Positions 1 to 64,000 of a stretch of DNA of 64,000 bases are shown here, one piece after another. The notes below the pieces were generated by a model that searched no databases, had not been told where the DNA came from, and saw nothing but the letters and a program-made list of their open reading frames with translations. Origin of the DNA: a virus (taxonomy: Duplodnaviria > Caudoviricetes); IMG/VR virus record IMGVR_UViG_3300037424_001593, positions 1 to 64,000 of that record. One strand, written 5' to 3'. The translations under genes and the position numbers were made by a program. The number at the start of each line of letters is the position of its first letter. Within the stretch, counting starts at the first letter, position 1.

Positions 1-17
1 AAGACCACAGGAAGCGT

Positions 18-1505
18 TTGCGCATTGCGCCGCGCACCGCGGACGATCAAACGTGTCCACACGACCAACGCGCTACAGGCCAACATTTCGGGTGCTTCTA
101 CCGCTGTGCGATGTTCCAGGCGAAGACCCCGCGTACGCGTGAAGAGACGCTCGCTGCAATCGACGAGCTTCTCGAGGACCGTTATGCGGTGTTTGGCAGA
201 CGCACCAAGGATGATGACCACGAGCCGTGGAGGAACACATGAGCAAGTTTGCCAAGCCTGCCTTCACGGGCATCAAGCGCGTGTCTACGTACGAGGTCAG
301 CGAGGGCCGAACGCTCACGATCACCCTTACGCGCGAGGAGCGTGGGTGGTGGGTCCGCGAGGATAAGTCGTGGGACGCGGACCTCTCTTGCTCGACGGGG
401 CCGTTCGATATGCGAACTGCGCTCGACGTCGAAGAAGAATGGGCTGCGCATGCGAGGCTCACGTGGCGGTGACGCGCACGCCTACTGGGCGGCGCCTTGA
501 GATGCCGGCCGTCGGTTTCCCCGTGCGCACGCCCGAAGCGCGCAAGTTGCGCGCGTGGTACCTCGCGCAGTACCCGGAGCTCCAGACCATGACCGTCGAT
601 TACGCTGCGCTCGAGCGCCGCATCGAGGCTGCGCTGCAACACCCGCAGAATCGAAAGCAGCGTCGCGCCGAAGCGGCAAGAGCTCGAGGTGTCCGATGAA
701 CCGGCCCGAATGGGTGAAGTGCGTCGGCACCGGGCATGCGCTCGATCGCGAAGCACGGAAGACGTGCTGCGGGCGTACGCACGACGCCTTCGAGTGGACG
801 TTCCTGGACCCCACGCACGCGTACCTCACCATGCGCGCGGGTAGGCGTTTTGCCGCGTGTCCCGAGTGCGTAGACGAGATCACCAAAGTGCTGCGAGGGC
901 AACCATGACCGTACGCGTGAAGGGTGCGTCTCCTGAGGCCCCGCGTTGCTTCTGGTCAAAGCACGGCGACTACGGCTGGTGTGTCGCTGTGCCCGAGGAC
1001 AACGTGCCGAGAAAGAGGAACGGCATCCGCGGACCTGTGCGTGTACACGCGAAATCCGGCGAGGTGCGCGAGGCCTATCTGCTCGATCGCGTCGGCAGCA
1101 TTCCGTTTCAAGGCGTCATGTACGTGCGCTTCACCGAGGACCGCGATCCTTTCGACACTCTGGGTGATGGTGTAGCTGACGGAGACGCAGACGCAGACGT
1201 TTTCAGCGACTACTGCGGCCTGAACTACGGCGGCGGTCCCGATTGGGGCGACAGGGAGTACTGAGGCGATGAACTACAAGAAACGAGCACGAGCTCGACG
1301 ACGGCATGCGCCACTCTGGCGCTTAGCGTGGATCGCGCCGCTGTACACCGCGGTCTTCCTCAAAGGAATCGACCCTGAATGGCAGGGAGCGCAAGATGCG
1401 CTTTACGCGCTTCCACCTCGGCGTTTCGCACGTGCGGCTTCGCGTCTCGCATACGTACGCTTGCTGCGGCGTAACGCTCAGAGCCGCGGCGGCCAGATGA
1501 AGTAG
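18..1505 (+). other. Cluster of small rightward hypothetical phage ORFs (approx. 18-242, 239-472, 469-699, 696-908, 905-1264, 1269-1505)
   Basis: Tightly packed ORFs, several with ATGA/GTGA stop-start overlaps; no recognisable domains. Confidence 0.6.
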
Positions 1506-1990
1506 CCGTTCGGCGCATCCGGCTGCTCAAGCGGGCGCTTACGCATCACGGCGCCGCGGACCGGGTCGAAAACACAACACGTGAGCTCACCGTCCTCGTG
1601 GACTGCTGTGAGGATCGCAGCCTGCGGGACAGCCGTCGCCGACTGCATGAAGTGCAGGATGCGGCCGATCGTGGGGATGATGGACGAGTAGTCCTGCGGC
1701 GCGATCTTGGGCACAGATGCTTGCTTCGTCCGCTTCTTGTCCTCCCAGCACTCCTCCCAGCACGTGTCGCAGACGGTGAAGACGGTGCCACCCTGACTCT
1801 TGGTGCGGAGCGTTCCGCATTTGTCGCACGGGTAGAGCGGCTCTTCGACGGGGACAAGCACAGGCTCTGCTGGCGTTGTCGCGGGCACCGTGTGCGTCAT
1901 CTCGAGCACGTTCTCGTTCGTCGTGCTTGGTGGTGCGGGCGTCTCCGTTGTCTTCTTCTGTGTCGGCTTGGATGTCTTCTTCGAGCTCAT
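1478..1990 (-). CDS. Hypothetical phage protein with CxxC..CxxC zinc ribbon and C-terminal PTIGRILHF...FIWPPR domain
   Basis: Start reassigned to ATG 1990 (RBS GAGGAG); CDKC/CDTC motifs; the longer ORF to 2146 runs into the tmRNA. Confidence 0.7.
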   Translation of the reverse strand: MSSKKTSKPTQKKTTETPAPPSTTNENVLEMTHTVPATTPAEPVLVPVEEPLYPCDKCGTLRTKSQGGTVFTVCDTCWEECWEDKKRTKQASVPKIAPQDYSSIIPTIGRILHFMQSATAVPQAAILTAVHEDGELTCCVFDPVRGAVMRKRPLEQPDAPNGYFIWPPRL

Positions 1991-2007
1991 TCGCCTTCTC
2001 CTCTTTG

Positions 2008-2385
2008 TGGACGTGCCGGGAAGTCGAACCCGGGTCCAGAACCCCATCAACCTCGATACTACGTGCGTAGCCAAGCTTCGTGCCGTCAGGGTGCACATGG
2101 TCTTGGCGACCAACCCTTGGGGGCTCGGTTTCCCGAGCACCTCCACCAGCCTCAGAGTCGGGTGATTAGGCCGCCCCGCTGAGACACCGGAGTGTTTCCC
2201 TCCAAAATTACGCCAGCATCCCTAAGGAGGACTTCAGGTGCGGACGCCCATCACGCCGCCTGTGCGAGGATGGGTTCTGCGTTGTCGTTCGCAGGTTTGG
2301 GTGATCGGCTTGATAAAGCGGCCAACCGATCAACCGCTGCACGCATCGAAGTTTTCAATGAGCCCTGTCGAAACCTGTCACGCCC
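2008..2385 (-). ncRNA. ssrA: tmRNA (transfer-messenger RNA), tag ANDNAEPILAQAA* at 2292->2251
   Basis: 5' GGGCGTGACAGGTTTCGAC; acceptor stem GGGCGTG/CACGTCC with G3.U70; T-arm CCGGG-TTCGACTT-CCCGG; pk1 (GCGG/CCGC, GATCGG/CCGATC); 3' CTACGCACGTAGTATCGAGG...GGACCCGGGTTCGA resembles the canonical ssrA 3' region; ANDN...AA tag. Confidence 0.95.
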
Positions 2386-2399
2386 TGATGGCCTGCGAT

Positions 2400-2511
2400 A
2401 AACAAAAGGCGGGGTAGCTTGCGCTGCCTCGCCCTCTGCCCGGAAGAGTCCAAGACTCGTCGCGATTCGCAGATCACAACCCTACACGAGCGGCGCAGCC
2501 GCCGTCAAGAG
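2400..2511 (-). ncRNA. Small-RNA unit copy A (promoter 2508->2479, two-hairpin RNA ~2470->2400)
   Basis: TTGACG-18-TAGGGT; hairpin GAGTC-TTG-GACTC; hairpin GGCGAGGCAGC-GCAA-GCTACCCCGCC followed by TTTTGTTT. Confidence 0.7.
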
Positions 2512-2512
2512 A

Positions 2513-3712
2513 TCACACCTTCGATCGCAGCCCCTGCGGCGCGACCTTCTTCCAGATGACGCCAAGCGCGAGCGCGACACCGGCTGCAGCCCCGACAAGC
2601 GCGCCGTACGCCCAGCCTGCAGCGGGGTAAAGACACTCGACGTTCGTCTCGGGCACGATGAGGTTCACGTACCCACTATCGACTTCGGGCGGCGTTGTCC
2701 CTGCGGGCATCGGCACGTTCGTCACACTCTGCCCGGGCGCCACACCGCTCGAGCTCGAAGGCGTAACGACACCCCCAGATGTTGCGTCGGCCGCGAGCAT
2801 CGCGTTCTGGAACGCTGCGAGGTACCCCGGGATCGTTGATCCCAGCCCGCTGAGCGAGGAGGCCATCGAGCGCAAGCGCGCGCGACGCGAGGAGATCTCG
2901 CCCTCGGAGCTCATCACCGGACCGAACGCCCAGCCGCTCGTCGGAGGGAGCATGCGCGGCGCGTACGTCGGGTCTGCGATCGAGTTGAAGCCCCCTTGCG
3001 CTGCGTTCAGCGCAATGAAACCTCGACGCCGCAGTATCGCGCCTGATGCATCCCGGATCGGCTCGCGCGCGATCTCGATGCCGAGCGCCTTGAAGAGCGT
3101 GATTGGATCACACGTCGTCCCGATATCGTTGAGGTCAGGCCCCGGACGATACGCAGCTTCTCCACTTGAGCCGAAGATCGTCTTGTTGTTCCCTGGAAGC
3201 CAGTCGGGCGCGATGTTGTTGTACGTCGAGCGCTTGAGGTTCCGAAACTCGAAGTGCTCGTGATAGCCCATCGAGTGGAAGATGCCGTTGCGCGAGACGC
3301 CGATGCGCGCGATGTGCTGCCCTGCGGTGACACGATCACCTACAGCGACTCGGTAGTCCGCGAGGTGCGCGTAGAACGAGCACCAAGGTGTGCCGCGCGG
3401 ACCGATGAGTTGTGGGTGCTCGACGAGCACGCAGTTGCCGTAACCCGTCGTCGCGTTCTTCGCGTCTGCAGGCCACACCTCGCAGAAGACGAAGCGCACA
3501 ACGCCGTCCGCGACCGCGAATACGGGCCACGCGTTCGGCGGTTCATCGCCGTTGAAGTCGAGCCCCGCGTGAAACTTCGTGTGCCCTGCGAGCGTGCGCA
3601 GTCCGTAGTCCGAGCCGCAGAACATGCGATCGGCATCGACCGGAGGACACGCGCGGTGTCCGCTTGGGACGCCACGCGGCAAGAGCATGGCTGCGGTCAC
3701 TTCAAACGACAT
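2513..3712 (-). CDS. M23 family peptidoglycan endopeptidase with C-terminal transmembrane anchor
   Basis: HAGLD (HxxxD), VFAVADGVV, YGNCVLVEH, YAHL, HEHFE (HxH); hydrophobic C-terminus + WKK. Confidence 0.9.
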   Translation of the reverse strand: MSFEVTAAMLLPRGVPSGHRACPPVDADRMFCGSDYGLRTLAGHTKFHAGLDFNGDEPPNAWPVFAVADGVVRFVFCEVWPADAKNATTGYGNCVLVEHPQLIGPRGTPWCSFYAHLADYRVAVGDRVTAGQHIARIGVSRNGIFHSMGYHEHFEFRNLKRSTYNNIAPDWLPGNNKTIFGSSGEAAYRPGPDLNDIGTTCDPITLFKALGIEIAREPIRDASGAILRRRGFIALNAAQGGFNSIADPTYAPRMLPPTSGWAFGPVMSSEGEISSRRARLRSMASSLSGLGSTIPGYLAAFQNAMLAADATSGGVVTPSSSSGVAPGQSVTNVPMPAGTTPPEVDSGYVNLIVPETNVECLYPAAGWAYGALVGAAAGVALALGVIWKKVAPQGLRSKV

Positions 3713-3953
3713 CGGTCGCCTCCTCGTCGCTGAGCTCTTCGGCGATACGCCACATCGAAAGCAAGCCCCCGACGACGATCCCTGCGCCGGTCAGCGCCTC
3801 GGCTTGCTTGTGTTTGCCGCGCGCGTGCAGGCCCCACACGGTGAACGCGCCGAGCGTCCCACCGAGCGCGAGCGCGAGCTCGATACGCAACTTCCGAGCT
3901 CGAGGGTTCGAGTCGGGGATGATGCGGCCGAGCTGTTGAATCACGATGGCCAT
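3702..3953 (-). CDS. Small two-TM membrane protein
   Basis: Two hydrophobic segments; in structural operon. Confidence 0.65.
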   Translation of the reverse strand: MAIVIQQLGRIIPDSNPRARKLRIELALALGGTLGAFTVWGLHARGKHKQAEALTGAGIVVGGLLSMWRIAEELSDEEATDVV

Positions 3954-3956
3954 GGG

Positions 3957-4256
3957 CTACTTGCCTCCGACGCGACGCGCTGTAAGTGGTGCAGCGGCAG
4001 CAGCCGCTTCAGTAGGCGCATCTACCTCCGACTTGATTCGCAAACGGCGCTCTATATTCTCTCGCGCGCCTGCACCGGGAACAACCACCGCGTCGATGTC
4101 CCGCTTCAAAAGCACAGCCCACATGCCGTCGATCGTCTCTTCGGGAACGGCGTACGTTGTCGTGCCTGGTTTAGGGTAACCGAGATGATTGTTTACCCTG
4201 TTGATGTAGTTCTGCGCGGCCTGTTGTGTAGGGAAGAAATGGTAGGGCCGAATCAT
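3957..4256 (-). CDS. Hypothetical virion-associated protein
   Basis: ATGA overlap with upstream gene at 4253-4256. Confidence 0.55.
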   Translation of the reverse strand: MIRPYHFFPTQQAAQNYINRVNNHLGYPKPGTTTYAVPEETIDGMWAVLLKRDIDAVVVPGAGARENIERRLRIKSEVDAPTEAAAAAAPLTARRVGGK

Positions 4257-5014
4257 ATCGAATATTCCCCCTTCCAAAAGGCGAGCTCAGCAGCAGCTTG
4301 CGCTGCCGTAAATAGCCCGTCGTAGATTGACACACATGCGACAGCACCTACCCAGTATTGTGAACCCAACGTTTCGCGGCCGCCTAGCTGTATCCGCTGC
4401 GTACGCCAGGCACCCGCGGTACTGCCTGTGGTGTTGACCGTTTCGTCAAGGCCGTTCACTTTCGCTAACGGTAAGGCATTCGCGCCCGCGGTGGCTGGGT
4501 CCCACGATACGACGTTCACAAAAACCGAAGGCGTTGAAGTCTTTAGTTTCTCCGTAGAACCAGTGTAATGAAACGCTGTTCTGTAGGTTCCGGCGCCGTT
4601 GATATAGTGGACGAACCCGCCGTTGCTGACGCTGTAGTATGTAGAACTTTCGAACAAGGACGAAAACGCACCTGCGTTCAAATCTTCGGCGACCAACACA
4701 GTTGTCATGGTCGTGGGGAGCGCAAAATTACCTGCAGTCTGGTAGACCTCGGCGTCTGCGAACTCTATCGTTGGCCGATTGCCGAATGTTGCATCGGTGA
4801 CGTTGAGCAACGCCTGCTTTGCCCCTGTCGCCTGCACGAGCGCGTCAGCAGTGATGATGTTGCCGAGCCCGTCTATCGGGTTGATGCCGGATACATCAAG
4901 CCCGTTGAGCGTGCAGATCTGCGTATTCGTCGAAGCTTGCCACCGACGGTACAGCGAGGTGAAGTTCGGGCCGAGCCTGCGCTGTGCGATCGACGCTGCA
5001 GGAAACTGTCCCAT
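4253..5014 (-). CDS. Putative LamG/concanavalin-A-like receptor-binding domain protein
   Basis: QATGAKQ...GNRPTIEF, IQLGGRE, GAVACVSIYDGLFT pattern typical of phage LamG-like domains. Confidence 0.55.
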   Translation of the reverse strand: MGQFPAASIAQRRLGPNFTSLYRRWQASTNTQICTLNGLDVSGINPIDGLGNIITADALVQATGAKQALLNVTDATFGNRPTIEFADAEVYQTAGNFALPTTMTTVLVAEDLNAGAFSSLFESSTYYSVSNGGFVHYINGAGTYRTAFHYTGSTEKLKTSTPSVFVNVVSWDPATAGANALPLAKVNGLDETVNTTGSTAGAWRTQRIQLGGRETLGSQYWVGAVACVSIYDGLFTAAQAAAELAFWKGEYSI

Positions 5015-5557
5015 TCAGGATACCCAGAAAGCAGTAGCGCTCTGGCGCCAAATCAAATACGAAGGCGCTGTTTGCGGCGTCGTCGGTGACGGCACGAGCG
5101 TTGAGCCGGGCAACGACGTGATGCCCACACCCACGGCGCCACCATTGACGGTCTGTGTAACGCCCACGGCGAGCCCCATACCGAACACGGACGTGTTCGT
5201 TTTGGTAAGCACTCGAGAGACATCGATCGGCCAGGTCGTCAAGTCCGCCGCAGTTGGAAGCGTGAACGTCGCAAGTGCGCCGGTGTGAATATTCGCGATA
5301 GCGTTCTGCGTCGTCCAGTTGATGGCTGCGCCGTTTTCCGCAACGGTGCCGGAACGCTCGAGCGCACCCCACGTTGCACTGCCTGCGGTCGCAAGCGTGC
5401 ACACAAACGTCAGAAGCGCGCCCGTCACGTAGCAAAGATCGCCTACGGCGAGGTTTGCGTTCTGTATCGCCGCGCCGCTGACGTTCGGCAAATCTGCGGG
5501 CGTAGCCACGTTGGGCCACTGCCGAAAATCTGCGAGTGAAGGTCCGCGAACAGACAT
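5015..5557 (-). CDS. Short spike/fibre protein sharing an N-terminal module with 5557-6864
   Basis: ATPADLPNVSG..LAVGDLCYVTG..TFVCT..ATWGA vs ATAADLPNASG..LEVGDTAYVTG..QYVCT..ATWGA. Confidence 0.65.
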   Translation of the reverse strand: MSVRGPSLADFRQWPNVATPADLPNVSGAAIQNANLAVGDLCYVTGALLTFVCTLATAGSATWGALERSGTVAENGAAINWTTQNAIANIHTGALATFTLPTAADLTTWPIDVSRVLTKTNTSVFGMGLAVGVTQTVNGGAVGVGITSLPGSTLVPSPTTPQTAPSYLIWRQSATAFWVS

Positions 5558-6864
5558 TAGATGTTCCTCATCATGTTCAAGAACGATCCAGAAGCGTCCG
5601 TAACGGCGGTCGTGAACGTGCGAAGGTACCCTGAGCCTGTTGCGTTCGTTTGCGTCGCACTCACGTCAATACCAAGTGCGAAACCATCGAAGGAGCAGTT
5701 AGTTATGCTGTTGCCGACGCCCGTACCTTGGAAGGACGCGCCAGCGCTTGCGGCGTTGACACTCGTTGTTTGAAATGTGGAATCGGTAACACGTCCACAA
5801 ATCAAGCCGCTTGCGTTGCTGCCCGTTGCGAAGATAACACCGAACTGCGCAAGCGCTGCGATGTCCAGGATATACGCGTATCCGTTCTCCACTACAGGAC
5901 CCATGCGCAGTGCACCCGAGCCCGCGCTTGCGCCCAGACGTAGGGCTGCACGTCCCAGGCCCAAAAACTGCCAACCCACGCAGGACACAGTACCTTCTAA
6001 GTCAAAACCAATGTCTGCACGTTCAACCTGACAACTGATCAACTGCGACGTGCGTTGGAATGACGCTGCGCCGCGGGATTGAATCTCAAAACCGCTCAGA
6101 TCCGCAGCGACACCGAGCGCACGCTTCGAAACGCCGCTTAGAAGCACATGCTCGAGGTAAACACCTGCGTCCCCCGCAACGGTACGCACAATAGACGTAA
6201 GCGACTCATTCGCGACCTGTCCCGCGGTCTGCGTAGACATCGCGATTTCCACCTGGCGCATAGTCGCTAGATGGGCCAGCGAAATGACCTCTGTACCCGC
6301 AGCACCCACCGAAGGTGCAGGTACACCGATGAATACGTTCGAGAGCTCTGCGTACGTCGCGAGCGTTGCGATACGACGATTTGTCGCTGTAGCGTTAAAA
6401 ATCACGCCACCCCAGGTACCGCCGTAGCATCGCACAAAATCGGGTATTGTGAGCACTGTTGAAATCGTGTACGTCCCGGGACGAACCCACACATCCAAAC
6501 CAAGAGCGCCTGCCGCCGTAAGAGCCGCTTGAAGTTGCACCCCATCGCCCACGTCGAGGTAGTTACACACCTCGAGCGTATCACCCGCGACGCTGTTGCC
6601 TACGATGAGCCGCGGTCCTTGGTGGTCCGTGTTCGGGTTCGCGCCCCACGTTGCGTCAGCACCGCTGAGCGTGCCTTTCGACGTGCAAACATACTGTTGT
6701 GTGGTGCCTGTAACGTACGCGGTGTCGCCGACCTCAAGCTGCGTGAAGTACGGGTTGGCGAGTGCGTTTCCGCTCGCGTTCGGAAGATCTGCGGCAGTCG
6801 CGTAGTTGCCCCAGTCGCGGCTGTACTGCGAACGAGCTTGCAGCGTAGGAGTCTTCGCAGCCAT
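5557..6864 (-). CDS. Beta-helix (pectate-lyase-like) spike protein
   Basis: DGVQLQAALTAAGA..VWVRPGTYTISTVLTIP beta-helix cap motif; Asn/Gly-rich repeats downstream. Confidence 0.7.
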   Translation of the reverse strand: MAAKTPTLQARSQYSRDWGNYATAADLPNASGNALANPYFTQLEVGDTAYVTGTTQQYVCTSKGTLSGADATWGANPNTDHQGPRLIVGNSVAGDTLEVCNYLDVGDGVQLQAALTAAGALGLDVWVRPGTYTISTVLTIPDFVRCYGGTWGGVIFNATATNRRIATLATYAELSNVFIGVPAPSVGAAGTEVISLAHLATMRQVEIAMSTQTAGQVANESLTSIVRTVAGDAGVYLEHVLLSGVSKRALGVAADLSGFEIQSRGAASFQRTSQLISCQVERADIGFDLEGTVSCVGWQFLGLGRAALRLGASAGSGALRMGPVVENGYAYILDIAALAQFGVIFATGSNASGLICGRVTDSTFQTTSVNAASAGASFQGTGVGNSITNCSFDGFALGIDVSATQTNATGSGYLRTFTTAVTDASGSFLNMMRNI

Positions 6865-8018
6865 CAGGGCACCGCCACATTCTCTGCGCTGTTGCAGTTT
6901 ACACCGAGGAGCGCGATGGATGTCGTCGCGCCGCGCGTAATGTTGCCGATCACGTTCGCGTAGTCTTGTGTCGCCGTCCCGCTGATGCCGATCGGGAACT
7001 TGTCGAACGTGTTGCCTTGCGCGACAAAGCCCTCACCAATCTCGTCGAGCTCGATGCCCGTCGCAGTTGCATCAAGCCCCGCAGGAGCAAGAAACGTGGT
7101 GCCGATGATGCGCGCGCCGAAGAGCCCCGTCACGAAGCCGCCCGTACGCACGTAGGCGCCGCTCACATCCGCCATCACACCGTAGATGTTCTGCGTCGCG
7201 AAGTCGATGAGGCCGCCGATCCACGACGGCGCGTAGATACCGTCAAGCACGCTTGTCTGCATCAGCACACCAACTTGCGCAATCGATACCGCCTGGCACC
7301 CGATAGCATCCACGCGCCCGCTGAGCTCGTACCCAACATCGCCACCGCGCACAAGGCAGTGCTCGAGCTGACAGTCGTACGCGCCCTCCATCTGCACACC
7401 CGTCATTGTGCCGCCACTGGCGTCAATGAGTCGTGAGTATGGGATCGTGATCTGTACGTTGATGAGGCGTCCGGACGTAGACTGCAATCGAACTGCGTAG
7501 CGGAGTGTCTCTGTTGCTTGTTGCAGCGCAGTAAGTGACGCGAGTGTGACGGTGCAGTTGCGGAGTTGGTTGTTGCTGCCGAGTTGCACAAGAGCGTCGC
7601 CGACAGGAACGCCCGTAGGGATACTTGCTTGGATTGCGAGGCGCTCGATGACGCAGTTCTCGCGGCTGTCGATCACCGTGCGGTTCGTTGCGCTCGCGGC
7701 AAGCACAGTAGCTGCGCCCGCGCCGTGCATCGTGACGTTGTCTGGAATGTCGAGTGGTGTCGAGATCACGTACGTCCCAGATCGCACGTGCACGTCGCCG
7801 TTGAACGCTGCGGCTGCGGTGAGCGCGGCTTGGAGCTGCACCCCATCGCCCACATCGAGGTAGTTGCACACGGCGATAGTGTCGCCAGCGCCGCTGTTCC
7901 CGACGATGACCTTGGGCCCGTAACGATCAAAAAACCCGAACGGCGAGCCACCGCTGTTATTCCCTGCAGCGTAGAGCGGGACAACGGAGCCAAGGGCGTT
8001 CGAAGGGGTGTGCAACAT
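6864..8018 (-). CDS. Beta-helix (pectate-lyase-like) spike protein 2
   Basis: Start reassigned to ATG 8018; DGVQLQAALTAAAA..VHVRSGTYVISTPLDIP..HGAGAATVL; C-terminal GNT/GNI repeats. Confidence 0.75.
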   Translation of the reverse strand: MLHTPSNALGSVVPLYAAGNNSGGSPFGFFDRYGPKVIVGNSGAGDTIAVCNYLDVGDGVQLQAALTAAAAFNGDVHVRSGTYVISTPLDIPDNVTMHGAGAATVLAASATNRTVIDSRENCVIERLAIQASIPTGVPVGDALVQLGSNNQLRNCTVTLASLTALQQATETLRYAVRLQSTSGRLINVQITIPYSRLIDASGGTMTGVQMEGAYDCQLEHCLVRGGDVGYELSGRVDAIGCQAVSIAQVGVLMQTSVLDGIYAPSWIGGLIDFATQNIYGVMADVSGAYVRTGGFVTGLFGARIIGTTFLAPAGLDATATGIELDEIGEGFVAQGNTFDKFPIGISGTATQDYANVIGNITRGATTSIALLGVNCNSAENVAVP

Positions 8019-8019
8019 A

Positions 8020-8421
8020 TCAGCGCACCTTGTGCACGAGGTAGAAACCGCCGAGCGCGGCGAGCGGAAGCCCGATGAGGAGGATCTTCTTGCGGCGGAT
8101 CTGCGCGCGCACCGTCGCAAGACGTGCCGCCATGTCTGGGTAGTCGGCGAGGATGAGCAGGTCGAACTGCTCGACGATCGACGGGTCGAAAATCGTGAGC
8201 TGATCGCCACGCGGCCTGTGCGTCGCGACCCAGGTCTGCCAGTGCGCGATGTGTCCGAGCACGCTCTCGAGCACTGCGACGTTCGCGTCGCTGATGAACG
8301 AGCTGTTGATCATGTCGAGCGCTGTATCGTTAAGCACCTGCAGGTGCGTCATCAAGATGACGCCCGTCGCGAAATCAATCGGCGTGCCCTCGAAGCGGTT
8401 CGGGATGATGAGCGCGGTCAT
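8020..8421 (-). CDS. C-terminally anchored membrane protein
   Basis: ILLIGLPLAALGGFYLV + HKVR. Confidence 0.7.
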   Translation of the reverse strand: MTALIIPNRFEGTPIDFATGVILMTHLQVLNDTALDMINSSFISDANVAVLESVLGHIAHWQTWVATHRPRGDQLTIFDPSIVEQFDLLILADYPDMAARLATVRAQIRRKKILLIGLPLAALGGFYLVHKVR

Positions 8422-8424
8422 GCT

Positions 8425-8673
8425 TCAGGAGTCTCCACCGCGCAGATACGCGACTGCTTTGCCGACGAGCGCGAGCTCTTTAGGCATGTGCTTCTGTACG
8501 AGCTTCTTGAGCGCGCCCCGTGTGAGCTCGCCGAGTCCTGTGATCGCACGCTGCACAAACGGCGAGCAGCGCGCGCACACGATCGTCCGGTAGCGACCAC
8601 GCACGTGGAACACGTGCGCGTCGCGGGGCGATGTGATGCTGCTCGAGCAAATGGCGCAGGGCGTGTTCATCAA
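8425..8673 (-). CDS. Small CxxC..CxxC protein
   Basis: CAIC, CARC; RBS-linked within operon. Confidence 0.6.
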   Translation of the reverse strand: MMNTPCAICSSSITSPRDAHVFHVRGRYRTIVCARCSPFVQRAITGLGELTRGALKKLVQKHMPKELALVGKAVAYLRGGDS

Positions 8674-8676
8674 GCG

Positions 8677-8880
8677 TTACTTTTGCGAGATCCCACCGAG
8701 GTTGCTCACGCGCACGCTCGAGGCCTGCAGGCGCCTCTCCGCTTCACACGGCGTGCACTTACTGCCGCCGCTCTTTTTTGTGCGCTTGGTGGCGTCTGCG
8801 CGCGCTTGGTTCTGCGCCACGGTGTTCGCTACGTTGTTGAGGCCGTCGAGGAAGGCCTTGAAGACCTGGGACACGATCAT
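8677..8880 (-). CDS. Small basic CxxC protein
   Basis: KCTPCEA; RBS GGAGG. Confidence 0.6.
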   Translation of the reverse strand: MIVSQVFKAFLDGLNNVANTVAQNQARADATKRTKKSGGSKCTPCEAERRLQASSVRVSNLGGISQK

Positions 8881-9297
8881 CTACCTCCGCGTTCGTGGTT
8901 TCTGAAAGAGCAGCATACCCGCACCGACGAGCCCGAGCAGCCCGACGAGCCCTTGGCCGACGTGGACGCTCGTTGTCACGTAGCCGCGCGTCTCCATGAT
9001 GTTCGCGAGCGAGGCGATGCTGACCTGCAGGCCCGCGCCGATGCCCGCGCCCCGCCAGTCGCCCCGCGTCGTCGCGAGCCCGATGCCGCCACCGACGACC
9101 GCTGCGGCGCCGAGCGAGACGAAAGAGCGCGCGGCCGGCGTCATCGAGCCGATCGACCCGAAGCCGCTCAGCGGCTTGAGGTTCACGACGGGCGCCTGGT
9201 TCGACTGCGCCATCACAACGCTGCCGAGCCGCGTGCCGCTCGCCTGCTGTGCCGCTTCGAGGAAAGGCATTGCTTGTTCGTCTTTCACGGCGTTCAT
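8881..9297 (-). CDS. Multi-TM membrane protein with LSGFG motif
   Basis: Three glycine-rich hydrophobic segments; basic C-terminus. Confidence 0.7.
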   Translation of the reverse strand: MNAVKDEQAMPFLEAAQQASGTRLGSVVMAQSNQAPVVNLKPLSGFGSIGSMTPAARSFVSLGAAAVVGGGIGLATTRGDWRGAGIGAGLQVSIASLANIMETRGYVTTSVHVGQGLVGLLGLVGAGMLLFQKPRTRR

Positions 9298-9920
9298 CTC
9301 CGAACCTGTGTGGAATACCAGTTGCTTGTGGAAGTGATTGCAGGCTGTGTTTTTTGGACCTGCGCGTAGACGTCTGGGACAGCATTACGCGCGAGGACGC
9401 CCGTCTCTACAGCGCCGCCACCTGCGCTTGTCGAAATCGCCACCGTGGTGCGTACAGGTACCTGCGTGCGTAGCTGCGCAGCTGTTGCTGTGATACCACC
9501 AAACCGTTCTACAAGCGCCTGATCGAACCACGAGAAGCGCGCTGCGGGGAGCGGCGAGCGCCAAGGTGTGTACGCGCCGTACGTGCGTCCCGCAGCTGAA
9601 GCAACCGCGCCCGTCCAATGATCGTACGGCGCCCATGTATTGCTGAACGGCGCGCGCGAAATAGTCACAGGCACAGGCACATTTGCAGTACCTGCGAGCG
9701 CGAGATTAGAGTACACGCGCCGCAGTAGCCCGTTTTTCAGCACGTTCGACGCGCTGTTGAACGCGCCGATAAGCGCGCGCAACCGCGTCTTGAACGCGGT
9801 GTTTTCGTTCACGGCTGTGGCGTGCGCCGACACAGTCGCCCACAAGCTCGCAAGCGCACTACGCGCTGTCCGCGCCGCGGAGAGTATGTAGAAGACGTCC
9901 TGTGTCGCGAGCTCAGACAT
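9294..9920 (-). CDS. Hypothetical virion protein
   Basis: Continuous operon, RBS; no recognised domain. Confidence 0.65.
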   Translation of the reverse strand: MSELATQDVFYILSAARTARSALASLWATVSAHATAVNENTAFKTRLRALIGAFNSASNVLKNGLLRRVYSNLALAGTANVPVPVTISRAPFSNTWAPYDHWTGAVASAAGRTYGAYTPWRSPLPAARFSWFDQALVERFGGITATAAQLRTQVPVRTTVAISTSAGGGAVETGVLARNAVPDVYAQVQKTQPAITSTSNWYSTQVRR

Positions 9921-10979
9921 TTAGACCTCAAGCATGTAGCGCGAGGGAACCTTGTCCCGGAGCGAACGCAGAGGCGTCGGCGAGCCGACACCGCGGCGCA
10001 CCTTGCGTCGCTTTTTCGACGCAGGTAGACCACGCATCGCAGGCGAGCTCGAGCCGCGCTTCCACTGCCAGAACTTATAGCCAGCGTAGATGAACACGGT
10101 GCTCACGACCGCGACGCCGATCCACCCGAACACGCCAAGCCCTGTGTCAGGCTGCGGAAGCTGGTTGAAGAACTCGGTGAGCGCGGCGCGCGGAACGACC
10201 TGCGCAGCGAGCGCCGAGCACTGCTCTGCGGTCGCACCTTCTTGCTGCATGCATGTGGCGAACGCCTGCTCTCGGTTACCGAGAAACTCTTCGACCGCAG
10301 ACGTCTGCGCCCACGTAAGGAAGAAGCGCTCGAGCGCAGGCACCCACACGCTGGTCAAGTACATCACGATGCCGACGGCTGCGAGCGCCGCGATCACCGC
10401 GAGTGCGATAGGGATGACCGCGGGGTTACCGAGCCCCTGCAGCGCTTGTGCGGGCGTACCCATCTCGAGCTTCGGGAGCCAGCCCGGGTAGGGGATGCGC
10501 GCCATCACCTGGTCGCCGATCGTGCGCCCGACCTTGTCGTAGAGTTGCACGCGGAGCGTCTGCAGGTAGACGACCTGCGTCTCGTGCACCGCGTGGCGGT
10601 ACGCGTCGTAGCGCGCGTACGCCTCTGCGTTCATGAGTCCTTGACCGTGCTGCCATGCGAAGCGCATGTACACGCTGAGCGCGCGCTGCTCGAGCTGGTT
10701 GAGCTGATTCCACGCGCTCTGAAAATCCGTCATCGGCGTGTAGTCGGTGAGGAACTCGGGCAAGAGCGCAGCGCGTAGACGCGCACGCACGCTCGCAGCC
10801 TGCACCACAGCCGCCTGCGCCGCTTCACCGCCCGTCGAAGCGCTGTCGCCCGCCTCACCGAGACCGCGCACGCCGCGAGGTACCTGCGCGCTCGTAGCGC
10901 GCGCTTCGTCTGCGCGAATCGCAGCCTCGGCACCTGCAGGGGAACCGAAGCCTCGACCGAATGCGTTCTGATTGAACAT
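9921..10979 (-). CDS. Two-TM membrane protein with repeated GLG/GFG motifs and basic tail
   Basis: TM IPIALAVIAALAAVGIVMYL and GVFGWIGVAVVSTVFIYAGY; KKRRKVRR. Confidence 0.75.
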   Translation of the reverse strand: MFNQNAFGRGFGSPAGAEAAIRADEARATSAQVPRGVRGLGEAGDSASTGGEAAQAAVVQAASVRARLRAALLPEFLTDYTPMTDFQSAWNQLNQLEQRALSVYMRFAWQHGQGLMNAEAYARYDAYRHAVHETQVVYLQTLRVQLYDKVGRTIGDQVMARIPYPGWLPKLEMGTPAQALQGLGNPAVIPIALAVIAALAAVGIVMYLTSVWVPALERFFLTWAQTSAVEEFLGNREQAFATCMQQEGATAEQCSALAAQVVPRAALTEFFNQLPQPDTGLGVFGWIGVAVVSTVFIYAGYKFWQWKRGSSSPAMRGLPASKKRRKVRRGVGSPTPLRSLRDKVPSRYMLEV

Positions 10980-10985
10980 GCGCGC

Positions 10986-11783
10986 TTACCTCGAGAGCAG
11001 GTAGTAGATTTGGACGTTCGCGTTTGTGGGAACGACGTACGTGTACTTAGGATCCGCGGCAGCGTCCAAAGGATCGATGTCCGCGAGCCCGACACGAAGG
11101 CGGAGCTCCGCGTACTGCGCGACGTCAAAGGGCAACGTGAACTGCGGCACGATCTCCGCCGACGCGGGCTGTGTAGCTACGCAGAACGCGTTGAAGTTGA
11201 GCTGCGTCGCGTAGCAGTTGCGGTACGCAACCCACGGGGGCGCAACGCTTGTGTACGCATCGACGATCGGCTGATAGCCGCGCACGGTCGGATCGACGAC
11301 GCCGATCGGATACCAGTAGAGCGTGTCGAGCTCGCTGTCGAGCGACTGCTGTGTCGTTTGGGGGATCGGCAGCGTCACTTCCGGAATCACCGCAAGTACG
11401 CTCACGGCGTTTGCGACCACGCTTGTGCCGGGGAAGTAGCGAAAGAAGAACGTGATGAAGCGCGCGTCGCGGACATCAATGGACGTGAGCACATCGCCGC
11501 CGACACCTACGACGCCGCCGCCAGCGAAGCTGATCTCGGTGAGCGGGTTCGTGGGATTCTGCTCTGTTGCCGTGCTAACGAACGTCGCGCGACGGTAAAG
11601 TTGCGGACCATCCACCTGCTTTGGCACTTCGAACTGCGGGAAGTCGTTACCTGGGATAGGCCGCGTCTCACCATCATCGCTCTCGAAGCCGAGCACCTGC
11701 ACGGGTGCCCCGTCGTCGCGAAGGGAACGTGCTTGCGCTTGCTGCGCCGTACGACTCGAGATGAGCTTGCTGTTCTTGCTCAT
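10986..11783 (-). CDS. Putative minor capsid/vertex beta-sandwich protein
   Basis: Start ATG 11783 (RBS AGGAG); alternating hydrophobic beta-strand patterns; follows capsid-like genes. Confidence 0.5.
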   Translation of the reverse strand: MSKNSKLISSRTAQQAQARSLRDDGAPVQVLGFESDDGETRPIPGNDFPQFEVPKQVDGPQLYRRATFVSTATEQNPTNPLTEISFAGGGVVGVGGDVLTSIDVRDARFITFFFRYFPGTSVVANAVSVLAVIPEVTLPIPQTTQQSLDSELDTLYWYPIGVVDPTVRGYQPIVDAYTSVAPPWVAYRNCYATQLNFNAFCVATQPASAEIVPQFTLPFDVAQYAELRLRVGLADIDPLDAAADPKYTYVVPTNANVQIYYLLSR

Positions 11784-12109
11784 GCTGTGACTCCTGCGTA
11801 CCACTCAATCGCAAGGCCCATCACGACGGTGTTGCCTTCGCACGCAAGCGCGAGGACTTGGCCCGGCGCGAGCGGCACCTCGAGCGTTTGTCCGTTTGCG
11901 AGCGGCACGAAGTTGTAGCCCTTCGAAGAGAGCACGTCCGCATCCGCTGGATCGAGCACACCGAGCACCGCTGCGCCTTGAGGGATGATCGGCGTTACCA
12001 CGCGCACGCGATTGTCTGCGGGTGGGAGCCGCTCGAGCACGACCTGAAGCTCTTGCGTAAGCACGACACGCAAGAGGTCTGTTCGCAGAAACTTTCCGTG
12101 GCCGCACAT
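11780..12109 (-). CDS. Small beta-rich virion protein
   Basis: ATGA overlap with next gene; LEVPLAPGQVLALAC resembles the capsid-paralogue motif. Confidence 0.5.
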   Translation of the reverse strand: MCGHGKFLRTDLLRVVLTQELQVVLERLPPADNRVRVVTPIIPQGAAVLGVLDPADADVLSSKGYNFVPLANGQTLEVPLAPGQVLALACEGNTVVMGLAIEWYAGVTA

Positions 12110-12113
12110 GGAT

Positions 12114-13181
12114 TCACCGCACCATCAAGTAGCCGTGGATGCCGATCGCAATCTGCGTCGGCGTAAGGAGACTCGTATCGGTGAGCGTGCTCGCGTAACG
12201 CGAGCCTTGCGCGCGCAATGTCTCCCCAGGCTCGAGCGTGAGCCCATCGCCCGGGAACGTGTGCACGATCGCGTTGCCTGTTTGGGTACCGAAGAGCGAG
12301 CTCGGCATGCGCACGACCGGCGTTGGCAGCGAAGGCCCACGCATCCAGTTGTTACCTGTGCCGTTGCCGACCTGCTTCACCTGCAGTCGATAGAGCCGCG
12401 TGTCGTAGAGCGCGGCGCTTGTCGCCGCGTCTGCCACGCTCGCGCCGACCGTGTTACCTGGACCAACCTGCAACGCCATCTCGACAATAGCCACAGGCTC
12501 GCCGCCGATGTTTTGAAACTGCGACGGGTCCAGCAACTGCGTGAGCGGGCCATTTGTCGGGAAAGTCTGAAATGCGCCGAACTGATACGGCCGCCCAGAA
12601 CGCAACCCTACACCGGTTGCGGTCACCGTGACGCCCGTACCGCCGCTCACAGTGATCGGCTCGCTTTCGACGAGACCGATCATCACAGGCTGGGCGCCTA
12701 GGATCTGCTCGACCGTGACATGTAGCGTGTCGCGCGACGAGAGCACCAGCGGCTGGTGGAAACGACACGACGCAACGCTGTTGCCGACGCTGAGCGGTGG
12801 CGCCGTGTACGTGTTGCACCAGCCAGGAAGGCGGATGCGGTTCTCGTTCATATAGAACTCTTGGTAGCGCTCGAGCCGCAGATCGACGCCCTGCGCGGCC
12901 TCGTTGTACGTGTACCGCAACACCGCTACCGGATCGACTACACCAACCGTGAGCGGCGCGTACATCGGCGACGCGATCACATGCGTGAGACGTACGGGAA
13001 ACTTCTCTGCGTTCGAAAACGTCGCGCCGTCGCCGTTATACACGGGCGGCGTCGAAACGTCAGTGTCGAATGTCGAGAAATCGAGGAAGTCGTAGTAGAA
13101 GCGCGGCTCGATGAGCACGCCCTTACCGTGGTTCACCGCGGCGAACGCAACGAGCTCTGCAAACGTTTTGTGCTGCGACAT
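12114..13181 (-). CDS. Capsid-like protein with two internal repeats (putative tandem jelly-roll)
   Basis: FSNAEKFPVRLTHV / FQNIGGEPVAIVEM; QPLVLSSRDTLHV / GLTLEPGETLRA; C-terminal IAIGIHGY. Confidence 0.55.
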   Translation of the reverse strand: MSQHKTFAELVAFAAVNHGKGVLIEPRFYYDFLDFSTFDTDVSTPPVYNGDGATFSNAEKFPVRLTHVIASPMYAPLTVGVVDPVAVLRYTYNEAAQGVDLRLERYQEFYMNENRIRLPGWCNTYTAPPLSVGNSVASCRFHQPLVLSSRDTLHVTVEQILGAQPVMIGLVESEPITVSGGTGVTVTATGVGLRSGRPYQFGAFQTFPTNGPLTQLLDPSQFQNIGGEPVAIVEMALQVGPGNTVGASVADAATSAALYDTRLYRLQVKQVGNGTGNNWMRGPSLPTPVVRMPSSLFGTQTGNAIVHTFPGDGLTLEPGETLRAQGSRYASTLTDTSLLTPTQIAIGIHGYLMVR

Positions 13182-13184
13182 GGA

Positions 13185-14375
13185 TCAGGCCTCGACAGCG
13201 GCGTAACCGCAGAAGGAGATGTAGAAAAACGTATTGAGGTCGTCGTCTTCGCCTATGCCGAGCGGAGCGTTGAGGACACCTTGCTGGAGTTGCACGTCAA
13301 ACGCTTCACCGGGCGCAAGCGTAAGCGGTCGCGAAAGACGTGACGCAAACGCCGGTGTCATTGTCGGGCTGACGATCGAAAGCGGTGCGCCGTCTCGCCA
13401 CCAGTAGGCCTGCGTGCCCGCGTTGCGCGTGCGCACCTTGACGGGCGTGGTCATCGAGAGCGGCCCCGCAGTAGCGCGCGACGTCTCGTCGATCGAACGC
13501 TCATCGAACGTGATTGCGAGACCACCCAGGTTAGTCGGCACGTTGTAACTTGCCTTCTGCCTCAACATCTCGCGCGGCGAAAGCTGCTGTCCAGGCGGAT
13601 AATTTTGCGCTTCCGCGCCGCCCGTGTATCCAGCGTAGAACGTGATTGTGGGCGGCAACTCACCGCCTGAGGTGAGAAACTGCGTGAGCGCGTCTGCATA
13701 CGGCTGATAGCGCTGCGTTGCCGCTGCCACAGAGAGTTGTGCGATGCTCACTGCCTGCCGTGTGTACGTCATCTGCGGCCAGTTCGCAGGCGTCCCGGGT
13801 GCAGTCGGTGTGTACAAGTTGATGTCTGCCGTCGGCGTGGCTGCCGTCGTATCGACAAGCGTTGGTACGCGCGCGCCGAGCTGAATCTCGAGCATTGCAT
13901 CCGCAGGAAGCACAGGCGGAAGCTCGAAGTCCCAGGCACAGCGATTCACCGTCGGGCGATACCACGTCGGGTTTGCTGTAAGAAGCATCGGATTGGTTGC
14001 AAACGATGCCGGATCGAGAGGCTCCGCTGCCGGAACAGGCTCGAGCAACATCGGCGCGTAGTGCTTGCTGTAGCGCGGCCCTCCGGCAGTTGCGATGGAG
14101 AGCCCGATACTCGCGCCTGCACGCTGCACGGTCGTCGTGAGCCCACCTTCGGTCACCCACTGCATGATTACGTGGGTGAAGATGATGGGATACTTTTCGC
14201 CGTTGTAGAGCGTGTTGGGATCAATCGGCGTAGACACGCTATACAGGTTCGAGCTTGTCCGCGACAACGTCGCTGACCACAACGCGCGCGGCTCGTAGTA
14301 AAACCCCGGCTGCGGCTTGAGGAGCTCGTTCGCGGGCAGGGCGAGCAGGTTTTGCTGTCGTGCGTTGAGCTTCAT
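13185..14375 (-). CDS. Capsid-like protein with two internal repeats (paralogue of 12114-13181)
   Basis: LYNGEKYPIIFTHVI; FELPPVLPADAMLEIQL / RPLTLAPGEAFDVQL; C-terminal FYISFCGY. Confidence 0.55.
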   Translation of the reverse strand: MKLNARQQNLLALPANELLKPQPGFYYEPRALWSATLSRTSSNLYSVSTPIDPNTLYNGEKYPIIFTHVIMQWVTEGGLTTTVQRAGASIGLSIATAGGPRYSKHYAPMLLEPVPAAEPLDPASFATNPMLLTANPTWYRPTVNRCAWDFELPPVLPADAMLEIQLGARVPTLVDTTAATPTADINLYTPTAPGTPANWPQMTYTRQAVSIAQLSVAAATQRYQPYADALTQFLTSGGELPPTITFYAGYTGGAEAQNYPPGQQLSPREMLRQKASYNVPTNLGGLAITFDERSIDETSRATAGPLSMTTPVKVRTRNAGTQAYWWRDGAPLSIVSPTMTPAFASRLSRPLTLAPGEAFDVQLQQGVLNAPLGIGEDDDLNTFFYISFCGYAAVEA

Positions 14376-14400
14376 CTCGGAACCTTACCGTAGAGCGGAG

Positions 14401-14440
14401 AAACAAGAAACCCCTCGAACACCGCATGCTCGAGGGGCTT
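14401..14440 (-). terminator. Rho-independent terminator after the three short capsid paralogues
   Basis: CCCCTCGAGCA-TGCGG-TGTTCGAGGGG + TTTCTTGTTT on minus strand. Confidence 0.75.
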
Positions 14441-14477
14441 CATCGGTGCTCGAGCCGAGCTCGACCTCACGAAGAGA

Positions 14478-15158
14478 TCAGGCCACCGGACGACGCTTCA
14501 TGCCGTCGAGCCACCAGCGAAGACGGATCGCCTGATTCAGGTCGATCATCGTGTTGTACGTCTTGCACTGCAGGTAGAGGTTGCGGTCACTCTCGATGTA
14601 GATCGGGAGATTCAGCATCCACTGGTTGTTCGCACTGACGCGACCACCTGTGCCGACGTCGTACGCTGAGGCGCTGTCGACGACCTCCGCATACGAGGTG
14701 CCGTGGACCACGACGCCGACCGACTGCGGGATCCCGCTGAAGGGCTGGCGAAGCTGGGGCTTGCTCTGGTTCGCGCCCACGTAGAGCTCGACGACGACGT
14801 CGCGCTCGAGCACGAGCAGATTGTGCCGCGAGACCATCGGGATGTCGGCGGGGGAGCCGATGTCCGCAGCCTGCTCCGGCGCGGCGGTGAGGCCGAACGC
14901 TTCGTAGGTGACGCCGTACACGACGAAGGCTTCGTCGTAGTTCGTGCGTGCCTTCGTGAGCCAGTTCGTATCGTTGTCCGTCGAGTTGCGGGGCGCGAGA
15001 CCCTGCGACGAGACCGGATTACCCGACACGTACTGGAATGCACGGAGGTTGAGCTTGACGCCCGCCGCGAACTCCATGACGGAGTACTGGGGGTAGTGCA
15101 GCCACTCGTCGAGCTGGATGGTGCTGCCGTCGTAGAGTCGAAGATCGCGGATTGCCAT
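14478..15158 (-). CDS. Putative major capsid protein paralogue 3 (single jelly-roll-like)
   Basis: LRLYDG..EW..QYS..AFQY..RNSTDNDTN..EAFVVYGV..LNLPIYI..LRWWLDGMKRRPVA. Confidence 0.65.
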   Translation of the reverse strand: MAIRDLRLYDGSTIQLDEWLHYPQYSVMEFAAGVKLNLRAFQYVSGNPVSSQGLAPRNSTDNDTNWLTKARTNYDEAFVVYGVTYEAFGLTAAPEQAADIGSPADIPMVSRHNLLVLERDVVVELYVGANQSKPQLRQPFSGIPQSVGVVVHGTSYAEVVDSASAYDVGTGGRVSANNQWMLNLPIYIESDRNLYLQCKTYNTMIDLNQAIRLRWWLDGMKRRPVA

Positions 15159-15176
15159 GGTGGTGTCTTCCTCGAA

Positions 15177-15896
15177 TCAGGCGACGGGGCGCTTGTGATC
15201 GCCGAGAAGGTGGATGCGCAAGCGAATGCGCGCGTCTGCCGCAGAAGAGCCAGTGAAGGCCAGCGCGGAGGGCGAATCGATCGCACCGGTCGGCGCGATG
15301 AAGCGCGCCCGGAACGTCTCACCACCCTGGATGAAGAGGGGCGACGCGAGCTGCCGCACGCCCTTGATGCTCGTCGAGCCGTTGTTGCCGACGATGTAGC
15401 CTGCCGCGCCGGAGAATCCGACACCGCCCGCCGTGCCGCTCTCCGCGCCCGAACCGGCTGCGAAAAACGAGACCGGAACGCGGAGGTATTCCTTCACGCC
15501 CGCGATGAGGAAGCTCATGATGAGCGAGTCCTGAATGCGGAGCATGTTGCGCAGACCGACATCGGGGAAGATCTCGTTGTCCGCACTCGTCATGAGCGGC
15601 GCCTCGCTCGGCGTGCCCACATTGATGCTGTAGAACTCGATGCGGATCGCTCGGATGAGCATCGCTTCGTTTTCCGGCAGCTGTCCACCCTGACCCTGCA
15701 GGTTGGTGTCGGCGTACGTCGCGTTGCGCTGCGCCGCGCCCGGGATGGCCTGGTTCAGGCCGTAGGAGAAGGCGTCGAGCGTCGTGAACGAGCCCGTGCC
15801 GAGCTCCACGGTCGAGTAGAGACCCTCCGCCGTGGTCCAGTCGGCCGGCGTCATCACGCGGCCATCTGGATATCGAATCTTGAGTAGCTGACCCAT
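15177..15896 (-). CDS. Putative major capsid protein paralogue 2 (single jelly-roll-like)
   Basis: Start ATG 15896; IRYPDG..DW..LYST..AFSY..RNATYADTN..EAMLIRAI..LASPLFI..LRIHLLGDHKRPVA. Confidence 0.65.
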   Translation of the reverse strand: MGQLLKIRYPDGRVMTPADWTTAEGLYSTVELGTGSFTTLDAFSYGLNQAIPGAAQRNATYADTNLQGQGGQLPENEAMLIRAIRIEFYSINVGTPSEAPLMTSADNEIFPDVGLRNMLRIQDSLIMSFLIAGVKEYLRVPVSFFAAGSGAESGTAGGVGFSGAAGYIVGNNGSTSIKGVRQLASPLFIQGGETFRARFIAPTGAIDSPSALAFTGSSAADARIRLRIHLLGDHKRPVA

Positions 15897-15918
15897 GGTT
15901 CGCTTCTTCCCTTCCCGA

Positions 15919-16662
15919 TCAGCTGACGGGCTTCTTGTAGAGGCCTTCGAGGCACACACGCACTCGATAGAGGCGCTGCGCGTTCGCGGCCGGAGAACCC
16001 ACAGCGTTTGCGGTGAGACCGATGTTCAGGGCCTCGCTCGTGGGATTACGGACCTGGATTTCGAACTTCTCCTGGCCGCCGATGTGGATCGGGACCGTGA
16101 GACAGCGCGAAGCCTCCGCCGAAGGGATGCCGCTCGCGCCCGTCGGGATCGCCGACTGCGCTGCGACCGTACCGGCTGCGCCGGCCTGAGAGAACACACC
16201 GAAGCCGGTCGGCCAGTAGGCGAACGGTGCACGGTGCTTGAGCTTCTGGCTGATCAGGATCTCGAACACGGTGGAGCGGAACAGACGTCCGAGCTGCCAC
16301 GGTGAGGGGAGCGGATCGAAGGCCAGCGTCTCGACAGCGGTCGTCGCGTTGCCGGCCGAGCTCATCACGAGCGCTGCGAACTCGGGCTTGACGGAGTAGA
16401 TCAGGAACTCCTCCGTCGAGCTGAGGCCGTTCGGCGTCGAGATGTTCGTGTCGGCTTCGGTCGCCGTGCGCTTCGTCGTGATGTTCTGGGTCGAAGAGAC
16501 CTGATCGCTCACGACGTAGTTGAAGAGTGGGATGATCTCGTCCGTCGCGCCATTCATGATGTCGCAGGTCGAGTACAGCGGCTGGTCGGTCCAGTCCACG
16601 AACGCGACTTGCTGGCCGTCAGGAAGGCGGAGCGTCGTGATCTGGTTGATGGGTGAGAACAT
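15919..16662 (-). CDS. Putative major capsid protein paralogue 1 (single jelly-roll-like)
   Basis: LRLPDG..DW..LYST..LFNY..RTATEADTN..EEFLIYSV..LTVPIHI..VRVCLEGLYKKPVS. Confidence 0.65.
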   Translation of the reverse strand: MFSPINQITTLRLPDGQQVAFVDWTDQPLYSTCDIMNGATDEIIPLFNYVVSDQVSSTQNITTKRTATEADTNISTPNGLSSTEEFLIYSVKPEFAALVMSSAGNATTAVETLAFDPLPSPWQLGRLFRSTVFEILISQKLKHRAPFAYWPTGFGVFSQAGAAGTVAAQSAIPTGASGIPSAEASRCLTVPIHIGGQEKFEIQVRNPTSEALNIGLTANAVGSPAANAQRLYRVRVCLEGLYKKPVS

Positions 16663-16682
16663 GGTGTGCGTTCGCCTTTCGA

Positions 16683-17309
16683 TCAGACGCGGAAGCCCGG
16701 CGTACCGAAAGCCTTCATGTTGAGCCCAGCGTCACCGAGACCCTGGAGCTGGATGTTGGTCCCGTAGTCCCCGCTGAGACCGCGCATGCCCGCGATGGAA
16801 TCAGGGCGGTGACCCTGCGGCCAGTTCTCGAGCACCGTGGCACCGAGGCCGTTCATCTGCGGCATGACCATCCCCATGCCGGACGCGCTGCCGTACTCAG
16901 GGACGATCGCGCCGAAGCCCGCCGTGCCCGTCGCAGCCGGGGCGATGGCGAGCGTGCCCTCGCGGACGTACGCGCCAGCACCTGCGAGCAGGGCCGTGGT
17001 CGTCGCAGCGATGGCTGCGCGGTGACCCTGCTTGAGGCCGTACGCCATGCTCGCACCGAGGAGCGCGCCCGCGGCCATGCCGATCGCGGGGGCGTGTCGG
17101 TTGAGCATCGCGCCGGTCTGCGTGCCGGGCGAGAGCTTGGGCACGACGAAGCGGCGCACGAGCCAGATGGCTCCTACGGCCGTTCCACCGCCGACGAGGA
17201 TCGGAAGCGCCGTGCCCACGACCGTGTTGGAGTCGAAGAGGCCGTTGACGCCCCGACGAACCTCGATGATGTTTCCGAATCCGCGCCGTGAGCGCTTACG
17301 CTTTGCCAT
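16683..17309 (-). CDS. Three-TM virion membrane protein with basic N-terminus and six G[LFM]G/S motifs
   Basis: MAKRKRSRRGFG; hydrophobic segments; AGFG, SGMG, NGLG, RGLS, QGLG. Confidence 0.75.
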   Translation of the reverse strand: MAKRKRSRRGFGNIIEVRRGVNGLFDSNTVVGTALPILVGGGTAVGAIWLVRRFVVPKLSPGTQTGAMLNRHAPAIGMAAGALLGASMAYGLKQGHRAAIAATTTALLAGAGAYVREGTLAIAPAATGTAGFGAIVPEYGSASGMGMVMPQMNGLGATVLENWPQGHRPDSIAGMRGLSGDYGTNIQLQGLGDAGLNMKAFGTPGFRV

Positions 17310-17328
17310 GGTGTGGTGGTTCCTTTTT

Positions 17329-17340
17329 TCTTATACCCCG
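17329..17340 (-). promoter_or_regulatory. Putative late promoter CGGGGTATAAGA
   Basis: Exact motif repeated at 19453 and 23610, one mismatch at 26624; upstream of virion genes. Confidence 0.7.
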
Positions 17341-17372
17341 AAGGTGTTTGAAGACCTTTGCGAGGCGAGGGA

Positions 17373-17645
17373 TCAGCGCTTGCGAGCCTTCTTCGCCGTC
17401 TTCTTGGCGCCGAAGAGCTTGATGGCATTGCGCTGGCCCTTCTTCGTCGAGAAGCAGCGCTTCTTGCCGCTCTTGAACTTCACGCAGTACTTCTTCGCGG
17501 CCTTGGTCGCCTTGCGCGCCTTCTTGGCGGGCTTGCGCTTCGTGCGCTTGCGACGACCCGCGAGACCCGCGAGAGAGTTGATGGAACGCCCCGCGGGGTC
17601 ACCCGAAGCGCGCACTGCGGTGCATCCACAATCTGCCATGATCAT
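17373..17645 (-). CDS. Lys/Arg-rich histone-H1/protamine-like core protein
   Basis: RRKRTKRKPAKKARKATKAAKK...KKTAKKARKR. Confidence 0.75.
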   Translation of the reverse strand: MIMADCGCTAVRASGDPAGRSINSLAGLAGRRKRTKRKPAKKARKATKAAKKYCVKFKSGKKRCFSTKKGQRNAIKLFGAKKTAKKARKR

Positions 17646-18013
17646 CCTCGTTTCCACACGAAGTATGCGCCTACCCCGATCAAGGCAACCGTGCCGAGAG
17701 CGAGGAGCACAACGTTCTTTGTCTGTTGGCTCTGCAGGTGCGCGTATCGCGCCCAGAGATCTGCGTAACTGCGCTGCGCGCCAACGAGCTCCGAAGCAAC
17801 GAACCCTGGGTCGTTCTCGAAGTTGTCCACACGCGTGCCGAAGAGCTCGATGTCCTCGAGCAAGCGCGACACCTCGGGCGAGCTCGAGCGTGATGCGAGC
17901 TCCTGCGCGAGCAGGTGCAGTCGCGTCGTCTCGCTTGAGAGCGCGCTGATGTCGTTCGCGAGATCATCCGCCGCAGAGCCGAAGCCTCGCCCAGGGAAGT
18001 ACGGAACGATCAT
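17642..18013 (-). CDS. C-terminally anchored helical membrane protein
   Basis: Start ATG 18013 (ATGA overlap); MIVPYFPGRGFGSAADD...VVLLALGTVALIGVGAYFVWKRG. Confidence 0.75.
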   Translation of the reverse strand: MIVPYFPGRGFGSAADDLANDISALSSETTRLHLLAQELASRSSSPEVSRLLEDIELFGTRVDNFENDPGFVASELVGAQRSYADLWARYAHLQSQQTKNVVLLALGTVALIGVGAYFVWKRG

Positions 18014-18852
18014 CCGCGCCCCCGCTTCGTCCAGCGCTTGAACACCCAGACGCCGAAGATCCCAGCAACCACGGTCGATCCGAGGATAAGCGGCACGCGA
18101 TACGGCGAAGGCCGATGCACGGGCGCTGTCACGTCGATCGCTTCGCCCTGAATCACATCCTGAGGCGCCGCGGTGCTCGAGCCCGGCACCGTGACCGGAT
18201 ACCCGTTCGGCACCTGACTCGCGGCTTGGAGCGCGAGGAAGAACGCGTTGCTCACGCTCGTACCTGTCGCCGTAGGCGCAGGACCCGTCGTGGTCGTCGT
18301 AGTTGTGGCTGTTGCGACGCTGTTTGTGCGCGAGCTCGTGTCTTCGACGCCCACGCTCTGCGCGTAGGAGTCGATGTTCCAGAGCGCTTCGCCGTACGTG
18401 GTGCCTTGCGCAGCGGCGAGAACACGCTGCCGCGCGCGCGCAGCCCAATCTGTGGGTGCGCCCGCGCTCACGCAGTTGACCTGTCCGCGCAGCGCCGTGA
18501 TGTTGTTCGCGACCTTCGCAGGCGTGTCGTTCATCGCTGCGTTTGCGACCGTGAGCAGATCCTTACGACAACTGCTCGCGCTCGGCGTCGTGCCTGAGAG
18601 CCAGAGCATGTAGAACGCGGCGTTGGCGGACTTGCGCCCCCACACACCGTCTGCGCTGAGCAGCGGCGGCGGCACAGGCCCGTTCAACTGGATCACACGT
18701 GCAACGAAATCCGGAAGCGCGTTGTTGTACGCGCCCTGAAACGACGCAATGAGCGCCTTCTGCACATGCGCAGGCGCACGATCACCCATGCCCAGCACGG
18801 CTGCCCATGCGGACTCAGTGAGCGTGAACACCTGCGATTGCGAGAACGACAT
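18010..18852 (-). CDS. Membrane-anchored protein with putative peptidoglycan-binding motif
   Basis: LSADGVWGRKS (PG_binding_1-like DG.xG); Thr-rich linker; C-terminal TM + KRWTKRGRG. Confidence 0.6.
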   Translation of the reverse strand: MSFSQSQVFTLTESAWAAVLGMGDRAPAHVQKALIASFQGAYNNALPDFVARVIQLNGPVPPPLLSADGVWGRKSANAAFYMLWLSGTTPSASSCRKDLLTVANAAMNDTPAKVANNITALRGQVNCVSAGAPTDWAARARQRVLAAAQGTTYGEALWNIDSYAQSVGVEDTSSRTNSVATATTTTTTTGPAPTATGTSVSNAFFLALQAASQVPNGYPVTVPGSSTAAPQDVIQGEAIDVTAPVHRPSPYRVPLILGSTVVAGIFGVWVFKRWTKRGRG

Positions 18853-19025
18853 CAGCTCTTCTTACGGCGCTTCTTGGGGGGCTTCGAGACCGACGTAATG
18901 CGGCCCTTGCTGTCGCGGCACACCTTACGGCGCACCGTGCCGATCTTCTGGACCTTGCACTTGACCGTCTTGCCGACGCGGGCCTTACGCTTGGTCGCCT
19001 TCTTGCGCTTCTTCTTGGTAGCCAT
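18852..19025 (-). CDS. 57-aa protamine-like core protein (absent from ORF track)
   Basis: MATKKKRKKATKRKARVGKTVKCKVQKIGTVRRKVCRDSKGRITSVSKPPKKRRKKS; RBS AAGGA; TGATG overlap with next gene. Confidence 0.85.
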   Translation of the reverse strand: MATKKKRKKATKRKARVGKTVKCKVQKIGTVRRKVCRDSKGRITSVSKPPKKRRKKS

Positions 19026-19055
19026 GGTGTCCTTACATTTCCTTGACCCCGAGGG

Positions 19056-19415
19056 TCACTTGGGGCAGACGGGGCGACCCTTGTGGATGCGGCAGCCCTT
19101 CTTGAGAGCCTTCGCAAACGAGACGCGCTTCATGCCCTTCGGCACGCTGCGTGTCGGAAGACCTGCACCGGTTGCACCGGCCTCGGCTGCCTTTTTCGAG
19201 CAGACGTAGACGTTCTTCTCGCCCTTGACGCGCTTGCAGCCCTTGCGGAGCTTGCTGCCGACCTTCGCGATCGACTTGTGCACGCAGACCTGACCCTTGC
19301 GGGGCTTGCACTTCGCTTCGCGCTCGAGACGCTTGCTGGTCTGAATCCGCGCGTAGTACGGATCGACGTCGATGTCGCCCATCCCTCGCCTGCGTCGCCG
19401 TGTTCGCTTTGCCAT
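19056..19415 (-). CDS. Lys/Arg/Cys-rich basic core protein
   Basis: MAKRTRRRRRGMGD...KGCKRVKG...KGCRIHKGRPVCPK. Confidence 0.75.
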   Translation of the reverse strand: MAKRTRRRRRGMGDIDVDPYYARIQTSKRLEREAKCKPRKGQVCVHKSIAKVGSKLRKGCKRVKGEKNVYVCSKKAAEAGATGAGLPTRSVPKGMKRVSFAKALKKGCRIHKGRPVCPK

Positions 19416-19452
19416 CGTGAGCACCTGTGGTCGGTGTTGAACCGTTCTTTTT

Positions 19453-19464
19453 TCTTATACCCCG
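19453..19464 (-). promoter_or_regulatory. Putative late promoter CGGGGTATAAGA
   Basis: Exact repeat of motif. Confidence 0.7.
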
Positions 19465-19470
19465 GCCGGG

Positions 19471-21720
19471 TCAGCGTGTTCGCTTGGCGAACAGCGCAAG
19501 GCCGCCCGCGAGCAGCAGACCGCCGCCGATGAACATCCAGGGGATCGAGCTCGATCCAGGCACCACACTCGGCATGGTCGCCGCCTGCGCGATCGCGTTC
19601 TGCAGATCGAGCGGCGTCGGCATCGGCGTAGGCGTGCTACCGCTCGCCGTAGGCATCGACGAGCTCGTTGAAGTCGTCGCAGCATCCCCGCTCGAGGTGA
19701 TGATGGGCAGCGAGCTCGGGCTCGACGCAAGTGCATTCTGATTGAGCGCCACCGCCGTGATCACAGGATTCGCAACGACACTGCCATCCGCCGCAGGCGC
19801 GAGATTCGGCTGCACCGTCACCGTAGTAACGGCTTGCTGCCCACCCATCGCGAGCTCACCTGTGATGTGTGAGAGCGCCGTGATGAGCGCGGCTGGAAGC
19901 GAGCCTCCGCGGTCGAACGTCGCACACGGCACGTCGCTCAGCGTGCGCAGCACGAGCGGCTGCATCACATCCGCTTTGTTGCCTGCCTTCTTCTTGCGGC
20001 GCATGGCAACAAGCGACGTGATGCCTGTTGCAAGCGTCGTTGCCGCAAGCGTGACACCGAGTGCGATCGGGTTACTGCTCGCGACCGCAGTCACTGCGCC
20101 GCCCACCTGCAGAATCGTCTGCTGTGCAGCCTGCGCTTTCGCATCTACCTGCGCCTGAGCAGCACCGACCTGATACTCTTTCGCCTCGTCGATACTGAGG
20201 TCGATCAAACCGCGTTCGGCCCAGTATGTGACGTGATTGCTGATGTACCAGAGCGTCGCGTTGATCGTGTGGTCCGCGAGACTCGTCTCGAGGATGGAAC
20301 GAATCCAGCCCTCTGCCATACGGGCTGCGCCGTAGATGGACGTGTACGTGTACCACTCGTAGTCGTCCTCGCGGACAACGCGCGCTTCCCAACGACGCCA
20401 CACGAACGTCGTATCTTCGGGATTACTGTGCAGGCACTGTTGATACCAAAAATGCCACGCACCCGAACGCAAATCGTTTTTGATTTGCGTCGTTGTACGG
20501 TCGGTCGGCATCAAGTTCTGTGGGCGAACACGATCAGACTCATTGCCCAGCATGTCGTTTGCGGTCCGCGAATCGTATTGCGGCGCGAAGTCACCCGTGA
20601 GCCAGCCCGTCGGCCCATCTGCGTCGTAGAAACCCATCCACAGAGGGCCCACAAAGAGCTTCGTGACCGTGCGGTCGATGTGCTTGAGCCACGGATCCTT
20701 GGCGACTTCCTTGTCACCGTAGTCCACGGGTTGCGGCGCGCCGCGGAGCTCGTTGAGCACGCTCTGCATGAGCGGCGGGAGCGCGCGATCCGGCAGCAGC
20801 ACACCCGGCTTGCCGTCCGCATCCGTCATCGTCGTCGTCGGGTTCGCGGGCAGCAAAAACTGCGGCTGCACATTCGTCGCGAAGTACGCGAGCGAGACCC
20901 AGCTATAGACGATCGTGAACCAGTCGGCGGTGAGCCGCGATGCGTACTCGCGCTCGACGCTGCCCATCGGCATCGAGAGCCCGCTGTACGCTGGCTTGAC
21001 GACGAGAAGTTGCGCGAGCGCTTGCTGAGCTCGAGCGTAGATGTCCGCGCGGATGCCGACACGCGCCGTGTTCTCTGCACTGCACGGAAGAAGCGCCGAC
21101 GGATACTGGATCATCGCCCAGGTCTGGATGTCGGCCTTGAACTGCTGTGCCCCGTCAGGGAAAAGCTGAGGCTTGACGAGCGTCGCGACGGTGTCGTTGA
21201 AGCTCGCCGTGTACGCATCGACGACACCGCGCGCCTGCACCGTCTGCGCGTCGTACGTGATCTTCGTCACGTCGCGCGTTTCGGTGGGCGCCACGATCGT
21301 CGTCATGAGCTGGTTCGCGTTCGAGATGTTCTGTTGCGCCTGTGCGCTGAACTTCGCCGCGAGATCTGCATCGCCGCTCTTCTGCGCACTCGCAGCAAAC
21401 GCTGCCGCCGCAGCAGCAATCTTCACCTGCTCTTCAGCCTTCTGCTGAATCAACGCTGCTGTAGGCGAGCCTGTTTGCGCAGTCGCTACGACCTGCGCAC
21501 GCGGCGCGCTGTACGTGTTCATCGCCGTACCCGCAGCAATCGCCGCTTGCTGTTGTGCAATCGCTTCTTGCCGCGCCGCTTCTGCAGTCTTCTTCGCTGC
21601 CTCTTTCTTGCGCCGATCGCGCGGAAGACCGAGACCCGCACCAAGCCCGTTCGCACCCTTTGGTGGAACGATGCGCGCTTGCACAAGGTGCGGCTGTGTT
21701 CCGCTGCGGAAGATCCTCAC
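19471..21720 (-). CDS. Large (749 aa) C-terminally anchored virion protein
   Basis: GTG start overlapping upstream stop (GTGA); Ala/Gln-rich helical N-terminus, Ser/Thr/Pro linker, IPWMFIGGGLLLAGGLALFAKRTR. Confidence 0.7.
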   Translation of the reverse strand: MRIFRSGTQPHLVQARIVPPKGANGLGAGLGLPRDRRKKEAAKKTAEAARQEAIAQQQAAIAAGTAMNTYSAPRAQVVATAQTGSPTAALIQQKAEEQVKIAAAAAAFAASAQKSGDADLAAKFSAQAQQNISNANQLMTTIVAPTETRDVTKITYDAQTVQARGVVDAYTASFNDTVATLVKPQLFPDGAQQFKADIQTWAMIQYPSALLPCSAENTARVGIRADIYARAQQALAQLLVVKPAYSGLSMPMGSVEREYASRLTADWFTIVYSWVSLAYFATNVQPQFLLPANPTTTMTDADGKPGVLLPDRALPPLMQSVLNELRGAPQPVDYGDKEVAKDPWLKHIDRTVTKLFVGPLWMGFYDADGPTGWLTGDFAPQYDSRTANDMLGNESDRVRPQNLMPTDRTTTQIKNDLRSGAWHFWYQQCLHSNPEDTTFVWRRWEARVVREDDYEWYTYTSIYGAARMAEGWIRSILETSLADHTINATLWYISNHVTYWAERGLIDLSIDEAKEYQVGAAQAQVDAKAQAAQQTILQVGGAVTAVASSNPIALGVTLAATTLATGITSLVAMRRKKKAGNKADVMQPLVLRTLSDVPCATFDRGGSLPAALITALSHITGELAMGGQQAVTTVTVQPNLAPAADGSVVANPVITAVALNQNALASSPSSLPIITSSGDAATTSTSSSMPTASGSTPTPMPTPLDLQNAIAQAATMPSVVPGSSSIPWMFIGGGLLLAGGLALFAKRTR

Positions 21721-22580
21721 CGAAGCACCACGATCCCGAGCACCGCAGCGACCGCGACGCCCCCAGCAACGTACATCCACGTCTTCGACGGCTCCGCAGC
21801 TGCAGGCGCTGCAGGACCCGCAGACGGCATATCGCCCGGAGGCGTCGTCACCGATGCGCTGTTCGTCGTCGCGCCTACGCGCTGCGTCTGCTGAATCGAC
21901 TGCGTGAGCCCCGACGCGACGTTGCGCCAATCCATCGCAGTCTGACTCGCGGTGCCGACAGTCCCTGTGCGCGCTTCGGTACGCGCGTCGCAGATGTTCG
22001 TGTACAGCGACGTGAGAATGTTCGTCGTCGCGCCCGCGATCTGCAGGTTCTGTCGCGTATCCACAGTGAGACCCTGTGAACCGACGACACCACCGCTCGT
22101 GGTCGTGGTCTCGCTGCGGAAACCGCCGCTCCCGAGCGTAGTGAGAGTGCCCCCAATCGCCCCGAGGATGCCCTGCGCAGCTTGCGCGCCCGTAGATGTG
22201 CATGCGCGCCCGTCGCCGCCGAGACCACGAAAGCCCGAGCGTGAGAGCCCTGTGCGCGCACCATGAGCTGCAGCGAGCGACGCAATGCTCGCACCAACAC
22301 GCGACGGCGCATCGTCGGCGAAACCGCTCGAAGGACGATAGACGCGCGCGCTCGGATCGACACGACCCTCGAAGAGCACGCCAGGTACGGTCTGCGGCGG
22401 AGGCGTCGGCACGTTCTGCCGGCGCAGATCAGTCATCCGCATGTGCGCGGCGTTCGCTACGTTGCGCACAGCCATCGGCATGCGCCCAGCCGCACCATTG
22501 TCTTCGAAGAACGCACGCGGGGGACCGGGACGCGATACCGTGATCGAGAGGTCCGGAGCTCGAGACTTCATGACATGCAT
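21717..22580 (-). CDS. C-terminally anchored membrane protein
   Basis: Start ATG 22580; FRGLGGDG; TWMYVAGGVAVAAVLGIVVLR. Confidence 0.7.
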   Translation of the reverse strand: MHVMKSRAPDLSITVSRPGPPRAFFEDNGAAGRMPMAVRNVANAAHMRMTDLRRQNVPTPPPQTVPGVLFEGRVDPSARVYRPSSGFADDAPSRVGASIASLAAAHGARTGLSRSGFRGLGGDGRACTSTGAQAAQGILGAIGGTLTTLGSGGFRSETTTTSGGVVGSQGLTVDTRQNLQIAGATTNILTSLYTNICDARTEARTGTVGTASQTAMDWRNVASGLTQSIQQTQRVGATTNSASVTTPPGDMPSAGPAAPAAAEPSKTWMYVAGGVAVAAVLGIVVLR

Positions 22581-22584
22581 CAGG

Positions 22585-22977
22585 TCACCGTTTCGCGGGC
22601 TTGCCGAAGCCCTGATAGAACGCGACGCCCGTCGTGATGATCGGGAAGAACGCCGCAGAGAGTCCCCAAAGCGCGCCGTAGCCGACGCTCTTTCGGTTGC
22701 GCTTGTACCCGTGGTACGCGCTTGCACCGAGGCACACGAGCCCAAGCCCGAGGCGCGCATACCCGAGTGGCGTAATCGTCATCTCGCCGAGCCCGCTGAA
22801 GCCCGCCATGCGGCTCGCGACCGCAGCCGGCGTGTGCTGATTCCACGCCTCGGTCGGTTGATCCGGCTGACCGATAGCACCCCACACAGGCGCGACGTTG
22901 TTCTGTGGGAGGCGCGGGCTCACGATCGGACGCGGGCGCCAATCCCATTGCACATCTGGCTGCAGACTGTTGTTCAT
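22585..22977 (-). CDS. Membrane protein (ASAYHGYKRN..WG..FP..QGFG domain)
   Basis: Two TM segments after FSGLG. Confidence 0.75.
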   Translation of the reverse strand: MNNSLQPDVQWDWRPRPIVSPRLPQNNVAPVWGAIGQPDQPTEAWNQHTPAAVASRMAGFSGLGEMTITPLGYARLGLGLVCLGASAYHGYKRNRKSVGYGALWGLSAAFFPIITTGVAFYQGFGKPAKR

Positions 22978-22983
22978 GACCCC

Positions 22984-23601
22984 TCAGCGCCCGTGAAAGT
23001 AGCGACGTTGCGCGTCTTGCATCTGCGCGACCTCACGCATCGCACGCCCGGAATCGACAGCCTTGTAGCTCGCGGCTTCCTGCTCCATGCGGCGCACAGC
23101 CGTACCGTACGCCTCGAGAGGCGCGCTGATGGGCTGCCGAAGCGGGCGGACACGCGGGGTCGCGACCTGCTCGGGCGGATAGTCCACAGCGGGCTGGCTC
23201 ATCGCATTCGAGCCACCCTTCACTGCAGCCATTTCATACGTCTGTTGCACGCCGCCCGGAACGTTGGTCTGCCGGATCTCGCGGAGCCCCGAGCCGCTCT
23301 GGCGCATCGCCGAGGCGTAACCCATGGCTGACGCTGTCGCGGGGGTGCGTTCACCGCGTGCGATGCCGCCTGGACCACGCTTGTGCATCTCGAGCGCCAT
23401 CCCTTGAGGAAGGATCATCGCAGGCTGAAAATCCTGCGTCGTCGCGTTTGAACGAAACTGCTCGACGGCACCCGCGAACCGACGCGGATCACGCGTCGTG
23501 AGCGAGGTGCGGAGCAGGTCCACCGGCAACCGCTGGATCGCTTGCGGAGGGGTGAAAGCGCTACCGAAGTGACCGCGGGGGTTGAAAACCGGATAGGGCA
23601 T
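22984..23601 (-). CDS. Hypothetical virion protein
   Basis: Start ATG 23601 directly behind late-promoter motif and GAGG RBS. Confidence 0.65.
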   Translation of the reverse strand: MPYPVFNPRGHFGSAFTPPQAIQRLPVDLLRTSLTTRDPRRFAGAVEQFRSNATTQDFQPAMILPQGMALEMHKRGPGGIARGERTPATASAMGYASAMRQSGSGLREIRQTNVPGGVQQTYEMAAVKGGSNAMSQPAVDYPPEQVATPRVRPLRQPISAPLEAYGTAVRRMEQEAASYKAVDSGRAMREVAQMQDAQRRYFHGR

Positions 23602-23609
23602 CGCCTCTA

Positions 23610-23621
23610 TCTTATACCCCG
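23610..23621 (-). promoter_or_regulatory. Putative late promoter CGGGGTATAAGA
   Basis: Exact repeat of motif. Confidence 0.7.
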
Positions 23622-23634
23622 GCGAGAAAATGCC

Positions 23635-23743
23635 TTGCGGCCGGGGCTGCGCCCCGGTTACCGTTCGGGTGTTCGATCTTCGGATCGTGCACACCCAACT
23701 GGAACAGGGCGAGGAGGGCAAACCCACCCCGCCTTTTCCTTTT
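23635..23743 (+). ncRNA. Small-RNA unit copy D
   Basis: TTGCGG-18-TACCGT; hairpin GGGTGT..CGATC-TTCG-GATCG..ACACCC; GGGCGAGGAGGG-CAAA-CCCACCCCGCC + TTTTCCTTTT. Confidence 0.75.
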
Positions 23744-24393
23744 AGAACGACCCTGACCTTAGCCGTTGTGCGATCGCTGCGTCGCGCTTCCCCGTTCGCC
23801 GCTTGTTCCGGTGCACCTCTAAAACCGCCTCTATAACCTCGCGACCACGGCGCTCGTACGCTCGCTGCACGCGGGCAACAATCGCAGAGTGCTCCTCGTC
23901 GGTAACCTCATGCCAAATCCGCTCGAGCGTTGCCCGCCCAGCAAGGATCTCATTGACGAGGTGCAGCACACGCTGGGTCACACGTCCTCCTTCGTAGCCT
24001 CACCGGCTGTGAGCTCCGCCGCCCGCTCCTCGCACAAATGCACGCGTGCTGCGCGAAGGTCCCGCAGACACGCCTTTGCAGTGTGCTCAGCATCGAGCTC
24101 CAGATCGAAGAGCTCTTTGGTCGTGCCGCAGATGATACATTTCGCTTCGCTCATGCTTCTCTCCAGTCGAGCTGCTCGACAGCGTTCAAAAACGCCATCC
24201 AGGCGTCGAGCTCGTCGTAGCCTTCCACAACGAGCTCTGTGTCGATGATCGCAATCTCGCAGAGGATGCCATCTTTCGGTCCGTGACGAAACTGCACGTC
24301 GAACCCGGGCACCATCATGCGGCGCACCTCGACAGCGACTTCCTCGAGCGACTCCATGCTCCGGATGCTCTCCATTCGCGCGTAAGAAGTCAA
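23742..24393 (-). other. Three small hypothetical ORFs (23742-23981, 23978-24154, 24151-~24393)
   Basis: ATGA overlaps; no domains recognised. Confidence 0.55.
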
Positions 24394-24409
24394 CGGATCT
24401 AGACCCCTG

Positions 24410-24528
24410 AAAAGGCAAAGGCCCCAGGGAGATTGCTCTCTCGTGGGGTCCTCTGTGGGTTCGTCCTAAGACGCATACCGCTTTGGTGGATCCCAAGGCT
24501 ACCCCAGCGGGGCGCAGCCCCGCAAGAG
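24410..24528 (-). ncRNA. Small-RNA unit copy E
   Basis: TTGCGG-18-TAGCCT; hairpin CGTC-TTAG-GACG; CCCCACGAGAGA-GCAA-TCTCCCTGGGG + CCTTTGCCTTTT. Confidence 0.7.
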
Positions 24529-24530
24529 CC

Positions 24531-24570
24531 AAAAAGACAAAGCCCTCGCACGGTTTAGACGTGCGAGGGC
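24531..24570 (-). terminator. Rho-independent terminator
   Basis: 11-bp stem GCCCTCGCACG/CGTGCGAGGGC + TTTGTCTTTTT on minus strand. Confidence 0.75.
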
Positions 24571-24602
24571 GTAGTGCTTTTTGTGGTTTGAACAGAGCGG
24601 AC

Positions 24603-24854
24603 TTACTCGAACGTCGCTCGACTGCGGAAAGCGTAGTACCGCGGTCTTGTTTCCTTATAGGACAGGCGGGCGAGCTCCCGCGTAGCGTCGCGCATGCTGC
24701 ATCGTCTGTGCAGACCCTGCGCCGTTTCTCTGACGACCCTTTGTCTCGCTTCTTCGAGAGGCGCTTCCGCAGTGCGCCACTTCCAGCAGAGCCAGAAGCA
24801 GCACACCAGGAAGAGGAGCCAGAGCACACGTTGAGCATCGAGCAGACTGCTCAA
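24603..24854 (-). CDS. Small membrane protein
   Basis: N-terminal hydrophobic helix. Confidence 0.5.
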   Translation of the reverse strand: MSSLLDAQRVLWLLFLVCCFWLCWKWRTAEAPLEEARQRVVRETAQGLHRRCSMRDATRELARLSYKETRPRYYAFRSRATFE

Positions 24855-24866
24855 CGTGTCAAGGCA

Positions 24867-26009
24867 TCACGGGCGCAGCGCCATGTCGAGCGGATGCGGC
24901 TCGATCTGAAGCATCGTGAAGTCGATGTTCCACGCCGTGGTCACGCCCGTGTTCACAACGGTAACGCCGACCGTGTCGAGTGCCGTAGCCGCCCATGAGC
25001 TCGCATACGGTCCGCTCGAGACCATGTCCACCGAAACGGACTCGGTGACGCCTGCGACAGGGCCACTGCCGTCGAAATGCACGCTGACGACAGGTGTCGC
25101 GCCTGCGACAGGCGACGTGAACACCCAGGTGATCTCGAACGTTGCGCCACCGGTGCGCGCATCGAGCACGCCGACAGCATTCGCGGCGAATCCAGGCGTG
25201 AAGAGCCCGGGGACACCCGCACCACCTTCGTCCGGGTCGAGGTTGGTGAACGCAGCCTGGTTGCTGTCGTTCTGTGCAGCGATGCCGAGGATGCGCGTGC
25301 CCGCAGCATTGCTAATGCACAGGCCGAGCAGGTTGCGTCCTGCGTTCGTGACGTCCGAGAACGTCGCGAGGCAGCGCGCGCGGATCACGAATCGATTCGT
25401 CGTCGGTATCGTGAAGTCGTTGATGGCGAAGAACACGCCGCCGACATCGAGCTCGGTCGATGCGAATCGAAGCGCACCACCGCTTACGCTGCGCGTGAGT
25501 CCCGCGATGTTCGCGCCGACGTCCATGTCGATCGCAGCGTCGAACTGCGTGACATCCGCGCCGTTCCAGCGCCACAGCACGTTTCCACCCGGCGCCCATT
25601 GCGCGCCGTCGTAGATGAGCGAATCACCGAGTGCAGGCGCAGCTGCGCTGACAGTAACACCTTGAATCGTCGTCGCATCACCACCGCCTGCACCGCTGTA
25701 GATGGCGGGGAGCGGCGTGATGGCGCTGAAGACCGTGGGATAGGCGATCCCGCGGCGAGCACAGGCGTCGATGAGCTCAGCGTCGGTATACGCGAGCGGA
25801 CAGAGCACACCGTTGTGCCCGAGCGATTCCCACTGTTGGATGATCTGCGCGATCGTAACCGCGTCGGACGTGTTGATCGCGAGCTCGACAGGCTGATCTG
25901 TCGAGGTGAGACCGTAAATGTGCGCATACGGATCGACTGCACCGGGCTGAAGCGTGCCCGTGAACGAGACAATCCATCCGCCACGCCATTCATACGCTGT
26001 TGTAGGCAT
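24867..26009 (-). CDS. Spike/receptor-binding protein; N-terminal module shared with 50674-51312
   Basis: WRGGWI..IQQWES..PLA.T..EL.DAC..RGI.YPT.F; DATTIQGVTVSAAAP..GDSLIYDG..W fibre-type linker; beta-rich C-terminus. Confidence 0.65.
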   Translation of the reverse strand: MPTTAYEWRGGWIVSFTGTLQPGAVDPYAHIYGLTSTDQPVELAINTSDAVTIAQIIQQWESLGHNGVLCPLAYTDAELIDACARRGIAYPTVFSAITPLPAIYSGAGGGDATTIQGVTVSAAAPALGDSLIYDGAQWAPGGNVLWRWNGADVTQFDAAIDMDVGANIAGLTRSVSGGALRFASTELDVGGVFFAINDFTIPTTNRFVIRARCLATFSDVTNAGRNLLGLCISNAAGTRILGIAAQNDSNQAAFTNLDPDEGGAGVPGLFTPGFAANAVGVLDARTGGATFEITWVFTSPVAGATPVVSVHFDGSGPVAGVTESVSVDMVSSGPYASSWAATALDTVGVTVVNTGVTTAWNIDFTMLQIEPHPLDMALRP

Positions 26010-26048
26010 TTTTCTGCTTTTCCTTTTCTTCTTACGTTGCCGGCACCA

Positions 26049-26615
26049 TCACATCGCGAAGTCGCGGTACTGCTTCGACCCCGCGTACTCCCAACCGGGA
26101 GTAGAGCCTTTGACCGTCGGATCAAGCGCAACGAGTGGACCCCCGCGACGTCCACGCGAGACCATCGTGTAAACGTGTTGCCAGACTTCATTGTCTGTGC
26201 TGATCACTCGCGCGAGCGTATTCGAGAAGCCAAGCGCCTTCAGTAAAGAGCACAGAACGATCGTGCTGTCGTCGCAATCGCCGAGGCCATAGAACAATGT
26301 TCTACGCACAGTGCAAAACAGATCGTAGTCGGGAGGATCGTGTTCGTACTCGACGTTGAGCACGCAGAAATTCCACACCGTGTTGATCACGCAGGTATCA
26401 TTCGTGATGTTCGTACACGGCGCACAGCGGTGAACTTTACCCCACGCAGTGACGCGGTCACGTCCTGTGAAGAGCCCTCGCGCGAGCTTGTGTGTTTCCG
26501 GATCTGCGAGTGATTTTTGGACCTGTCGGCGGATCAACCCGACGTGGTCGTCGAGGTTGTTGGTCTCCCAGATACGTGCACCGGGGTCGTTCAAATCGAT
26601 GGCGCGCTTGGACAT
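26049..26615 (-). CDS. Transglutaminase-like (Cys-His-Asp) protein, candidate maturation protease
   Basis: GDCDD..LCSLLKALG, WQHVY, ALDPT. Confidence 0.85.
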   Translation of the reverse strand: MSKRAIDLNDPGARIWETNNLDDHVGLIRRQVQKSLADPETHKLARGLFTGRDRVTAWGKVHRCAPCTNITNDTCVINTVWNFCVLNVEYEHDPPDYDLFCTVRRTLFYGLGDCDDSTIVLCSLLKALGFSNTLARVISTDNEVWQHVYTMVSRGRRGGPLVALDPTVKGSTPGWEYAGSKQYRDFAM

Positions 26616-26623
26616 GTCTCATT

Positions 26624-26635
26624 TCTTATACCTCG
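26624..26635 (-). promoter_or_regulatory. Putative late promoter CGAGGTATAAGA heading the virion operon
   Basis: One mismatch to motif. Confidence 0.65.
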
Positions 26636-26768
26636 GCAAATACGCGGCATACGCGCCGTGGATGTCTTGACGGCCAGAGACATGAGGGACTAGCCTCGCG
26701 ATCATGCGAGTGCCTGCACGTTGCGCAACGGGAGTATGCGCGCGAATCCTTGTCCTCGCGGAGCGTGC

Positions 26769-28085
26769 ATGAGTGAGTTCGTCCCGTACGCCGAAGGTCC
26801 GTTGAGCTGGATCCCCGGTGATGTCCAAGCTGCATTCCCGCAATCGGGACCAATCCACCGCTACATGCACTGGGCCACGCAGTGCACAGATACGCCGCCG
26901 CTGTTTCACCTCGGTGCCATGCTCCCGACGTTCGCGACACGCCTTGCGTGGACAGGCGTGCGTTTGCACAACGACCACCCGTTGCGTCTTTGGTGTCTTC
27001 TCGTCGCGGGCGCTGGTTTCGGTAAGAGCACGCCGCTCAAAATGGCTCAGCGCTTCGTCGTCGATCACCTCGAGCAGACGAAAGATACGCCCCACGAGCA
27101 ACCGCTCGTTCGCTTCGAAGGCACGGCGCAGGGGCTCTTCTCGGTTTTGCAGGGCACATACATTCCAGAGCTCGAGCAAGAGATCGCGCTCGTGCACACC
27201 GACGAGGCGGCACCGATCCTCACGCAACGCTATCAAGACAGCGCGGGGAAGTTCTTCTGCCAACTCTACGACGGCGAGCGCATGGAACGGCAGGTACTGC
27301 ACCTTCAGCGCGCAGTCGCGAAGGGGGAATCGAAGAAGCCGGTACTGCACCGCCCTACGATTTCCGCAGCTTTTGCGTGCACGCTCGACGAGTTCGAGAC
27401 CACGGCGTCGAAAAACGTGGTCGGAAACGGACTTTTATCGCGTTTCCTCTCGTTTCACGCCATGCCGACGAAGTTGATGTATCGACAACTCGCACATGAA
27501 TCAGGACGTACAGCGGTTTTGGATGCGTGGAACGAGTGGTTTGGTGGGCTGCGCGGAACATTGCTTTTAGACCCTAAAACACAGCTTGTGAGCTCTGTCG
27601 GCGCAGAAAACATGCTTCAAACACGTGTTTTTGACCCGCTCGCTGCGCGTTTTGCCAAAAATCCGAGCGATGCGCTCTTCGCAATCGCACGTCGTGGCAT
27701 GGCGCACATCAACATAGTCGCTGGCCTATATGCCTTGAATCGTTTGAGTTTCGAGATCTCTGCGACCGATATGCTCCAAGCCATCGAACTCTTCGAGCAC
27801 ACGCTCACGTTCAATCGTGAGCTTGTTCCGCGTATGGGTAAGGGTGAGGCATTCCAGCGCCACGACGCCCTCTTGCAGGCTGCGAAGGCTGGTGGTGCTA
27901 GTGGGGTAGCCAAGAGCGACTTCTACCGCCTTCTGAAGGGTGTCTCGAAGCCGGAACTGGACATGCTGCTGGACACCCTCGTTGACTCTGAAGAGCTTGT
28001 GCTGGAAACCGTTCGCGGTGGGCGGGGTAGACCCTCACAACGGTTCTATTTACCTGAACATCAACCCAGTAAAACAGCCAACTGA
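26769..28085 (+). CDS. DUF3987/YfjI-like P-loop ATPase (replication helicase-type) with C-terminal winged helix
   Basis: Start ATG 26769; LVAGAGFGKST, VHTDEA, QLYDG, GLLSRF; GGRGRPSQRF. Confidence 0.7.
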   Translation: MSEFVPYAEGPLSWIPGDVQAAFPQSGPIHRYMHWATQCTDTPPLFHLGAMLPTFATRLAWTGVRLHNDHPLRLWCLLVAGAGFGKSTPLKMAQRFVVDHLEQTKDTPHEQPLVRFEGTAQGLFSVLQGTYIPELEQEIALVHTDEAAPILTQRYQDSAGKFFCQLYDGERMERQVLHLQRAVAKGESKKPVLHRPTISAAFACTLDEFETTASKNVVGNGLLSRFLSFHAMPTKLMYRQLAHESGRTAVLDAWNEWFGGLRGTLLLDPKTQLVSSVGAENMLQTRVFDPLAARFAKNPSDALFAIARRGMAHINIVAGLYALNRLSFEISATDMLQAIELFEHTLTFNRELVPRMGKGEAFQRHDALLQAAKAGGASGVAKSDFYRLLKGVSKPELDMLLDTLVDSEELVLETVRGGRGRPSQRFYLPEHQPSKTAN

Positions 28086-29010
28086 CCCCCTTTAGTTCTT
28101 ATGTACAAGGCCCAAAAACGGGCCTTTTTCTTTTTATTTCGCGTAGTTATTTACTTTCTTCTGGTTTTGGGGAGGGGGTGCCTCGTGGGGGTGTATACGT
28201 GCGCTCACCGTTCGGGGAGGGGGTGTTACACGCGCAAACACGGGTTCGCGGCTTGGGTCGAATGTGGTGGGTTGTAATAAAAGAAAAAATAGAAATAACT
28301 CTCTACATATACATAGACTACCTTCCCTACGCGGCGATTCGTGTTTGACTTTTCCTCTAAAAACAAGACCCAGTAAGGAAATAATGACGCTGTGGCGTGT
28401 ATTTTTATGACATCAATGCAACCGTGTTTGTGTACTGGTACGTGTAAGTGTTTTGGGGGCGAATGTACGCGCCGCGCCGCAGCGTGACTACAGGGGTCAA
28501 GGGGGTGATCGCGAGCCGTGCGCGGGCGCGTGTGCGAGCGCGCGTACGCGTGAGAGCATGTGCCATGCCAACGTGCTGCAACGTTGACAAAAGTGACAAC
28601 CTTACCGGTCGCCGTTGTAAAGTTTTGCCGACAAGGTCAGCACTTGACGTATTACCTTTTGCTGCGGTACGGTCATACCGTCGCATGATGATCGTCTCCA
28701 CTACGCGCGTGGGTGCCGGAGCCAGTCGTTCCCGTGAGGAGCGCGTGACATGTTCGTGCTGTGGTCGCTCTCGAGCGGGGCATACGAACGAGGTCGCTGC
28801 GCTGTTACCGTACATCCGCTCGAGCCTACGCACACGGGCTGCTAAAAATGCGGGCGCTCATGGGCGACCCGGCTCTGGCCGTCCGGTGTGCGGCGCACGT
28901 TCCGGCATCCTCTCGCGGCGTGGAGAAAATACGCAACATACGTCGTAGTTATACGGTGTACACCTGGTCTGCGTATGGCACGTGGTCAGGTCAATCTCAG
29001 GTTTTTCGGG
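28086..29010. other. AT-rich, mostly non-coding region; candidate replication origin/control region
   Basis: T-tracts and A-tracts in inverted arrangement; GGGGAGGGGGTG at 28169 and 28214. Confidence 0.5.
28108..28135 (+). terminator. Rho-independent terminator
   Basis: AGGCCC-AAAAAC-GGGCCT + TTTTCTTTTT. Confidence 0.7.
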
Positions 29011-29019
29011 GTACCAACC

Positions 29020-29400
29020 ATGCTCTACGTGTACGTCTTGACCGCTCTGTCTCTGTTGTGTTTGGCGCTCATTGTGTGGCTTACGCACAAATCGACGAAG
29101 CGTGCACTACCTGTGGTGCGAAACCGCACGTGTGCGACGTGTGTGCATTTCGACAAAGAGCGCATGCAGGCGGAGTTCGCGCGACAGCCGGCGTTCATGC
29201 AAGCTGCGCGCGTGCTCTCCCCTGCAGAGATGCTCTATCCAAAGGCGCTCGATGAAAACGGGAATGCCACAGGGCAACTCGCTGCACCGAAGGAAGCGCT
29301 GCGCATGAAGTGGAATGATTTCGGCGTTTGTGATGAGCACGACGAAGGACGTTTCCACAGTGATACATGCGATAAACACACTGCACGCGAGGCCGTGTGA
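29020..29400 (+). CDS. N-terminal TM, CxxC..C..C protein
   Basis: Start ATG 29020; CATCVHF...FGVC...TCDKH. Confidence 0.65.
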   Translation: MLYVYVLTALSLLCLALIVWLTHKSTKRALPVVRNRTCATCVHFDKERMQAEFARQPAFMQAARVLSPAEMLYPKALDENGNATGQLAAPKEALRMKWNDFGVCDEHDEGRFHSDTCDKHTAREAV

Positions 29401-29732
29401 TGGCGCTGAAGACCTACGACCATATCGACGATCGTGAAGAGGCGCCGAAGATCCACACGTCCTCGAGCGGCGCGGGTCTCCCGAAAGACATCCTCGCGGG
29501 CAAGGTCTGCGGCGACTGCAAGTACTTCTCCTTGCGCGAGGGTCAACGCCTGATGGAGGCGCAGCGTTTCATGAAGGTCCTCGTGCGCGAGCACGGCTGG
29601 AACCCGAAGCACCTCGGCGCTGTGCCTGAAGCGCTCGGAGACTGCGGCGCGTATCGTAGCGGCGGCGCGACCGACGACACGATGATCACGCCGCCGTTCG
29701 CGGTGGCCTGCACGCAATACAAGGGGAAGTGA
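29397..29732 (+). CDS. CxxC..C..C protein, paralogue of upstream gene
   Basis: CGDCKYF...LGDC...ACTQY. Confidence 0.7.
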   Translation: MMALKTYDHIDDREEAPKIHTSSSGAGLPKDILAGKVCGDCKYFSLREGQRLMEAQRFMKVLVREHGWNPKHLGAVPEALGDCGAYRSGGATDDTMITPPFAVACTQYKGK

Positions 29733-29868
29733 GGCCCATGAAATGGCAATGGCTCAGCGTGGTCACGATGGCGCTCTCGCTCGGTGCAGATCGCTGCGGG
29801 CTTACGCGTACGACCGACTTCCTCGACAAGATCACCGGCGTGCTCGTATGGCTCGAGAGGCGCGCACG

Positions 29869-30057
29869 ATGAATCTCCTCGAAGCCATCGGTGTTCTTCG
29901 GGACAACGCGGAGCTCATGCAACAGCACGCACGCCTCGCGCTCGAATCCAAAGCGTCAGAGCAGCGCGCAAAGCACCGCGAGCTCGCGAAGATTGCCGTG
30001 CACGAATGTGCGCGCATCACCGCAGAAATCACGAACGTGATCGGGGTGTGGCCGTGA
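29869..30057 (+). CDS. Small helical hypothetical protein
   Basis: RBS GAGAGG; overlap with next gene. Confidence 0.5.
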   Translation: MNLLEAIGVLRDNAELMQQHARLALESKASEQRAKHRELAKIAVHECARITAEITNVIGVWP

Positions 30058-30395
30058 ACGAGCTCGACATCAACGGCTGGATCCTCTGGATCATCCTGAC
30101 CCTTGGGTCCACAGTGTTCGTCACACGGAGCATGTGGATGCGCTTGTTCCGCGTGACGGTACTCATCAAGCTACGCACACCCGCAGCGTACTGCGGGGGC
30201 TGCGTGGGTTTCTGGTTCGGTCTGGTAACCGCACGTTGGTTTCCGCTCGAATACACACCTTACGATCTACCCTACGTAATCAGCGCCCTTGCGGGTATGC
30301 TTCTCGGCTATGCCTTCGGCGGCGCTACAGACTACGAAGGCGCGCTTGTGAGCGTTGAAAAGCTGCGCGAGCTCGATCAAGAAGCAGGCAAGTAG
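30054..30395 (+). CDS. DUF1360-like membrane protein
   Basis: TM segments with YCGGCVGFW (CxxCxxxW). Confidence 0.55.
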   Translation: MNELDINGWILWIILTLGSTVFVTRSMWMRLFRVTVLIKLRTPAAYCGGCVGFWFGLVTARWFPLEYTPYDLPYVISALAGMLLGYAFGGATDYEGALVSVEKLRELDQEAGK

Positions 30396-30396
30396 C

Positions 30397-32286
30397 ATGA
30401 CGCGACGCAAGCGCGGCAAACGCGCACAGCCTTCAAACACGAAGCCCCAAAAGATAGAGCCCATGTCACAACCACCGGAAGACGGCAGCCTCGGCGAGTC
30501 CACAGCGCCTACGCGCGTTCTTGGGAAAGGCGTCGTCATCGACGAGTTCCCACGCGAAAACATCGAAGAGCTTCAACGCAGAGGCATCAAAAAAGTCGTG
30601 CTCACGATCCGCAGGCGATCGAACAAAGGCACGTTTCAGGCGCTCGGATATGGCTACGGCGGCGTGACCGTCGAAGTCGAGGAGCTCCTCAAGATCGATG
30701 ATTGGATCGCGAAACGTTGCGGCGGTGGCACGTACGGCATCTGGGTACGCGACATCAACGATACGACGCGCGAGCACGTGAATCCTTTCCACATCCACAT
30801 CGAGGGTCCTGCACGTGCGCCCATCGATACGAGCACACCCGTCGCAACACCCGTACCGAGCTCTGGGGAGTCCACAATGTCGATGCAAGATCCGCGTTTT
30901 CAAGAGTACATGCGTCAAATGGCCAACGGTGTATTTGCCACGTACCCGATGGGCGCGCCGATCCCGGGCGGCATTCCTGCAGAGGTGTTCGCTGCTGAAC
31001 AGCTTCGCAAGGCTGAGGTCGATCGCGCGAAGGCGGACGCCGATGCAGAAGCGGCACGTGAACGCGCGCAAAAGCTCGAGCGCGAGCTCTCAAAGAGCGA
31101 GCAGCGCATCACCGAAGTGCGCCACGAGTTCGAGATGAAGATGATGGCGCAGCGCCTCGAGCTCATGCAGCACCAGCAGACGAATCAAAGCCAAAAGCCG
31201 ATGCAGACGGCGGAGATGATCGCTGCACTCGCGCCCTTCGTGCCTGTGCTCGTCGCGATGGTGCAGGGGAGCAAGGAGAGCTCGAGTAAGGCGATCGAGC
31301 TCCAGATGAGCGGCATGCAGACGCTCATGAATGCGACGCTGCAGCAAGCGAATAAGCCGGCGCCCGATCCGCTCGAAGTGCTTACGAAGATCATGCCGCT
31401 CGTCGAGCAGCGCAAACAGGACCCGGCCGCACAGGTCGCGCTCCTTGACGCGCTGGCGCAGAACCAGCTTCGCAGCGTGAGTATGATGGCTGGGCTCATG
31501 GAACAACTCGCAGCCGCGTCTGCGGGCCCCGATGCGCCGCCGATGTGGCAGCAGCTCGTGCAACAGGTGATGGGGATGCTCGTCGCCATGGGTCAGGGCT
31601 ACGTCGCGGACACGACGCCGCGTCTTCCCGCACCTCCGCCGCCGCCGCAGCAGCGTACAATCCAGGCGCAGCAGCAACAGCCCGCACAGCCTGTGCAACG
31701 TGCGCCGCGAACTGGAGCTCTCTCTTCGCTCGACAGCGTGCCGACGGACCCGACGCCTGCGCCCATCGCGCCCGCTCAGCCGCTTCCGGGTGCGGTCGAG
31801 ATCCTGCCGCCGCACGTCGTCGCGATGCTTCCGCTCGAGTTCCGCTCTCCGGAGTGGCAGATCATCCTGCGCGAGCTCCACATGGGCCGCGAAGTACACG
31901 AGCTCGGCGCCATCCTCGCGCGCCACATCGCGCATCTCGAGGACTTCGCGATGCTCCCCGCTGTGCTCACGGGCTACGCCGATGATCCGATCGTCACGTT
32001 CACCGAGCTCCTGCGTCCGCTCCCGGCGTTCAACGCGTCGCCGGAGAGCCGCGCGTACTGTGAGCGCGTCGTTGTCGCAACCGCTGAGGCGCTCGTCGAG
32101 CTTGGTCGTCTGCAAGACAACAGCGCGCCCGAAGAAGAGGACGAAGAAGAGGAAGAGGAAGAAGGCGAAGACGACGAGGGCGGCGAAGAGACGTTCGAAG
32201 ACGAACCCGAAGACGCCAGCGAAGACGAGAGTGACGACGCAAGCGAAACCGTGGCCGTTGCCAGCACGAAAAACGGCGTGCACTGA
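30397..32286 (+). CDS. Large coiled-coil, Gln/Met-rich protein with acidic tail
   Basis: CGGGTYGIWVR N-domain, coiled coil, poly-Pro/Gln linker, Glu/Asp-rich tail. Confidence 0.75.
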   Translation: MTRRKRGKRAQPSNTKPQKIEPMSQPPEDGSLGESTAPTRVLGKGVVIDEFPRENIEELQRRGIKKVVLTIRRRSNKGTFQALGYGYGGVTVEVEELLKIDDWIAKRCGGGTYGIWVRDINDTTREHVNPFHIHIEGPARAPIDTSTPVATPVPSSGESTMSMQDPRFQEYMRQMANGVFATYPMGAPIPGGIPAEVFAAEQLRKAEVDRAKADADAEAARERAQKLERELSKSEQRITEVRHEFEMKMMAQRLELMQHQQTNQSQKPMQTAEMIAALAPFVPVLVAMVQGSKESSSKAIELQMSGMQTLMNATLQQANKPAPDPLEVLTKIMPLVEQRKQDPAAQVALLDALAQNQLRSVSMMAGLMEQLAAASAGPDAPPMWQQLVQQVMGMLVAMGQGYVADTTPRLPAPPPPPQQRTIQAQQQQPAQPVQRAPRTGALSSLDSVPTDPTPAPIAPAQPLPGAVEILPPHVVAMLPLEFRSPEWQIILRELHMGREVHELGAILARHIAHLEDFAMLPAVLTGYADDPIVTFTELLRPLPAFNASPESRAYCERVVVATAEALVELGRLQDNSAPEEEDEEEEEEEGEDDEGGEETFEDEPEDASEDESDDASETVAVASTKNGVH

Positions 32287-32295
32287 TGTAATAGC

Positions 32296-32325
32296 TTGAC
32301 GGCATAGACTCGCAGCATGTATAGC
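32296..32325 (+). promoter_or_regulatory. Sigma70-like promoter upstream of helicase
   Basis: TTGACG-18-TATAGC. Confidence 0.5.
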
Positions 32326-32334
32326 TGCGAGTCT

Positions 32335-34104
32335 ATGTCTCGGTGGGTACGTACCGGACGCGGCTGGTGGCGTCTACAGCTCGATCGCTGCGAAGCGAAA
32401 GTCCTCGAGCCCCTCGCCGAAGTTCCGGGTATCACGGTTGCTGCACAGCGCGAGGTGCAGAAGATCGCCCAGGGTGTGTCCGTCGTGGCGCACCGTACGG
32501 CGTTCTTCACCGAAGCGATGCAGACGTTCATCGAGGCGACGGGCATCGAGCCTGATACGCTCAACGACGATGCTGTGCTCGAGGAGCTCTGGACGCCCAA
32601 ACGCCCGCTCCGGACATACCAGGAGGAGGGCGCACGCTGGCTCGTCGCTGGGCGCGGGGGCATCCTCGGCGACGCGATGGGCATCGGGAAGAGCTCCCAG
32701 GCCGTCGTCGCCGCCAAGACGCTCCAGGAGCACGCACACGGCGCGCCGGTGCTCATCGTAGGGCCGCAGTTCACACGGGATGTGTGGCGCCGGGAGCTCA
32801 TCGCGCTCGGGGCGATGACCGAAGACGAAAGCGACGACGGTCGAACGTGGTTCGTATGCAAAGGTCGAAACCCGGAGCCCGGAACAGACGATGCGATGTT
32901 CGGTGCGCGTTTCGTCTTCTGTCACTACGACGTGCTCGAGGCATGGCGGCACATCCTGAGTCGCCCGCTCCGCATGCAGAAGTTCTGTTGCGCCATCGTA
33001 GACGAGCTCCACTGGATCCGAAATCCGCTCAGCAAACGGGGTGCTGCGACGCGCGCCGTAGTGACTTTGATACCTCAGCGTATCGGGCTTACCGGCACCA
33101 TCTTCGTGAACAAGGTCGATGACCTCTGGGCGCTTTTCACAACCATCTGCGGCGAGGGCTCTTTCGGCACACATTTCGCGTTCAAGAGTCGGTACACGCA
33201 GTATGACCGCGGAAAATACGGCTTCGTATCAAAAGGGACACGGTGCGAAGCAGAGCTTCAGGCGCGGCTCGAGGCCTGCTATTTACGCCGTACACTTGCT
33301 GACGTCGGCACGCAAATCCCGCCCTTGACGCGCACGCTCTGGACGTTTGACCCGGGCAACGCGCCCATGGAGGCCGAGCTCAAGAAGTACGTGGGCAAGG
33401 ATCGCCGCGTCGCGCTCCAACACCTGCGCGAGCACTTCCGGCGCGGCGCGTTCGGCACGGAGACCTTGAAGGTTCTGCACGCATGGCGACACTGGACGTC
33501 GCGACAGAAGCTCGAGCTCGTCGCAGAACGCGTCGCCTCGTCTTTTTCTGAGGGTGAGAGCGTCATCGTGTTCGCGTGGCAGCGCGCGACCGTAGAGCGC
33601 CTCGCCGAGCTCATCAGCAAGGCCATCGCGCGCACGGGCGAGGTCAAAAAGAACCAGCTCGAGACGCTCAAGCGGATCTTCATCGTGCATGGCGGCTACT
33701 CACAGGACGCGCGCGATCAGACCGTGCAGCAGTTTCAGCGCTGCGAAGGGCCCGCGATACTCTGCTCGACGAACGAGGCGCTCAAGGAGGGCGTCACGCT
33801 CACAAAGGCGCGTCTTGGCATCCTCGTTGACCTCGAGTGGATCCCTGCAAGCATGCTGCAGCTCGAGGCGCGCTGGCATCGCCTCGGGCAGACGCTCCCG
33901 TGCGAGTCCATCTGGTGCGTCTGCACGGACAGCGCAGACGAAGTCATCACCGAGCACCTCATGGATAAAGCGCTCGCAGAAGCGGAAGCACTCAACAATA
34001 CGACTGCCCAAGATGCATTTGCTCAAGTGGGTCTTGACATGACGACAGAAACGCGAGAAGAAACTCTAGCGCAAAGGCTACTCGATAAGTGGGGTGGGCT
34101 GTGA
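32335..34104 (+). CDS. SNF2-family SF2 helicase
   Basis: LRTYQEEG, DAMGIGKS, IVDELH, LTGT, LKEGVTL, QLEARWHRLGQ. Confidence 0.9.
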   Translation: MSRWVRTGRGWWRLQLDRCEAKVLEPLAEVPGITVAAQREVQKIAQGVSVVAHRTAFFTEAMQTFIEATGIEPDTLNDDAVLEELWTPKRPLRTYQEEGARWLVAGRGGILGDAMGIGKSSQAVVAAKTLQEHAHGAPVLIVGPQFTRDVWRRELIALGAMTEDESDDGRTWFVCKGRNPEPGTDDAMFGARFVFCHYDVLEAWRHILSRPLRMQKFCCAIVDELHWIRNPLSKRGAATRAVVTLIPQRIGLTGTIFVNKVDDLWALFTTICGEGSFGTHFAFKSRYTQYDRGKYGFVSKGTRCEAELQARLEACYLRRTLADVGTQIPPLTRTLWTFDPGNAPMEAELKKYVGKDRRVALQHLREHFRRGAFGTETLKVLHAWRHWTSRQKLELVAERVASSFSEGESVIVFAWQRATVERLAELISKAIARTGEVKKNQLETLKRIFIVHGGYSQDARDQTVQQFQRCEGPAILCSTNEALKEGVTLTKARLGILVDLEWIPASMLQLEARWHRLGQTLPCESIWCVCTDSADEVITEHLMDKALAEAEALNNTTAQDAFAQVGLDMTTETREETLAQRLLDKWGGL

Positions 34105-34892
34105 GTAATGATGTGACGTGGTTCGACGAGCAGAGCGACTTTGCTGGCTTCACGTGGAAGCAGCTTTCGCGCGACACTTTCGAGGGCAGGCGTCCGGATC
34201 GTGCGAGGGGTGTTCTACGTGCGCTCGGGAACCACAAGTACAGCTTCGAGACCATCTACGAAGACGGCGAGACAACGTGCACGCGTGCGAGCTCGCTCGA
34301 GCAGCTACTCGCTGCGTGGTTCACGCCGGTCGATCTCGCGCACCGGATAGCTGCGTGGGCGCTCGACGGTATAGCCCCGGATGTTCGACGAGAGCTCCGC
34401 GTGCTCGAGCCTTCCGCTGGAGAAGGTAACATCGCACGAGGCCTGCTCGCGGCTGGCGTGCTCGAGAAGAACCTCACCCTCGTCGAGATCAACCCGACGC
34501 GCGCAGCACGGCTCGAGCTCATGTTCCCGTTCGCGCGCGTCATCTGCGCAGACTTCTTGTCGTTTGTGAAGAGCTACAAAAACCTCGCATGGGATCTCAG
34601 CGTCGGGAATCCGCCATACGACGGCGGGCTCGATACCCGACATGTTAGCGCGCTCATGTCGCGTGTAGATGACGCGGTGCTCCTTTTGCCCTTGCAATCG
34701 CTTGCAGGTGGTGCGCGCTACGATGCTGTGTGGTCGCAACTCGTATTGCTCCGACTCGCTGTTCTCGTGACGCGGCCAAAGCACCCGAGTGGTGATCTCG
34801 AGAGTGCATCAAGCGGTAAACGCGACAGCATGGTCGTAGACGTAAGTACGCGCCCCACGGATGCGGATACGCGCTTGGAGTGGTGGATATGA
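34101..34892 (+). CDS. N6-adenine DNA methyltransferase
   Basis: WFTP, VLEPSAGEG (SAM-binding motif I), VGNPPY (motif IV). Confidence 0.85.
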   Translation: MSNDVTWFDEQSDFAGFTWKQLSRDTFEGRRPDRARGVLRALGNHKYSFETIYEDGETTCTRASSLEQLLAAWFTPVDLAHRIAAWALDGIAPDVRRELRVLEPSAGEGNIARGLLAAGVLEKNLTLVEINPTRAARLELMFPFARVICADFLSFVKSYKNLAWDLSVGNPPYDGGLDTRHVSALMSRVDDAVLLLPLQSLAGGARYDAVWSQLVLLRLAVLVTRPKHPSGDLESASSGKRDSMVVDVSTRPTDADTRLEWWI

Positions 34893-35134
34893 CCCCGCGT
34901 ACAAAGAAGATGCTCGAGCTCGTCGCATCGTTCGAGGAGTACGCCGAGGACTGCATCGCTGAGGCGTGCCACAAGCTCGACATGGCGCGGAGCATCATCA
35001 CGTTCTCCGAAGAGTCGGAGCGTATGAAAACCTCGTCTACGCAGATCGCAGAAACGTCACTTCGTCTTGCCGTGCGGCGAAAGGCTGCGCTACAAGAGCT
35101 GCGCGAGTTCATTGTCGACTCCGCGAAAGGTTGA
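34889..35134 (+). CDS. Small coiled-coil hypothetical protein
   Basis: ATGA overlap. Confidence 0.5.
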   Translation: MTPRTKKMLELVASFEEYAEDCIAEACHKLDMARSIITFSEESERMKTSSTQIAETSLRLAVRRKAALQELREFIVDSAKG

Positions 35135-35138
35135 TGTG

Positions 35139-35711
35139 ATGCGTTTCTCTAGAACCTATTTCTTTACGGCGTACGTCGCGGGACTCTTGTTCGCTGCGTT
35201 CCTGATGGACCTGTGCAACATTACGTCTGCGCAGGGTCAAGACCATCAAGCATGGCAAGCCGACGTCGTATCGCTTGCGCGTCTGTGCGTGAACGAGGCA
35301 GGTTGGCCTTCGCCTGAAGGCAGCAACGACTGCGCGGCGATCGGCCGTTACGCACGCGCTCGAGCGGACAGCAACAACGAAACGGTTGCGGCGTACATCG
35401 CGCGCGTTCACTGGCGTCACACATCGCCTACACGACGCACGCGCGTCTGGGTGCGTGGGCTCAACGCTGAGCTCACAGAGCCTACCGGTTGGCCCGCAGA
35501 CCTCGACTGGGCCACATGGGGCCGTGTTCGATGGAATGCTGCGCTCGAAGATGCTGCGCAGATCCTTCGGGGTCGGCGCACAGCGTGCACCGAGACGCCG
35601 CATACTTGGGGCGGCTACATAGATCGCGAGCGCATCGCGCGCATGCTCGCGAACGGCTACCGTCAGATCGACTGTGGGTCAACGCGCAACGTTTTCATGA
35701 GGAGAGGCTGA
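35139..35711 (+). CDS. Signal-anchored SleB/CwlJ-like cell-wall hydrolase
   Basis: N-terminal TM; LARLCVNEAG..DCAAI resembles Hydrolase_2 catalytic helix. Confidence 0.5.
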   Translation: MRFSRTYFFTAYVAGLLFAAFLMDLCNITSAQGQDHQAWQADVVSLARLCVNEAGWPSPEGSNDCAAIGRYARARADSNNETVAAYIARVHWRHTSPTRRTRVWVRGLNAELTEPTGWPADLDWATWGRVRWNAALEDAAQILRGRRTACTETPHTWGGYIDRERIARMLANGYRQIDCGSTRNVFMRRG

Positions 35712-36457
35712 TGGATATCATCAAACGCGTAGAGCAGCTCGTCGAGGAAGAGGAACAACTTCGCGCGCAGCTGGTTGCGCGCTACACGCACTCGGTCGAG
35801 CACGCGGATCTGCGGACGTTGCAGATGCTCTCTGCGCTCAACGTGGGGTACGATCCCGAGGCGCTGCCTCTGCCTGTGCGCCACAGCAAGGGCATCTCCG
35901 AGCACGTCGAGGAGATCCTCGCGTGGGCGACGACGAAGGGCTGGGACGACAAACTCTGCGAGACAAAAGCGTCGGTCCTCCCTGCGGTCGCAGGGCACGC
36001 AGCAACGCATCCGGAGGTGCACTGCGAGCCGACCGGCGTAAACACGGATGCTGTGCTCGCGAAGCTCGCGCTCGTCGTGAGCGAAATCGCCGAGGGCATC
36101 GAGCATGTTCGGCTCGGGCAGTACACGGTCCGCGACGCAGAAATCGTCGTCCCGCCGATGCCCCCACAGTTCGTGCGCCTTGCGCGGCGCAATCTCACGT
36201 TGCGCTTGGACTCTATGTTGCACGGCGACGATGTCGATGACGTGCTCAAGTATTTCGACGCATATTATGACGACGACGGAAACGTCAAGCGGCCAGAACA
36301 TCCGAAGCCGGACGGTCTCGTCGTCGAGATGGCGGATGCAATTATTCGTCTGTGTCACCTCGCAGGTGATCTCGGTCTTCCGCTCGAGGAGGCCGTCGAG
36401 ATGAAGATGGCCTACAACCAAAAACGCTCTTACCGCCATGGCGGAAAGTTAGCCTAA
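35711..36457 (+). CDS. MazG-like nucleotide pyrophosphohydrolase
   Basis: LVVSEIAEGIE; VVEMADAIIRLCHLAG..LEEAVEMKMAYNQKRSYRHGGK. Confidence 0.85.
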   Translation: MDIIKRVEQLVEEEEQLRAQLVARYTHSVEHADLRTLQMLSALNVGYDPEALPLPVRHSKGISEHVEEILAWATTKGWDDKLCETKASVLPAVAGHAATHPEVHCEPTGVNTDAVLAKLALVVSEIAEGIEHVRLGQYTVRDAEIVVPPMPPQFVRLARRNLTLRLDSMLHGDDVDDVLKYFDAYYDDDGNVKRPEHPKPDGLVVEMADAIIRLCHLAGDLGLPLEEAVEMKMAYNQKRSYRHGGKLA

Positions 36458-36735
36458 TGGCCAACCTCCTCGCAGCGTCGCAGTCGTTCCGTCGTGAAGA
36501 AATCGACGCGATACGTGAGCTCTTTCGTCTCGCGCGACGTGGCGGGGACATCAAGCAGATCATGCAGTCGCCGCACCTCGTGAACGTCGAGCGGAAGTTT
36601 CGCGGCATGCAGGATCGCATCTTCCAAAATATCCGCGTGCACGGCTTGCCTGACGAACCACGACGCGGGTCGAAGCTCAAGCTCGTGCCTGCAGTGACGC
36701 CCACGTTCGAGATCCCGGAGGAAGACCCGAAATGA
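36457..36735 (+). CDS. Small hypothetical protein
   Basis: Stop-start overlap on both sides. Confidence 0.55.
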   Translation: MANLLAASQSFRREEIDAIRELFRLARRGGDIKQIMQSPHLVNVERKFRGMQDRIFQNIRVHGLPDEPRRGSKLKLVPAVTPTFEIPEEDPK

Positions 36736-37598
36736 GCTACAGGGTACAGGTCATCGCCGATTCGATTGCGCACGGCGTGCGCCTCACGACGCTCGAGGTA
36801 GAGTTTCCGCGGTTCATTCTCGCAGAGCTCAACACGCACAGAATGCTCTCGCGCAATAGCGCGAGCTCGCGTGCGATCCCGACACACAAACGTGTGGAGG
36901 CAGTGCTCACGGAGCCATTCGTACCTGCGGTGTGGCTTGCGAACCAAGCAGGCATGCAGGCTGCAGAGCCTCTCGAACCTTGGGCGCAAGAGGAAGCTAC
37001 CAAGGCGTGGCTTGAGATCCGCGACGCATGTGTGAAGGGTGCAAAGCGCCTCGCAGAGCTCAACGTACACAAGCAGTGGGCGAACCGCCCGCTCGAGCTC
37101 CACGGCTGGCATACCGTCGTGATCACCGCCACGGATTGGCGCAACTTCTTTGCGCTGCGCGTGAGTGAACAAGCGCAGCCGGAGTTCGATGCGATCGCGC
37201 GATTGATGCTCGAAACAATGAAGCGCTCGCAGCCTGTCGAGCTACAGTATTACAACTGCGAGTGGCATCTTCCGTATGTTACTGCGGAAGAGCGAGCCGC
37301 GGGCGACGAGCACACTCTCGTGAAGCTTTCAACTGCACGCTGCGCGCGCGTCTCGTACCTGACGCACGATGGTGTGCGGGACCCCGCAAAGGACATTGCA
37401 CTTCACGACAGTTTGCTTCTGAACAGACACATGAGTCCATTCGAGCACCCCGCGCAATGCAGCGACGCAGAGCCAGCGGAGATGTACCTCAACGACTACT
37501 ACGGCAACTTTCGGTGGCCGTGGAGACAGTATCGCAAGAGCATCACTGGCGAAGGCGGTGCACCCACACCGTTCGACATCCCGGGAGTTGCGCGATGA
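36732..37598 (+). CDS. thyX: FAD-dependent thymidylate synthase ThyX
   Basis: AELNTHRMLSRNSASSRAIP (ThyX RHRxxSxxxxSxR-like), WRNFFALR, AQPEF, HMSPFEH. Confidence 0.92.
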   Translation: MSYRVQVIADSIAHGVRLTTLEVEFPRFILAELNTHRMLSRNSASSRAIPTHKRVEAVLTEPFVPAVWLANQAGMQAAEPLEPWAQEEATKAWLEIRDACVKGAKRLAELNVHKQWANRPLELHGWHTVVITATDWRNFFALRVSEQAQPEFDAIARLMLETMKRSQPVELQYYNCEWHLPYVTAEERAAGDEHTLVKLSTARCARVSYLTHDGVRDPAKDIALHDSLLLNRHMSPFEHPAQCSDAEPAEMYLNDYYGNFRWPWRQYRKSITGEGGAPTPFDIPGVAR

Positions 37599-38029
37599 CC
37601 GAGCTCGTTAACCATCCGAAACACTACACGTCACATCCTAGCGGTATAGAACCGATAGCGCTTTGTCGGCATCTGCCATTTTCCATCGGCAACTGCGTCA
37701 AGTACCTGTTTCGTGCCCCGTACAAGGGAACACAGAAGCTCGACCTCGCAAAAAGTCTCTGGTATTTGGACGACGCGTGGCAGTACGGCAAGGACATCGA
37801 CCTTGCGCGCGGTCCGGTACGCGAGCTCCATGCACGCATCCTACAGATAGACGATGTACTCAGCCGGGTGCTCGCTGCATTGACGCGTGAAGCGCCGCTG
37901 CACCAGCTTCCACCCGTGCCGAACAGCAGCACAGATGTGGATGACTATTTCGCGCGCCACGATGCGTACCTGCGACGCTGTTATCTCGACGCGCGTGCGC
38001 ATATCGAAGCGGAGCTCCTCAGGCTGTGA
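37595..38029 (+). CDS. DUF3310 protein
   Basis: VNHPKHY..GIEPI..FSIGNCVKYLFRA..KG..DLAKSLWYL. Confidence 0.85.
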   Translation: MTELVNHPKHYTSHPSGIEPIALCRHLPFSIGNCVKYLFRAPYKGTQKLDLAKSLWYLDDAWQYGKDIDLARGPVRELHARILQIDDVLSRVLAALTREAPLHQLPPVPNSSTDVDDYFARHDAYLRRCYLDARAHIEAELLRL

Positions 38030-39012
38030 CGATCTCGTATGCCGTCAAAGCGCCGAAAGCGCTCGTCGATCGTCGCTACCTGCACGAAGTGCTCGGCATC
38101 GAGTCTGCGGGCAGCAAGCACGGGAGCACGCGCTGGAAGCGCATGCGGAAATGCGCGCGCGAGGAGCAGCTCTATACGCTCGGCGTCCGCAAGAAGGCGA
38201 TCGCCGTCGAGGACCGAGACAGTCTCGACTTCGGCACGCTCTTCCACATGGGGCTCGAGGTCTACTACAAGGCGATGCGCGCCGGAAAGACGATGCGCGA
38301 GGGCATCGACGCGTGCTGGTACGCGCTCGATGTCATCGCGGAGGAGCCGGGCTACGAAGAGCTCTTCGCGGACCTCGATCGATCCATCACAAGCTACTTC
38401 GAGTTCGCGGAAAACGACAACTGGGAGATCCTCTGCGTCGAGGACACGTTCTCGCGACAGCTCGTGTACACGCTCGAAGTTCGCGGCGTAAAGCACAAGA
38501 TCGTCGAGCCCTACAGCGCGCGCCTCGATCTCGTGATTCGGGATCGTGCGACGACGGGCGTGCGCATCGTCGAGCACAAGACGACGAAGCGCATGACCGA
38601 CGACTACCTCGTGGGCTACGAAGCGGATATCCAGACGCTCGGGCAGTGCTGGCTTCTCGAGCCTTCGCTCCCGCTCCTTGGGCGCTGGGACGGCATCAGC
38701 GTCAACATCACGACGCGGCCCTCTGCGCGAAAGCCTCCGACGCATCACCGCTCGAACATTCTCTTTTCGCCGTACCACATCGCCGAGTTCGAAAAGAGCA
38801 TGGCTGCAGAGGCGATGCTGAACGAGCTCAGGCGGGATCTGCACTACCCGAAGTCGCTCGGCAACTGCAACGGAGCCGTGAACTGGTTCAAGCAGTGCAG
38901 CTACTTCGATCTCTGCCATCGTGCTGCGTCGTTCAACATTTTGCCGAACATGGTCGATGATGATCTGCCATACGGCTATACGATGCGTGCTGACATTCCT
39001 CTCGAAGAGTGA
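38026..39012 (+). CDS. Cas4-like PD-(D/E)xK exonuclease with Fe-S cluster
   Basis: KCARE, FGTLFH, ARLDLV, IVEHKTT, C-x9-C-x5-C at C-terminus. Confidence 0.85.
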   Translation: MTISYAVKAPKALVDRRYLHEVLGIESAGSKHGSTRWKRMRKCAREEQLYTLGVRKKAIAVEDRDSLDFGTLFHMGLEVYYKAMRAGKTMREGIDACWYALDVIAEEPGYEELFADLDRSITSYFEFAENDNWEILCVEDTFSRQLVYTLEVRGVKHKIVEPYSARLDLVIRDRATTGVRIVEHKTTKRMTDDYLVGYEADIQTLGQCWLLEPSLPLLGRWDGISVNITTRPSARKPPTHHRSNILFSPYHIAEFEKSMAAEAMLNELRRDLHYPKSLGNCNGAVNWFKQCSYFDLCHRAASFNILPNMVDDDLPYGYTMRADIPLEE

Positions 39013-39785
39013 TATCTAGGATCACCGCAATGCTACACATCCAGAACACACGTGAAGTCATGCAGCCTTGGATTCACTGTCTCTTCTACGGGGACAGCGG
39101 ATCAGGTAAGACGACGCTCGCTTCGACATTTCCCGACCCGCTGTTCGTCGTGCCTGCACGCGAGCGCAGCGAGCTCACACTCGCAGGCCAGGACATCCCG
39201 TTCGTGCGCGTAGGCATCGACGAGAACGAAAAGCCGCTTCCGCCGATGAAGCACATGCTCACTGTGCTTCGCGAAATCGAGAAGCGCCATGCAGCTATGG
39301 GCGCCGCGGTGATCGCGGGGGACGAAGCAGCAGCTGCGGCGCATTTTCCGTGGCAGACGCTCGTCTTCGAGTCGCTCTCGCACTACGTGAGCGACATCCA
39401 AATCGAAATCTCGGGTGGGCGTCAGATGGATCAACAGGGCTGGGGCAAGCTCTACGACCACATGCGTGAGCTCCACATGCGTCTTCGCGCGCTGCAGTGC
39501 CATGTCGTCTTCACGTCGCTCGCGAAGGTGGACGGTGAAGGCACCGCAGCAACGGGCGGTCCGTCGCTCTCCGGGCAGACGGGAAAGCTCTTGCCGAGCG
39601 CGTGCGACATCGTCGGGTACTGCGTCGCGCTCGAGCGCAGCAACCAAGACACGAACTACCAGCTCTACCTGAAGCAGCATCGCGTTTTCCCTGCGCGCTC
39701 ACGCTTCAAGACGATGCCGAAGTACTGGGAGAACCCGAGCTTCGCGCAGTTCGCGCCTTACATCCCTGGTCTCACGCCTGGTTGA
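39009..39785 (+). CDS. AAA_24 / Sak4-like phage ATPase
   Basis: LFYGDSGSGKTT, LVFESLS, QGWGKL, PSACDIVGY. Confidence 0.85.
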   Translation: MISRITAMLHIQNTREVMQPWIHCLFYGDSGSGKTTLASTFPDPLFVVPARERSELTLAGQDIPFVRVGIDENEKPLPPMKHMLTVLREIEKRHAAMGAAVIAGDEAAAAAHFPWQTLVFESLSHYVSDIQIEISGGRQMDQQGWGKLYDHMRELHMRLRALQCHVVFTSLAKVDGEGTAATGGPSLSGQTGKLLPSACDIVGYCVALERSNQDTNYQLYLKQHRVFPARSRFKTMPKYWENPSFAQFAPYIPGLTPG

Positions 39786-39839
39786 CAACAACTGGGGCAG
39801 TACGATAAACGATACGAACACACGAGAGGAATAGCGACA

Positions 39840-40379
39840 ATGACGATTCGATACGGCGGCGGAAGTGGTGATTTCCCGGTCTACGAGCCTGGCACGTACG
39901 ACCTCGAGATCATGGAAGCCAACCAGAAGACGGCGAAGAGCGGTAATCCGCAGCTCGTCGTGAAGTTTCAGTTCGTCGGGGGCCGTTACGACGGCAAGAC
40001 GATCACGGGCTTCTACTCGCTCATGGAGAGCGCGGGCTGGCGCGTGAATCTGCTCACCGATGCAGCGGGCATCGAGCGCTCGGAGGTCGCACGTACGGCC
40101 GACGACGTGCCGGTGTACGAGTTCGAGGAGGGTGATCTCCTCGGCTGCATCATCCGTGCGGACATCACGGTCAGCACGTACGAGGGCAAGGAGCGCAACA
40201 ACATCAACAAGGAGCAGCCGGCGCCGAGCTCGGTCGATCAGGCGACCAAGCCGAAGACCGATGCAGCACCCGCAGCTCCGGCGAGCGCACCGGCTGCAGC
40301 AGCGCAGGCGGCACCCGAGGCAGCGCCCGCGCAGGCGGGTCGCTTCTCTCGTCCGGCTCGACGCGCGGCGGGGGCCTGA
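39840..40379 (+). CDS. DUF669-like single-stranded DNA-binding protein
   Basis: PGTYDLEI, AKSGNPQL, YEGKERNNI, low-complexity tail; follows AAA_24. Confidence 0.75.
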   Translation: MTIRYGGGSGDFPVYEPGTYDLEIMEANQKTAKSGNPQLVVKFQFVGGRYDGKTITGFYSLMESAGWRVNLLTDAAGIERSEVARTADDVPVYEFEEGDLLGCIIRADITVSTYEGKERNNINKEQPAPSSVDQATKPKTDAAPAAPASAPAAAAQAAPEAAPAQAGRFSRPARRAAGA

Positions 40380-40852
40380 TGACCAACGGTCTGAACGGCC
40401 TCGGCGACGGCACGACCTCCCGCGAAGAGCAGATGGCGCTCCAACAAATCGCCATCGCCAACGCGGGGATCTTGCAGTTCGCCATCCCGCACGCGCCTCC
40501 GCAGGAGCTGGTCGGACGGCTCGTTCAGGCGTTCGTCACCCAGCCCGACCTCGCGGAAGAGGTGCTCTCCATCGTGGCGGACCCGGACGCGCGTGTGAGT
40601 CATCCGGTGTGGGGCGTGAAAATCGTCCGCACGTCGGACGAGTTCATGCTCGCGCACGTGCACGCGCGCAAAGTGCTCGATCCGAACTCACCCACGTACG
40701 CTGCGGAGCTCGGCAATTGGCTTCTCATTCTCGCGTACGTCACGACGCCCGCATGCCGGGTTGCGTGGGGTCCGCTCGGCGTGCGCGTGGAGTTCTACCA
40801 AGCCAAAGACGACACACAGAAACCTGCGCTCCCTGAAGTCACGGGCGGTTGA
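40379..40852 (+). CDS. Hypothetical protein
   Basis: TGATG overlap; coherent codon usage. Confidence 0.6.
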   Translation: MTNGLNGLGDGTTSREEQMALQQIAIANAGILQFAIPHAPPQELVGRLVQAFVTQPDLAEEVLSIVADPDARVSHPVWGVKIVRTSDEFMLAHVHARKVLDPNSPTYAAELGNWLLILAYVTTPACRVAWGPLGVRVEFYQAKDDTQKPALPEVTGG

Positions 40853-40861
40853 GGATCACAG

Positions 40862-41149
40862 ATGGCACAGAGCAAAACGACCAAGAAGCGCGTCGCCCGG
40901 ACAACCGGTAGCGACCACCTCACGACCCTTCTGAAGAAGGGGTGTACCACGGAGCAGTACGCAGAGGCTGCGGGCGTCGAGATCTCGACAGCGCGTGTGC
41001 GTCTTCGCGCTGCGCTGCAGAACAAAGAGATCGTGCGGTACATGCCCACGCCCTCGAAGGACGAACAGAAGGCACGCTCGAGCGCAACGCTCTTGAGCTA
41101 CGGCACGGCGACGCGAGTCCGCCGCAAGCCCCACTACAAGTTTGCCTGA
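40862..41149 (+). CDS. Small basic HTH-like protein
   Basis: CTTEQYAEAAGVEISTARVRL. Confidence 0.55.
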   Translation: MAQSKTTKKRVARTTGSDHLTTLLKKGCTTEQYAEAAGVEISTARVRLRAALQNKEIVRYMPTPSKDEQKARSSATLLSYGTATRVRRKPHYKFA

Positions 41150-41335
41150 GGGCGGACTTGCGTCTCGGACGCTCGTGCGTTCGAGTCTCACGATGATGCA
41201 CGCAGACCCGGCACGTTTCTTCGTGGGCACGACGAAGCGTGTTCTCCCCCACTGCAGCGCATCTTCGTGAGACTCGAGAGCACGGCTGTAAGCCCAAAAT
41301 CTTGGTTGCACCCAAGACTTTGCGGTGGGCCGCCC
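41150..41335. ncRNA. 186-nt rod-like structured RNA candidate (6S-like architecture, strand unresolved)
   Basis: Closing stem GGGCGG/CCGCCC; 20-bp stem 41174-41193/41265-41284 (one mismatch, one G.U); hairpins in central bubble. Confidence 0.5.
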
Positions 41336-41385
41336 GTTGTCGCGTGCAAGCGCTGCGGGCACTCTCGACTTTTTAGGGGTGGACG

Positions 41386-44300
41386 ATGGCCGACGGTGAA
41401 GTGACGACGCTCGAGACATTCAGCCCGGAGCTCGCAGATTGCGAGGTCTGTTCGCTGCGCGAGGCGTGCGCCGCACGCAAGTTCGCCACGTCGTTCGTGG
41501 GCCCGAAGTACAAGCGCGGCGGACTCATGGTCGTCGGTGAGATGCCGACGCGTCGCGACATCCAGCAGGGCATCGCGTTCTCAGGACGCGAGGGCGAGCT
41601 CTTGCGCGGTATCCTCGGCGACGAGCTCGCGCACATCGATCCTGCCACCGTGTGGTTCACGAACGCCTTGCTCACAGAGCAGCCGGGTCTTCGTGGCGCG
41701 AAGAACGACGCGAATAAGAAGGCTGCGCTCGCGCAGTACGCAAAGAACCTCTACGCGTGTCAGCCGCGGCTTGTTGCTGAGATCGAGTACGCGCAGCCTC
41801 GCGTCATCGTCACGCTCGGGCAGGGTGCGCTCGACGCGCTTACCTCGCGCGAAGAGCAGAAGGTGCGGCTCATCGACGTGCCGTGCGAGCACTGCGATCC
41901 CGTAGACCGCAAGATCGGGCCCTTCATGGTGTGCGCCGGGTCCGTGCACAGCGAGGACGAGACCGTCGTCGGGTGCAAGCACCGCACGCCGCTCCCGGAC
42001 GTCACCCTGTGGTTCGAGAAGCGCCGCGCGCATTTGTCTGCGCTGCTCGAGGCCTACGACGAGGGCGTCATCATGAACGACGCCCACCGTGAAGATCCGG
42101 AGCGCATGGCGCGACAGCACGCGCTCGATGCGCACGTCGCGCAGGCGAACGATCCCACAAAGTGCTGGCGTGCGTGGTGGCTCGAGCAGAACGCGGGCGT
42201 GTGCCCGACGTGCAAGAGCTCGATGCGGAAGATCCGCCCGAAGCGCATCGCGTGCGACGTTTGCGGGGGCAAGAAGAAGCGGCAGGAGATCGAGACGCTC
42301 TTCGTGCGGGAGTACACGCTCACGGGCCGTGAGGGCGCTGTCGGTGCGGTCATCGCTGCGCCGGGATTCGCCGACCTCGGTGTGAAGTACATCATCCCTA
42401 CCTACGCGATGGACGCGCTCCTCGTACCTGCGCGTGATGGCGCAAAGGGCGGCAAGACGGGCGGCACGCTGCAGTTCGGGCAGTACGCGGCGCGCCCGTG
42501 CGTCGATCACTTCTCGAAGGCGAGACGGCTGCTCACGCGGGACGCTGTGTTCAACGTCGATGTGATCACGACCGAGGGCATGAGCTCGGAAGAAGCAGCC
42601 GAGCTCGTACGCGACTACACAGCGGAGCCGGGCACGTACACGGTCGATATCGAGACCGACAGCATGGACGGCGCGTGGAAGGTCACGTGCATCACGTGCA
42701 TCGGGATCAACCGCATCGACTGGGACGACGCGCTCGTTGTCGATACGCGCTGGATCGGTGGACGCTGGCACGAAGGCGATCCGCTCTACGAGGCGCTCGG
42801 TGACTTCCTCGCAGACGAGGCAAAGAAGAAGGTGCTGCACAACGCGCCCTACGATCGCGTCGTCATGCTCCGCCTGTGGGGCTTCGTGACCGAAGGCGTC
42901 GAGGCCGACACGATGCTCGCGCACAACGCGTGCTACCCGGACGAGGAGCACAACCTCGGGTTCTGCGCGCACGAGCTCACCGACGCGCCGATGTGGAAGG
43001 GCGGCGGCGTCACGAAGCAGAAGTTCGACGAGCACAAGCTCTTGTCGGGCTACCGCACGTTCCCTGACCTCGCGCTCTACAACGCGCGCGACCTTCGTGC
43101 GACGAGCAAGGTGCGCGACGCGCTCCTTGGGTACAACGGCAAGGCGCACGGGCGCGTGGACTTCGAGAAGGTGCGCGAGGTCTTCAACACCGACATGCGA
43201 ATGCAGGCGTACTGCATCGACATGGAGGTCAACGGGATGCCGCTCAACCGCAAGCACTTGCAGCTCGTGGACGAAGGGAAGTCCAAAGACGTTGCGCTGC
43301 TTCTGAGCGACATGCGGCAGTTCGTGGGTGAGTGCCCGCCCGAGATCCTCGGTAAGAACGAGCAGTGGCGCCCCACAGGCAAGATGCTCCAGTGGGCGCT
43401 CTACGACCCAACGGGTCCGCTCGGCTTGCCCGTGCTCAAATCGACAACCAAGGGCGGCTCCACGGACAAAGACACGCTGCAGCAGCACATCAGCGTTCCG
43501 TTCGTCCGGACGCTCGTGCAGTACAACAAAGAGGAGTACGTGCTCGCGCACTACGTGCGAAGCAGCGAGCTCGAGACCGCAGAGGATGGGCGGCTGCATC
43601 CGCAGTGGAAGTGCCACGGCGCGCGCACAGGGCGCTTCACCTCGTACCCGAACATGCAGAACTGGCCGCGCTGGATGCGGCAGGCGTTCACAGCGCCCAA
43701 GGGCCGTAAGCTCGTCGGCGCGGACCAAAGCCAGCTCGAGATGCGCATCATGGCTGCGCTCAGCGGCGACGCGGAGATGATCCACCGCTGCGCGACGGCG
43801 AACGAGAAGGACAAGCTCAACCCGGAAGCTGATCCGCACAGTTACATGGCGAGCAAGACGTTCGGCGCCGCGTTCACGGATAAGAACATGGCCGATCCGC
43901 TCCACTACAAGGCGGCGCCCGGACAGCGCGCGTGTAAATGCGAGACGTGTCAGCGCTCGATGCTGCGCGAGATCGTCAAGCGCGTCGTGTACGGCCTGAA
44001 CTACGGCGCAGGCGCGCAGACCGTGCTCGATGCGATCTATGACGCTGGCTACGACGGACCTGCGCTCGACGTGCGCGAGATCGAACGCGTCACCGCGGTC
44101 TACTTCCGCACGTTCCCGGGCGTGCCGATCTGGCGCAACAACACGTACAACGCAGCGCTGCGTGACCGCGAGATCCGAAGCCCGCTGCTCGGCAGACACC
44201 GCATCTTTCCGCTCGGCAGCGTCGATCCCTCGGTCGTGTACAACTACCCGATCCAGAGCGGCGGCGCGGACATCATGGCGCTCGGCCTCATGCGGCTGAT

Positions 44301-44511
44301 GCCCGACCTCGCAGCCGTCGATCCGACCGCTGTGCTCATCGCGCAGATCCACGACGCCATCTACTTCGAGTGCGACGAAGATCGCGCGCACGCTGTGGGC
44401 GAGCTCATCACCGAGCGCATGAGCGCTGAGCACGTGCTTGCACCTGGAGCGCCCGCGATGCCGTTCGTGATGAAGGCCAAGATCGGTGACGATCTATTCG
44501 TATTGAGCTGA
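41386..44511 (+). CDS. polA: Family A DNA polymerase fused to N-terminal family-4 UDG-like domain; 3'-5' exonuclease present
   Basis: UDG: CEVC, VVGEMP, FTNA, QPRVIVTLG; Exo DIETD/HNAPYD/YNARD; Pol GADQSQLEMR, KRVVYGLNYG, NYPIQS, QIHDA. Confidence 0.95.
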   Translation: MADGEVTTLETFSPELADCEVCSLREACAARKFATSFVGPKYKRGGLMVVGEMPTRRDIQQGIAFSGREGELLRGILGDELAHIDPATVWFTNALLTEQPGLRGAKNDANKKAALAQYAKNLYACQPRLVAEIEYAQPRVIVTLGQGALDALTSREEQKVRLIDVPCEHCDPVDRKIGPFMVCAGSVHSEDETVVGCKHRTPLPDVTLWFEKRRAHLSALLEAYDEGVIMNDAHREDPERMARQHALDAHVAQANDPTKCWRAWWLEQNAGVCPTCKSSMRKIRPKRIACDVCGGKKKRQEIETLFVREYTLTGREGAVGAVIAAPGFADLGVKYIIPTYAMDALLVPARDGAKGGKTGGTLQFGQYAARPCVDHFSKARRLLTRDAVFNVDVITTEGMSSEEAAELVRDYTAEPGTYTVDIETDSMDGAWKVTCITCIGINRIDWDDALVVDTRWIGGRWHEGDPLYEALGDFLADEAKKKVLHNAPYDRVVMLRLWGFVTEGVEADTMLAHNACYPDEEHNLGFCAHELTDAPMWKGGGVTKQKFDEHKLLSGYRTFPDLALYNARDLRATSKVRDALLGYNGKAHGRVDFEKVREVFNTDMRMQAYCIDMEVNGMPLNRKHLQLVDEGKSKDVALLLSDMRQFVGECPPEILGKNEQWRPTGKMLQWALYDPTGPLGLPVLKSTTKGGSTDKDTLQQHISVPFVRTLVQYNKEEYVLAHYVRSSELETAEDGRLHPQWKCHGARTGRFTSYPNMQNWPRWMRQAFTAPKGRKLVGADQSQLEMRIMAALSGDAEMIHRCATANEKDKLNPEADPHSYMASKTFGAAFTDKNMADPLHYKAAPGQRACKCETCQRSMLREIVKRVVYGLNYGAGAQTVLDAIYDAGYDGPALDVREIERVTAVYFRTFPGVPIWRNNTYNAALRDREIRSPLLGRHRIFPLGSVDPSVVYNYPIQSGGADIMALGLMRLMPDLAAVDPTAVLIAQIHDAIYFECDEDRAHAVGELITERMSAEHVLAPGAPAMPFVMKAKIGDDLFVLS

Positions 44512-44524
44512 GGAGGAGAACACA

Positions 44525-45085
44525 GTGAGCATTCTAGACGAGACACAGCGACGCATCTACGTCGCCGCATCGAGCGCCACAAGCCAGCGGGCGCGCGTAC
44601 GCGCGTTTCACGACGCCGTCGTCGAGCAAGGTTGGGTGCACTCGCACCCGTGGCTCGATCGGCTCGAGCAGGTCGAGGCCGCAGGGGAAAAGCCCACAGA
44701 CGGTGTGATCGCGCGCTGCGCGTACGAGGACTACCTCGGCGTCATGTTCGCGCATGTGTTCGTGTTCCTGGTGCCGCCGGTGGGTTTCCGCACGAACGCA
44801 ACGGCGGAGTTCGGGATGGCGCTCGGTCTAGGGGTGCCGAAGATCATGCTCGTCGGCGCGCCGGCTGATGTGGACGCGGAGTTTTTCTCGTACCTGCGGC
44901 TCTTGCCGGACGCAGCGTTTGCGAACATCATTACTGTGAGCACAGACGCCGAAGCGCTCTCTGTCTTGCAGTACGCGCGCGAGTCCTCGCTCAAGTTCGC
45001 GAGCATGATGGGCAAGCTGTTCAACACCCTCACGCCACGAGAGCAAGAGCTCGCCACGCGCCTCAACAAAGGAGAGAGCCGATGA
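44525..45085 (+). CDS. Nucleoside 2-deoxyribosyltransferase-like protein
   Basis: IYVAAS, EDYLGV, ATAEFGMALGLGVP. Confidence 0.65.
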   Translation: MSILDETQRRIYVAASSATSQRARVRAFHDAVVEQGWVHSHPWLDRLEQVEAAGEKPTDGVIARCAYEDYLGVMFAHVFVFLVPPVGFRTNATAEFGMALGLGVPKIMLVGAPADVDAEFFSYLRLLPDAAFANIITVSTDAEALSVLQYARESSLKFASMMGKLFNTLTPREQELATRLNKGESR

Positions 45086-45435
45086 CCCCGTTTCAGCTAG
45101 ACCCAGAAGATCGCAGCGACATGCTCAACAAAATGCGCGAAGAGCTCGCGTGGCTGCCTGAGACGATGACACGCGAAGACGCAATCGAGCTCCTAATCCA
45201 GTATTCGACCGTCGTCTCCGCAATCACCGTGGGCATGGGCTTCCAAACGATGGCGCAGTGCGTGCTCGGGGCGAAGGCTGCAGATGTGCCCGCGGCAGAC
45301 GCGCTCGCAGCGCTCGTAGGCACAAGCGAGGAGGTGCTGGCGGAGATCAAAACCGAGGTCGAGCGAGTAGCCGCGGATCACGTCGCATGGATCGCCGAGC
45401 GCAAAGCCGCGCTCGAAGCGGCGAAGGCGCTCTGA
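45082..45435 (+). CDS. Helical hypothetical protein
   Basis: Overlapping start/stop. Confidence 0.55.
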   Translation: MTPFQLDPEDRSDMLNKMREELAWLPETMTREDAIELLIQYSTVVSAITVGMGFQTMAQCVLGAKAADVPAADALAALVGTSEEVLAEIKTEVERVAADHVAWIAERKAALEAAKAL

Positions 45436-46355
45436 TGTCCACAGTGAAGTACTTCGCGTTCGATCTCGAGACGAGCGGCCTCGATCCGGAGCGTGGCGCT
45501 GAGATCCTCAGCTTCGCGTTCATCCTCCTCGGCGACAAGCTCGAGGTGCTCGAGGAGGGCGAGGCGTTCATCCTCCCGACGCGTCCCGTCGCGTCGGAAG
45601 CTGCGAAGGTGAACGGCTACACGCGCGAGCTCTGGGAGGAACGCGGCGCGATGCCGCTCGCAGAGTTCAAGGACGTGCTCGTAGGGCTGTTGCGCGAGTA
45701 CAAGTGCAAGCGCGTGAAGCCGCTCGGACACAACGTTGCGTTCGACCTCGGGTTCTTGCACTACGAAGGCCGCAAGGACCCAGGCTTTGGGCTCGTGCTG
45801 CGTGACGCGCTCAACTTCAAGAGTACGTGCACGCTCAACCTCGCGTCCGAGATCGACGAAGCGTGGCAGGTCACCGCGCCCTCGTACAAGCTCGGCGAGC
45901 TCACGCGGCGCTATGGTATCACGCTCGACAACGCGCACGATGCGCTCGCGGACATCCGCGCGACTGTGGCCCTACATCGTGCGCTGCTACAACAGATCAA
46001 ACGCGGAGAAGCGCCGCCTGCACCACCCCCGGCGTCGTTCCTCGAGCTCCGTGGCGGCGCGTGGTGCTATCGCGTCGGGCGACACAAGGGCAAGACGCTC
46101 GAGGAGGCCGGGTACAGTTACGCGACATGGGCGTACAACGAAGTCGATCTGCCGAGCGATGAGCGTCGAGCTCTCGGCGCGCAGATCCAACGCTTCAAGG
46201 ATGCGAAGACGAACGCGTCTGTGCGTGTCGGCGGCAAGCCCTTCGCATGCCCGTGCGGCTGCGCGGTCTTCACGAAGTCGGGGCCGCAGTACGAGTGCAA
46301 TAGCTGCCGAGCGCTCTACCACGGGACGCCGGACGCCGGTCGATCGACCCCTTGA
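45435..46355 (+). CDS. DEDDh (DnaQ-like) 3'-5' exonuclease with C-terminal zinc ribbon
   Basis: FDLETSG, GHNVAFD, AHDALAD; GRHKGKTL; CPCGC..YECNSC. Confidence 0.9.
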   Translation: MSTVKYFAFDLETSGLDPERGAEILSFAFILLGDKLEVLEEGEAFILPTRPVASEAAKVNGYTRELWEERGAMPLAEFKDVLVGLLREYKCKRVKPLGHNVAFDLGFLHYEGRKDPGFGLVLRDALNFKSTCTLNLASEIDEAWQVTAPSYKLGELTRRYGITLDNAHDALADIRATVALHRALLQQIKRGEAPPAPPPASFLELRGGAWCYRVGRHKGKTLEEAGYSYATWAYNEVDLPSDERRALGAQIQRFKDAKTNASVRVGGKPFACPCGCAVFTKSGPQYECNSCRALYHGTPDAGRSTP

Positions 46356-46474
46356 AAGACGAAGGGCGGGAGTAGATTGCTCTACCGTCCGCCTCCCCGC
46401 TGCTCGTGATTTTCCGAAGAAAACGCAAGACTTGCTGGAGACCCCATAGTGGCCCAAGCGGGCGCAGCCCGCAA
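46352..46474 (-). ncRNA. Small-RNA unit copy F
   Basis: TTGCGG-17-CACTAT; hairpin TTTTC-TTCG-GAAAA; GGCGGACGGTAGA-GCAA-TCTACTCCCGCC + CTTCGTCTTTC. Confidence 0.7.
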
Positions 46475-46523
46475 GCCCCTTTCCTTACGTGCATCGTACG
46501 TGCTACACGTGGTGTCAGCGCTG

Positions 46524-46811
46524 ATGCCTCGACTGAGTTTCCACGCAACGCCCGCGTTAGCACGCGAGATCAAGAAACGAGTCCACCCGCCTGACACCAA
46601 CATGTCAGACGTGATACGTGGCTTGATCGAAGCCGGGCTTGGGCAGAGTCCAGACGAGATCGCCGCGACGCAGGTTGCGATGCGCGCACGGGGCACGCAG
46701 CAACTCATCGTCAACAAGCTCTACAAGGCGCTGCACAAGGCGATACACGAAGCCTCGGACGCGGTGCTGAGCGAGTTCGTGACGCTCGACGAGCCTGACG
46801 AGGAAGGATGA
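46524..46811 (+). CDS. Ribbon-helix-helix (Arc/CopG-like) DNA-binding protein
   Basis: Start ATG 46524; RLSFHA strand, PALAREIKKRV helix, MSDVIRGLIEAGL helix. Confidence 0.6.
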   Translation: MPRLSFHATPALAREIKKRVHPPDTNMSDVIRGLIEAGLGQSPDEIAATQVAMRARGTQQLIVNKLYKALHKAIHEASDAVLSEFVTLDEPDEEG

Positions 46812-47518
46812 CGGCGCCCTCAGACGGCGACGCGCCCGCAAAGGGCGATGGGTACCGGCGAAAGTCGCATGCGGGGCGCTATCTGCGCGCGCAGTGCGGA
46901 GGGCTCACGCCAGCACAAGTCCGCGCGTGGCTCACGCAGTTCGATCCGGTCGTCAAGCTCGTCGTGCGAAATCTGCATCGTAAGAACCCACACGCAACGC
47001 TCGAGCTCGAGGACCTGCTCTCGGTAGGGCAGATGGCGGTGCTCGAGGCCTGTCAGACCTTCAAAGAGGGCGCAGGCGGAACGCTCCGCACGTGGGTCGG
47101 CAACGTGATCCGCTGGCGCGTCGCCGCTGCGATCGAAGAGGTAAGCGAGACCTGGGTCCTCAACCTCGACAACTTTGGCCCTGCGTACGCAAGCAAGCAA
47201 CACGCAAAATGGGCGCCAAGAGTGCGTAGATACGATGCACCGGATGCTGCTGCGGATGGGCACGACGGTGCGGAACTGTACTACGTACAGGTGTCTCGGG
47301 ACGGCGGGCGTCCCGATCCATTTGCACAACTTGAGGCACGGGAAGAGCTCGCTGATTTCATAGACCGTATTGATCGCGGCTTCGATACGTCAGGGCAGGC
47401 CGCGGCGTTCTCCGCCGATCGGCTCGCGAGCGTGGAAGAAGCGTTGCTTCCACTGCAAGCGCCCTTTCCACCCAAAGTGGTGAAGCGCCCGCAGACTCGA
47501 CTCAAACGCGTGGGGTAG
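46808..47518 (+). CDS. Phage sigma-70-like factor (region 2 present, region 4 not evident)
   Basis: LELEDLLSVGQMAVLEACQTF..GGTLRTWVGNVIRWRV; DPFAQLEAREELADFI then no HTH. Confidence 0.75.
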   Translation: MTAPSDGDAPAKGDGYRRKSHAGRYLRAQCGGLTPAQVRAWLTQFDPVVKLVVRNLHRKNPHATLELEDLLSVGQMAVLEACQTFKEGAGGTLRTWVGNVIRWRVAAAIEEVSETWVLNLDNFGPAYASKQHAKWAPRVRRYDAPDAAADGHDGAELYYVQVSRDGGRPDPFAQLEAREELADFIDRIDRGFDTSGQAAAFSADRLASVEEALLPLQAPFPPKVVKRPQTRLKRVG

Positions 47519-47549
47519 CGCACAGCCGAAGGGCCTGCTTACCCGGTCT

Positions 47550-47561
47550 CGTGGGATAAGA
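47550..47561 (+). promoter_or_regulatory. Late-promoter-like CGTGGGATAAGA upstream of lysis/membrane cassette
   Basis: Variant of GGTATAAGA motif. Confidence 0.5.
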
Positions 47562-47579
47562 ACAGAGGACGCTCCCACT

Positions 47580-48115
47580 ATGGCCGACACAAAAACGCTC
47601 CTCTACGCCACGTTCGCAGGTGCTGCGACCGGCGCCGTTGCTTGGTTCCTCCTGCGCCCAATCGTGGACAAGGGGATCGAGTCGTCGCTGCGCACCCAGC
47701 TCGAGCGACAAATCCCCGAACAGCTCAACCGCGAGCTCGACAGCAAACTTCGGCAGTACGGCTTCACGCCGGAGACCGGGCAGCAGATCGCGCGCCTTCT
47801 CGCGACGCTCGATCGCACAGGGATCCTCTGATGGCCCGCAAGCGCAAGCGCCGGGGGCTTCGCGGAGTTTTGCCTCCGGGGACGACGCTTCCGATCATCG
47901 TCGCGAGCCTCGCGAGCTTCGGCGTTTTTACGACGTTCCTGCTCGCGCGCGCCAAGGCGAAGGAAGGCGAGCTCGCGGCGCTCGGCGAGCAGCTCGCGCC
48001 GCAGATCGCGGAGGCCGCGGTCAGGCGGTACATCAACGAGCGCTTCGGCTTCACGCCCGAGCGTCTGCAGAGCATCACGAGCCGGGTCAACATGATCCAG
48101 TCCCTCACGCGGTGA
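47580..48115 (+). other. Two paralogous small N-terminal-TM proteins (47580-47831, 47831-48115)
   Basis: Single TM then helix ending in YGFTPE / FGFTPE. Confidence 0.65.
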
Positions 48116-48118
48116 CCC

Positions 48119-48406
48119 ATGGCGAATCAGGATGATACCGTCTACTGGACAAACGCCCTTGTGCACACGGGTCTGCGTGCGCTGATCTTGTGGCCGTTTG
48201 TGCGTTTCGTAGGGGGTGTCGAGGGCGCGCGTGGCATCGCGACGACCATGCTCGCTGCGGGTGCGTGCACGGGCGCGCAGATCATGTACGAGCGCACGAC
48301 GCTCCCTCGGCTTCCGCTGCAGGGACCGCGTTTGATACCTACAGCGCAGCAGCCCACCGTCATCCCGGGCGTCGTGATTGACGTACCTGAGGGTTCAAAT
48401 GTATGA
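48119..48406 (+). CDS. Small two-TM protein (holin-like)
   Basis: Two hydrophobic helices; upstream of amidase. Confidence 0.45.
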   Translation: MANQDDTVYWTNALVHTGLRALILWPFVRFVGGVEGARGIATTMLAAGACTGAQIMYERTTLPRLPLQGPRLIPTAQQPTVIPGVVIDVPEGSNV

Positions 48407-49050
48407 CTCCGTTCCTGTTTTTGGTGGAACAAAGTAGCGGCATCAGCCTTTCGATAGGCGAGGCGATTGGGGGCGGCGGAGGGATCGCTGCGGTGAGTAT
48501 CTTGCTTGGTACGTTGCTCAAGGCGTACACGGTCAAGAGCGCGGGTGAGACCAAGACAGATGTCGTCTCGATCCGCGAGGAAACCGGACGCATCAAGCAC
48601 GCGCGCGAGCTCGACAAGGAAGAGCGAGATCGTGAGAGCACGGTGGCGGAGCGGCAACTCGAGCGCATGGCTCAGGAACTGCACCGCGAGCGCACGTTGC
48701 GACTCAACGACACGACGGCGCTCGAGTTTCAGTACCAACAGCTCGGCGCGCTCACCGCCGAGAACTCTATCTACAAAGAGGAGAAGGAAGCCTTGCTTGC
48801 CGAACGCCAGGTGACTCTCGAGCGGCTTTCGCGCGTCGAAAAGCAGCTGGAAGAGTGCCACGACGGTCACGCCGCGATGAGTCACAATCTGCGGATGACG
48901 AACGAGTACATCAAGGAGCTCATCACCTGGGTGCAGTCCTCGTTCGAGCCTTCGAGCGCGCGCACCACGCTCAAGCCGCCACCTGAAAAACCTCGTTTTA
49001 CGCCTCCCTTTGACACCCCAGCTGTGGGTATAGAGAAGAAGTCCACCTGA
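48403..49050 (+). CDS. N-terminal TM coiled-coil protein (holin/i-spanin-like)
   Basis: TM GGGGIAAVSILLGTLL + long coiled coil. Confidence 0.5.
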   Translation: MTPFLFLVEQSSGISLSIGEAIGGGGGIAAVSILLGTLLKAYTVKSAGETKTDVVSIREETGRIKHARELDKEERDRESTVAERQLERMAQELHRERTLRLNDTTALEFQYQQLGALTAENSIYKEEKEALLAERQVTLERLSRVEKQLEECHDGHAAMSHNLRMTNEYIKELITWVQSSFEPSSARTTLKPPPEKPRFTPPFDTPAVGIEKKST

Positions 49051-49072
49051 CACAGCAAACGAGGTACCCCTG

Positions 49073-49477
49073 ATGCGTTTTTTCCTGTTCCTATTTCTCA
49101 CCGGGTGCGCGATGACGCCGCTCGAGCAGCACATCCGCTCCGCGCGTGACGTAGATCGGCTCAACGACACCGTCGTCGAGTCGCTCACGGCATACTGCAG
49201 CGCAGCCCAAACCGTGGCGCTTTGCGCGGAGTATATCGTGGCGCCACAACGGGCTGTCGCGAGCGCGCTCGACGCCTGGGTCGAAGAGCTCGACCGAGCA
49301 AGGGCTGCGGGACGCTGGGAAGATCCGCAAGACGGCGTCGCAGCCGCAAACGTTGGCGTCGCGTACGACGCGCTCGCCGCTGTGTGTCGGGAGCAGCACA
49401 TCGAAGACCTTCCACCGCTGCCGTCGTCGTACTGCGAGCACACGGGCGCGCAGTCCTGTCCCACACAAGAGGAGTGA
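49073..49477 (+). CDS. Lipoprotein (o-spanin-like position)
   Basis: MRFFLFLFLTG-C lipobox. Confidence 0.6.
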   Translation: MRFFLFLFLTGCAMTPLEQHIRSARDVDRLNDTVVESLTAYCSAAQTVALCAEYIVAPQRAVASALDAWVEELDRARAAGRWEDPQDGVAAANVGVAYDALAAVCREQHIEDLPPLPSSYCEHTGAQSCPTQEE

Positions 49478-49482
49478 TCGTC

Positions 49483-49728
49483 ATGGCGCACAACCAAAAA
49501 GAAGCAGTACGCGAGCTCCTCGGACACGCGGAAGCCGCGGTCGAGCACTTCGCCCCTGCGCTCGGGTCCTACGCCGTAGCCGCGCTCCCTCTGGTCCGCA
49601 AAGGCCTCAAGGCTTTGATCAAGCTCATCGAGGACAGGGGTCACGAAGATGCGGAGCGCATCCTCGACGAGCTCCTCGAGAAGGGCGCGGCTCGCCTCGA
49701 GCTCCCGGGGAGCGACGAAGCCGAATGA
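49483..49728 (+). CDS. Small helical protein
   Basis: RBS GAGGAG; overlap with amidase. Confidence 0.55.
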   Translation: MAHNQKEAVRELLGHAEAAVEHFAPALGSYAVAALPLVRKGLKALIKLIEDRGHEDAERILDELLEKGAARLELPGSDEAE

Positions 49729-50417
49729 CCTTCGCGTACGACGACCGCCTGCGCACGGACATGAGCCACGCGCTCCCGATCCGGCCCGTCAAAGGGTATG
49801 CGATCAAGGGTGGTCGTGTCGTACTGCGGGACCCGACAAAGATCATCGGCATTACGCTGCACCAGACAGCTTGCGAGTTCGGGCTTGCAGCGTACCAGAT
49901 CAAGGCGGCGCGTGGGGACCGCAGGCTCGCGCAAGCACGGCGCGCGCTCGCGGTACCTGCACACGTCGTCTCTTTCGAAGAGCAGTTCGTGACGCCGTGT
50001 CCGCTCCTCGCGCTTGCGTACCACGGACACGGGCTCAACAACTTCACGTACGGCGAGGAAATCGAGGGTCTCTACTTCGGCGTCGCCGGTGACCTGAAGA
50101 CGCTCTGGACGGGCAAGCTCGACAGAGCTACGGAGTGGACGCCGAAGCGCAGAGACACCGCGCGCGCGGCACTCTATTACATCTACACGAACGGGCGACG
50201 TTTAGGTTCTCCGCTCGAGTATCTCTTTGCGCATCGCCAATCGACAGCGAAACCCTCGGACCCAGGCCAACAGGTTTGGGAAGACATCGCAATCGATTTT
50301 GGCGAGAAGGAGCTCGGCCTCAAGCCGAAGCTCGAGTACACGCTCGTCGATCGCCACGGCCGCAAGGGCCGACCCATTCCGCGGGAATGGGATCCGCGTT
50401 CCCCTGTGAAATACTGA
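49725..50417 (+). CDS. N-acetylmuramoyl-L-alanine amidase (Amidase_2) endolysin
   Basis: ITLHQT, PAHVV, YHGHGLN, EIEG, AHRQ, KPSDPG. Confidence 0.85.
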   Translation: MTFAYDDRLRTDMSHALPIRPVKGYAIKGGRVVLRDPTKIIGITLHQTACEFGLAAYQIKAARGDRRLAQARRALAVPAHVVSFEEQFVTPCPLLALAYHGHGLNNFTYGEEIEGLYFGVAGDLKTLWTGKLDRATEWTPKRRDTARAALYYIYTNGRRLGSPLEYLFAHRQSTAKPSDPGQQVWEDIAIDFGEKELGLKPKLEYTLVDRHGRKGRPIPREWDPRSPVKY

Positions 50418-50429
50418 AGGGTCTACAAC

Positions 50430-50669
50430 ATGCGAACGGTTACCCTCGACGGTCTCGGCGGCGTGATGCCTGTAGCGAGCAACGCGCGAAACACGCAACT
50501 CTACGGTTTTGGTGCGGCAGACGATGCGTCGCTTCCGGAGGGGATGATGGTTTACGACGCGCGTGCGATGCGTAGGAATCACATCATCATCGGTGTGGCT
50601 GGGCTCGTTGTGGGCGGAGCGCTAGGCGCCACGTTCATGCACATGTCGATGAAGCGAAAGCGAAGGTAG
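50430..50669 (+). CDS. Small C-terminally anchored protein with LDGLG and LYGFG motifs
   Basis: TM IIIGVAGLVVGGALGATF + KRKRR. Confidence 0.7.
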   Translation: MRTVTLDGLGGVMPVASNARNTQLYGFGAADDASLPEGMMVYDARAMRRNHIIIGVAGLVVGGALGATFMHMSMKRKRR

Positions 50670-50673
50670 AAAA

Positions 50674-51312
50674 ATGGCAACGACAGCATTTGCATGGCGA
50701 GGCGGCTGGATCCTTCAGGCCTCGGACGCGATCACACCGACGAGCGTAGTGGCGACGATTCTGCGCGTCTACGGCAAAGACGCTGAGAGTGAGCCTGTGC
50801 TGCTCACTGCGCTTTCAGGCGGCACGACGTCGGTCGCTGAGACGATCCAGCAGTGGGAAAGCTTTTCGGGCGGTATGCTCTTCCCGCTCGCGATTACGAC
50901 GCAAGAGCTCACTGACGCGTGTCTGCAGCGCGGGATCACGTATCCGACCACCTTCACGTCGCTCACACCGCTCGCACCGCTCGACGCGAACGGGAACGCG
51001 GTCCTGAGCGGCGTCTCGATGTTCGCCACCGTCGTATACAGCGCGGGTGCGACGCCCACCGTGGTCGGCGCGCGCAACGTCACCAGCGTCGTGCGCGACG
51101 GCGTAAACACCGGACAGTGCACCATCACGTTCACGACGCCGCCGACGGGTTCATACACGCTGATCGTGAGCGCGACGGTCTTCGGCGCGAACGCAGCCAT
51201 GGTATCGTATACGACGCCGACGGCGGCTACGCTGCGTGTCGATACGTACAACATCGTAGGGGCGAGTGTCGCAGAGGCCGTTTCCGTGCAGGTGTGGATC
51301 GTCCCAGGCTGA
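50674..51312 (+). CDS. Second spike protein sharing N-terminal module with 24867-26009
   Basis: MATTAFAWRGGWIL..IQQWES..RGITYPTTF; unrelated beta-rich C-terminus. Confidence 0.7.
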   Translation: MATTAFAWRGGWILQASDAITPTSVVATILRVYGKDAESEPVLLTALSGGTTSVAETIQQWESFSGGMLFPLAITTQELTDACLQRGITYPTTFTSLTPLAPLDANGNAVLSGVSMFATVVYSAGATPTVVGARNVTSVVRDGVNTGQCTITFTTPPTGSYTLIVSATVFGANAAMVSYTTPTAATLRVDTYNIVGASVAEAVSVQVWIVPG

Positions 51313-51337
51313 CGCCGCAGCACGAAAGTACGCTGTG

Positions 51338-51378
51338 CAAGGACGAAAGCCGTCAAGGCTTTCGTCCTTGTCATTTTT
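51338..51378 (+). terminator. Strong hairpin terminator
   Basis: 14-bp perfect stem CAAGGACGAAAGCC/GGCTTTCGTCCTTG + TCATTTTT. Confidence 0.8.
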
Positions 51379-51461
51379 ATCGCGTGCACTCTTCCTTTCT
51401 GTTGAAGCTCCTGTTATGTACCGTCGTCAGAGCATCACATCAGCTCAGGGCAGGAGCGACA

Positions 51462-54400
51462 ATGGATTTCGACTACGACGAGGAGGCTCTCGACGAGCCC
51501 GAGAGCATCATGTTCAAGACGAACGAGGGGCACGAGCTCGAGCTCTTCGCGACCGGGGACGTGATCTTCTACATCGGGCGCGACAGGCATCGCGGGCTCA
51601 TCTGGACCGGGCGACAGCTCATCGAATACGCGCCCGAAAAGATCGGGCCGCTCGATACGCTCTTTCTCGAACAAGCCGCGACGCAACTCCTCGCCGTGCG
51701 CGAGGAGAGCGGCGGAGAGGACGGCGTGGTGTGGTTCGAGGAGGTTACCGAGTACATCGGTGACGCCGTGTACCGCTACTGCTACGAAGGGGGTTTGCGT
51801 GACGCGCTCCATGCGACGAGCGCGCAGAAGCTCGCGCGGCATTGGCGTGCGCCGACCGACACGGAGCTTCTGCAGCTCGTCTCACACGTCCTCACGGACG
51901 ACACCGGGCGTGTGTGGTCGCAGGAGCCGAGCGTGCTCGTGATCGTGAAGGAAGCGGCCACGCGGGGCGAGGCGGATGGCATGGCGATCGGCATGCGCAA
52001 GCGGATGAAAGCGGGCAACGCATGAGGCGTTCATCCAAGAAAGTCGCGGAAGACACTGAGCGCGTCTACCAGGCACTCCTCCGCACCACGCCCTTGCACG
52101 CCGTGGATGTCCGTGCGCGTGCATGTTTACCCTGGAGACATGTGATCGCAGCGCTGCAGCGTTTGCGCGTCGCCGGGCGGGCGGAATACGCGACGGTGCG
52201 TCGAGGCAAGCGCGTGATACGCGGTTGGCGCAAGTTCACGGTGCATCTCTGATGGCTCAGCGTCCGCTCAGCGCCGATATCGAATACGCGGATCTACGTG
52301 ATCTCGACGTCGAGTCTGTCCGCCGCGGGTGGGCGCGCGCAGCGCACGCTCTCGAGGCCGAGCTCGAAGAAGCGCACGAGCGTAACCAACGGCTTACGCA
52401 AGAGCTCGATCGCGAGCGTACGCTTCGTCTCGCTGCGCAGCACGAGGCGAGCACGGATCACAAGGCGGAGCTCGGCGACGAGCCGCACGCTTACACGCGA
52501 TGTGAAGACCCCACGCAAGCGAGCGATCCGCCGCGCGGAATATTCAGCCGGCTCTTTAGCCGGATCCCTCCGGAAGCGCTTGAGCCACGCGAGGGCGGCG
52601 GTCGCATTCCGCTTACGGATGATTGTGAAGCCTGCGACGGGTCCGGGCTGCAGGCATATCACCCTACGCGCAGTACGTATCCGGATACATGGTGCACGGT
52701 GTGCGGAGGCTCTGGCAAACAGAGCATACAACTCGATCCCCCGCTGCGCCGCGATCCGATGCACGCTGCGATGGACGAGCTTGCAACACTGCTCGAGTGC
52801 GATCGCGCTCACGTCGTAGAGCTCGTGCGCGAATACGTCGAGGTGCAGAAGCGCGTTTTTAAATGCGTCACACGCGAGCAAGAGCGCGCTGATCGTGCCG
52901 AGGTTGCGTGTGGTGTGCTCCTCACGAAGATACGGAGCGCACGTGACTATGCCGCGAACGCTCCGCGTGATTTGATCAGTCGGCGCGAGGTGGAAATCAT
53001 CCTCGCGATTCTCAAGCTGGAGGCATGATGGACTGCGACGACATGCGCGATCGATATGGTTTCATCGCGGCGAACTGCGACGAAGAAGACGCGGCGTTTC
53101 TCTTCGAACACCTGCGCCATGTAGACGCTGAGTTCGAAGCCCTCCGCGCTGAGGTCGCTACGCTTCGGGCGGAGCGTGACGATCTGCAAGTGCGTCTTGA
53201 TGTGGCAATCGGCGGGCGACAAGTGTGGTTCGAGTGGGCGTCGCTTGCATGGGCGGAATGCGACGCGCGGCCCGCCATCACGTCTGAGGATGCGGCGAAG
53301 TGGCTCACACAGCGCATGGATGAAGACGGCCCAAGCGATGGGTGGAACCGCGTCGTTCTCGCCCTCCGCTCCCACGCTGCCAAGGCGGTGCCGCGATGAC
53401 CACGGAACGAGAAATCGAAGACGCGACGCGCGAAAAGGAGCTGTTGTTCATCGCGCAGCACAACGCGCACGGCCCCGACTACTGGGTGTGGTCACGCCTG
53501 TACCACCGAAGCCTTGAACGACTCGCGGAACTACGCAGGCCGCGTGACCTGCGGCGGCGCATGTACCGCACTGACATGGCGGTGAAGACGTGAGCTTCTG
53601 GACCTGGCACGAATACGCCCCGCACGTTCATCGCGACCACCACTGCTGCGTGGTCCCTGGGTACATCGATCGGTCGCCCACGCGCCCGTACCGCGATGAT
53701 ACGGTACGCAACGTGGACGCGGTGAATCGTTGGCGCGCGGCGCGCGGGATCCCGCTTGTCATAAAACGCGCGGGAGAAGTGCCATGAACCGCTGCAAGCG
53801 ATGCTACGCGGACGCCTGGGAGATGCAGGCTGTTCGAACACCAAACGGCACTCGTATCATGGCTGTTTGTCGTGAGTGCCAAAAACGAGATCGCGAAGCC
53901 CTGATGAAGAAGCTGCGCGATGCGGGGCTCATCCCATGAGGATTTTGCGAGGTGAAGACGTGAACGAACACGAGAGACAAGCTGTAGGTCTGTACGCAAT
54001 CCTTGCGCGTGATGCCTGCGACTTCATCGACATGGTGCAAGAGGCGCCTACCGAGGCACTGCGTGTGCTTCTCGAGATGCTCGCCACACCGAACCCGAAG
54101 CACGATGACGACACGCGCAGGCTAAACGCGTTCGGTGTTGCTGTCACCGAACGACACCTCGCGCGCCGAGCTACAGAGGAGCGTGCGTCGTGACACGTGC
54201 CGAGTTCCTCGCCGCGCTCCCATGGATGCTTTCAACGTTCACGTCGTTGTTGCTCGCCTTCACCTTTTACAAGCAAGCGCGTACAGCGTGCGATCAGTTC
54301 GACGAGCTCCGTGCCCTCATGGAGCAGCGCCTCGCAACCGATGAAGGGGAAGACGATGTCGAAGACTCCGCCTCCTGAACACCCGTGGCTCTTCCACGAG

Positions 54401-54646
54401 AACGACTACGTCGTGCACGTGAAGACAGCAGGCACCTACTTCGTACTCCTCTGCGGGTACCAAGAAGGCGATCACACGCCTGTGTACGCGTACCGCAAGA
54501 TCAAGCGGGAGGAACCGACCAAGTGGTATTTTGTGGGCGGTGGCGAAACGGAACCTCTCGAGACGTGGGATCTCGATGGTCCGATTTGGGTGCGTCCTGC
54601 GAGCGAGTTCGAGGACGGGCGCTTTCGTCCGCTAGTCACGAAGTGA
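51462..54646 (+). other. Cluster of small hypothetical accessory ORFs (incl. 51462-52025; 52022-52252; 52252-53028 with CEACDGSG/CTVCGGSG zinc motif)
   Basis: Chained stop-start overlaps. Confidence 0.6.
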
Positions 54647-54892
54647 TCGCGGGCTCGAGCGCTTCGTCGGCGCACCTTCCGGCGCATCGCGGTCCGCTGC
54701 AGCCTGCCTGCGCATCCGCTTCTGCGCCTCTGCGCTCGCGTCCATGAGCGCAGCGGCGAAAAGCGAGCTCGCAGTCGCAAGCGCGGCGAAACCTTCGCCT
54801 GACGCCTTGTCGAGGGCGATTAGCACAATGATACCGATCAGGCAGATGAATAGGCCGACGGCAATCAGGATGAGTCGGAGCGAGTGAGGCAT
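54632..54892 (-). CDS. Small two-TM protein
   Basis: Two hydrophobic helices. Confidence 0.5.
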   Translation of the reverse strand: MPHSLRLILIAVGLFICLIGIIVLIALDKASGEGFAALATASSLFAAALMDASAEAQKRMRRQAAADRDAPEGAPTKRSSPRSLRD

Positions 54893-54915
54893 TTCAGCAC
54901 AACTGTACCAAGCCA

Positions 54916-54927
54916 GGCGGTATAAGA
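54916..54927 (+). promoter_or_regulatory. Late-promoter-like GGCGGTATAAGA
   Basis: GGTATAAGA core, 18 nt before ATG 54946. Confidence 0.6.
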
Positions 54928-54945
54928 TCAAGGGAGCGTGCAACC

Positions 54946-55749
54946 ATGGCAGCCGTTACTACAACCGAAGATGCGATCCGCGCCGCCACCGGGACAGTCG
55001 CTACAGGCACCTCGAGCGGGGGCGGGCTCACGGTCGGCAACGCGTCGGTCGGTGAGCTCCCGAGCGTCACCATCCTCGCGCCCGGCTTCTCGTACGCCAT
55101 CACCGGGCAGGACTACCTCACGATGGCGCGCTCCATCGACAGGGAGAGCCCCGCAGATTGTGCCGCCATCCTGTGGACGTACGTGCAGCGCTACGTGGCG
55201 CTCCGGGGGCCCGCAGGACCCTACCCGACGCTCAGTCGGATGGTGATCGCGTTCTCGCAGCCGATCAATCCTTTGTGGTTTCCGGACGGCCCGAAGTGTC
55301 GTCCGGGCGGTCCGTATTACGGACAGCGCGAGTGCGCGAACGCGGAGATGCGCCCGATCTACGCGTCGCGTCCCTGGGGCGAGATCCGCTCGAGCGTGCG
55401 CGACGGGATCCTTCGCTGGGCGCAGGGGCGCGTTGCGAACAGCGTTCCGCGCAGTATCAACTTCGCTTCGTCCGAGCTCATCCGCAGGCAACTCGCAGCC
55501 GGGAACACCGCGCAGCGCGAGATCGTGTACGACGGCGAGAACACCTTCGTCTCCGAGCCCGTGTCGCGCGCGTGGCCGTCCGATTCGTACGTGCGCATCC
55601 AGGCGAACGGGCGCATCGTCTCGGCCCAGGACGGGCTCAGCGGGGGCGAGCTCACAGCGATCCTGCTCGGGGGCGCGCTCGTGCTCGGTGCAGGTTACGC
55701 AGCGTTCAAGAACGGGCTCGTCTCAAAGGTCACGCGGAAGTTTCGATGA
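54946..55749 (+). CDS. SleB-like cell-wall hydrolase with C-terminal TM anchor
   Basis: DYLTMARSIDRES..CAAILW; TAILLGGALVLGAGYAAFK + basic tail. Confidence 0.55.
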   Translation: MAAVTTTEDAIRAATGTVATGTSSGGGLTVGNASVGELPSVTILAPGFSYAITGQDYLTMARSIDRESPADCAAILWTYVQRYVALRGPAGPYPTLSRMVIAFSQPINPLWFPDGPKCRPGGPYYGQRECANAEMRPIYASRPWGEIRSSVRDGILRWAQGRVANSVPRSINFASSELIRRQLAAGNTAQREIVYDGENTFVSEPVSRAWPSDSYVRIQANGRIVSAQDGLSGGELTAILLGGALVLGAGYAAFKNGLVSKVTRKFR

Positions 55750-56132
55750 GGCTCGCTTTCGCGGTCGCCGCATGTCTTGCGCTCGCGCCTTGCGGCTTCC
55801 AATGCCCTGAACGCACGGACGCGTACGCAGATGAAGTTGCGGCCGTGCGTCGCGTCTGGGTCGCGCCGCTACCTCCAGATACGTGCGGATCCCCGCACGT
55901 GTCGCTACGCACGCTGCCGTGCGGCGAAGGTTGTCTGTACGCGTACCACTACATGACAGACATCGTCGTGCGCGATGATCTCGACGAAAGCACTACGCGC
56001 GCGGCGGTTCGCCACGAGACGGTGCACTGGCTTGCGTGGTGTACGGGCTATCAACCGAGCGGCGACGCGGGACACTCGATGCCCGAGCTCTGGGGCGCGG
56101 GTGGAGTGCTCGAGCGATCCGAAAGCCCGTAG
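55746..56132 (+). CDS. Putative lipoprotein zincin metallopeptidase
   Basis: Signal ..ALAPC; VRHETVHW (HExxH). Confidence 0.65.
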   Translation: MRLAFAVAACLALAPCGFQCPERTDAYADEVAAVRRVWVAPLPPDTCGSPHVSLRTLPCGEGCLYAYHYMTDIVVRDDLDESTTRAAVRHETVHWLAWCTGYQPSGDAGHSMPELWGAGGVLERSESP

Positions 56133-56266
56133 ATGAGCTCGAGCTCGCTGAGCGCGTCTGTTGCGGGCCCAAGGAGAATGATGCCTCGACCGCTGCGCAT
56201 CAGCGCTTTGAGCCGCCACAGCGGCTTCTTGCGGCGTTCGTTCCGTGCACGTTTCTTGTGGTTCAT
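56051..56266 (-). CDS. Small protein with MNHKKRAR N-terminus
   Basis: Shared N-terminus with 1269 and 57392 ORFs. Confidence 0.55.
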   Translation of the reverse strand: MNHKKRARNERRKKPLWRLKALMRSGRGIILLGPATDALSELELIYGLSDRSSTPPAPQSSGIECPASPLG

Positions 56267-56273
56267 TGAAGCG

Positions 56274-56389
56274 CTCTTGACGGCGGCTGCGCCGCTGGGT
56301 TAGGGTTGGGATCTACGCAAAAGAGCCGTTCGATCCGAACGACCACGCAGGGCGGAGGGGAGCAATCCTCACCGCTCTTCGTCTTTCTT
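56274..56389 (+). ncRNA. Small-RNA unit copy B
   Basis: TTGACG-18-TAGGGT (37/41 identical to copy A promoter); CGTTCG-ATC-CGAACG; GGGCGGAGGGGA-GCAA-TCCTCACCGCTC + TTCGTCTTTCTT. Confidence 0.75.
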
Positions 56390-56503
56390 GACGACGGGCC
56401 GGCACCGTCGGCAGTAGAAAACGCCGTGCGACGTAGAACCATCCGTATGCTCAGCGACGCGATGGCACTCCACACATTTTCTTCTGCGTGGCAGGGGCAT
56501 CAT
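56369..56503 (-). CDS. 44-aa zinc-finger microprotein
   Basis: MMPLPRRRKCVECH...FYCRRCRPVVKKDEER; ATGA overlap with exonuclease stop. Confidence 0.5.
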   Translation of the reverse strand: MMPLPRRRKCVECHRVAEHTDGSTSHGVFYCRRCRPVVKKDEER

Positions 56504-57084
56504 CTGCTCGGCCACCCGATCGCCCGCGCAATCTTGAAGAAGAGCTCGCCCTGATGCCGAGCATCTTCCACTGCGATGTGCGTGTGCGGCGGCAGATCCA
56601 CACGCAACGCGTTGAGCGGCTCGTGCCGCCCCGAGTTCTGAAATCCGAGCCCGCCGCACGCGAACGAGTCGAGGTCGATCACCTTGAGCCCGCGCTTCGA
56701 CGTGAAGTGGAAGGGATTCTCGAGCCCTGTAGCGCGGAATGCCCAGTCGATCCACGGGTAGTCGAAGATCGCGGGGTCTGCAAGAAACACAGGCGCGTCG
56801 CACGGCAAGCACAGGCTCTTGATGAAGCGCTCGAAGAGTTGCATCGACGCGTGCAGGTCAAGCTGATCGCGCTCGAGCGCACGTGCGGCTGAAGGCTGCG
56901 TAGCCCACCACTTTGAGGTGTCCGCGTCGCACGTGTATAGCGACGATTGCGCGATGTTGAGCTCGATCGCGTCGAGCTCGAACCCGTGTACGTCGTACGC
57001 CGCAGCGCCGATGCTGAGGAGGTGGTGGATGCCGGGACGTGGGCCTGCGGTCTCGACGTCCACGGAGAAGATGATGTCGCTCAT
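56500..57084 (-). CDS. DEDDh 3'-5' exonuclease (Rv2179c/DUF5051-like)
   Basis: SVDVETAGP, IFDYPWI, HIAVEDA. Confidence 0.8.
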   Translation of the reverse strand: MSDIIFSVDVETAGPRPGIHHLLSIGAAAYDVHGFELDAIELNIAQSSLYTCDADTSKWWATQPSAARALERDQLDLHASMQLFERFIKSLCLPCDAPVFLADPAIFDYPWIDWAFRATGLENPFHFTSKRGLKVIDLDSFACGGLGFQNSGRHEPLNALRVDLPPHTHIAVEDARHQGELFFKIARAIGWPSR

Positions 57085-57098
57085 GTGCTCTAGCCTTT

Positions 57099-60042
57099 CT
57101 AGTATGGATCGTGAAGCATGCGCGTGAGGAGCGCGCCAAACGCCTCGGTCGCTTGTCGTCCTTGCGCGTGCAACGCGTTTCGTGTTCGTGCTTCTCTGCG
57201 TGCATCACTCCAGTGGCGCGAGCGTCTGCGTGGATTGCGTAAGTCCGGGTAGAGAGCATCGAAGAACACGCGGTTGCCGTCCGCGCTCTCCCACATCGTC
57301 CCGTACGGCGTGCGCATGATGGGGGTGCCGAAAACCTCGCGCCAGTGTTGTGTCTTGCGTCGTTCGTTTCGCGCTCGCTTCTTGTGGTTCACGTCTTGAC
57401 CCAGAGCGCGTTGTTGAACTGCTCGTACTGCACTTCGTCGCATTCGATTACGCGGAAGCCTGTACCGGACGAGTAGCTGTGTTTGCTCGGGTGTTGATGC
57501 GTGAGATACGTAACGAGCAAACAACCCTCGTCGCGGCGCTCCACGCGGACGACGTCCACAACGCGAACATACAAGCACTGTCCGTACGGTCTGTGCTCTG
57601 CCTCGATACGCGCGGCGTCTTCGCGGGTCATTTTGTGCCGCGGAATGTCCGCACCATACCCGCGTTCCGTGCCGAGGTAGATCAGTGGCCCCTGTCGCAG
57701 GGGCACATCCGCATCGAACGTGCATCGCGACCACCGCGCGGGCTCATCTTCGGGTTTACGCACGTACGCGTCGATTCCTTCTTTTGCCATCGTCTCCTCC
57801 GTTCGTGTGTTGTTGGGTCCCGTTGGTCCTGGAAGCGCTGGGTGTCGTGGTTCACACCTGCGTAGCGCGTGCTTAAACGTGAGCGCCTCGATCGCCTCCG
57901 CAGGAAAGTCGAGCGGCAGGGACTCGCACACAAGCGTCTCGCCAGACAGCACGGTGAGCTTCGGTCGCAGCTCGAAGTCCAGCGCGAGTCGGGCCATGAG
58001 CGCGGCGCTCAAACCTTCGGGGTCTACGATGAGGATCGGCTTGTCCACTACAGGCCTCGTTTCTTTGCTTGCTTCGCAATCTCATCGAGGAAGGACTCAA
58101 CGTTGCGCTTCCTGCGCGCTTCTATCGCATCCAGTATTTGCTGCGCGGCGTCGTGTGTGGTTTCACGCGCGGGGATCGCACGGTCGGCAGCGAGGCACCG
58201 ATGGCACATCGCGCGACTTAGCCCTGCGTAGTGTGGACACGCCTTACTCATTCTCGCCTGCCTTCCATTCCCCACGCCACCTCAGCGATGTGCTCGAGCT
58301 CGTCTTCGATGTCGGCTTGCGCAGCGAACAGGATGATCTCGACATCCGTCTTCCACGCGTACTTCGTGACGCCCGCACGCGCTGAGAGTTGCGCGCTGCG
58401 CATAAGACTCTCGCGCACCAGGCGCGTCACCTCGTCGTTCTTCCTCATACCTTAGAGCGTACACTTTGCGCCGGCGTTTCGAGGCGTTCGACCTGCGCAC
58501 GTGCGTCGTTCTCCGGAGCAATACGCACTTTCGTCGCGGGTGGTGGTTCACCTACTGCGTTGTATTCTCGCAAAATCGCGAGCACCGCGTCACGCTCGAG
58601 CTCACTGCGTTTTTGTTCGGCAACCTCTACTTTGTGGAGTAGATCGAAGGCTTCACTGTGGGTGTACGCGACGCGGAAACTCGTGAAGAGTAACAGTGCG
58701 AGCAACGCAAACTGCGTCACTCCGTGTGCGTGTGCGTTGTCGGCGTCGAACCACATAGCTAGGCCGATCCAGCTCGCTGCAACGCTTGCGACGCGCAGAA
58801 GCGACATACGAAAACGACTCTGCACTTGGCGCAGCGTCATCCCGACACCTCTTGCTGGGCTGCCAAATACTGCGCGAGAAGCGCGGCATATCGCGCCGCT
58901 TGTTCTTCGAACGCATCTCGCGCGGGCGCGGTTGCTCGTTCGTACTGGCGCGAGGGAAGAAATCCGTGCTGCAGTTTCGCTTCTGTGAAGACTTGAAGCG
59001 CGCGTTCACGCGCAAGCAACGCGTTCAAGAGCTCGCGCTCGAGAGCGGTGCATGTGTGCGTGCCATACGTGCGCGCGCGCAACTCGTCGGGCGTGGGACG
59101 GTATTCAGACATCACCCCATCACCTTCTGCCCGCGCTTCGGCTCTTGCCACGGCTTCGCGATATTGCGCTTTACCGGACGATGCGCTGTGCCGCCAGGAT
59201 GCGTGACGACGGCGCCGTTCCGCTTCGCGCTCTGCTCGCGCTCCATCTGGCGATACGCCTGCTTGAGCTGCCGACGTGAAGGATTCACGATCACAGCCTT
59301 CTCTTCAGGCGTGAGGTCGCTGGCCGTGCCGGACGTAGCGCCCGTAGGGATCGTAGGTGCGCTGATACTTTTCACGTGCTCTTCTCCGTTTTAGCGCGGA
59401 TGCGAGACGCTTCCGCGAACATGTGATCGAGATCAAGACGCTGCGCCTGTGAGGACCAGTACCCGGGCGAGACGCAGGTCCACACCTGCCCGAGCGGGGA
59501 CATCGCGTAGTCGCAGTCTGGCGTGCTCCAGAACACCCAGCCGCGCACGGTGATCGGGACGCGGCCACGTGCGTCGAGCTCACTCTGCTCGAGCTTGAGG
59601 CGCTGGTATTCCGCGTCGAGCACGGCGCGTTCCGCGCCCTGACGCCGACGCTCGAGGATGCGCAGCACGATGCCGAGGACGAGCAGCACGAGCGCGACGA
59701 ATGAGATGCCTGCGCTCACGGCTCGGCCTTCGCTTTGAGGGCGCGCACAGCGTCGATGAGCTCCGCGCGTGCCCAGTAGAGTGTGTTGTCCTCGGCGCCG
59801 GTGGGGTGCGTGATGCTTGCGTGCGCGGTCGTCGCGCGTTCGAACGTCAGAGCGCTCTGGAGCACAGCGAAGATCTCGGGCGTCACGCGTCCGAAGCCTG
59901 TGCCGTCGCAGTTCTCGCAGCGCTCTACGCGCGTGTCGTGCTCTCCACCGCAGACGATGTCGCTGAAGACCTGCCCCTCGCCGCCACATGACGCGCAGAG
60001 CCCTATAGCGAGCGGTGCGATGTAACCGATCGACATCTTCAC
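57099..60042 (-). other. Cluster of small leftward hypothetical ORFs (incl. 57099-57392 with VNHKKRAR start; several TM or CxxC proteins)
   Basis: Chained overlaps; no strong domains. Confidence 0.55.
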
Positions 60043-60058
60043 GTGCCCTTTCGCGGCA

Positions 60059-60172
60059 TAAAGCTGGAGCGGGGTAGGATTGGGTACCTCCTCCGCCTTC
60101 GCCCGGTATTCGTAATGCTACGAATGCCTTCCTTGAGCCCCAAAGGTAGGGCCGCAGGCCCGCCGCTGTCAA
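60059..60172 (-). ncRNA. Small-RNA unit copy C
   Basis: TTGACA-18-TACCTT; ATTCGTA-GCAT-TACGAAT; GGCGGAGGAGG-TACCCAAT-CCTACCCCGCT + CCAGCTTT. Confidence 0.65.
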
Positions 60173-60210
60173 CTACCGATCAGATAAAAGTGCATGGCTG
60201 ACGAAAGTGT

Positions 60211-62977
60211 ATGGACACAACGCTGACTGCAGTGGTAAAGATCGGCGCATGCTGGTCGAGGAGAGCAATCATGGGCGTGAAGGCTCGCAAGCGCGCACGT
60301 CGGCGGGATCGACGACTCGCCAAGCAGCGCCCCGGACGCCTCCCCAAGAAGGCGGGGATTGTGGGGCACGGAACAGCGCTTACGGTGAGCCACGAACAAG
60401 GTCCCGCGCATCCGACGACGCCCGAAGAGATCCGCAACATGCTTCTGCGACGTGTGCGGCGATGAAAGTGGGGTTTTGTGCTGGTTGAGAAACTCTTCAC
60501 CGACCTGAAAGTCGGCGACACCGTGTGGATGCACCGCGCGCCATCGCACGATGGTTGCCCCTCGCTTTTTCGTGGTGAGGTCTCAAGACGCGCACGCGGA
60601 TACATCCACGTAGGCAGCAAAAAAGTCGCGCTGCGGATCACCAACACCGTCTGGGAAAACGACACGTGCCGATTCGTGTACGGCGAATACAGCACCTCGG
60701 TGCTCGTCTACGCGTCGAAAGACGCTGCCGTACTCGGCTTGTGGGCGCTCACGGAGCGCGCACGGATCGCATCGTGTGTAGGGCTGACGACGCGTGTGTC
60801 GCACGCGCAGCTTCTGCAAATCGCAGAGTACATCGGCTTCGCACCACTTCCGGAGGAGTGACATGTTCTTGAAGATGCCCACAGCGTATGACAACGCGCG
60901 TGTACGTGTAGACGCCTACTGGCCGAACGCAGACCACGAAATCCGGGTCCTTTTTCAGCAGGGAAATACGATCTACTTGGCGTTCCCCACGATGGAGGAT
61001 CGCGATGCGTTCCTCGAGCGAATGGACAACTGCGCGATGAACGCGCTCACGGTACCACCTGACTCGGTGGCGGGTGGAATCACCTACGAAGGCGACGACT
61101 GATGTTCAGCACCGCGTGCATCGCATTCGGCACCTTCGTATGGGGCATCTTCCTCGGGCGCTACAGCGTCCAGCGCAAGACGCGCATGCCCGTTTTCAGC
61201 GTCGAAGGTTCGGTTGTCACCGCTGTCTGGCGCGGTACGACGTACTTCGCCATAACACATACGCCCGATGAGCTTGTGCCGTGGTATCAGTGGGCCCGTC
61301 TCGACAACCGCTATGCGTGGATTGAGCAACGCGGGCACCTCGAACGGATGCATCGCTTACACCTCGCGCGTGAAGCGGACACGCGCAAGCTTCTCGCGGA
61401 GTACACGGCATGAGCCACGACGTGGATCTTTACGCCTGCGCGCTCAACTTCATCAAGGGCGTCACGCGCTTTCGTCTCATGAAGGCGCAGCACGCGCAGC
61501 ACACATCGTACGCCTGGAATCGTGCAGGGGCGCACCCTGCGTTCCCGTGCAGTTGGCAGAGACGCGCAGCCGAGCTCTCACTCGAGGCGCGTGTAGCAAC
61601 GCAGGAATGGCTCGAGGCGGATCGTATCTACCAACGCATGAAGAACAAGCCCGACTTCTCGAACCTCGACATCAACGCGGCCCTCGCAATCGGAGCAAAG
61701 AAATGACCGGACTCGAACCTGTGGTGGACTTCCTCGAGCGCCACGTTCAAAGCTTGCGCGCCGTCGCAGTAGCACACCAGAAAGATGCGGGTGCGTGTTC
61801 TGATCTGGACGATCTACCCGAACCCCTTGCGGTCATCCTTCAACGCGCACGTGCACGAAGGTTCGTAGTGCTACGGGAACGCTTTGACGCGTGGGCTGAA
61901 GCGGATGCTGTTTTGCGCAACGCGAAAGACGTGCACAAGCGCTGCGTGCCGCGTCCGCGCTGGCAACCTTTCCCGTGTGCCGTCTGCGGTGGTGGCGCCT
62001 GGGAGGACTACGTTGTGTACGACGCCGTGTGGACCGCGGCGGGGCTTTCGCGTGAGAAAGGCGTGTTTGCTTGTATCTCCTGTGTCGCTGATCGACTTGG
62101 TCGTCCGCTGACGAAGGCAGATTTCCCACCCGTCCCAGCCAACAACGCTGTGCTGTACGGCCTCGCGCACAGCAAGAGCATCCCTCTCCGCGGGCGTGTG
62201 TGATGGCTTGGAACGGCGGTAAAAACTGGGTTCGTAAGCAGCCCACGCTCGGCATGCTCGAGCTCCTCAGCACGCTCGCAACGTGTGGCTCGCAAGCTCG
62301 CATGTGCGAGCTCCGCAAGCGCACAGGGCGCAAAGGAGACTCGCTCCGCGGCACACTTCGAACGCTCAAGCGGATGGGTCTCGTCGCAGAGAGCAAAGTC
62401 CGCGAGCAGAGTCAGTATCGACCGGTGTTCGTGGTGACGGAGAAAGGACGGGTGTACGTGTGAGCTACGATGACGATGACGACAACTGGGACGAAGACGT
62501 GCCTGAAGACGTGCATGTGCGCATCCACGAGAAGGTGCAGATCCATATCGACACGGCGGCCAACATGGTAACGCTGCAAGTCGGCTACAGCATGGAGGCT
62601 ATCCAGGCGCGCTTGTCGGTAGCCGAAGCGTTGCAGTTGATCCGCGGACTCGAAGCGGCCGTCCGCATCGCGCGTCGTGCGGAGCCTGCGTCGTAAGGGA
62701 ACAGATGCCAAAATACCAGCTCAAGGATGATTCGCTGCCCGCGATCTTCGCGCGTGACGAAGACTGGGTGCTTCGCCCGGTAAACAGCGCCACGCGCGCG
62801 GCAAACGATCGACGCATCCTGTGTCGCGCGCTCAAAGCAGCGCTCCGGGACGTCGAGCAGCGCAAGGCAGAGCTCGAGAAGATGCTCAGCGGCGCTGCGG
62901 AGCTTGGGCGTGGCTTACGCGAATCCGAGCGCTGCAAGCAAGAGCTCAAGAAAGCTCGGCCCGCGAACAAGCCGTAG
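60211..62977 (+). other. Cluster of small rightward hypothetical accessory ORFs
   Basis: Chained overlaps; includes a wHTH-like ORF (62200-62463) and CxxC ORFs. Confidence 0.55.
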
Positions 62978-63469
62978 CGCGCGCTTCGTGATCACAGCGG
63001 CCCACGCGTCGTAGGCCTCGGGTGTGAAGTGCACGCCGTCTTCGCGCTGCCCCGTGCGTGTGACGCCGCGCGAATCGAGCCACTCGACGCGGCCGCCGAG
63101 GAGCATGCCGTACTTCTCCGCGGTGTCCTCGTGCCGAGCTCGAGCGTCGTCTGCGCCATCCGCGCGCGCTGTCGCGGGACCCACCCAGAGCGAACGCCGC
63201 GGCTCGATGATCCCGAGTGCGTTCTGGATCGCGGTGCGCACGTCGTCGATGGGTGACGCGCGCCAGTCGTCGTTGCCGCCGATCTCGAACACAACGTGCG
63301 TGGCGCCGGCGGCCGCGCGAGAGAGCTCGCCTGTGCTCAGGTACCAGCCGAGCGACTTGCCCGCGTTCGCGACGACGGTGCTCTCTACGCCCTCGAGCGC
63401 GAGCTGCGTCTTGATGCGCGGCCCGAGCGCCTGCATGTGGCTGTCACCGATGAGCGCGACGAGCGTCAT
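62915..63469 (-). CDS. SGNH/GDSL hydrolase with hydrophobic C-terminus
   Basis: LIGDSH, EIGGND, DGVHF. Confidence 0.85.
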   Translation of the reverse strand: MTLVALIGDSHMQALGPRIKTQLALEGVESTVVANAGKSLGWYLSTGELSRAAAGATHVVFEIGGNDDWRASPIDDVRTAIQNALGIIEPRRSLWVGPATARADGADDARARHEDTAEKYGMLLGGRVEWLDSRGVTRTGQREDGVHFTPEAYDAWAAVITKRALRLVRGPSFLELLLAALGFA

Positions 63470-63671
63470 GCTTGAAGTCTACGTTCGTCCACAAGGTTCG
63501 GCCACGCGCGCCAGCACAGGTCACGCGCGGCATCCTGCTCTACAGGCGTCATCGCCTCGAACACGACGTCCGCTTGCTCGAGCAGCGCGCGATCGAGCTC
63601 TGCGCGGTGTTCCGGATGACGCCGGAGCGAGCAAAGCGTATCGACGATCGTCGTGAACTGCGCAAGCCTCA

Positions 63672-63890
63672 TCACCGCGGGACCTTCCGGCGCGCTTTCT
63701 TGCACGCCTTGCGCGCGACGGAGTAGGCGATTGCGAGACACTGCGCGCGGCTCTTGTCGGTGCGGCACAAGCACTCGCGCACGTTCTGCGTGAACGCTTT
63801 TTTCGTGCAGCGCTTCGTCATCCGCTTGCGGACTTTCGCGCAGCGCTTTTTCTTGCGCGCGACGCCTTCTACACCGCACGAGCAGGCCAT
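63672..63890 (-). CDS. Basic Cys-rich small protein
   Basis: MACSCG..RKKKRCAKVRKR..KKARRKVPR. Confidence 0.55.
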   Translation of the reverse strand: MACSCGVEGVARKKKRCAKVRKRMTKRCTKKAFTQNVRECLCRTDKSRAQCLAIAYSVARKACKKARRKVPR

Positions 63891-64000
63891 CACTTCCTCC
63901 TGCGACGACGTGTGACGCCTGAGACACCGCGATCACGTTTGGACGCAGTGCACTTCATCCCACCACTCGCGTAGTGATAGCACATGCAGTTGTAGCCGAG

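Follow-up and report, generated by a model that had tools for sequence, protein, structure and literature searches.

Recurrent promoter, hairpin and terminator cassettes in an uncultured phage as candidate gated start signals for early genes

The circular 76.9-kb genome of an uncultured phage from IMG/VR carries eight copies of a compact unit built of four parts, namely a sigma70-type promoter, a hairpin in or beside that promoter (H0), a variable 5' hairpin (H1), and a bulged GC-rich hairpin followed by a U-rich tail (H2). From their sequence and gene context we tentatively read these units, with somewhat less than even confidence, as promoter-proximal terminator cassettes (attenuators or insulators) with conditional read-through. 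Units of this architecture are also found in three related phage genomes, where they occupy the same positions. The window analysed, a stretch of 64,000 nucleotides of this genome, had been described in a first-pass annotation as holding six copies; all six were found with their features, and the count rises to eight with units G (71487, plus strand) and H (76458, plus strand; genome coordinates), both of which lie beyond the window. That each unit combines a sigma70-like promoter with a short downstream RNA of two hairpins, the last of them terminator-like, was read correctly, but a third hairpin, H0, had been overlooked in every unit. The units of the window and the neighbouring features are as follows.

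1269-1505, plus strand: ARM3, paralogue of ARM1
2005..2385, minus strand: first product after unit A, the phage tmRNA (tag ANDNAEPILAQAA)
2399..2511, minus strand: unit A; -35 at 2508-2503, H0 at 2502-2490 (loop TGC), -10 at 2484-2479, predicted start at about 2472, H2 at 2434-2408 (GCAA loop), tail UUUUGUUUAU
23635..23742, plus strand: unit D; -35 at 23635-23640, H0 at 23641-23657 (7 bp stem), -10 at 23659-23664, H1 with UUCG loop, H2 at 23707-23733, tail UUUUCCUUUU
24411..24528, minus strand: unit E; -35 at 24525-24520, H0 at 24523-24507 (7 bp stem), -10 at 24501-24496, H2 at 24451-24420 (GCAA loop), tail UUUGCCUUUUC
24542..24570, minus strand: intrinsic terminator of canonical type belonging to the preceding gene; the -35 of unit E follows 14 nt further on
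46356..46475, minus strand: unit F; -35 at 46474-46469, H0 at 46472-46458, -10 CACTAT at 46451-46446, H1 with UUCG loop, H2 at 46393-46365 (GCAA loop), tail CUUCGUCUUUC
56051..56266, minus strand: ARM1, small protein with Arg-rich N-terminus MNHKKRARNERRKKPLW, paralogue of ARM2 and ARM3
56274..56389, plus strand: unit B; -35 at 56277-56282, H0 at 56283-56295, -10 at 56301-56306, H2 at 56350-56377 (GCAA loop), tail CUUCGUCUUUC
57099-57392, minus strand: ARM2, paralogue of ARM1
59716..60042, minus strand: DnaJ-type zinc-finger gene (small CxxCxGxG protein), first gene of the operon behind unit C and 17 nt downstream of it
60059..60172, minus strand: unit C; -35 at 60172-60167, H0 at 60161-60149 (GGGCC-TGC-GGCCC), -10 at 60148-60143, H2 at 60097-60068, weak tail
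60271..60465, plus strand: ARM4, 64-aa protein with N-terminal KRARRRDRRLAKQ, first gene of the rightward block and divergent from unit C

When a loose descriptor was applied to random genomes, about two combinations of promoter, hairpin and terminator were found per genome. Since the phage has eight units, and these have far more specific features in common than the loose matches do, chance is excluded as their origin.

The promoter letters are the best-conserved part of the unit, across the eight units here and at least 13 in relatives. In the six copies of the window the -35 box is TTGACG, TTGACA or TTGCGG and the -10 box is TAGGGT (twice), TAGCCT, TACCGT, TACCTT or, in F, CACTAT. The spacer is 18 nt in all eight units save F, where it is 17 nt, and the TTG of the -35 box together with A2 and T6 of the -10 box are invariant (8/8). 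In G001, one of the relatives, the spacer is 17 nt, and three units have a poor -35 box. By sequence, all eight units contain a sigma70/sigmaA-type promoter (TTGACA-like and TAnnnT boxes, 16-19 nt apart), which agrees with the hexamers, the 17-18 nt spacing and the exceptional CACTAT described previously. The distance from promoter to terminator is nearly constant and predicts, for 11 of the 12 units, an RNA of 72-86 nt; for the six copies of the window the prediction is 72-84 nt, inside the range of about 70-95 nt proposed before.

The RNA part ends in what appears to be an intrinsic terminator. H1 carries a C-UUCG-G loop in D and F, while the loop of H2 is GCAA in A, B, E and F and contains CAA in C and D, all as noted in the first-pass annotation. 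A and D have a common terminator sequence, and B and F have the tail CTTCGTCTTTC in common; sequence sharing within both pairs had been noted too. GCAA/GNRA and UUCG loops are generic stabilisers and the most stable terminator loops. H2 is predicted to fold with -12.5 to -16.7 kcal/mol in the six copies (z = -1.8 to -4.1 against shuffles), and with -12.5 to -23 kcal/mol in the comparison with intrinsic terminators, where a GC-rich hairpin adjoining a U-rich tract was found in the units, weakly so in C. The U-rich tail ascribed to each copy is present in seven of the eight units (5-8 U per 10-11 nt), but that of C is poor (CCAGCUUUAUG). A simple terminator scanner overlooks H2 because of its 1x1 internal loops; its build and tail style match those of the plain operon-end terminators of this phage at 14441-14407, 24570-24542 and 28107-28126. 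A conserved alternative (anti-terminator) fold was looked for in the leaders and none was found. As had been supposed, the units correspond to no Rfam family: a covariance-model search matched the tmRNA alone, whether the cutoff was the gathering threshold or E<=5.

In the eight units, H0 has a GC stem of 4-7 bp and a 3-nt loop and usually lies within the promoter spacer. Among 21 units from four phages, the sense-strand loop is T-N-C in every one, and the template strand reads C-GNA-G, with loops GCA, GTA or GAA closed by C:G on stems of 4-9 bp; the central loop base is C in 19 of the 21. Pairing holds in 104 of 105 cells for the inner five pairs, and pair 8/14 is CG in 12 units and GC in nine, with zero mismatches. 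The covariation score is 0.489, compared with 0.181 +/- 0.037 for shuffled alignments, and 0 of 500 shuffles reach the observed value. Furthermore, a compensatory change from G-C to A-T separates the H0 of relative R4 from that of G001 amid otherwise near-identical 190 nt. H0 is under selection. The distance of its centre from the TAnnnT box varies from 7 to 15 nt, while the spacing of -35 and -10 stays fixed. Because H0 comes after the -10 box in two units, it is not a core promoter element. On the template strand, H0 has the sequence of a very stable DNA mini-hairpin of the kind known from N4 promoters and primase signals. The mini-hairpin class GCGNAGC/CCGNAGG includes the N4 promoter hairpin GCGGAGC (PMC13037366, PMC3201870), similar hairpins occur in LUZ7 early promoters (PMC9163698), and when the units were compared with the N4 type, defined by a 5-7 bp stem and a 3-nt GNA loop on the template strand, 21 of 21 were judged to conform, with their stems of 4-9 bp (PMC13037366).

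H0 might be the real start signal, an N4-type hairpin promoter used by an unrecognised phage or virion RNA polymerase, either alone or overlapping the sigma70 promoter for dual use at different times. It resembles the N4 and LUZ7 promoters in the template-strand location, the covarying stem, the G-N-A loop with its C:G closing pair and the position upstream of transcription units (PMC13037366, PMC9163698), and some G001 units retain H0 yet have a poor -35 box. We nevertheless consider this quite improbable, as H0 is embedded in a sigma70-type promoter of fixed spacing relative to which it floats, and as its central loop base is C and not the purine that N4 needs. A search with PF00940 for an RNA polymerase gave no match, although its control was silent and detection was weak; the DxDGD loop is absent from all long ORFs, and the product of the unknown 910-aa ORF is rich in Ala and Gln and has a membrane anchor at its C-terminus. 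Least probable of all is that the three hairpins form a single-stranded DNA initiation signal, a loading site for a primase or primosome like the complementary-strand origin of phage G4 or RSF1010 ssiA, with the promoter likeness being secondary. GNA mini-hairpins do mark such sites, and the G4 site spans about 140 nt with its three hairpins (PMC13037366). A DUF3987 helicase-like gene is present in this phage, although no primase domain was recognised. However, the units are oriented according to gene direction, whichever side of the candidate origin (an AT-rich stretch at 28.1-28.6 kb) they lie on: one side has A(-), D(+) and E(-), the other F(-), B(+), C(-), G(+) and H(+). Conserved -35 and -10 letters and U-tracts would, moreover, serve no purpose in a priming signal.

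Positions and orientations of the units are kept in syntenic relatives whose proteins are 30-57% identical. Unit A starts 5 nt past the stop of an M23 peptidase gene and ends 15 nt ahead of the tmRNA, which is followed by gene 1990-1478(-), and the site behind the peptidase gene is occupied in all four genomes (also in G001, R3 and R4). The site of unit C ahead of a leftward operon is kept in three genomes, with counterparts in G001 (35436-) and R3 (L026 12710-); the DnaJ-type zinc-finger gene is found there in this phage and in G001, where it is the second ORF. The antisense site of unit F, between an exonuclease gene (45258-46355, plus strand) and an operon with a sigma-like gene (46808-47518, plus strand), is likewise kept in three genomes, with counterparts in R3 (L026 2408-) and G001 (26339-). 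In contrast, the sequence of the RNA body (H1 and linker) differs between same-position units of relatives, and its architecture alone is kept, as would be expected of a structural leader.

Units A, C, E, G and H, five of the eight, directly precede same-strand genes with no other promoter between. The gap from tail to gene is 10-90 nt for A, C, E and H, while some 340 nt of non-coding sequence separate unit G from the next ORF. In the relatives, at least four G001 units (U1-U4) stand 10-90 nt upstream of same-strand genes, as do U5 and the A-position units of R3 and R4, again with no promoter in the gap. The gene after unit E starts at 24393 or 24358, and since the preceding gene has its own terminator upstream of E, we take E to be a fresh transcription start. 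Behind units B, D and F this genome has no gene on the same strand, so that what counts in them must be the promoter as such or the short RNA. Unit D and the late-promoter motif GGGGTATAAGA (23621-23611, minus strand) are arranged back-to-back, and in G001 a 63-aa ORF on the same strand comes after the counterpart of D at +6501. Unit B faces the 3' end of an exoribonuclease-like gene (56500-57084, minus strand), and the complement of its H1 together with CUUUUGCGUA resembles a minus-strand terminator.

This context bears on two further explanations. The terminated RNAs of about 75-85 nt could themselves be functional products, acting either in trans, as sponges or decoys for a host RNA-binding protein (a terminator binder of the Hfq or ProQ kind, for example), or as cis-acting antisense RNAs. 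We regard this as unlikely, though a constant RNA length and two very stable hairpins would fit it, B and F face Pfam-supported opposite-strand genes such that only a short or antisense RNA is possible, the antisense position of F is conserved, and the four small Arg-rich proteins are possible RNA partners. Small terminated antisense RNAs of about 70-80 nt, with a promoter and a terminator and directed against a regulatory operon, are known as lambda oop, P22 sar and lambda paQ. F, opposing the sigma-factor operon, and B, opposing an operon end, are similar to them, but the same cassette also occurs in sense orientation ahead of genes and has the extra hairpin H0. With H1 and linker unconserved in orthologous units, no common trans target or protein-binding sequence is visible, and since, in addition, most units front same-strand genes and their loops are generic, neither the decoy or sponge role nor the guide-like RNA with variable linkers put forward in the first-pass annotation finds support. 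It is also very improbable that the parts are ordinary and unrelated, with the 3' hairpins terminating flanking genes and the promoter-like boxes inactive or coincidental, a case that the first-pass annotation had named as refuting its own reading. The H2 of A would stop the upstream late operon too, and B sits at the junction of two converging blocks; however, the promoter boxes and their spacing are the most conserved feature of the units, E is preceded by a separate terminator, C, H, U2 and U3 open operons with nothing upstream needing termination, and the entire unit holds its position and orientation in relatives.

Among known systems, the lambdoid PR'-qut-tR' region is alike in having a constitutive sigma70 promoter with an intrinsic terminator within about 100-200 nt, a special DNA element between -35 and -10, and a short default RNA ('6S') with read-through, by Q antitermination, for downstream genes. 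In sequence anatomy, the units share this order of promoter and terminator giving a short default transcript. They differ from it in that at least eight copies are present per genome and in both orientations, that the spacer element is a covarying hairpin and not a conserved protein-binding sequence, and that no -10-like pause element is evident and no Q homologue was found; the Q-family antiterminator PF06530 had no match in the genome, while control genomes did match. The zinc-finger protein behind unit C is a candidate regulator, as a weak lead: its matches to phrog_6060 'Q-like' (E = 8.6e-4 and 0.022) are weak and involve the zinc motif only.

Lambda N/nut and HK022 put also have hairpin RNA elements transcribed right after early promoters, put being a two-hairpin RNA of about 70 nt, and boxB, with its GNRA fold, is the hairpin to which an Arg-rich peptide binds (PMC12027372, PMC2724277). 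This phage, similarly, encodes four small proteins with an Arg-rich N-terminus, and RRRDRRLAKQ of ARM4 resembles the lambda N motif RRRERRAEKQ, with no statistical homology. The four have no matches in Pfam or PDB and no detectable homologue in G001, a relative that has the units. The units resemble put and nut neither in sequence nor by Rfam, and their GNRA-capped hairpin carries a U-tract, which makes it terminator-like and not a nut site. Letters resembling boxA (CGCUCUUA or UGCUCUUUA; PMC2724277) are found in B (CGCUCUUC) and G (UGCUCUUUC) alone, and an assignment to the nut class, which combines boxA with a boxB that is not a terminator, was rejected.

Returning to the promoter-proximal terminator cassette, we propose that host RNA polymerase would start, presumably early, at the sigma70-type promoter (TTGAC(N)/TTGCGG, 17-18 nt, TAGGNT-like) beside H0, transcribe a leader of about 75-85 nt with H1, and by default stop at H2 and its U-tract. 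Polymerase coming from an upstream operon would stop at the cassette too. The genes behind it, which include the tmRNA and the operons of zinc-finger and Arg-rich small proteins, would then rely on read-through, and this is probably conditional, with antitermination through a putative phage factor or a cis element, whereas for B, situated at an operon end, and F, ahead of the sigma-factor operon, a short antisense RNA or opposing promoter may damp or delimit the operon. Most likely, then, the cassette would be a gated start signal for early genes of this phage, including its tmRNA, rather than a family of decoy or guide RNAs.

All six dispersed promoter and hairpin units reported in the first-pass annotation were found as described, and a pattern scan of the whole genome added two extra copies, G and H, giving eight units. 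The gene downstream of unit H crosses the circle junction into the start of the window.

2399-2511(-), unit A
23635-23742(+), unit D
24411-24528(-), unit E
46356-46475(-), unit F
56274-56389(+), unit B
60059-60172(-), unit C
71487(+), unit G, outside the window
76458(+), unit H, outside the window

Each unit (cassette) joins a sigma70-type promoter to hairpins and a U-rich tail. The two hairpins originally described, H1 and H2, are present; the architecture is nevertheless one of three hairpins, as each unit also folds an extra one, H0, within the promoter spacer. UUCG-type loops cap a variable H1, while H2 is bulged and ends in the U-rich tail, its stems folding at -12.5 to -16.7 kcal/mol, and together with the tail forms a predicted terminator. 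Counted from a start 6-7 nt past the -10 box, the predicted RNA is 72-86 nt long in 11 of the 12 units examined. The units have no Rfam match even at E<=5, in line with the earlier statement that no Rfam family was recognised. The promoter halves of A (2470-2512(-)) and B (56274-56314(+)), which lie 54 kb apart in inverted relative orientation, are ~90% identical over ~41 nt, with 4 differences. The terminator halves group otherwise, A with D, B with F and E with H, a mosaic pattern which suggests that units have exchanged parts and may provide a substrate for inversion.

The virus record is a single contig of 76,963 bp with direct terminal repeats, its first 64 kb being the window, and the assembly unit of the phage is circular (76,866 bp). 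Leftward genes occupy ~26.6-2.5 kb and 60.0-56.05 kb, rightward genes 28.4-56.1 kb and 60.3-76.4 kb; the genome encodes a UDG-PolA fusion, an SNF2 helicase, an M23 peptidase, exonucleases, ThyX, a weak sigma-like protein and a complete tmRNA. Two more TTGACG-N18-TAnnnT promoters, at 26667 and 28644, have no hairpins. The former, TTGACG-N18-TAGCCT, is predicted to drive a DUF3987 P-loop (helicase-like) gene that is conserved in the relative G001 (promoter and gene together 26667-28085(+)), and no primase domain was recognised across the replication module. The AT-rich stretch 28090-28640, which has GGGGAGGGGGTG repeats and no genes, could serve as a replication origin or a control region; it lies between a canonical terminator (28107-28126) and the plain 28644 promoter. 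The 910-aa ORF at 19471-22203(-) begins with ~170 residues that are rich in Arg, His and Cys and non-coding in appearance, and the true start of the protein probably lies further in. Its product is Ala/Gln-rich with a C-terminal membrane anchor and has a G001 counterpart at 35% identity. It matched nothing in PDB or Atlas, and resembles a virion protein held in a membrane by its anchor. For a 643-aa ORF no meaningful match was found.

The lineage is rare: its capsid-like protein and M23 peptidase have few homologues each. The datasets listed for this DNA are two sediment-metagenome DNA runs, with no RNA dataset among them, and the contigs of the two runs gave no variants in units F, B or C. 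No relatives were returned by a blastn search of phage records with a 3.7-kb piece or by PolA against viral contigs, and neither the A/B promoter pattern against viral contigs nor a capsid alignment against genome contigs gave a match; a looser promoter pattern matched metagenome contigs twice, both by chance, and viral contigs not at all. Four related genomes or fragments could be read, namely G001 (69.5 kb), G002 (52.9 kb), the ENA contig R3 (72 kb) and the Logan contig R4 (23 kb). Synteny with this phage is seen in G001, whose proteins are 30-57% identical. All four carry the same cassette, G001 in at least 8 copies, and the arrangement occurs in 8 units of this genome and in at least 13 of the relatives.

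Three sites are conserved in position and orientation. One lies directly 3' of the M23 peptidase gene (unit A, G001 50850-, R3 and R4); another precedes a leftward operon (unit C, G001 35436-, R3 L026 12710-) in which a DnaJ-type zinc-finger gene is the first gene in this phage and the second ORF in G001; and the third, in antisense orientation, is immediately upstream of the sigma-factor operon (unit F, R3 L026 2408-, G001 26339-). Counterpart units share their promoter boxes, H0, hairpin architecture and tail, but not the letters of H1 and the linker. Unit D and the G001 unit at +6501 each stand back-to-back with a late-type promoter motif, GGGGTATAAGA at 23611-23621(-) and GGGGTATAGAAGA at G001 L011 6458-6470(-), 10-30 nt from the D-type -35 on the opposite strand. 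The early-type and late-type promoters at D are a conserved divergent pair.

The unusual element of the cassette is a DNA mini-hairpin within a sigma70-type promoter. As MAFFT and RNAalifold on whole units misaligned the floating H0 and recovered H2 alone, we aligned H0 on its loop, using 21 units from four genomes. Of the 105 cells that make up the inner five pairs, 104 are paired; pair 8/14 shows no mismatch, with C-G in 12 units and G-C in the other 9. The covariation score is 0.489 compared with 0.181 +/- 0.037 in shuffles, where 0 of 500 reach it, and slid controls all stay at or below 0.21. Over 190 bases that are otherwise almost identical, R4 departs from G001 in H0 by a double change of G-C to A-T. 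The sense-strand loop is T-N-C in 21/21 units (TGC in 19, TAC and TTC in 1 each), so the template strand reads C-GNA-G. The stability of the GCGNAGC/CCGNAGG mini-hairpin depends on its C:G closing pair (PMC3201870); GNA mini-hairpins are known at N4 virion-polymerase promoters and primase signals (PMC13037366), and the early promoters of LUZ7 are of this type too (PMC9163698). So far such hairpins have been known as N4-type polymerase and primase signals, not at host-polymerase promoters.

The centre of H0 lies 7-15 nt from the -10 box, downstream of it in two units, and the -35/-10 spacing is fixed. In G001 (L012 11061-11200; L011 12100-12260) and R3 (L026 6301-6450), some H0 are found after the -10 in the leader, or are kept without a good -35, so that H0 is separable from the core promoter. 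No phage RNA polymerase was found with the PF00940 profile, whose control was also silent, or on examining the 910-aa ORF, and a search for the DxDGD loop gave none. Given the floating H0, the fixed -35/-10 spacing and the lack of such a polymerase in these searches, we regard H0 as a module that is conserved and strand-specific and is added to a host-type promoter.

Same-strand genes lie downstream of five of the eight units and behind each of the first four units found in G001. Ribosome-binding sites and start codons follow 17-40 nt behind C, E and H; unit A ends 15 nt before the tmRNA, with a 170-aa gene next; unit G is followed by ~340 nt of non-coding DNA and then a recombinase region; and behind the D-like unit of G001 is a 63-aa ORF with GC3 near 97%. 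No late-promoter motif or other promoter was found between each H2 and its downstream gene, so transcription has to read through H2 to reach these genes. A separate strong terminator upstream of E argues that this unit is a new start and not the end of the previous gene. Units B and F oppose Pfam-supported genes on the other strand. The tmRNA (2005-2385(-)) is followed ~15 nt on by the 170-aa gene (1478-1990(-); phrog_2293, no assigned function) with a strong ribosome-binding site, and both are probably co-transcribed from unit A. The corresponding place in G001, R3 and R4 holds a gene for a small protein and no tmRNA.

Judged from this layout, the simplest account of a promoter followed by ~80 nt, a terminator and a gene is a promoter-proximal attenuator. 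The default product would be a short leader RNA, and downstream expression would need read-through; the cassette would also insulate each operon, because polymerases from upstream would meet the same terminator. Lambda PR'-tR' with Q follows this logic, as do N/nut and HK022 put. Details of boxA, boxB and N for the N/nut comparison are given in PMC2724277 and PMC12027372. The boxA reading of the tails fits B and G only and was dropped as a general feature, and the H2 loops, which include GCAA, GAAA, GUAA and UUCG, are commonly found on stable terminators and hence give no evidence for a boxB-like site. No anti-terminator alternative folds are conserved. In the antisense copies F and B, the promoter would oppose an oncoming operon, and their predicted short RNA shows full complementarity to that operon's mRNA in its intergenic part; F, whose place ahead of the sigma-factor operon is conserved, may control the early-to-late switch. 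H2 was also considered as a bidirectional terminator for oncoming operons and rejected, as the opposite-strand tails are not U-rich, the exception being the complement of B's H1.

Nothing was found in favour of the decoy or guide roles at first envisaged for the terminated RNAs. A bolder reading than attenuation starts from the C-GNA-G template hairpin, which lies in or beside host-type promoters and shows compensatory changes across the lineage, and takes it as a new structure-dependent promoter control, with a self-insulating promoter that blocks foreign traffic and passes its own. The hairpin or cruciform would extrude with supercoiling or promoter melting, and would then gate the host polymerase or load a phage factor, by which the built-in terminator would be read through only by polymerases started at that promoter. 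We regard this as unlikely overall.

If read-through of the proposed attenuator needs a phage factor, four small proteins with Arg-rich N-termini come into consideration.

56051-56266(-), ARM1
57099-57392(-), ARM2
1269-1505(+), ARM3
60271-60465(+), ARM4

ARM1-3 are paralogues that share MN[HY]KKRAR..RR and then W at residue 17, and the N-terminal KRARRRDRRLAKQ of ARM4 (RRRDRRLAKQ) is close to RRRERRAEKQ of lambda N. ARM1-4 have no Pfam or PDB match, and no homologues were detected in G001. A conserved zinc-finger protein is encoded directly behind unit C. Statistical support is lacking for both, and the ARM proteins and the zinc-finger protein are only leads.

The cassettes are compact natural parts (promoter, 5' stabiliser and terminator) with a possible use in GC-rich hosts. 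If they work as proposed, the early programme of this lineage of large phages, which has no recognised relatives in phage databases, relies on a modular "promoter plus built-in terminator" that is used repeatedly. What lambdoid phages have as a single PR'-tR' or nut arrangement would then be generalised to a whole genome, and the phage tmRNA and the phage's own sigma factor would also come under cassette control.

Follow-up and report, generated by a model that had tools for sequence, protein, structure and literature searches.

A conserved block of five jelly-roll genes in the late module of a 77-kb, probably tailless, bacterial virus

The co-oriented genes at positions 2513–26615 of this DNA raise the question of what kind of virion they specify. 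The original prediction, made from the window (the whole stretch of 64,000 nucleotides analysed here), proposed an unusually large tailless, membrane-containing phage with a gene inventory of Varidnaviria type. Our analysis leads us to conclude that this is probably a tailless bacterial virus with a jelly-roll shell, belonging to a widespread lineage, with its late module at 2513–26615.

A late module in a complete genome

The window corresponds to bases 1–64000 of a source record of 76,963 bp that is rated complete and has 127-bp terminal repeats; the 13 kb beyond the window encode a tyrosine integrase. The block contains 30 open reading frames (ORFs), all on the minus strand and running from 26615 down to 2513, in agreement with the co-oriented 24-kb late block described originally. 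We scanned the 20 largest proteins of the block against PHROGs and 10 of those against Pfam, and obtained clear family matches for only three, an M23 peptidase, a pectate-lyase-like beta-helix protein and a transglutaminase-like protein. Module genes have a common upstream late motif, found in 6 copies against 0.04 expected, including the following two.

8 nt upstream of the transglutaminase-like gene 26049–26615: late motif GAGGTATAAGA
17329–17339: late motif copy, ahead of the transmembrane (TM) protein gene 16683–17309

The PolA, ThyX and tmRNA genes named in the prediction are present, PolA being fused to UDG, and the sigma factor named with them has a Sigma70_r2 match that stays below threshold (E 0.004, 17 bits against a cut-off of 24). 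We read 2513–26615 as most likely the late (virion and lysis) module of a complete 77-kb dsDNA bacterial virus.

Five adjacent genes for probable jelly-roll capsid proteins

Capsid-like paralogues had been predicted in the block, and BLASTP, HMM matches and structure models of two representatives bear this out for five adjacent genes:

15919–16662, minus strand: small jelly-roll capsid paralogue A, 247 aa (AF2 model and solved-structure matches)
15177–15896, minus strand: small jelly-roll capsid paralogue B, 239 aa (BLASTP; longest ORF up to 15959)
14478–15158, minus strand: small jelly-roll capsid paralogue C, 226 aa (BLASTP to A)
13185–14375, minus strand: large capsid paralogue, 396 aa (AF2 model)
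12114–13181, minus strand: second large capsid paralogue, 355 aa (reciprocal HMM matches with the 396-aa family)

The AF2 model of paralogue A, built from 129 sequences, is a single jelly roll with a pLDDT of 92.5, and its best solved match is SPV1 (6oj0; Z 7.3, 139 aligned residues, rmsd 3.5; Foldseek probability 0.93–0.97), with SPV1 VP4 also among the predicted viral structures matched. Further solved matches were HHIV-2 (Z 6.0), HCIV-1 (Z 5.9) and the P23-77 proteins VP17 (Z 5.7) and VP16 (Z 4.3), and the list also included jelly-roll proteins of tailed phages at Z 5.0–5.4 (phage 7-7-1 fibre, Pam1 and KHP40 cement). Z values below 8 can reflect a common arrangement alone, and jelly rolls are known in non-capsid proteins too; the modest values of the small paralogue, at most 7.3, therefore indicate a fold-level likeness and not membership. 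Paralogues A, B and C align end to end (B against A, E 6e-17; B against C, E 1e-10; C against A, E 1e-14) and are ancient single jelly-roll paralogues, with A as the modelled representative.

For the 396-aa protein, AF2 modelling from 27 sequences (pLDDT 79.5, pTM 0.83) likewise revealed a jelly roll, formed by residues ~24–117 and ~320–396, with a beta-sandwich inserted at ~118–320, so that both models produced in the predicted-structure check suggested originally turned out to be jelly rolls. The weak matches of this model included poxvirus D13/Orfv075 (Z 4.6–4.9), PBCV-1 (Z 4.3) and SPV1 (Z 4.1), and its insert resembled the P domain of IBDV VP2 (Z 3.9; Foldseek against birnavirus VP2, E 5e-4); no HK97-like structural match was found for it. 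Double jelly-roll proteins (D13, PBCV-1, faustovirus) match one barrel only of the model (Z 3.8–4.9), its domains are nested, as one jelly roll split by an insert, and not tandem, and profile comparison detected no internal duplication. As far as the models go, it is shell proteins with a single jelly roll (SPV1, Helvetiavirae) that they resemble, and not those with a double one. The 355-aa and 396-aa families are linked by reciprocal HMM matches (E 1e-11 to 1e-17); the 355-aa gene occurs in every related genome and lies in the same reading frame as the gene upstream, with TGA and one codon between them.

A profile from the three small paralogues retrieved 279 clusters at 50% identity, and the relatives of this family are viral contigs of 30–81 kb. 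The A-B-C order is conserved in all of them, B orthologues hold the same position in 27 related loci, and of all structural genes these five are conserved best in the relatives, which also have in common genes for UDG-PolA, SNF2, PD-(D/E)XK, AAA_24, DUF3987, the protease and the integrase. The five-gene block of one relative lies in a Gemmatimonadota MAG chromosome with host-type genes on both sides. The island there spans 14 kb at most and lacks the PolA module, and apart from the jelly-roll block and one small gene downstream of it, nothing in the island is recognisably shared. The five adjacent genes are a conserved structural core, and the shell seems to be built from five jelly-roll proteins. 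We found no publication describing the lineage, which is apparently a widespread and undescribed one of tailless viruses with jelly-roll shells.

The island lacking a PolA module and the integrase on the record would also fit a plasmid-like or integrative element whose jelly-roll proteins form a cellular compartment or surface structure. This reading is scarcely credible, however, for a record that is a separate genome of 77 kb with terminal repeats and that has spikes, peptidases of lysis type, the common late motif and a self-contained replication module; its relatives, too, are found repeatedly as viral contigs of about this size. It is also quite improbable that the jelly-roll proteins belong to the virion but not to its shell, the true major capsid protein (MCP) being one of the unannotated late proteins, with a fold that escaped recognition. 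Sizeable candidates exist (352, 272 and 380 aa, and an ORF of up to 910 aa), but in distant relatives these proteins are missing or show little conservation, while none of the five jelly-roll genes is ever lacking. Several of the unannotated proteins have TM helices, unlike shell proteins, and in the Gemmatimonadota island just the jelly-roll block and its small downstream neighbour can be recognised as shared.

Tailed-phage hallmarks and packaging ATPases

We searched all 76,963 bp of the record in six frames with profiles for TerL (PF03354, PF03237), the HK97 MCP (PF05065), one portal family (PF04860), FtsK (PF01580) and A32 (PF04665) and obtained nothing at E <= 1. Among the 20 late proteins scanned against PHROGs, none had a family match to terminase, portal, HK97 capsid, tail tube or sheath, as originally predicted, and no terminase PHROG was matched by any of the 30 proteins scanned. 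No portal, tube, sheath or tape-measure PHROG family was matched in its own right; weak matches of the M23 peptidase to two tape-measure families were confined to the domain level, and the beta-helix spike protein at 6864–8210 gave weak matches to tailspike families (E 1e-3 to 9e-3). The packaging ATPase reported missing from the window was not found by profile and motif searches anywhere else in the genome either, and inspection of the rest of the contig, proposed as a check, revealed neither an A32-like ATPase nor TerL or portal. The caveat that tail genes could lie outside the window is largely removed: the 13-kb remainder contains no ORF longer than 300 aa, and no TerL, portal, HK97 MCP or tail module was found there.

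Canonical Walker-A motifs with ATPase family support occur in the complete genome only in the DUF3987 and AAA_24 proteins; a further Walker-A match in an SSB-like protein is probably due to chance, and no P-loop ORF is left without an explanation. In the related complete genomes G002 and G004, a motif scan found no further conserved Walker-A protein. By profile and motif searches, terminase, portal, HK97 capsid protein and tail module all went undetected in this complete genome, as did a packaging ATPase of FtsK/A32 type.

These results bear on whether the virus could be a very divergent tailed phage, in which HK97 capsid, portal, terminase and tail have drifted past profile detection and the jelly rolls serve as decoration, cement or fibre. 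Tailed-phage cement and fibre proteins do appear among the matches of paralogue A (Z 5.0–5.4), the beta-helix protein has its weak tailspike matches, and structure models cover 2 of ~30 late proteins (paralogue A and the 396-aa protein), which leaves some room for a divergent capsid or portal fold elsewhere. To our knowledge, every known TerL has a Walker-A motif, and here such motifs with ATPase family support are confined to the two proteins named above, with no additional conserved one in G002 and G004. The six-frame TerL, portal and HK97 searches were negative, and the best-conserved structural genes are the jelly-roll genes, where tailed phages would show TerL, portal and MCP. We consider a divergent tailed phage highly unlikely.

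A tailless jelly-roll virus could instead package its DNA actively by means of one of the two P-loop proteins, with DUF3987 (D5/SF3-helicase-like) as the likelier candidate. The DUF3987 gene (26721–28085, plus strand) adjoins the protease gene, with divergent transcription, and stays its neighbour in five relatives (G002, G004, L005, L007, L008); conservation of the AAA_24 ATPase extends to G002, G004 and G005. However, DUF3987 proteins are primase/helicase-associated and the genome is otherwise without a replicative helicase, AAA_24 lies between a PD-(D/E)XK nuclease and the SSB-like gene, the usual context of recombination, and neither protein matches FtsK or A32 profiles. Active packaging by either protein is therefore unlikely, and we retain the reading of a tailless jelly-roll virus without a recognisable packaging motor.

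Accessory genes, possible assembly and known systems

The remaining late genes supply candidates for maturation, DNA condensation, membrane proteins, spikes and lysis:

26049–26615, minus strand: candidate cysteine protease of transglutaminase-like (papain) type (match to Pfam Transglut_core at E 1.4e-5, with 25.8 bits where the cut-off is 23)
24867–26009, minus strand: acidic protein, 380 aa, pI 4.2
22585–22977, minus strand: small membrane protein, 130 aa, with a TM helix
19471–22203, minus strand: long ORF (up to 910 aa), one region of which is rich in Ala and Gln, and with a TM anchor at the C-terminus
17373–17657, 18852–19025 and 19056–19424, minus strand: three small very basic proteins, pI 11–12, 30–47% Lys+Arg by composition
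18010–18852, minus strand: TM-anchored protein, among the basic-protein genes
16683–17309, minus strand: basic-headed TM protein directly upstream of the capsid genes, pI 11.1, TM helix at about residue 30
8881–12109, minus strand: predicted accessory virion proteins (138, 208, 352, 272 and 109 aa), encoded downstream of the capsid genes and in several cases containing TM helices
4253–8210, minus strand: predicted spike/receptor-binding proteins, comprising beta-helix paralogues (6864–8210 and 5557–6864), the protein at 5015–5557 and a 253-aa protein
3702–3953, minus strand: small hydrophobic protein, beside the M23 peptidase
2513–3712, minus strand: M23 peptidase with a C-terminal TM anchor (PHROG endolysin/peptidase, E 2e-16; TM helix at residue 367)

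The transglutaminase-like gene is the first of the module and is conserved in G002, G004, L005, L007 and L008. No family or PDB match, and no match in the relatives, was found for the 380-aa acidic protein, possibly a host-specific surface protein. The 130-aa membrane protein is conserved in G002, G004 and L008. The long ORF, whose true start is probably internal, has TM helices near residues 713 and 886 and a counterpart in G002 with 36% identity over 475 aa; it gave no match in PHROG, Pfam or PDB. The N-terminus of the basic-headed TM protein is conserved in L003, G002 and L008, and short basic matches adjoin the capsid genes in L003, G002, L075 and L076; for the three small basic proteins we infer a DNA-condensing role. 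The accessory proteins had no family matches in the PHROGs and Pfam scans, and those of 352, 272 and 109 aa are conserved in G002 and L003. The beta-helix protein at 6864–8210 matches a pectate-lyase-like Pfam family (E 2e-7), and the spike proteins are paralogous (E 7e-31 and E 8e-11), the shorter protein at 5015–5557 having the N-terminal domain common to the two beta-helix paralogues. The pair at 2513–3953 has a putative function in lysis or entry. A tailed phage could just as well have beta-helix spikes and an M23 lysin.

As predicted, TM-anchored proteins are numerous (10 of the 30 late proteins by a crude hydropathy window) and basic proteins are present, namely the three listed above. 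The motif G[LFM]G is enriched in the late module, with 24 observed against 8.5 +/- 2.8 expected. On this basis an assembly can be proposed in which the five jelly-roll proteins would tile an icosahedral shell and the ~10 TM-anchored late proteins would sit in a membrane beneath it, a membrane suggested by TM-protein content alone. The three small basic proteins would condense the DNA, which may be enclosed by co-assembly, with no motor, as proposed for SPV1 and the Odin group. The transglutaminase-like cysteine protease would process virion proteins for maturation, perhaps at the enriched G-[L/F/M]-G sites. Vertex spikes may be formed by the beta-helix proteins, and the membrane-anchored M23 peptidase would cut peptidoglycan at entry or lysis. 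Only tentatively do we advance the full picture, that of an undescribed lineage of family rank or above with a membrane-lined icosahedral shell of five jelly-roll proteins, genomes of 53–81 kb enclosed on small basic proteins without a packaging NTPase, and protease maturation at G-[L/F/M]-G.

The best structural match of paralogue A is to SPV1 of the Portogloboviridae, which has a single jelly-roll shell over an inner lipid layer, a nucleoprotein core with a small basic protein and, in its profile, no packaging ATPase among assigned functions (PMC8459092). SPV1 differs in being an archaeal (Saccharolobus) virus with a circular genome of ~20 kb, two shell proteins (VP4, VP10) and no polymerase, whereas the present virus has 77 kb, five jelly-roll genes and a full UDG-PolA replication module, and the capsid genes of a relative lie in a bacterial chromosome; we found no sequence similarity between the two.

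Among Helvetiavirae (P23-77, HHIV-2, HCIV-1, SH1), vertical single jelly-roll proteins match the small paralogue at Z 4.3–6.0, values from a monomer model, in which orientation is unreadable. Their shells combine a small protein with a larger one, a base barrel and a second barrel (PMC4958249), a pair paralleled here by the 240-aa and 355/396-aa classes, the 396-aa protein resembling P23-77-type base-plus-tower proteins. They also have vertex spikes and an internal membrane, the latter suggested here by TM content; unlike the present virus, with its five shell-type genes, 77 kb and no FtsK/HerA-type ATPase found, they encode two shell proteins in genomes of 16–31 kb, together with a packaging ATPase of FtsK/HerA type that is conserved among them. 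Helvetiavirae were moved from Varidnaviria to the realm Singelaviria (ICTV 2025, PMC12714852). Of the Varidnaviria-type inventory proposed originally, the resemblance to jelly-roll shells stands, but the likeness is to single jelly-roll viruses, and the A32/FtsK-type packaging ATPase of Bamfordvirae/Varidnaviria (PRD1, PM2, STIV type) was not found. The Odin group consists of prokaryotic jelly-roll viruses without a packaging ATPase, for which motor-less encapsidation has been proposed, and the prokaryotic double jelly-roll viruses of the same study have genomes of 7–18 kb (Yutin et al. 2018, PMC5894146); the Odin viruses differ in their one double jelly-roll capsid protein and small genomes and have no homology to the present proteins.

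Among cultured tailless membrane phages, SSIP-1 is the largest (43.8 kb, circular, ~100 nm, T=49), beyond the limit of about 31 kb assumed in the original prediction, and its shell is possibly of single jelly-roll type. It likewise has adjacent structural genes, gp44–gp47 (210–256 aa), and the predicted structures of I1ZBI0 (256 aa) and I1ZBH9 (211 aa), which from equal length and adjacency alone are probably its gp47 and gp46, match the small paralogue with Foldseek probabilities of 1.00 and 0.99. No significant sequence-profile similarity to SSIP-1 was found among 30 proteins (best E 0.012), and SSIP-1 differs in having no protein annotated as DNA polymerase in its record.

In adenovirus, Arg/Lys-rich core proteins condense the DNA within a jelly-roll shell, a virion cysteine protease cuts short Gly-containing sites, and IVa2 is the packaging ATPase. 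The three basic proteins, the cysteine protease candidate and the enriched G[LFM]G sites parallel this by analogy only, the candidate protease being transglutaminase/papain-like, not adenain, and the cleavage putative. If the proposed assembly is right, a bacterial virus would combine an adenovirus- or SPV1-like assembly logic with a PolA replication module of phage type, in a 77-kb genome nearly twice the size of that of SSIP-1, the largest cultured phage of such build.

Layout of the complete genome

The window covers bases 1-64000 of a record rated as a complete genome, of 76,963 bp (GC about 62%), that ends in 127-bp direct terminal repeats; gene calling based on codon usage yields 111 genes. 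Thirty of them form a co-oriented minus-strand block running from 26615 down to 2513, which we read as probably the virion module of a tailless virus with a jelly-roll shell. When the 20 largest proteins of this late block were compared with PHROGs, and 10 of these with Pfam, three proteins only gave clear family matches:

2513-3712, minus strand, M23 peptidase/endolysin with a C-terminal transmembrane (TM) helix
6864-8210, minus strand, pectate-lyase-like beta-helix protein, with additional weak matches to tailspike-family PHROGs
26049-26615, minus strand, transglutaminase-like protein (the protease candidate)

The plus-strand half carries a replication and nucleotide-metabolism module, comprising DUF3987, an SNF2 helicase, a methyltransferase-like protein, a pyrophosphatase, ThyX, a PD-(D/E)XK nuclease, an AAA_24 ATPase, an SSB-like protein, a UDG-exonuclease-PolA fusion and an RNase T-like exonuclease; the PolA and ThyX of the original prediction are thus both present. 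The DUF3987 P-loop gene (26721-28085, plus strand) borders the late module, where it adjoins the protease gene divergently, and stays its neighbour in five relatives. Farther along the plus strand, a 643-aa protein (30355-32286) combines a basic N terminus, a long Ala/Gln/Glu-rich helical middle, a Pro/Gln-rich stretch and a very acidic tail; it has no match in Pfam or PHROG and is barely conserved among relatives. The previously proposed sigma factor (46808-47518, plus strand) gave a sub-threshold match to Sigma70 region 2 (E 0.004, 17 bits, cut-off 24) and none to region 4. At 49353-50417 (plus strand), a weak, sub-threshold Amidase_2 match (E 0.0015) hints at another cell-wall hydrolase, encoded outside the late block.

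When the whole record was searched in six frames with profiles of TerL (two families), HK97 major capsid protein, portal, FtsK and poxvirus A32, controls gave signal and none of these was matched at E ≤ 1; for these profiles, the lack of terminase, portal and HK97 signatures first noticed in the late block extends to the entire genome. Tail or packaging genes had been thought possible beyond the window; the remaining 13 kb encode a tyrosine integrase and small proteins, with no ORF longer than 300 aa. Among GenBank phages, the 24-kb block has no megablast match and paralogue A (described below) no tblastn match, and the closest polymerases to PolA are those of actinophages only, about 25% identical. 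Atlas taxonomy places these contigs in 'Uroviricota' and automatic pipelines call them tailed phages; the lineage is therefore hidden in viromes at present. An extremely divergent tailed phage, with which the weak tailspike-family matches would agree, is very improbable beside these negative searches.

Five capsid-type genes

The reading of a jelly-roll shell is centred on five late genes:

15919..16662, minus strand, small capsid paralogue A, 247 aa
15177..15896, minus strand, small capsid paralogue B, 239 aa
14478..15158, minus strand, small capsid paralogue C, 226 aa
13185..14375, minus strand, large capsid paralogue, 396 aa
12114..13181, minus strand, large capsid paralogue, 355 aa

The adjacent A, B and C align end to end (BLASTP E 1e-10 to 6e-17), and the AlphaFold2 model of A (129 sequences, pLDDT 92.5) is an eight-stranded beta-sandwich, which agrees with the capsid-like beta-sandwich paralogues originally predicted. 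A profile of A+B+C, run against 1.84 billion proteins, matched 279 clusters (representatives at 50% identity; E ≤ 1e-3), with no named protein among them, and profiles of the small and large families found nothing among PDB sequences at E ≤ 10. Exhaustive comparison of the A model with 48,161 PDB representatives ranked the SPV1 capsid protein first (Z 7.3, 139 residues, rmsd 3.5), with further matches to HHIV-2 (Z 6.0), HCIV-1 (Z 5.9), satellite panicum mosaic virus (Z 5.7) and P23-77 VP17 (Z 5.7), modest values in a range (Z < 8) where, as the tool warns, a shared arrangement only may be meant. Foldseek agreed weakly with this PDB ranking, and among predicted viral structures it found SPV1 VP4 and two proteins equal in length to SSIP-1 gp46 and gp47. 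Because the Z values are modest and below 8, the model of A is read as a jelly roll of capsid type and assigned to no particular family. Prediction of an A+B+C complex gave no answer (score 0.05, mark 0.32).

The 396-aa and 355-aa genes, downstream of A-B-C, encode distant paralogues with reciprocal HMM matches (E 1e-11 to 1e-17). The 396-aa protein, the one of this pair that was folded, gave a model (pLDDT 79.5, pTM 0.83, 27 sequences) in which the N- and C-terminal thirds form a jelly roll around a beta-sandwich insert at about 118-320. Its matches are weak and for the most part jelly rolls from capsids or scaffolds: the outer barrel resembles poxvirus D13/Orfv075 (Z 4.6-4.9), PBCV-1 and SPV1, and the insert the projection domain of birnavirus VP2; the structural search results contain no HK97-like match. 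In its nesting of one domain within another, the model is reminiscent of P23-77, whose large capsid protein has a base and a tower (PMC4958249). No internal duplication was detected by hhalign, which gave a weak kinship signal between the outer barrel and the small paralogues (probability 13-25%). A word-index homologue search recovered 4-5 proteins of this family, and further members came from the flanks of related loci. The two large genes share a reading frame, separated by a TGA and one codon (13181-13187), a spacing seen in four related loci (L003 at 5979-5987, L005, L026 and L055) and not in others; L055 carries tandem 355-aa-type genes (9321-10358 and 10358-11482), and hence six capsid-type genes.

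The structure search that had been proposed for the capsid-like ORFs thus predicts jelly rolls for both folded proteins, and these models, together with the lack of TerL, portal and HK97 profile matches in the complete record, support the tailless virion module of the original prediction. It is very improbable that the true capsid protein sits unrecognised elsewhere in the late block. Single-sequence searches of the PDB gave nothing significant for the long ORF (19471..22203, minus strand, up to 910 aa), the acidic 380-aa protein (24867..26009, minus strand) or the protease.

Proposed packaging and maturation, and late signals

As originally described, the late block is rich in membrane-anchored and basic proteins: 10 of its 30 products have a predicted TM helix, a content consistent with an inner membrane, and three small proteins (within 17373..19424) consist of 30-47% Lys+Arg. 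A six-frame Walker-A scan limited credible P-loops to the DUF3987 and AAA_24 proteins, and relatives have no further conserved Walker-A protein. Because a packaging ATPase is missing, we propose that the basic proteins may package the DNA without a motor, for which the Odin group (PMC5894146) and the nucleoprotein core of SPV1 (PMC8459092) offer precedents. Active packaging by DUF3987 or AAA_24 would make use of the two P-loop proteins present; neither matches the FtsK or A32 profiles, and we consider such packaging unlikely.

Late proteins contain the tripeptide G[LFM]G 24 times, against 8.5 ± 2.8 when each protein is shuffled, and the other 81 proteins show no excess (12 versus 9.9). Together with the conserved protease gene, this enrichment suggests that virions may mature by proteolysis. 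At several sites an Arg-rich N-terminal head precedes the tripeptide, a placement that would fit a signal for cleavage or assembly. Two beta-helix paralogues have their N-terminal domain in common with a third protein, and the three resemble interchangeable spikes.

The motif GNGGKATAAGA occurs in six copies (0.04 expected), each preceding a gene start by 8-28 nt:

17329-17339, 19453-19463, 23610-23620 and 26624-26634, minus strand, just upstream of late genes
47551-47561 and 54917-54927, plus strand

The copy at 23610 would put the true start of ORF 22984-23727 near 23601. The gene behind the copy at 54917, for a conserved 267-aa protein that bears a C-terminal TM helix, may on that account be a late one too.

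Relatives, host and known systems

The same genes occur in six IMG/VR contigs of 30-81 kb, two of them complete (69.5 and 80.6 kb) and one flagged as a provirus, and in fifty metagenome loci. The shared core comprises the five capsid genes, the protease, a small membrane protein, DUF3987, SNF2, PD-(D/E)XK, AAA_24, UDG-PolA and the integrase. Because the order A-B-C-396-355 is fixed across these loci and A, B and C each have their own orthologue group, we infer that the triplication is old and that all copies were retained. A non-viral element, with which the integrase could be reconciled, is extremely improbable for a discrete genome with terminal repeats, spike-like proteins and a self-contained replication module.

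The five-gene block has a relative in the complete chromosome of a Gemmatimonadota metagenome-assembled genome (MAG), situated in an island of ≤14 kb flanked by a metallo-beta-lactamase gene and an ABC-transporter gene, and we therefore place the lineage among bacterial viruses. Within locus L076 (CP070815.1, 1178599-1199339; considered together with G006:C1:2236668-2240819), the island lacks the PolA module; the MAG has a UDG-PolA-like ORF of 1503 aa about 1 Mb away and a second, weaker capsid-paralogue match at 3.715 Mb. These loci could represent a smaller relative, a remnant or several elements. The predicted tmRNA gene was found just below the late block (2005-2385, minus strand; one-piece, Rfam 102.5 bits). 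Its tag, ANDNAEPILAQAA, differs from that of the MAG (ANHNLALAA), and the capsid gene occurs in only 1 of 301 Gemmatimonadota genomes searched; the tmRNA tag was accordingly rejected as a guide to the host.

We found no description of this lineage in the literature. The tailless jelly-roll viruses of prokaryotes published to date have small genomes, and most of them depend on an FtsK/A32 motor; Helvetiavirae genomes span 16-31 kb. The largest cultured phage of this build, SSIP-1, has 43.8 kb, above the range of about 10-31 kb originally assumed, and no significant sequence kinship to the present proteins; double jelly-roll (DJR) viruses surveyed in 2018 have 7-18 kb (PMC5894146). P23-77 and SH1, which the original prediction placed among Varidnaviria-type viruses, belong to Helvetiavirae, now classified in the realm Singelaviria and no longer in Varidnaviria (PMC12714852). 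If our reading is correct, this widespread lineage, with genomes of 53-81 kb, five genes for jelly-roll shell proteins and no motor, would push up the size limit of such an architecture, give motor-less encapsidation of dsDNA behind a membrane a second example, this one bacterial, and bear on the kinship of single jelly-roll shells across SPV1, Helvetiavirae and SSIP-1. In its working, the present virus would be closest to SPV1 and to the Helvetiavirae/SSIP-1 group, and unlike them in packaging ATPase, genome size, number of shell genes and host.

Follow-up and report, generated by a model that had tools for sequence, protein, structure and literature searches.

Many late proteins of the virus represented here carry a tripeptide in which a Leu, Phe or Met is flanked by two glycines (G-[LFM]-G), which raises the question of whether this motif is a signal or merely a consequence of Gly-rich composition and, if it is a signal, what reads it. 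The initial annotation of the window (the whole stretch of DNA that was analysed, 64,000 nucleotides) had proposed that it marks sites of pro-peptide processing, as in adenovirus, and that it is read by the enzyme encoded at 26049-26615. The virus is an uncultured, large, bacterial virus, tailless and probably membrane-containing. Its capsid proteins are three tandem single-jelly-roll paralogues of about 240 aa (14478-16662, minus strand; AF2 model at pLDDT 80), and the fold matches SPV1 MCP (Z 7.4), P23-77 VP17 (Z 5.6) and HCIV-1 (Z 5.5) as compared by VIA.

We took the late block to be the minus-strand region 2513-26615, which in our own gene model encodes 34 proteins (7586 aa). All the motif instances listed in the initial annotation were recovered in the translations of the ORFs to which they had been assigned. 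The late block contains 26 G-[LFM]-G; shuffling the residues of each protein predicts 9.4 (sd 2.9), with a total of 26 reached in none of 1000 shuffles, and shuffling confined to 20-aa blocks predicts 10.5 (z 4.9). The excess is borne by all three middle residues (GLG, 15 vs 5.7; GFG, 7 vs 2.4; GMG, 4 vs 1.7), whereas Ile, Val and Ala are not enriched at this position and the late block's G-x-G tripeptides with a middle residue other than L, F or M are at their shuffled expectation (59 vs 60.5). Outside the late block, the window shows no excess (10 vs 8.0-8.4). The form R-G-[LFM]-G occurs within the first 20 residues of four late proteins, compared to 0.039 expected (Poisson P ~1e-7), and in none of the remaining 99 proteins encoded by the complete 77-kb genome; in these four proteins, R-G-F/M-G ends a leader at residues 9-13.

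Five related virus genomes show a late-block excess as well (z 7.0, 6.4, 3.9, 3.2 and 2.7), and none of them has any outside that block. A lack of enrichment over a Gly-rich background had been set beforehand as the refuting outcome; clear enrichment was observed in the window and in all five relatives. Over the six genomes together, early proteins contain 85 motifs vs 79 expected and so show no avoidance. When 611 non-redundant late proteins were pooled, GLG was enriched 2.47-fold (z 18), GFG 2.73-fold (z 12) and GMG 1.65-fold, while every other G-x-G tripeptide stayed at or below 1.5-fold. The underlying DNA pattern is frame-specific, occurring 116 times in the reading frame but 24 and 12 times in the two alternative frames, and the motif acts at the protein level. 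These counts point to a virion-protein tag present at about 2.5 times chance, an undescribed candidate for a cut-or-dock signal in virus assembly; our literature search found no published description of a G-[LFM]-G tag associated with this type of enzyme.

The carriers are of a particular class. The motif is strongly over-represented in proteins with transmembrane (TM) segments (80 vs 25.3 expected), in late proteins that are neither TM nor capsid proteins (39 vs 15.5) and in proteins for which no homologues were detected (43 vs 17.3), whereas in the capsid-protein families the count is not significantly raised (13 vs 9.1). The distribution resembles that in adenovirus, in that minor and membrane proteins are enriched and the shell families are not. 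The motif density of TM proteins is twice that of the others, and the sites concentrate within 20 residues upstream of TM segments, 13 of the 131 sites falling inside predicted segments. The capsid paralogue encoded at 15919-16662 has one G-F-G (aa 153), at the start of a low-confidence loop, in which G153 and G155 are invariant and Phe is the consensus. G-[LFM]-G is best explained as a selected short linear signal of minor, core-like and membrane-anchored late proteins that is absent from the shell.

The residues around the motif are also constrained. In many unrelated proteins, R-G-[LFM]-G and a subsequent Ser, Asn, Asp or Ala come after a short N-terminal leader; the preferences are for Arg immediately before the motif (5.7-fold among N-terminal instances in the 611 late proteins), a hydrophobic residue two positions before and a small or polar residue after. 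Indeed, [MLI]xG[LFM]G occurs 39 times in late proteins vs 7.3 expected, and the enriched signal is hydrophobic-x-G-[LFM]-G, or in its fuller form hydrophobic-x-G-[L/F/M]-G-small. The motif lies within the first 40 residues in 94 of the 611 proteins. The claim that it often follows an N-terminal peptide is partly true, as the sites are not mainly N-terminal: the late blocks of the six genomes hold 131 sites in 35,636 aa, or 0.37 per 100 aa overall, and at residues 10-30 this value rises to 0.5-0.6. Individual positions are no better conserved than those of control G-x-G tripeptides (34% vs 35% common to two or more members).

The four leader-bearing proteins of the window, all encoded on the minus strand, illustrate this arrangement. 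Directly upstream of the capsid genes lies the gene for a 208-aa membrane protein (16683-17309) with an Arg/Lys-rich leader, R-G-F-G at aa 9-12 and further motifs at aa 131, 144, 154 and 190; its ~60 homologues share a basic leader, a hydrophobic-Gly element and S/N-I-I-x-V-R, usually with a second G-[LFM]-G after it. In the 352-aa two-TM protein encoded at 9921-10979, R-G-F-G (aa 9-12) is followed by G-L-G at three places (aa 39, 182 and 280), of which the second and third directly precede TM segments, and its orthologue in the genome G001 retains G-L-G ahead of TM1. In the 123-aa tail-anchored protein (17642-18013), R-G-F-G again occupies aa 9-12, with R-G-L-G at the aligned position of the G001 orthologue. 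Finally, the 119-aa, very basic, Cys-containing and core-like protein (19056-19415) has an Arg-rich leader and R-G-M-G at aa 10-13. The start of its gene is ambiguous, being either ATG 19415 or ATG 19382 (the Met of the motif itself); the motif requires ATG 19415, a start supported by homologues beginning M-A-K-R.

In the other tagged late proteins, also encoded on the minus strand, the motif occupies various places. A 280-aa tail-anchored protein (18010-18852) has G-M-G at aa 21, and a 749-aa two-TM protein (19471-21720) has G-L-G at aa 25 and 29, the orthologues of the latter starting with M-x(1-3)-G-L-G or M-V-L-R-G-F-G. R-G-L-G is found at aa 115-118 of a 284-aa tail-anchored protein (21717-22571), G-F-G at aa 45 of a 138-aa two-TM protein (8881-9297) and G-L-G at aa 45 of an 81-aa protein (8425-8670) that the initial annotation had not listed. 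The 130-aa membrane protein encoded at 22585-22977 carries three motifs: G-L-G at aa 62, G-L-G at aa 77 and, just six residues short of its C-terminus, G-F-G at aa 123. Three spike or fibre-like late proteins (4253-5014, 5015-5557 and 5557-6864) contain one G-[LM]-G apiece (aa 49, 126 and 302, respectively). The 399-aa M23 peptidase (2513-3712; Pfam Peptidase_M23, E 1.6e-14) ends in a TM anchor, and its G-L-G (aa 289) lies in the linker joining the enzyme domain to the anchor, as does that of the G001 orthologue at the corresponding place. Beyond the late block, on the plus strand, a 79-aa tail-anchored protein (50430-50669) carries two motifs, G-L-G (aa 8) and G-F-G (aa 26).

The candidate reader or protease of the motif is encoded by the first gene of the late block (26049-26615, minus strand), and the enzyme that had been proposed there is real: its 188-aa product is a cysteine enzyme with a transglutaminase fold. 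It matches Pfam Transglut_core (PF01841) with an E-value of 1.4e-5 (25.8 bits, cutoff 23), as do 21 of 21 homologues (best E 2.1e-11), and its AF2 model has a pLDDT of 91. The best sequence-profile match in the PDB is LapG (4u65_E, E 8e-5), and the Foldseek neighbours are hydrolases of the transglutaminase fold: LapG (a top match), putative Cys proteases, CPR-C4 and PeiP/PeiW, the last being wall hydrolases of archaeal viruses. The triad Cys114-His147-Asp165, set on a papain-like core, is invariant in 21 sequences. D113 and D115 flank the catalytic Cys within a D-C-D-D that is invariant among the 21 homologues and align with the G-D-C-E-D of LapG; the enzyme's own G-L-G (aa 110) belongs to the active-site loop. 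The Pfam BTLCP model matched none of the 21 family members at E <= 1, and the N-terminus of the enzyme is hydrophilic, with no TM or signal-like segment found.

The enzyme is encoded in six of six genomes (the window virus and its five relatives). In some homologues, inteins are inserted exactly before the catalytic Cys, which indicates that the active site is needed. A search of 50,697 phage records returned a single homologue, gp34 of the Salisaeta phage SSIP-1 (E 6e-5), annotated as a 'structural protein' of the virion. The late block yielded no other cysteine-hydrolase gene, the adenain family was not among the Pfam hits of the 30 window proteins scanned, and Pfam and PHROGs scans of the late proteins revealed no gp21-family serine prohead protease.

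The motif excess, together with an enzyme that has an intact triad, kinship to LapG and a virion homologue, makes cleavage plausible, and our preferred reading, to which we give a probability of about 0.4, is that G-[LFM]-G is the putative recognition and cleavage site of the virus-encoded, LapG-like enzyme. Analogy with gp34 of SSIP-1 suggests that this enzyme would become part of the particle. The short Arg-rich or strand-like leader ending in R-G-F/L/M-G would be a targeting propeptide, trimmed after incorporation, and at linker motifs domains may be released or remodelled, e.g. the M23 peptidase domain from its membrane anchor. In proteases of the LapG type, recognition involves a secondary-structure element that immediately precedes the scissile motif of small residues (PMC13090378). 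We infer that the enzyme reads the motif and cuts there, and the position of the scissile bond is likewise a putative one. Several features sit poorly with cleavage, however: there are up to five motifs in one 208-aa protein, some sites are adjacent to TM segments or six residues from a C-terminus, and cutting at such multi-copy, TM-adjacent or C-terminal sites makes less obvious sense. In addition, the leader of one orthologue is just five residues long, and the known LapG site, [T/A/P]-A-A-G, is unlike the motif and shows only a mild enrichment in late proteins (28 vs 17.6). The missing BTLCP match, the wall hydrolases among the structural neighbours, site positions conserved no better than controls and the lack of avoidance in early proteins likewise do not favour cleavage.

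A non-cleaved docking signal, in which the Gly-flanked Leu, Phe or Met plugs into a putative pocket, either in the capsid proteins or in an assembly factor, is a possible explanation that we regard as nearly as likely as cleavage. Membrane and minor proteins would thereby be recruited to the forming particle and the membrane tethered to the shell, and the enzyme would do something else, for instance act as a virion-borne cell-wall hydrolase during entry. Docking accounts equally well for positions that are no better conserved than those of controls, for the multi-copy C-terminal arrays and for the sites adjoining membranes: multiple copies whose positions turn over while their density stays are typical of multivalent linear motifs, and their placement near membranes and at extreme termini is consistent with docking. 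The shell proteins lack an excess, as a binding partner would, and in the ~60 homologues of the 16683-17309 protein the conserved block, a strand-like I-I-x-V-R-R followed by G-[LFM]-G, would lie on the mature-protein side. Docking tags of Gly and hydrophobic residues have a precedent in the cargo-loading peptides of encapsulins. As for a role in entry, PeiP and PeiW hydrolyse cell walls, and the SSIP-1 homologue is in the virion, where the entry lysins of membrane phages sit; but the membrane-anchored M23 peptidase could already be the wall hydrolase, the nearest sequence relative of the enzyme is a true protease (LapG), and Arg-rich leaders followed by a small-residue motif look like known propeptides. 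Pro-peptide processing as initially annotated is partly supported, by the enrichment, the enzyme and the distribution over minor and membrane proteins, but docking fits the data as well, and the enzyme is not of clan CE.

It is unlikely that the motif is a structural by-product with no dedicated reader, whereby Gly-rich, flexible, membrane-proximal segments would favour a bulky hydrophobic residue between glycines through a biophysical preference for interface anchoring or helix packing. The twofold density in TM proteins, the peak within 20 residues of TM segments and the sites inside them are what such a preference would produce, and the late proteins of P23-77 and SSIP-1 combine a weak motif excess (13 vs 6.7 in SSIP-1) with a general G-x-G excess. 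Yet the excess persists under block shuffling, is specific to L, F and M, extends to late proteins lacking TM segments and comes with informative flanks; moreover, the N-terminal R-G-[LFM]-G tags are far from membrane segments, and the membrane proteins of PRD1 show no excess (3 vs 4.6). Even less probable is cleavage by another protease, either a host enzyme or the M23 metallopeptidase, whose domain is recognised by Pfam and whose C-terminal anchor would bring it to the membrane that also holds the tagged proteins. Enzymes of the M23 family (lysostaphin, LasA) are specific for Gly-Gly and Gly-X and prefer Gly at the scissile bond. However, of the five relatives only one was found to encode an M23 orthologue in its late block, compared to six of six genomes for the transglutaminase-fold enzyme; phage M23 enzymes are usually wall hydrolases, and this one bears the motif in its own linker.

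Of the known systems, the LapG/BTLCP family (MEROPS C93), calcium-dependent periplasmic cysteine proteases that cut adhesins at [T/A/P]-A-A-G, shares with the window enzyme the Cys-His-Asp triad and the acidic residues flanking the Cys, which bind calcium in that family (D-C-D in the window enzyme; D-C-E in DvhG, PMC13090378), and, with the putative site here, an arrangement in which a docking element stands before the small residues of the scissile motif. Unlike LapG, the window enzyme lacks a signal peptide and a LapD partner, is virus-encoded and probably virion-associated, and has a different candidate site. The Cys, His and Asp are also shared by gp34 of SSIP-1, a tailless phage with a membrane that has been cultured; gp34 is only 23% identical over half the protein and carries an additional C-terminal region with a TM anchor. 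The SSIP-1 genome is 44 kb, and its capsid proteins gave no match to those of the window.

In T4, a capsid targeting sequence on internal proteins is removed by the prohead protease gp21, and T4-type and giant-phage (SPN3US, phiKZ) leaders both target a protein into the particle and get trimmed. The likeness lies in a short N-terminal leader ending in a consensus site on unrelated particle proteins. Those phages are tailed, their prohead proteases are of the serine type and their sites end in Glu, whereas the window virus is tailless, with a jelly-roll rather than an HK97 capsid fold, a cysteine enzyme and a Gly-based site, many instances of which are internal or membrane-adjacent.

Adenain (MEROPS C5) cuts adenovirus pIIIa, pVI, pVII, pVIII, pX/Mu and pTP at (M/I/L)-X-G-X|G and (M/I/L)-X-G-G|X. 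The fit to this consensus claimed for many sites is partial: 7 of the 26 window sites have M, L or I two positions before the first Gly, only about a quarter, and the consensus as such is not enriched. Indeed, the X-G-G class is at expectation ([MLI]xGG-x, 55 vs 54.4), and [MLI]xGxG is enriched only with L, F or M between the glycines ([MLI]xG[^LFM]G, 49 vs 46.4). The window enzyme also differs in being transglutaminase-like and not of clan CE (Ulp1-like), the host is bacterial, the capsid proteins are single jelly rolls and the cleavage is putative; adenain is packaged, while a virion location of the window enzyme is proposed by analogy. The two systems nevertheless resemble each other in the hydrophobic residue two positions before the first Gly and in basic leaders followed by a site, the layout of pX/Mu (basic peptide, site, hydrophobic tail) recalling that of the 16683-17309 family. 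Both combine a cysteine enzyme with a short Gly consensus borne by minor, core and membrane-active proteins and not by the major shell.

The tripeptide G-[LFM]-G is clearly over-represented in the proteins encoded by the late block of the window (2513–26615, minus strand). Within-protein shuffles gave 9.4 expected occurrences and shuffles of 20-residue blocks gave 10.5, to be compared with 26 observed, a number that none of the shuffles reached, whereas all other G-x-G tripeptides of the late block were found at the expected frequency (59 versus 60.5). The excess concerns only L, F and M as the middle residue, I, V and A not being over-represented. Furthermore, four late proteins carry R-G-F/M-G at residues 9–13, for 0.039 expected. 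The initial annotation had proposed that the motif recurs in virion proteins as a maturation-cleavage or assembly signal. All the instances that it quoted were found in the sequence; the enrichment over a Gly-rich background, a test set beforehand, was confirmed, and so was the contrast with the other proteins of the window, in which the motif occurs 10 times for about 8 expected (26 versus about 10 in the late proteins). There is thus good support for a signal under selection that is specific to late proteins.

The window (64 kb, the full virus record having 76,963 bp; G+C about 62%) was analyzed with a gene model built with a self-trained codon scorer, which distinguishes three parts relevant to the motif: the late block, a plus-strand replication block (DUF3987 primase–helicase, SNF2 helicase, and family A polymerase fused to UDG) and small early genes. 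Headed by a transglutaminase-like protein, the late block encodes an M23 peptidase anchored in the membrane at its C-terminus, a pectate-lyase-like and a lectin-like protein, three tandem paralogues of about 240 residues together with two larger ones, and many small proteins in which a C-terminal transmembrane segment precedes a basic tail. None of the 10 late proteins tested matched a PHROGs family, most of those tested had no Pfam match, and neither the 380-residue protein encoded at 24867–26009 nor the capsid protein gave a tblastn match among 50,697 phage records. The AlphaFold model of the capsid paralogue encoded at 15919–16662 (28 homologues, pLDDT 80) best matched the capsid jelly rolls of membrane-containing viruses, with middling Z scores (SPV1, 7.4; P23-77 VP17, 5.6; HCIV-1, 5.5). 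On the basis of these matches, it is reasonable to regard the virus as probably tailless, its capsid proteins being single jelly rolls and its particle containing an inner membrane.

Several other features of the gene model are worth recording. Tail-anchored late proteins, with one C-terminal transmembrane segment followed by three to six Lys/Arg residues, are frequent (e.g. 17642–18013, 18010–18852, 19471–21720, 21717–22571 and 50430–50669), and neighbouring late genes often overlap by 4 nt, the ATG or GTG start sharing bases with the preceding TGA stop. The sequence GGGGTATAAGA lies within 17310–17340, about 20 nt upstream of the start of gene 16683, and a ribosome-binding site comes after it. 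The late block showed no ATPase; the sole compact Walker-A ATPase of packaging-ATPase size (251 residues, 39030–39785, plus strand) is encoded at a large distance from the capsid genes, within the plus-strand block.

The motif excess recurs in related viruses. The capsid protein has many metagenomic homologues; used as a single-sequence query, it matched no viral contig, but a scan with an alignment of its homologues (A1) yielded 7 loci from IMG/VR and 71 from metagenomes, with gene order conserved. Five related virus records were taken whole and their genes called. The late block displayed a motif excess in each of them (z = 7.0, 6.4, 3.9, 3.2 and 2.7), and the remainder of each genome displayed none. 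When late-strand proteins were pooled and reduced to 611 by de-duplication at 80% identity, the observed/expected ratio was 2.47 for GLG (z = 18), 2.73 for GFG (z = 12) and 1.65 for GMG, and at most 1.5 for all other G-x-G. Among the six late blocks, the excess was found in proteins with a transmembrane segment (80 observed versus 25.3 expected), in non-membrane, non-capsid proteins (39 versus 15.5) and in proteins for which these six blocks contain no detectable homologue (43 versus 17.3), the capsid-protein families being the sole class without it (13 versus 9.1). As for other membrane-containing viruses, the late proteins of PRD1 showed no excess (3 versus 4.6), that of P23-77 was weak and unspecific, and that of the SSIP-1 late proteins was mild (13 versus 6.7); in SSIP-1, gp37, gp53 and two further late proteins have G-M-G or G-L-G close to their N-termini.

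The signal operates at the peptide level. Indeed, GGN-YTN-GG occurs 116 times in frame, the counts for the two remaining frames being 24 and 12, and the motif is encoded by 48 different 9-mers, which points to selection on the peptide; together with the ordinary Gly codon usage within the motif, these observations rule out a repeated nucleotide signal. The Leu codon of G-L-G has a usage of its own in the late blocks of the six genomes: CTG accounts for about 6% of motif Leu codons versus 23% of all Leu codons of the same genes, CTC and CTT being preferred (e.g. 16842–16850).

The residues surrounding the motif are not random either. When the position two residues ahead of the first Gly is hydrophobic, the enrichment reaches 5.3-fold ([MLI]xG[LFM]G, 39 versus 7.3). 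As to the earlier suggestion that many instances fit the adenovirus protease consensus, the adenain patterns as such, [MLI]xGG (55 versus 54.4) and [MLI]xG[^LFM]G (49 versus 46.4), are flat. When the motif lies in the first 40 residues, Arg is enriched directly before it (5.7-fold), with further Arg upstream, and S, N, D or A tend to come directly after it, then I or L. Many unrelated proteins open with a short, often strand-like, Arg-containing leader ending in R-G-[LFM]-G. In the family of gene 16683, which lies immediately upstream of the capsid genes, about 60 homologues, read from their true starts, share in succession a basic leader of variable length (only five residues in one orthologue), a hydrophobic-Gly element, S/N-I-I-x-V-R-R and, in most cases, a second G-[LFM]-G. 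In variants, the middle residue is V or T, or R replaces the first Gly. A prepilin-peptidase or Tat-signal reading of the R-R-G-F leaders was rejected, as no hydrophobic stretch follows the site.

Motif copies are also found in C-terminal arrays, in linkers, as between the M23 domain and the anchor of the M23 peptidase (2513–3712) and at the corresponding place in the orthologue from a related genome (G001), and in the 20 residues upstream of transmembrane segments, where their density is two to three times higher. This membrane-adjacent enrichment suggested a sortase-like C-terminal sorting signal (motif, transmembrane segment, basic tail), which was discarded because most sites are far from a C-terminal anchor. 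The positions of motif sites are not conserved more strongly than those of control G-x-G sites: individual sites turn over while density is maintained, as is usual for short linear motifs.

Three local observations may be added. Proteins of the 16683 family end, but for a few last residues, in a conserved A-F-G-T-P-G-F tail (16683–16730), after a Gly-rich G-[LFM]-G array. The capsid paralogue encoded at 15919–16662 contains G-F-G at residues 153–155 (16198–16206), usually followed by Pro, with both Gly invariant in the 28 homologues and Phe as the consensus; it starts a loop of about 40 residues for which the AlphaFold model is of low confidence (pLDDT about 50). Finally, the start of a basic core-like protein is ambiguous (19382–19424): GTG 19424, ATG 19415 or ATG 19382, the last being the Met of a G-M-G motif, and the gene finder repeatedly picked such an internal Met in 16683 homologues.

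The protein encoded at 26049–26615 (minus strand) is the candidate reader of the signal. Like all 21 aligned homologues, it matches Transglut_core; D113, C114, D115, D116, H147 and D165, which include the Cys114–His147–Asp165 triad, are invariant in the family alignment, and its model has a pLDDT of 91. A profile search of solved structures returned LapG first (4u65_E, E = 8e-5), G-D-C-D-D being aligned to the G-D-C-E-D of LapG, and its Foldseek neighbours are LapG, putative cysteine proteases, CPR-C4 and the pseudomurein endoisopeptidases PeiP and PeiW. LapG-type proteases need a C-H-D triad and an acidic calcium site flanking the Cys, cut [T/A/P]-A-A-G and dock a helix just upstream of the site (PMC13090378). 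When the enzyme was compared with the 50,697 phage records, a single match emerged, to gp34 of Salisaeta phage SSIP-1, which is cultured, tailless and membrane-containing; the annotation of gp34 is structural protein, the triad is shared, and a C-terminal anchor is present. The family is large (5535 representative clusters at E ≤ 0.001) and mostly viral. In two homologues (P0063 and P0168), an intein of about 340 residues sits immediately ahead of the catalytic Cys, which speaks for the importance of the active site; the insertion starts with Cys and ends with His-Asn, the catalytic Cys would serve as the +1 residue, and the Pfam Intein_splicing matches are below the curated cutoff. Other homologues of 505–560 residues are weaker cases (the equivalent position in the window is the Cys114 codon, 26274–26276). 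The enzyme gene heads the late block, occupies the same upstream place in several relatives, and is present, as is the motif, in all six genomes, so that co-occurrence provides no contrast.

We rank first, with a probability of about 0.4, the reading that this enzyme cleaves motif-bearing late proteins at the motif, the N-terminal copies being targeting leaders that would subsequently be trimmed; here we infer the reader of the signal. Cleavage by the enzyme is favoured by its closest resemblance being to a true protease, by the location of its gene, and by a substrate pattern mirroring that of adenovirus and T4, i.e. minor, core-like and membrane proteins rather than the shell. A non-cleaved docking motif is possible and nearly as likely; docking better explains the multi-copy arrays, the membrane-adjacent sites, their positional turnover and the conserved segment on the side left after a cut. 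A biophysical by-product is improbable compared to either, and still more so is a cut made by a different protease, for example the M23 enzyme. Returning to cleavage by the transglutaminase-fold enzyme, we would extend it, slightly more tentatively, to a group: tailless membrane-containing bacterial viruses of 50–90 kb with a single-jelly-roll capsid may mature via a packaged LapG-like cysteine protease reading hydrophobic-x-G-[L/F/M]-G on at least a dozen proteins (core, membrane and enzyme) that are unrelated to one another, with N-terminal copies doubling as particle-targeting leaders.

Adenoviruses, poxviruses, ASFV and tailed phages all have, at the centre of their assembly, particle maturation by a virus-encoded protease whose sites follow a shared code. 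If a packaged LapG-like maturation protease is confirmed, prokaryotic tailless viruses would have their first maturation-protease system, convergent with adenain and its cleavage sites in eukaryotic viruses, and the transglutaminase protease fold would gain a new biological role. As a cleavage code, the motif would connect the way in which bacterial jelly-roll viruses assemble with that of eukaryotic ones, and would give the enzyme family a function. Even as a docking tag, it would provide a simple sequence marker for virion proteins where late proteins match no family, and possibly a handle to load foreign proteins into such particles. BTLCP genes in tailed-phage genomes have been noted only as auxiliary genes of unknown role (PMC11283719), and the words protease, proteolytic and cleaved are absent from a 2019 review of membrane-containing bacteriophages (PMC6356626). 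The motif and enzyme would work similarly to adenain and its sites, and to the T4 targeting sequence and gp21, but belong to neither system: the adenain consensus as such is not enriched in the late proteins here, the protease fold differs from that of both adenain and gp21, and the virus carries jelly-roll capsid proteins and is, we infer, a tailless bacterial virus.
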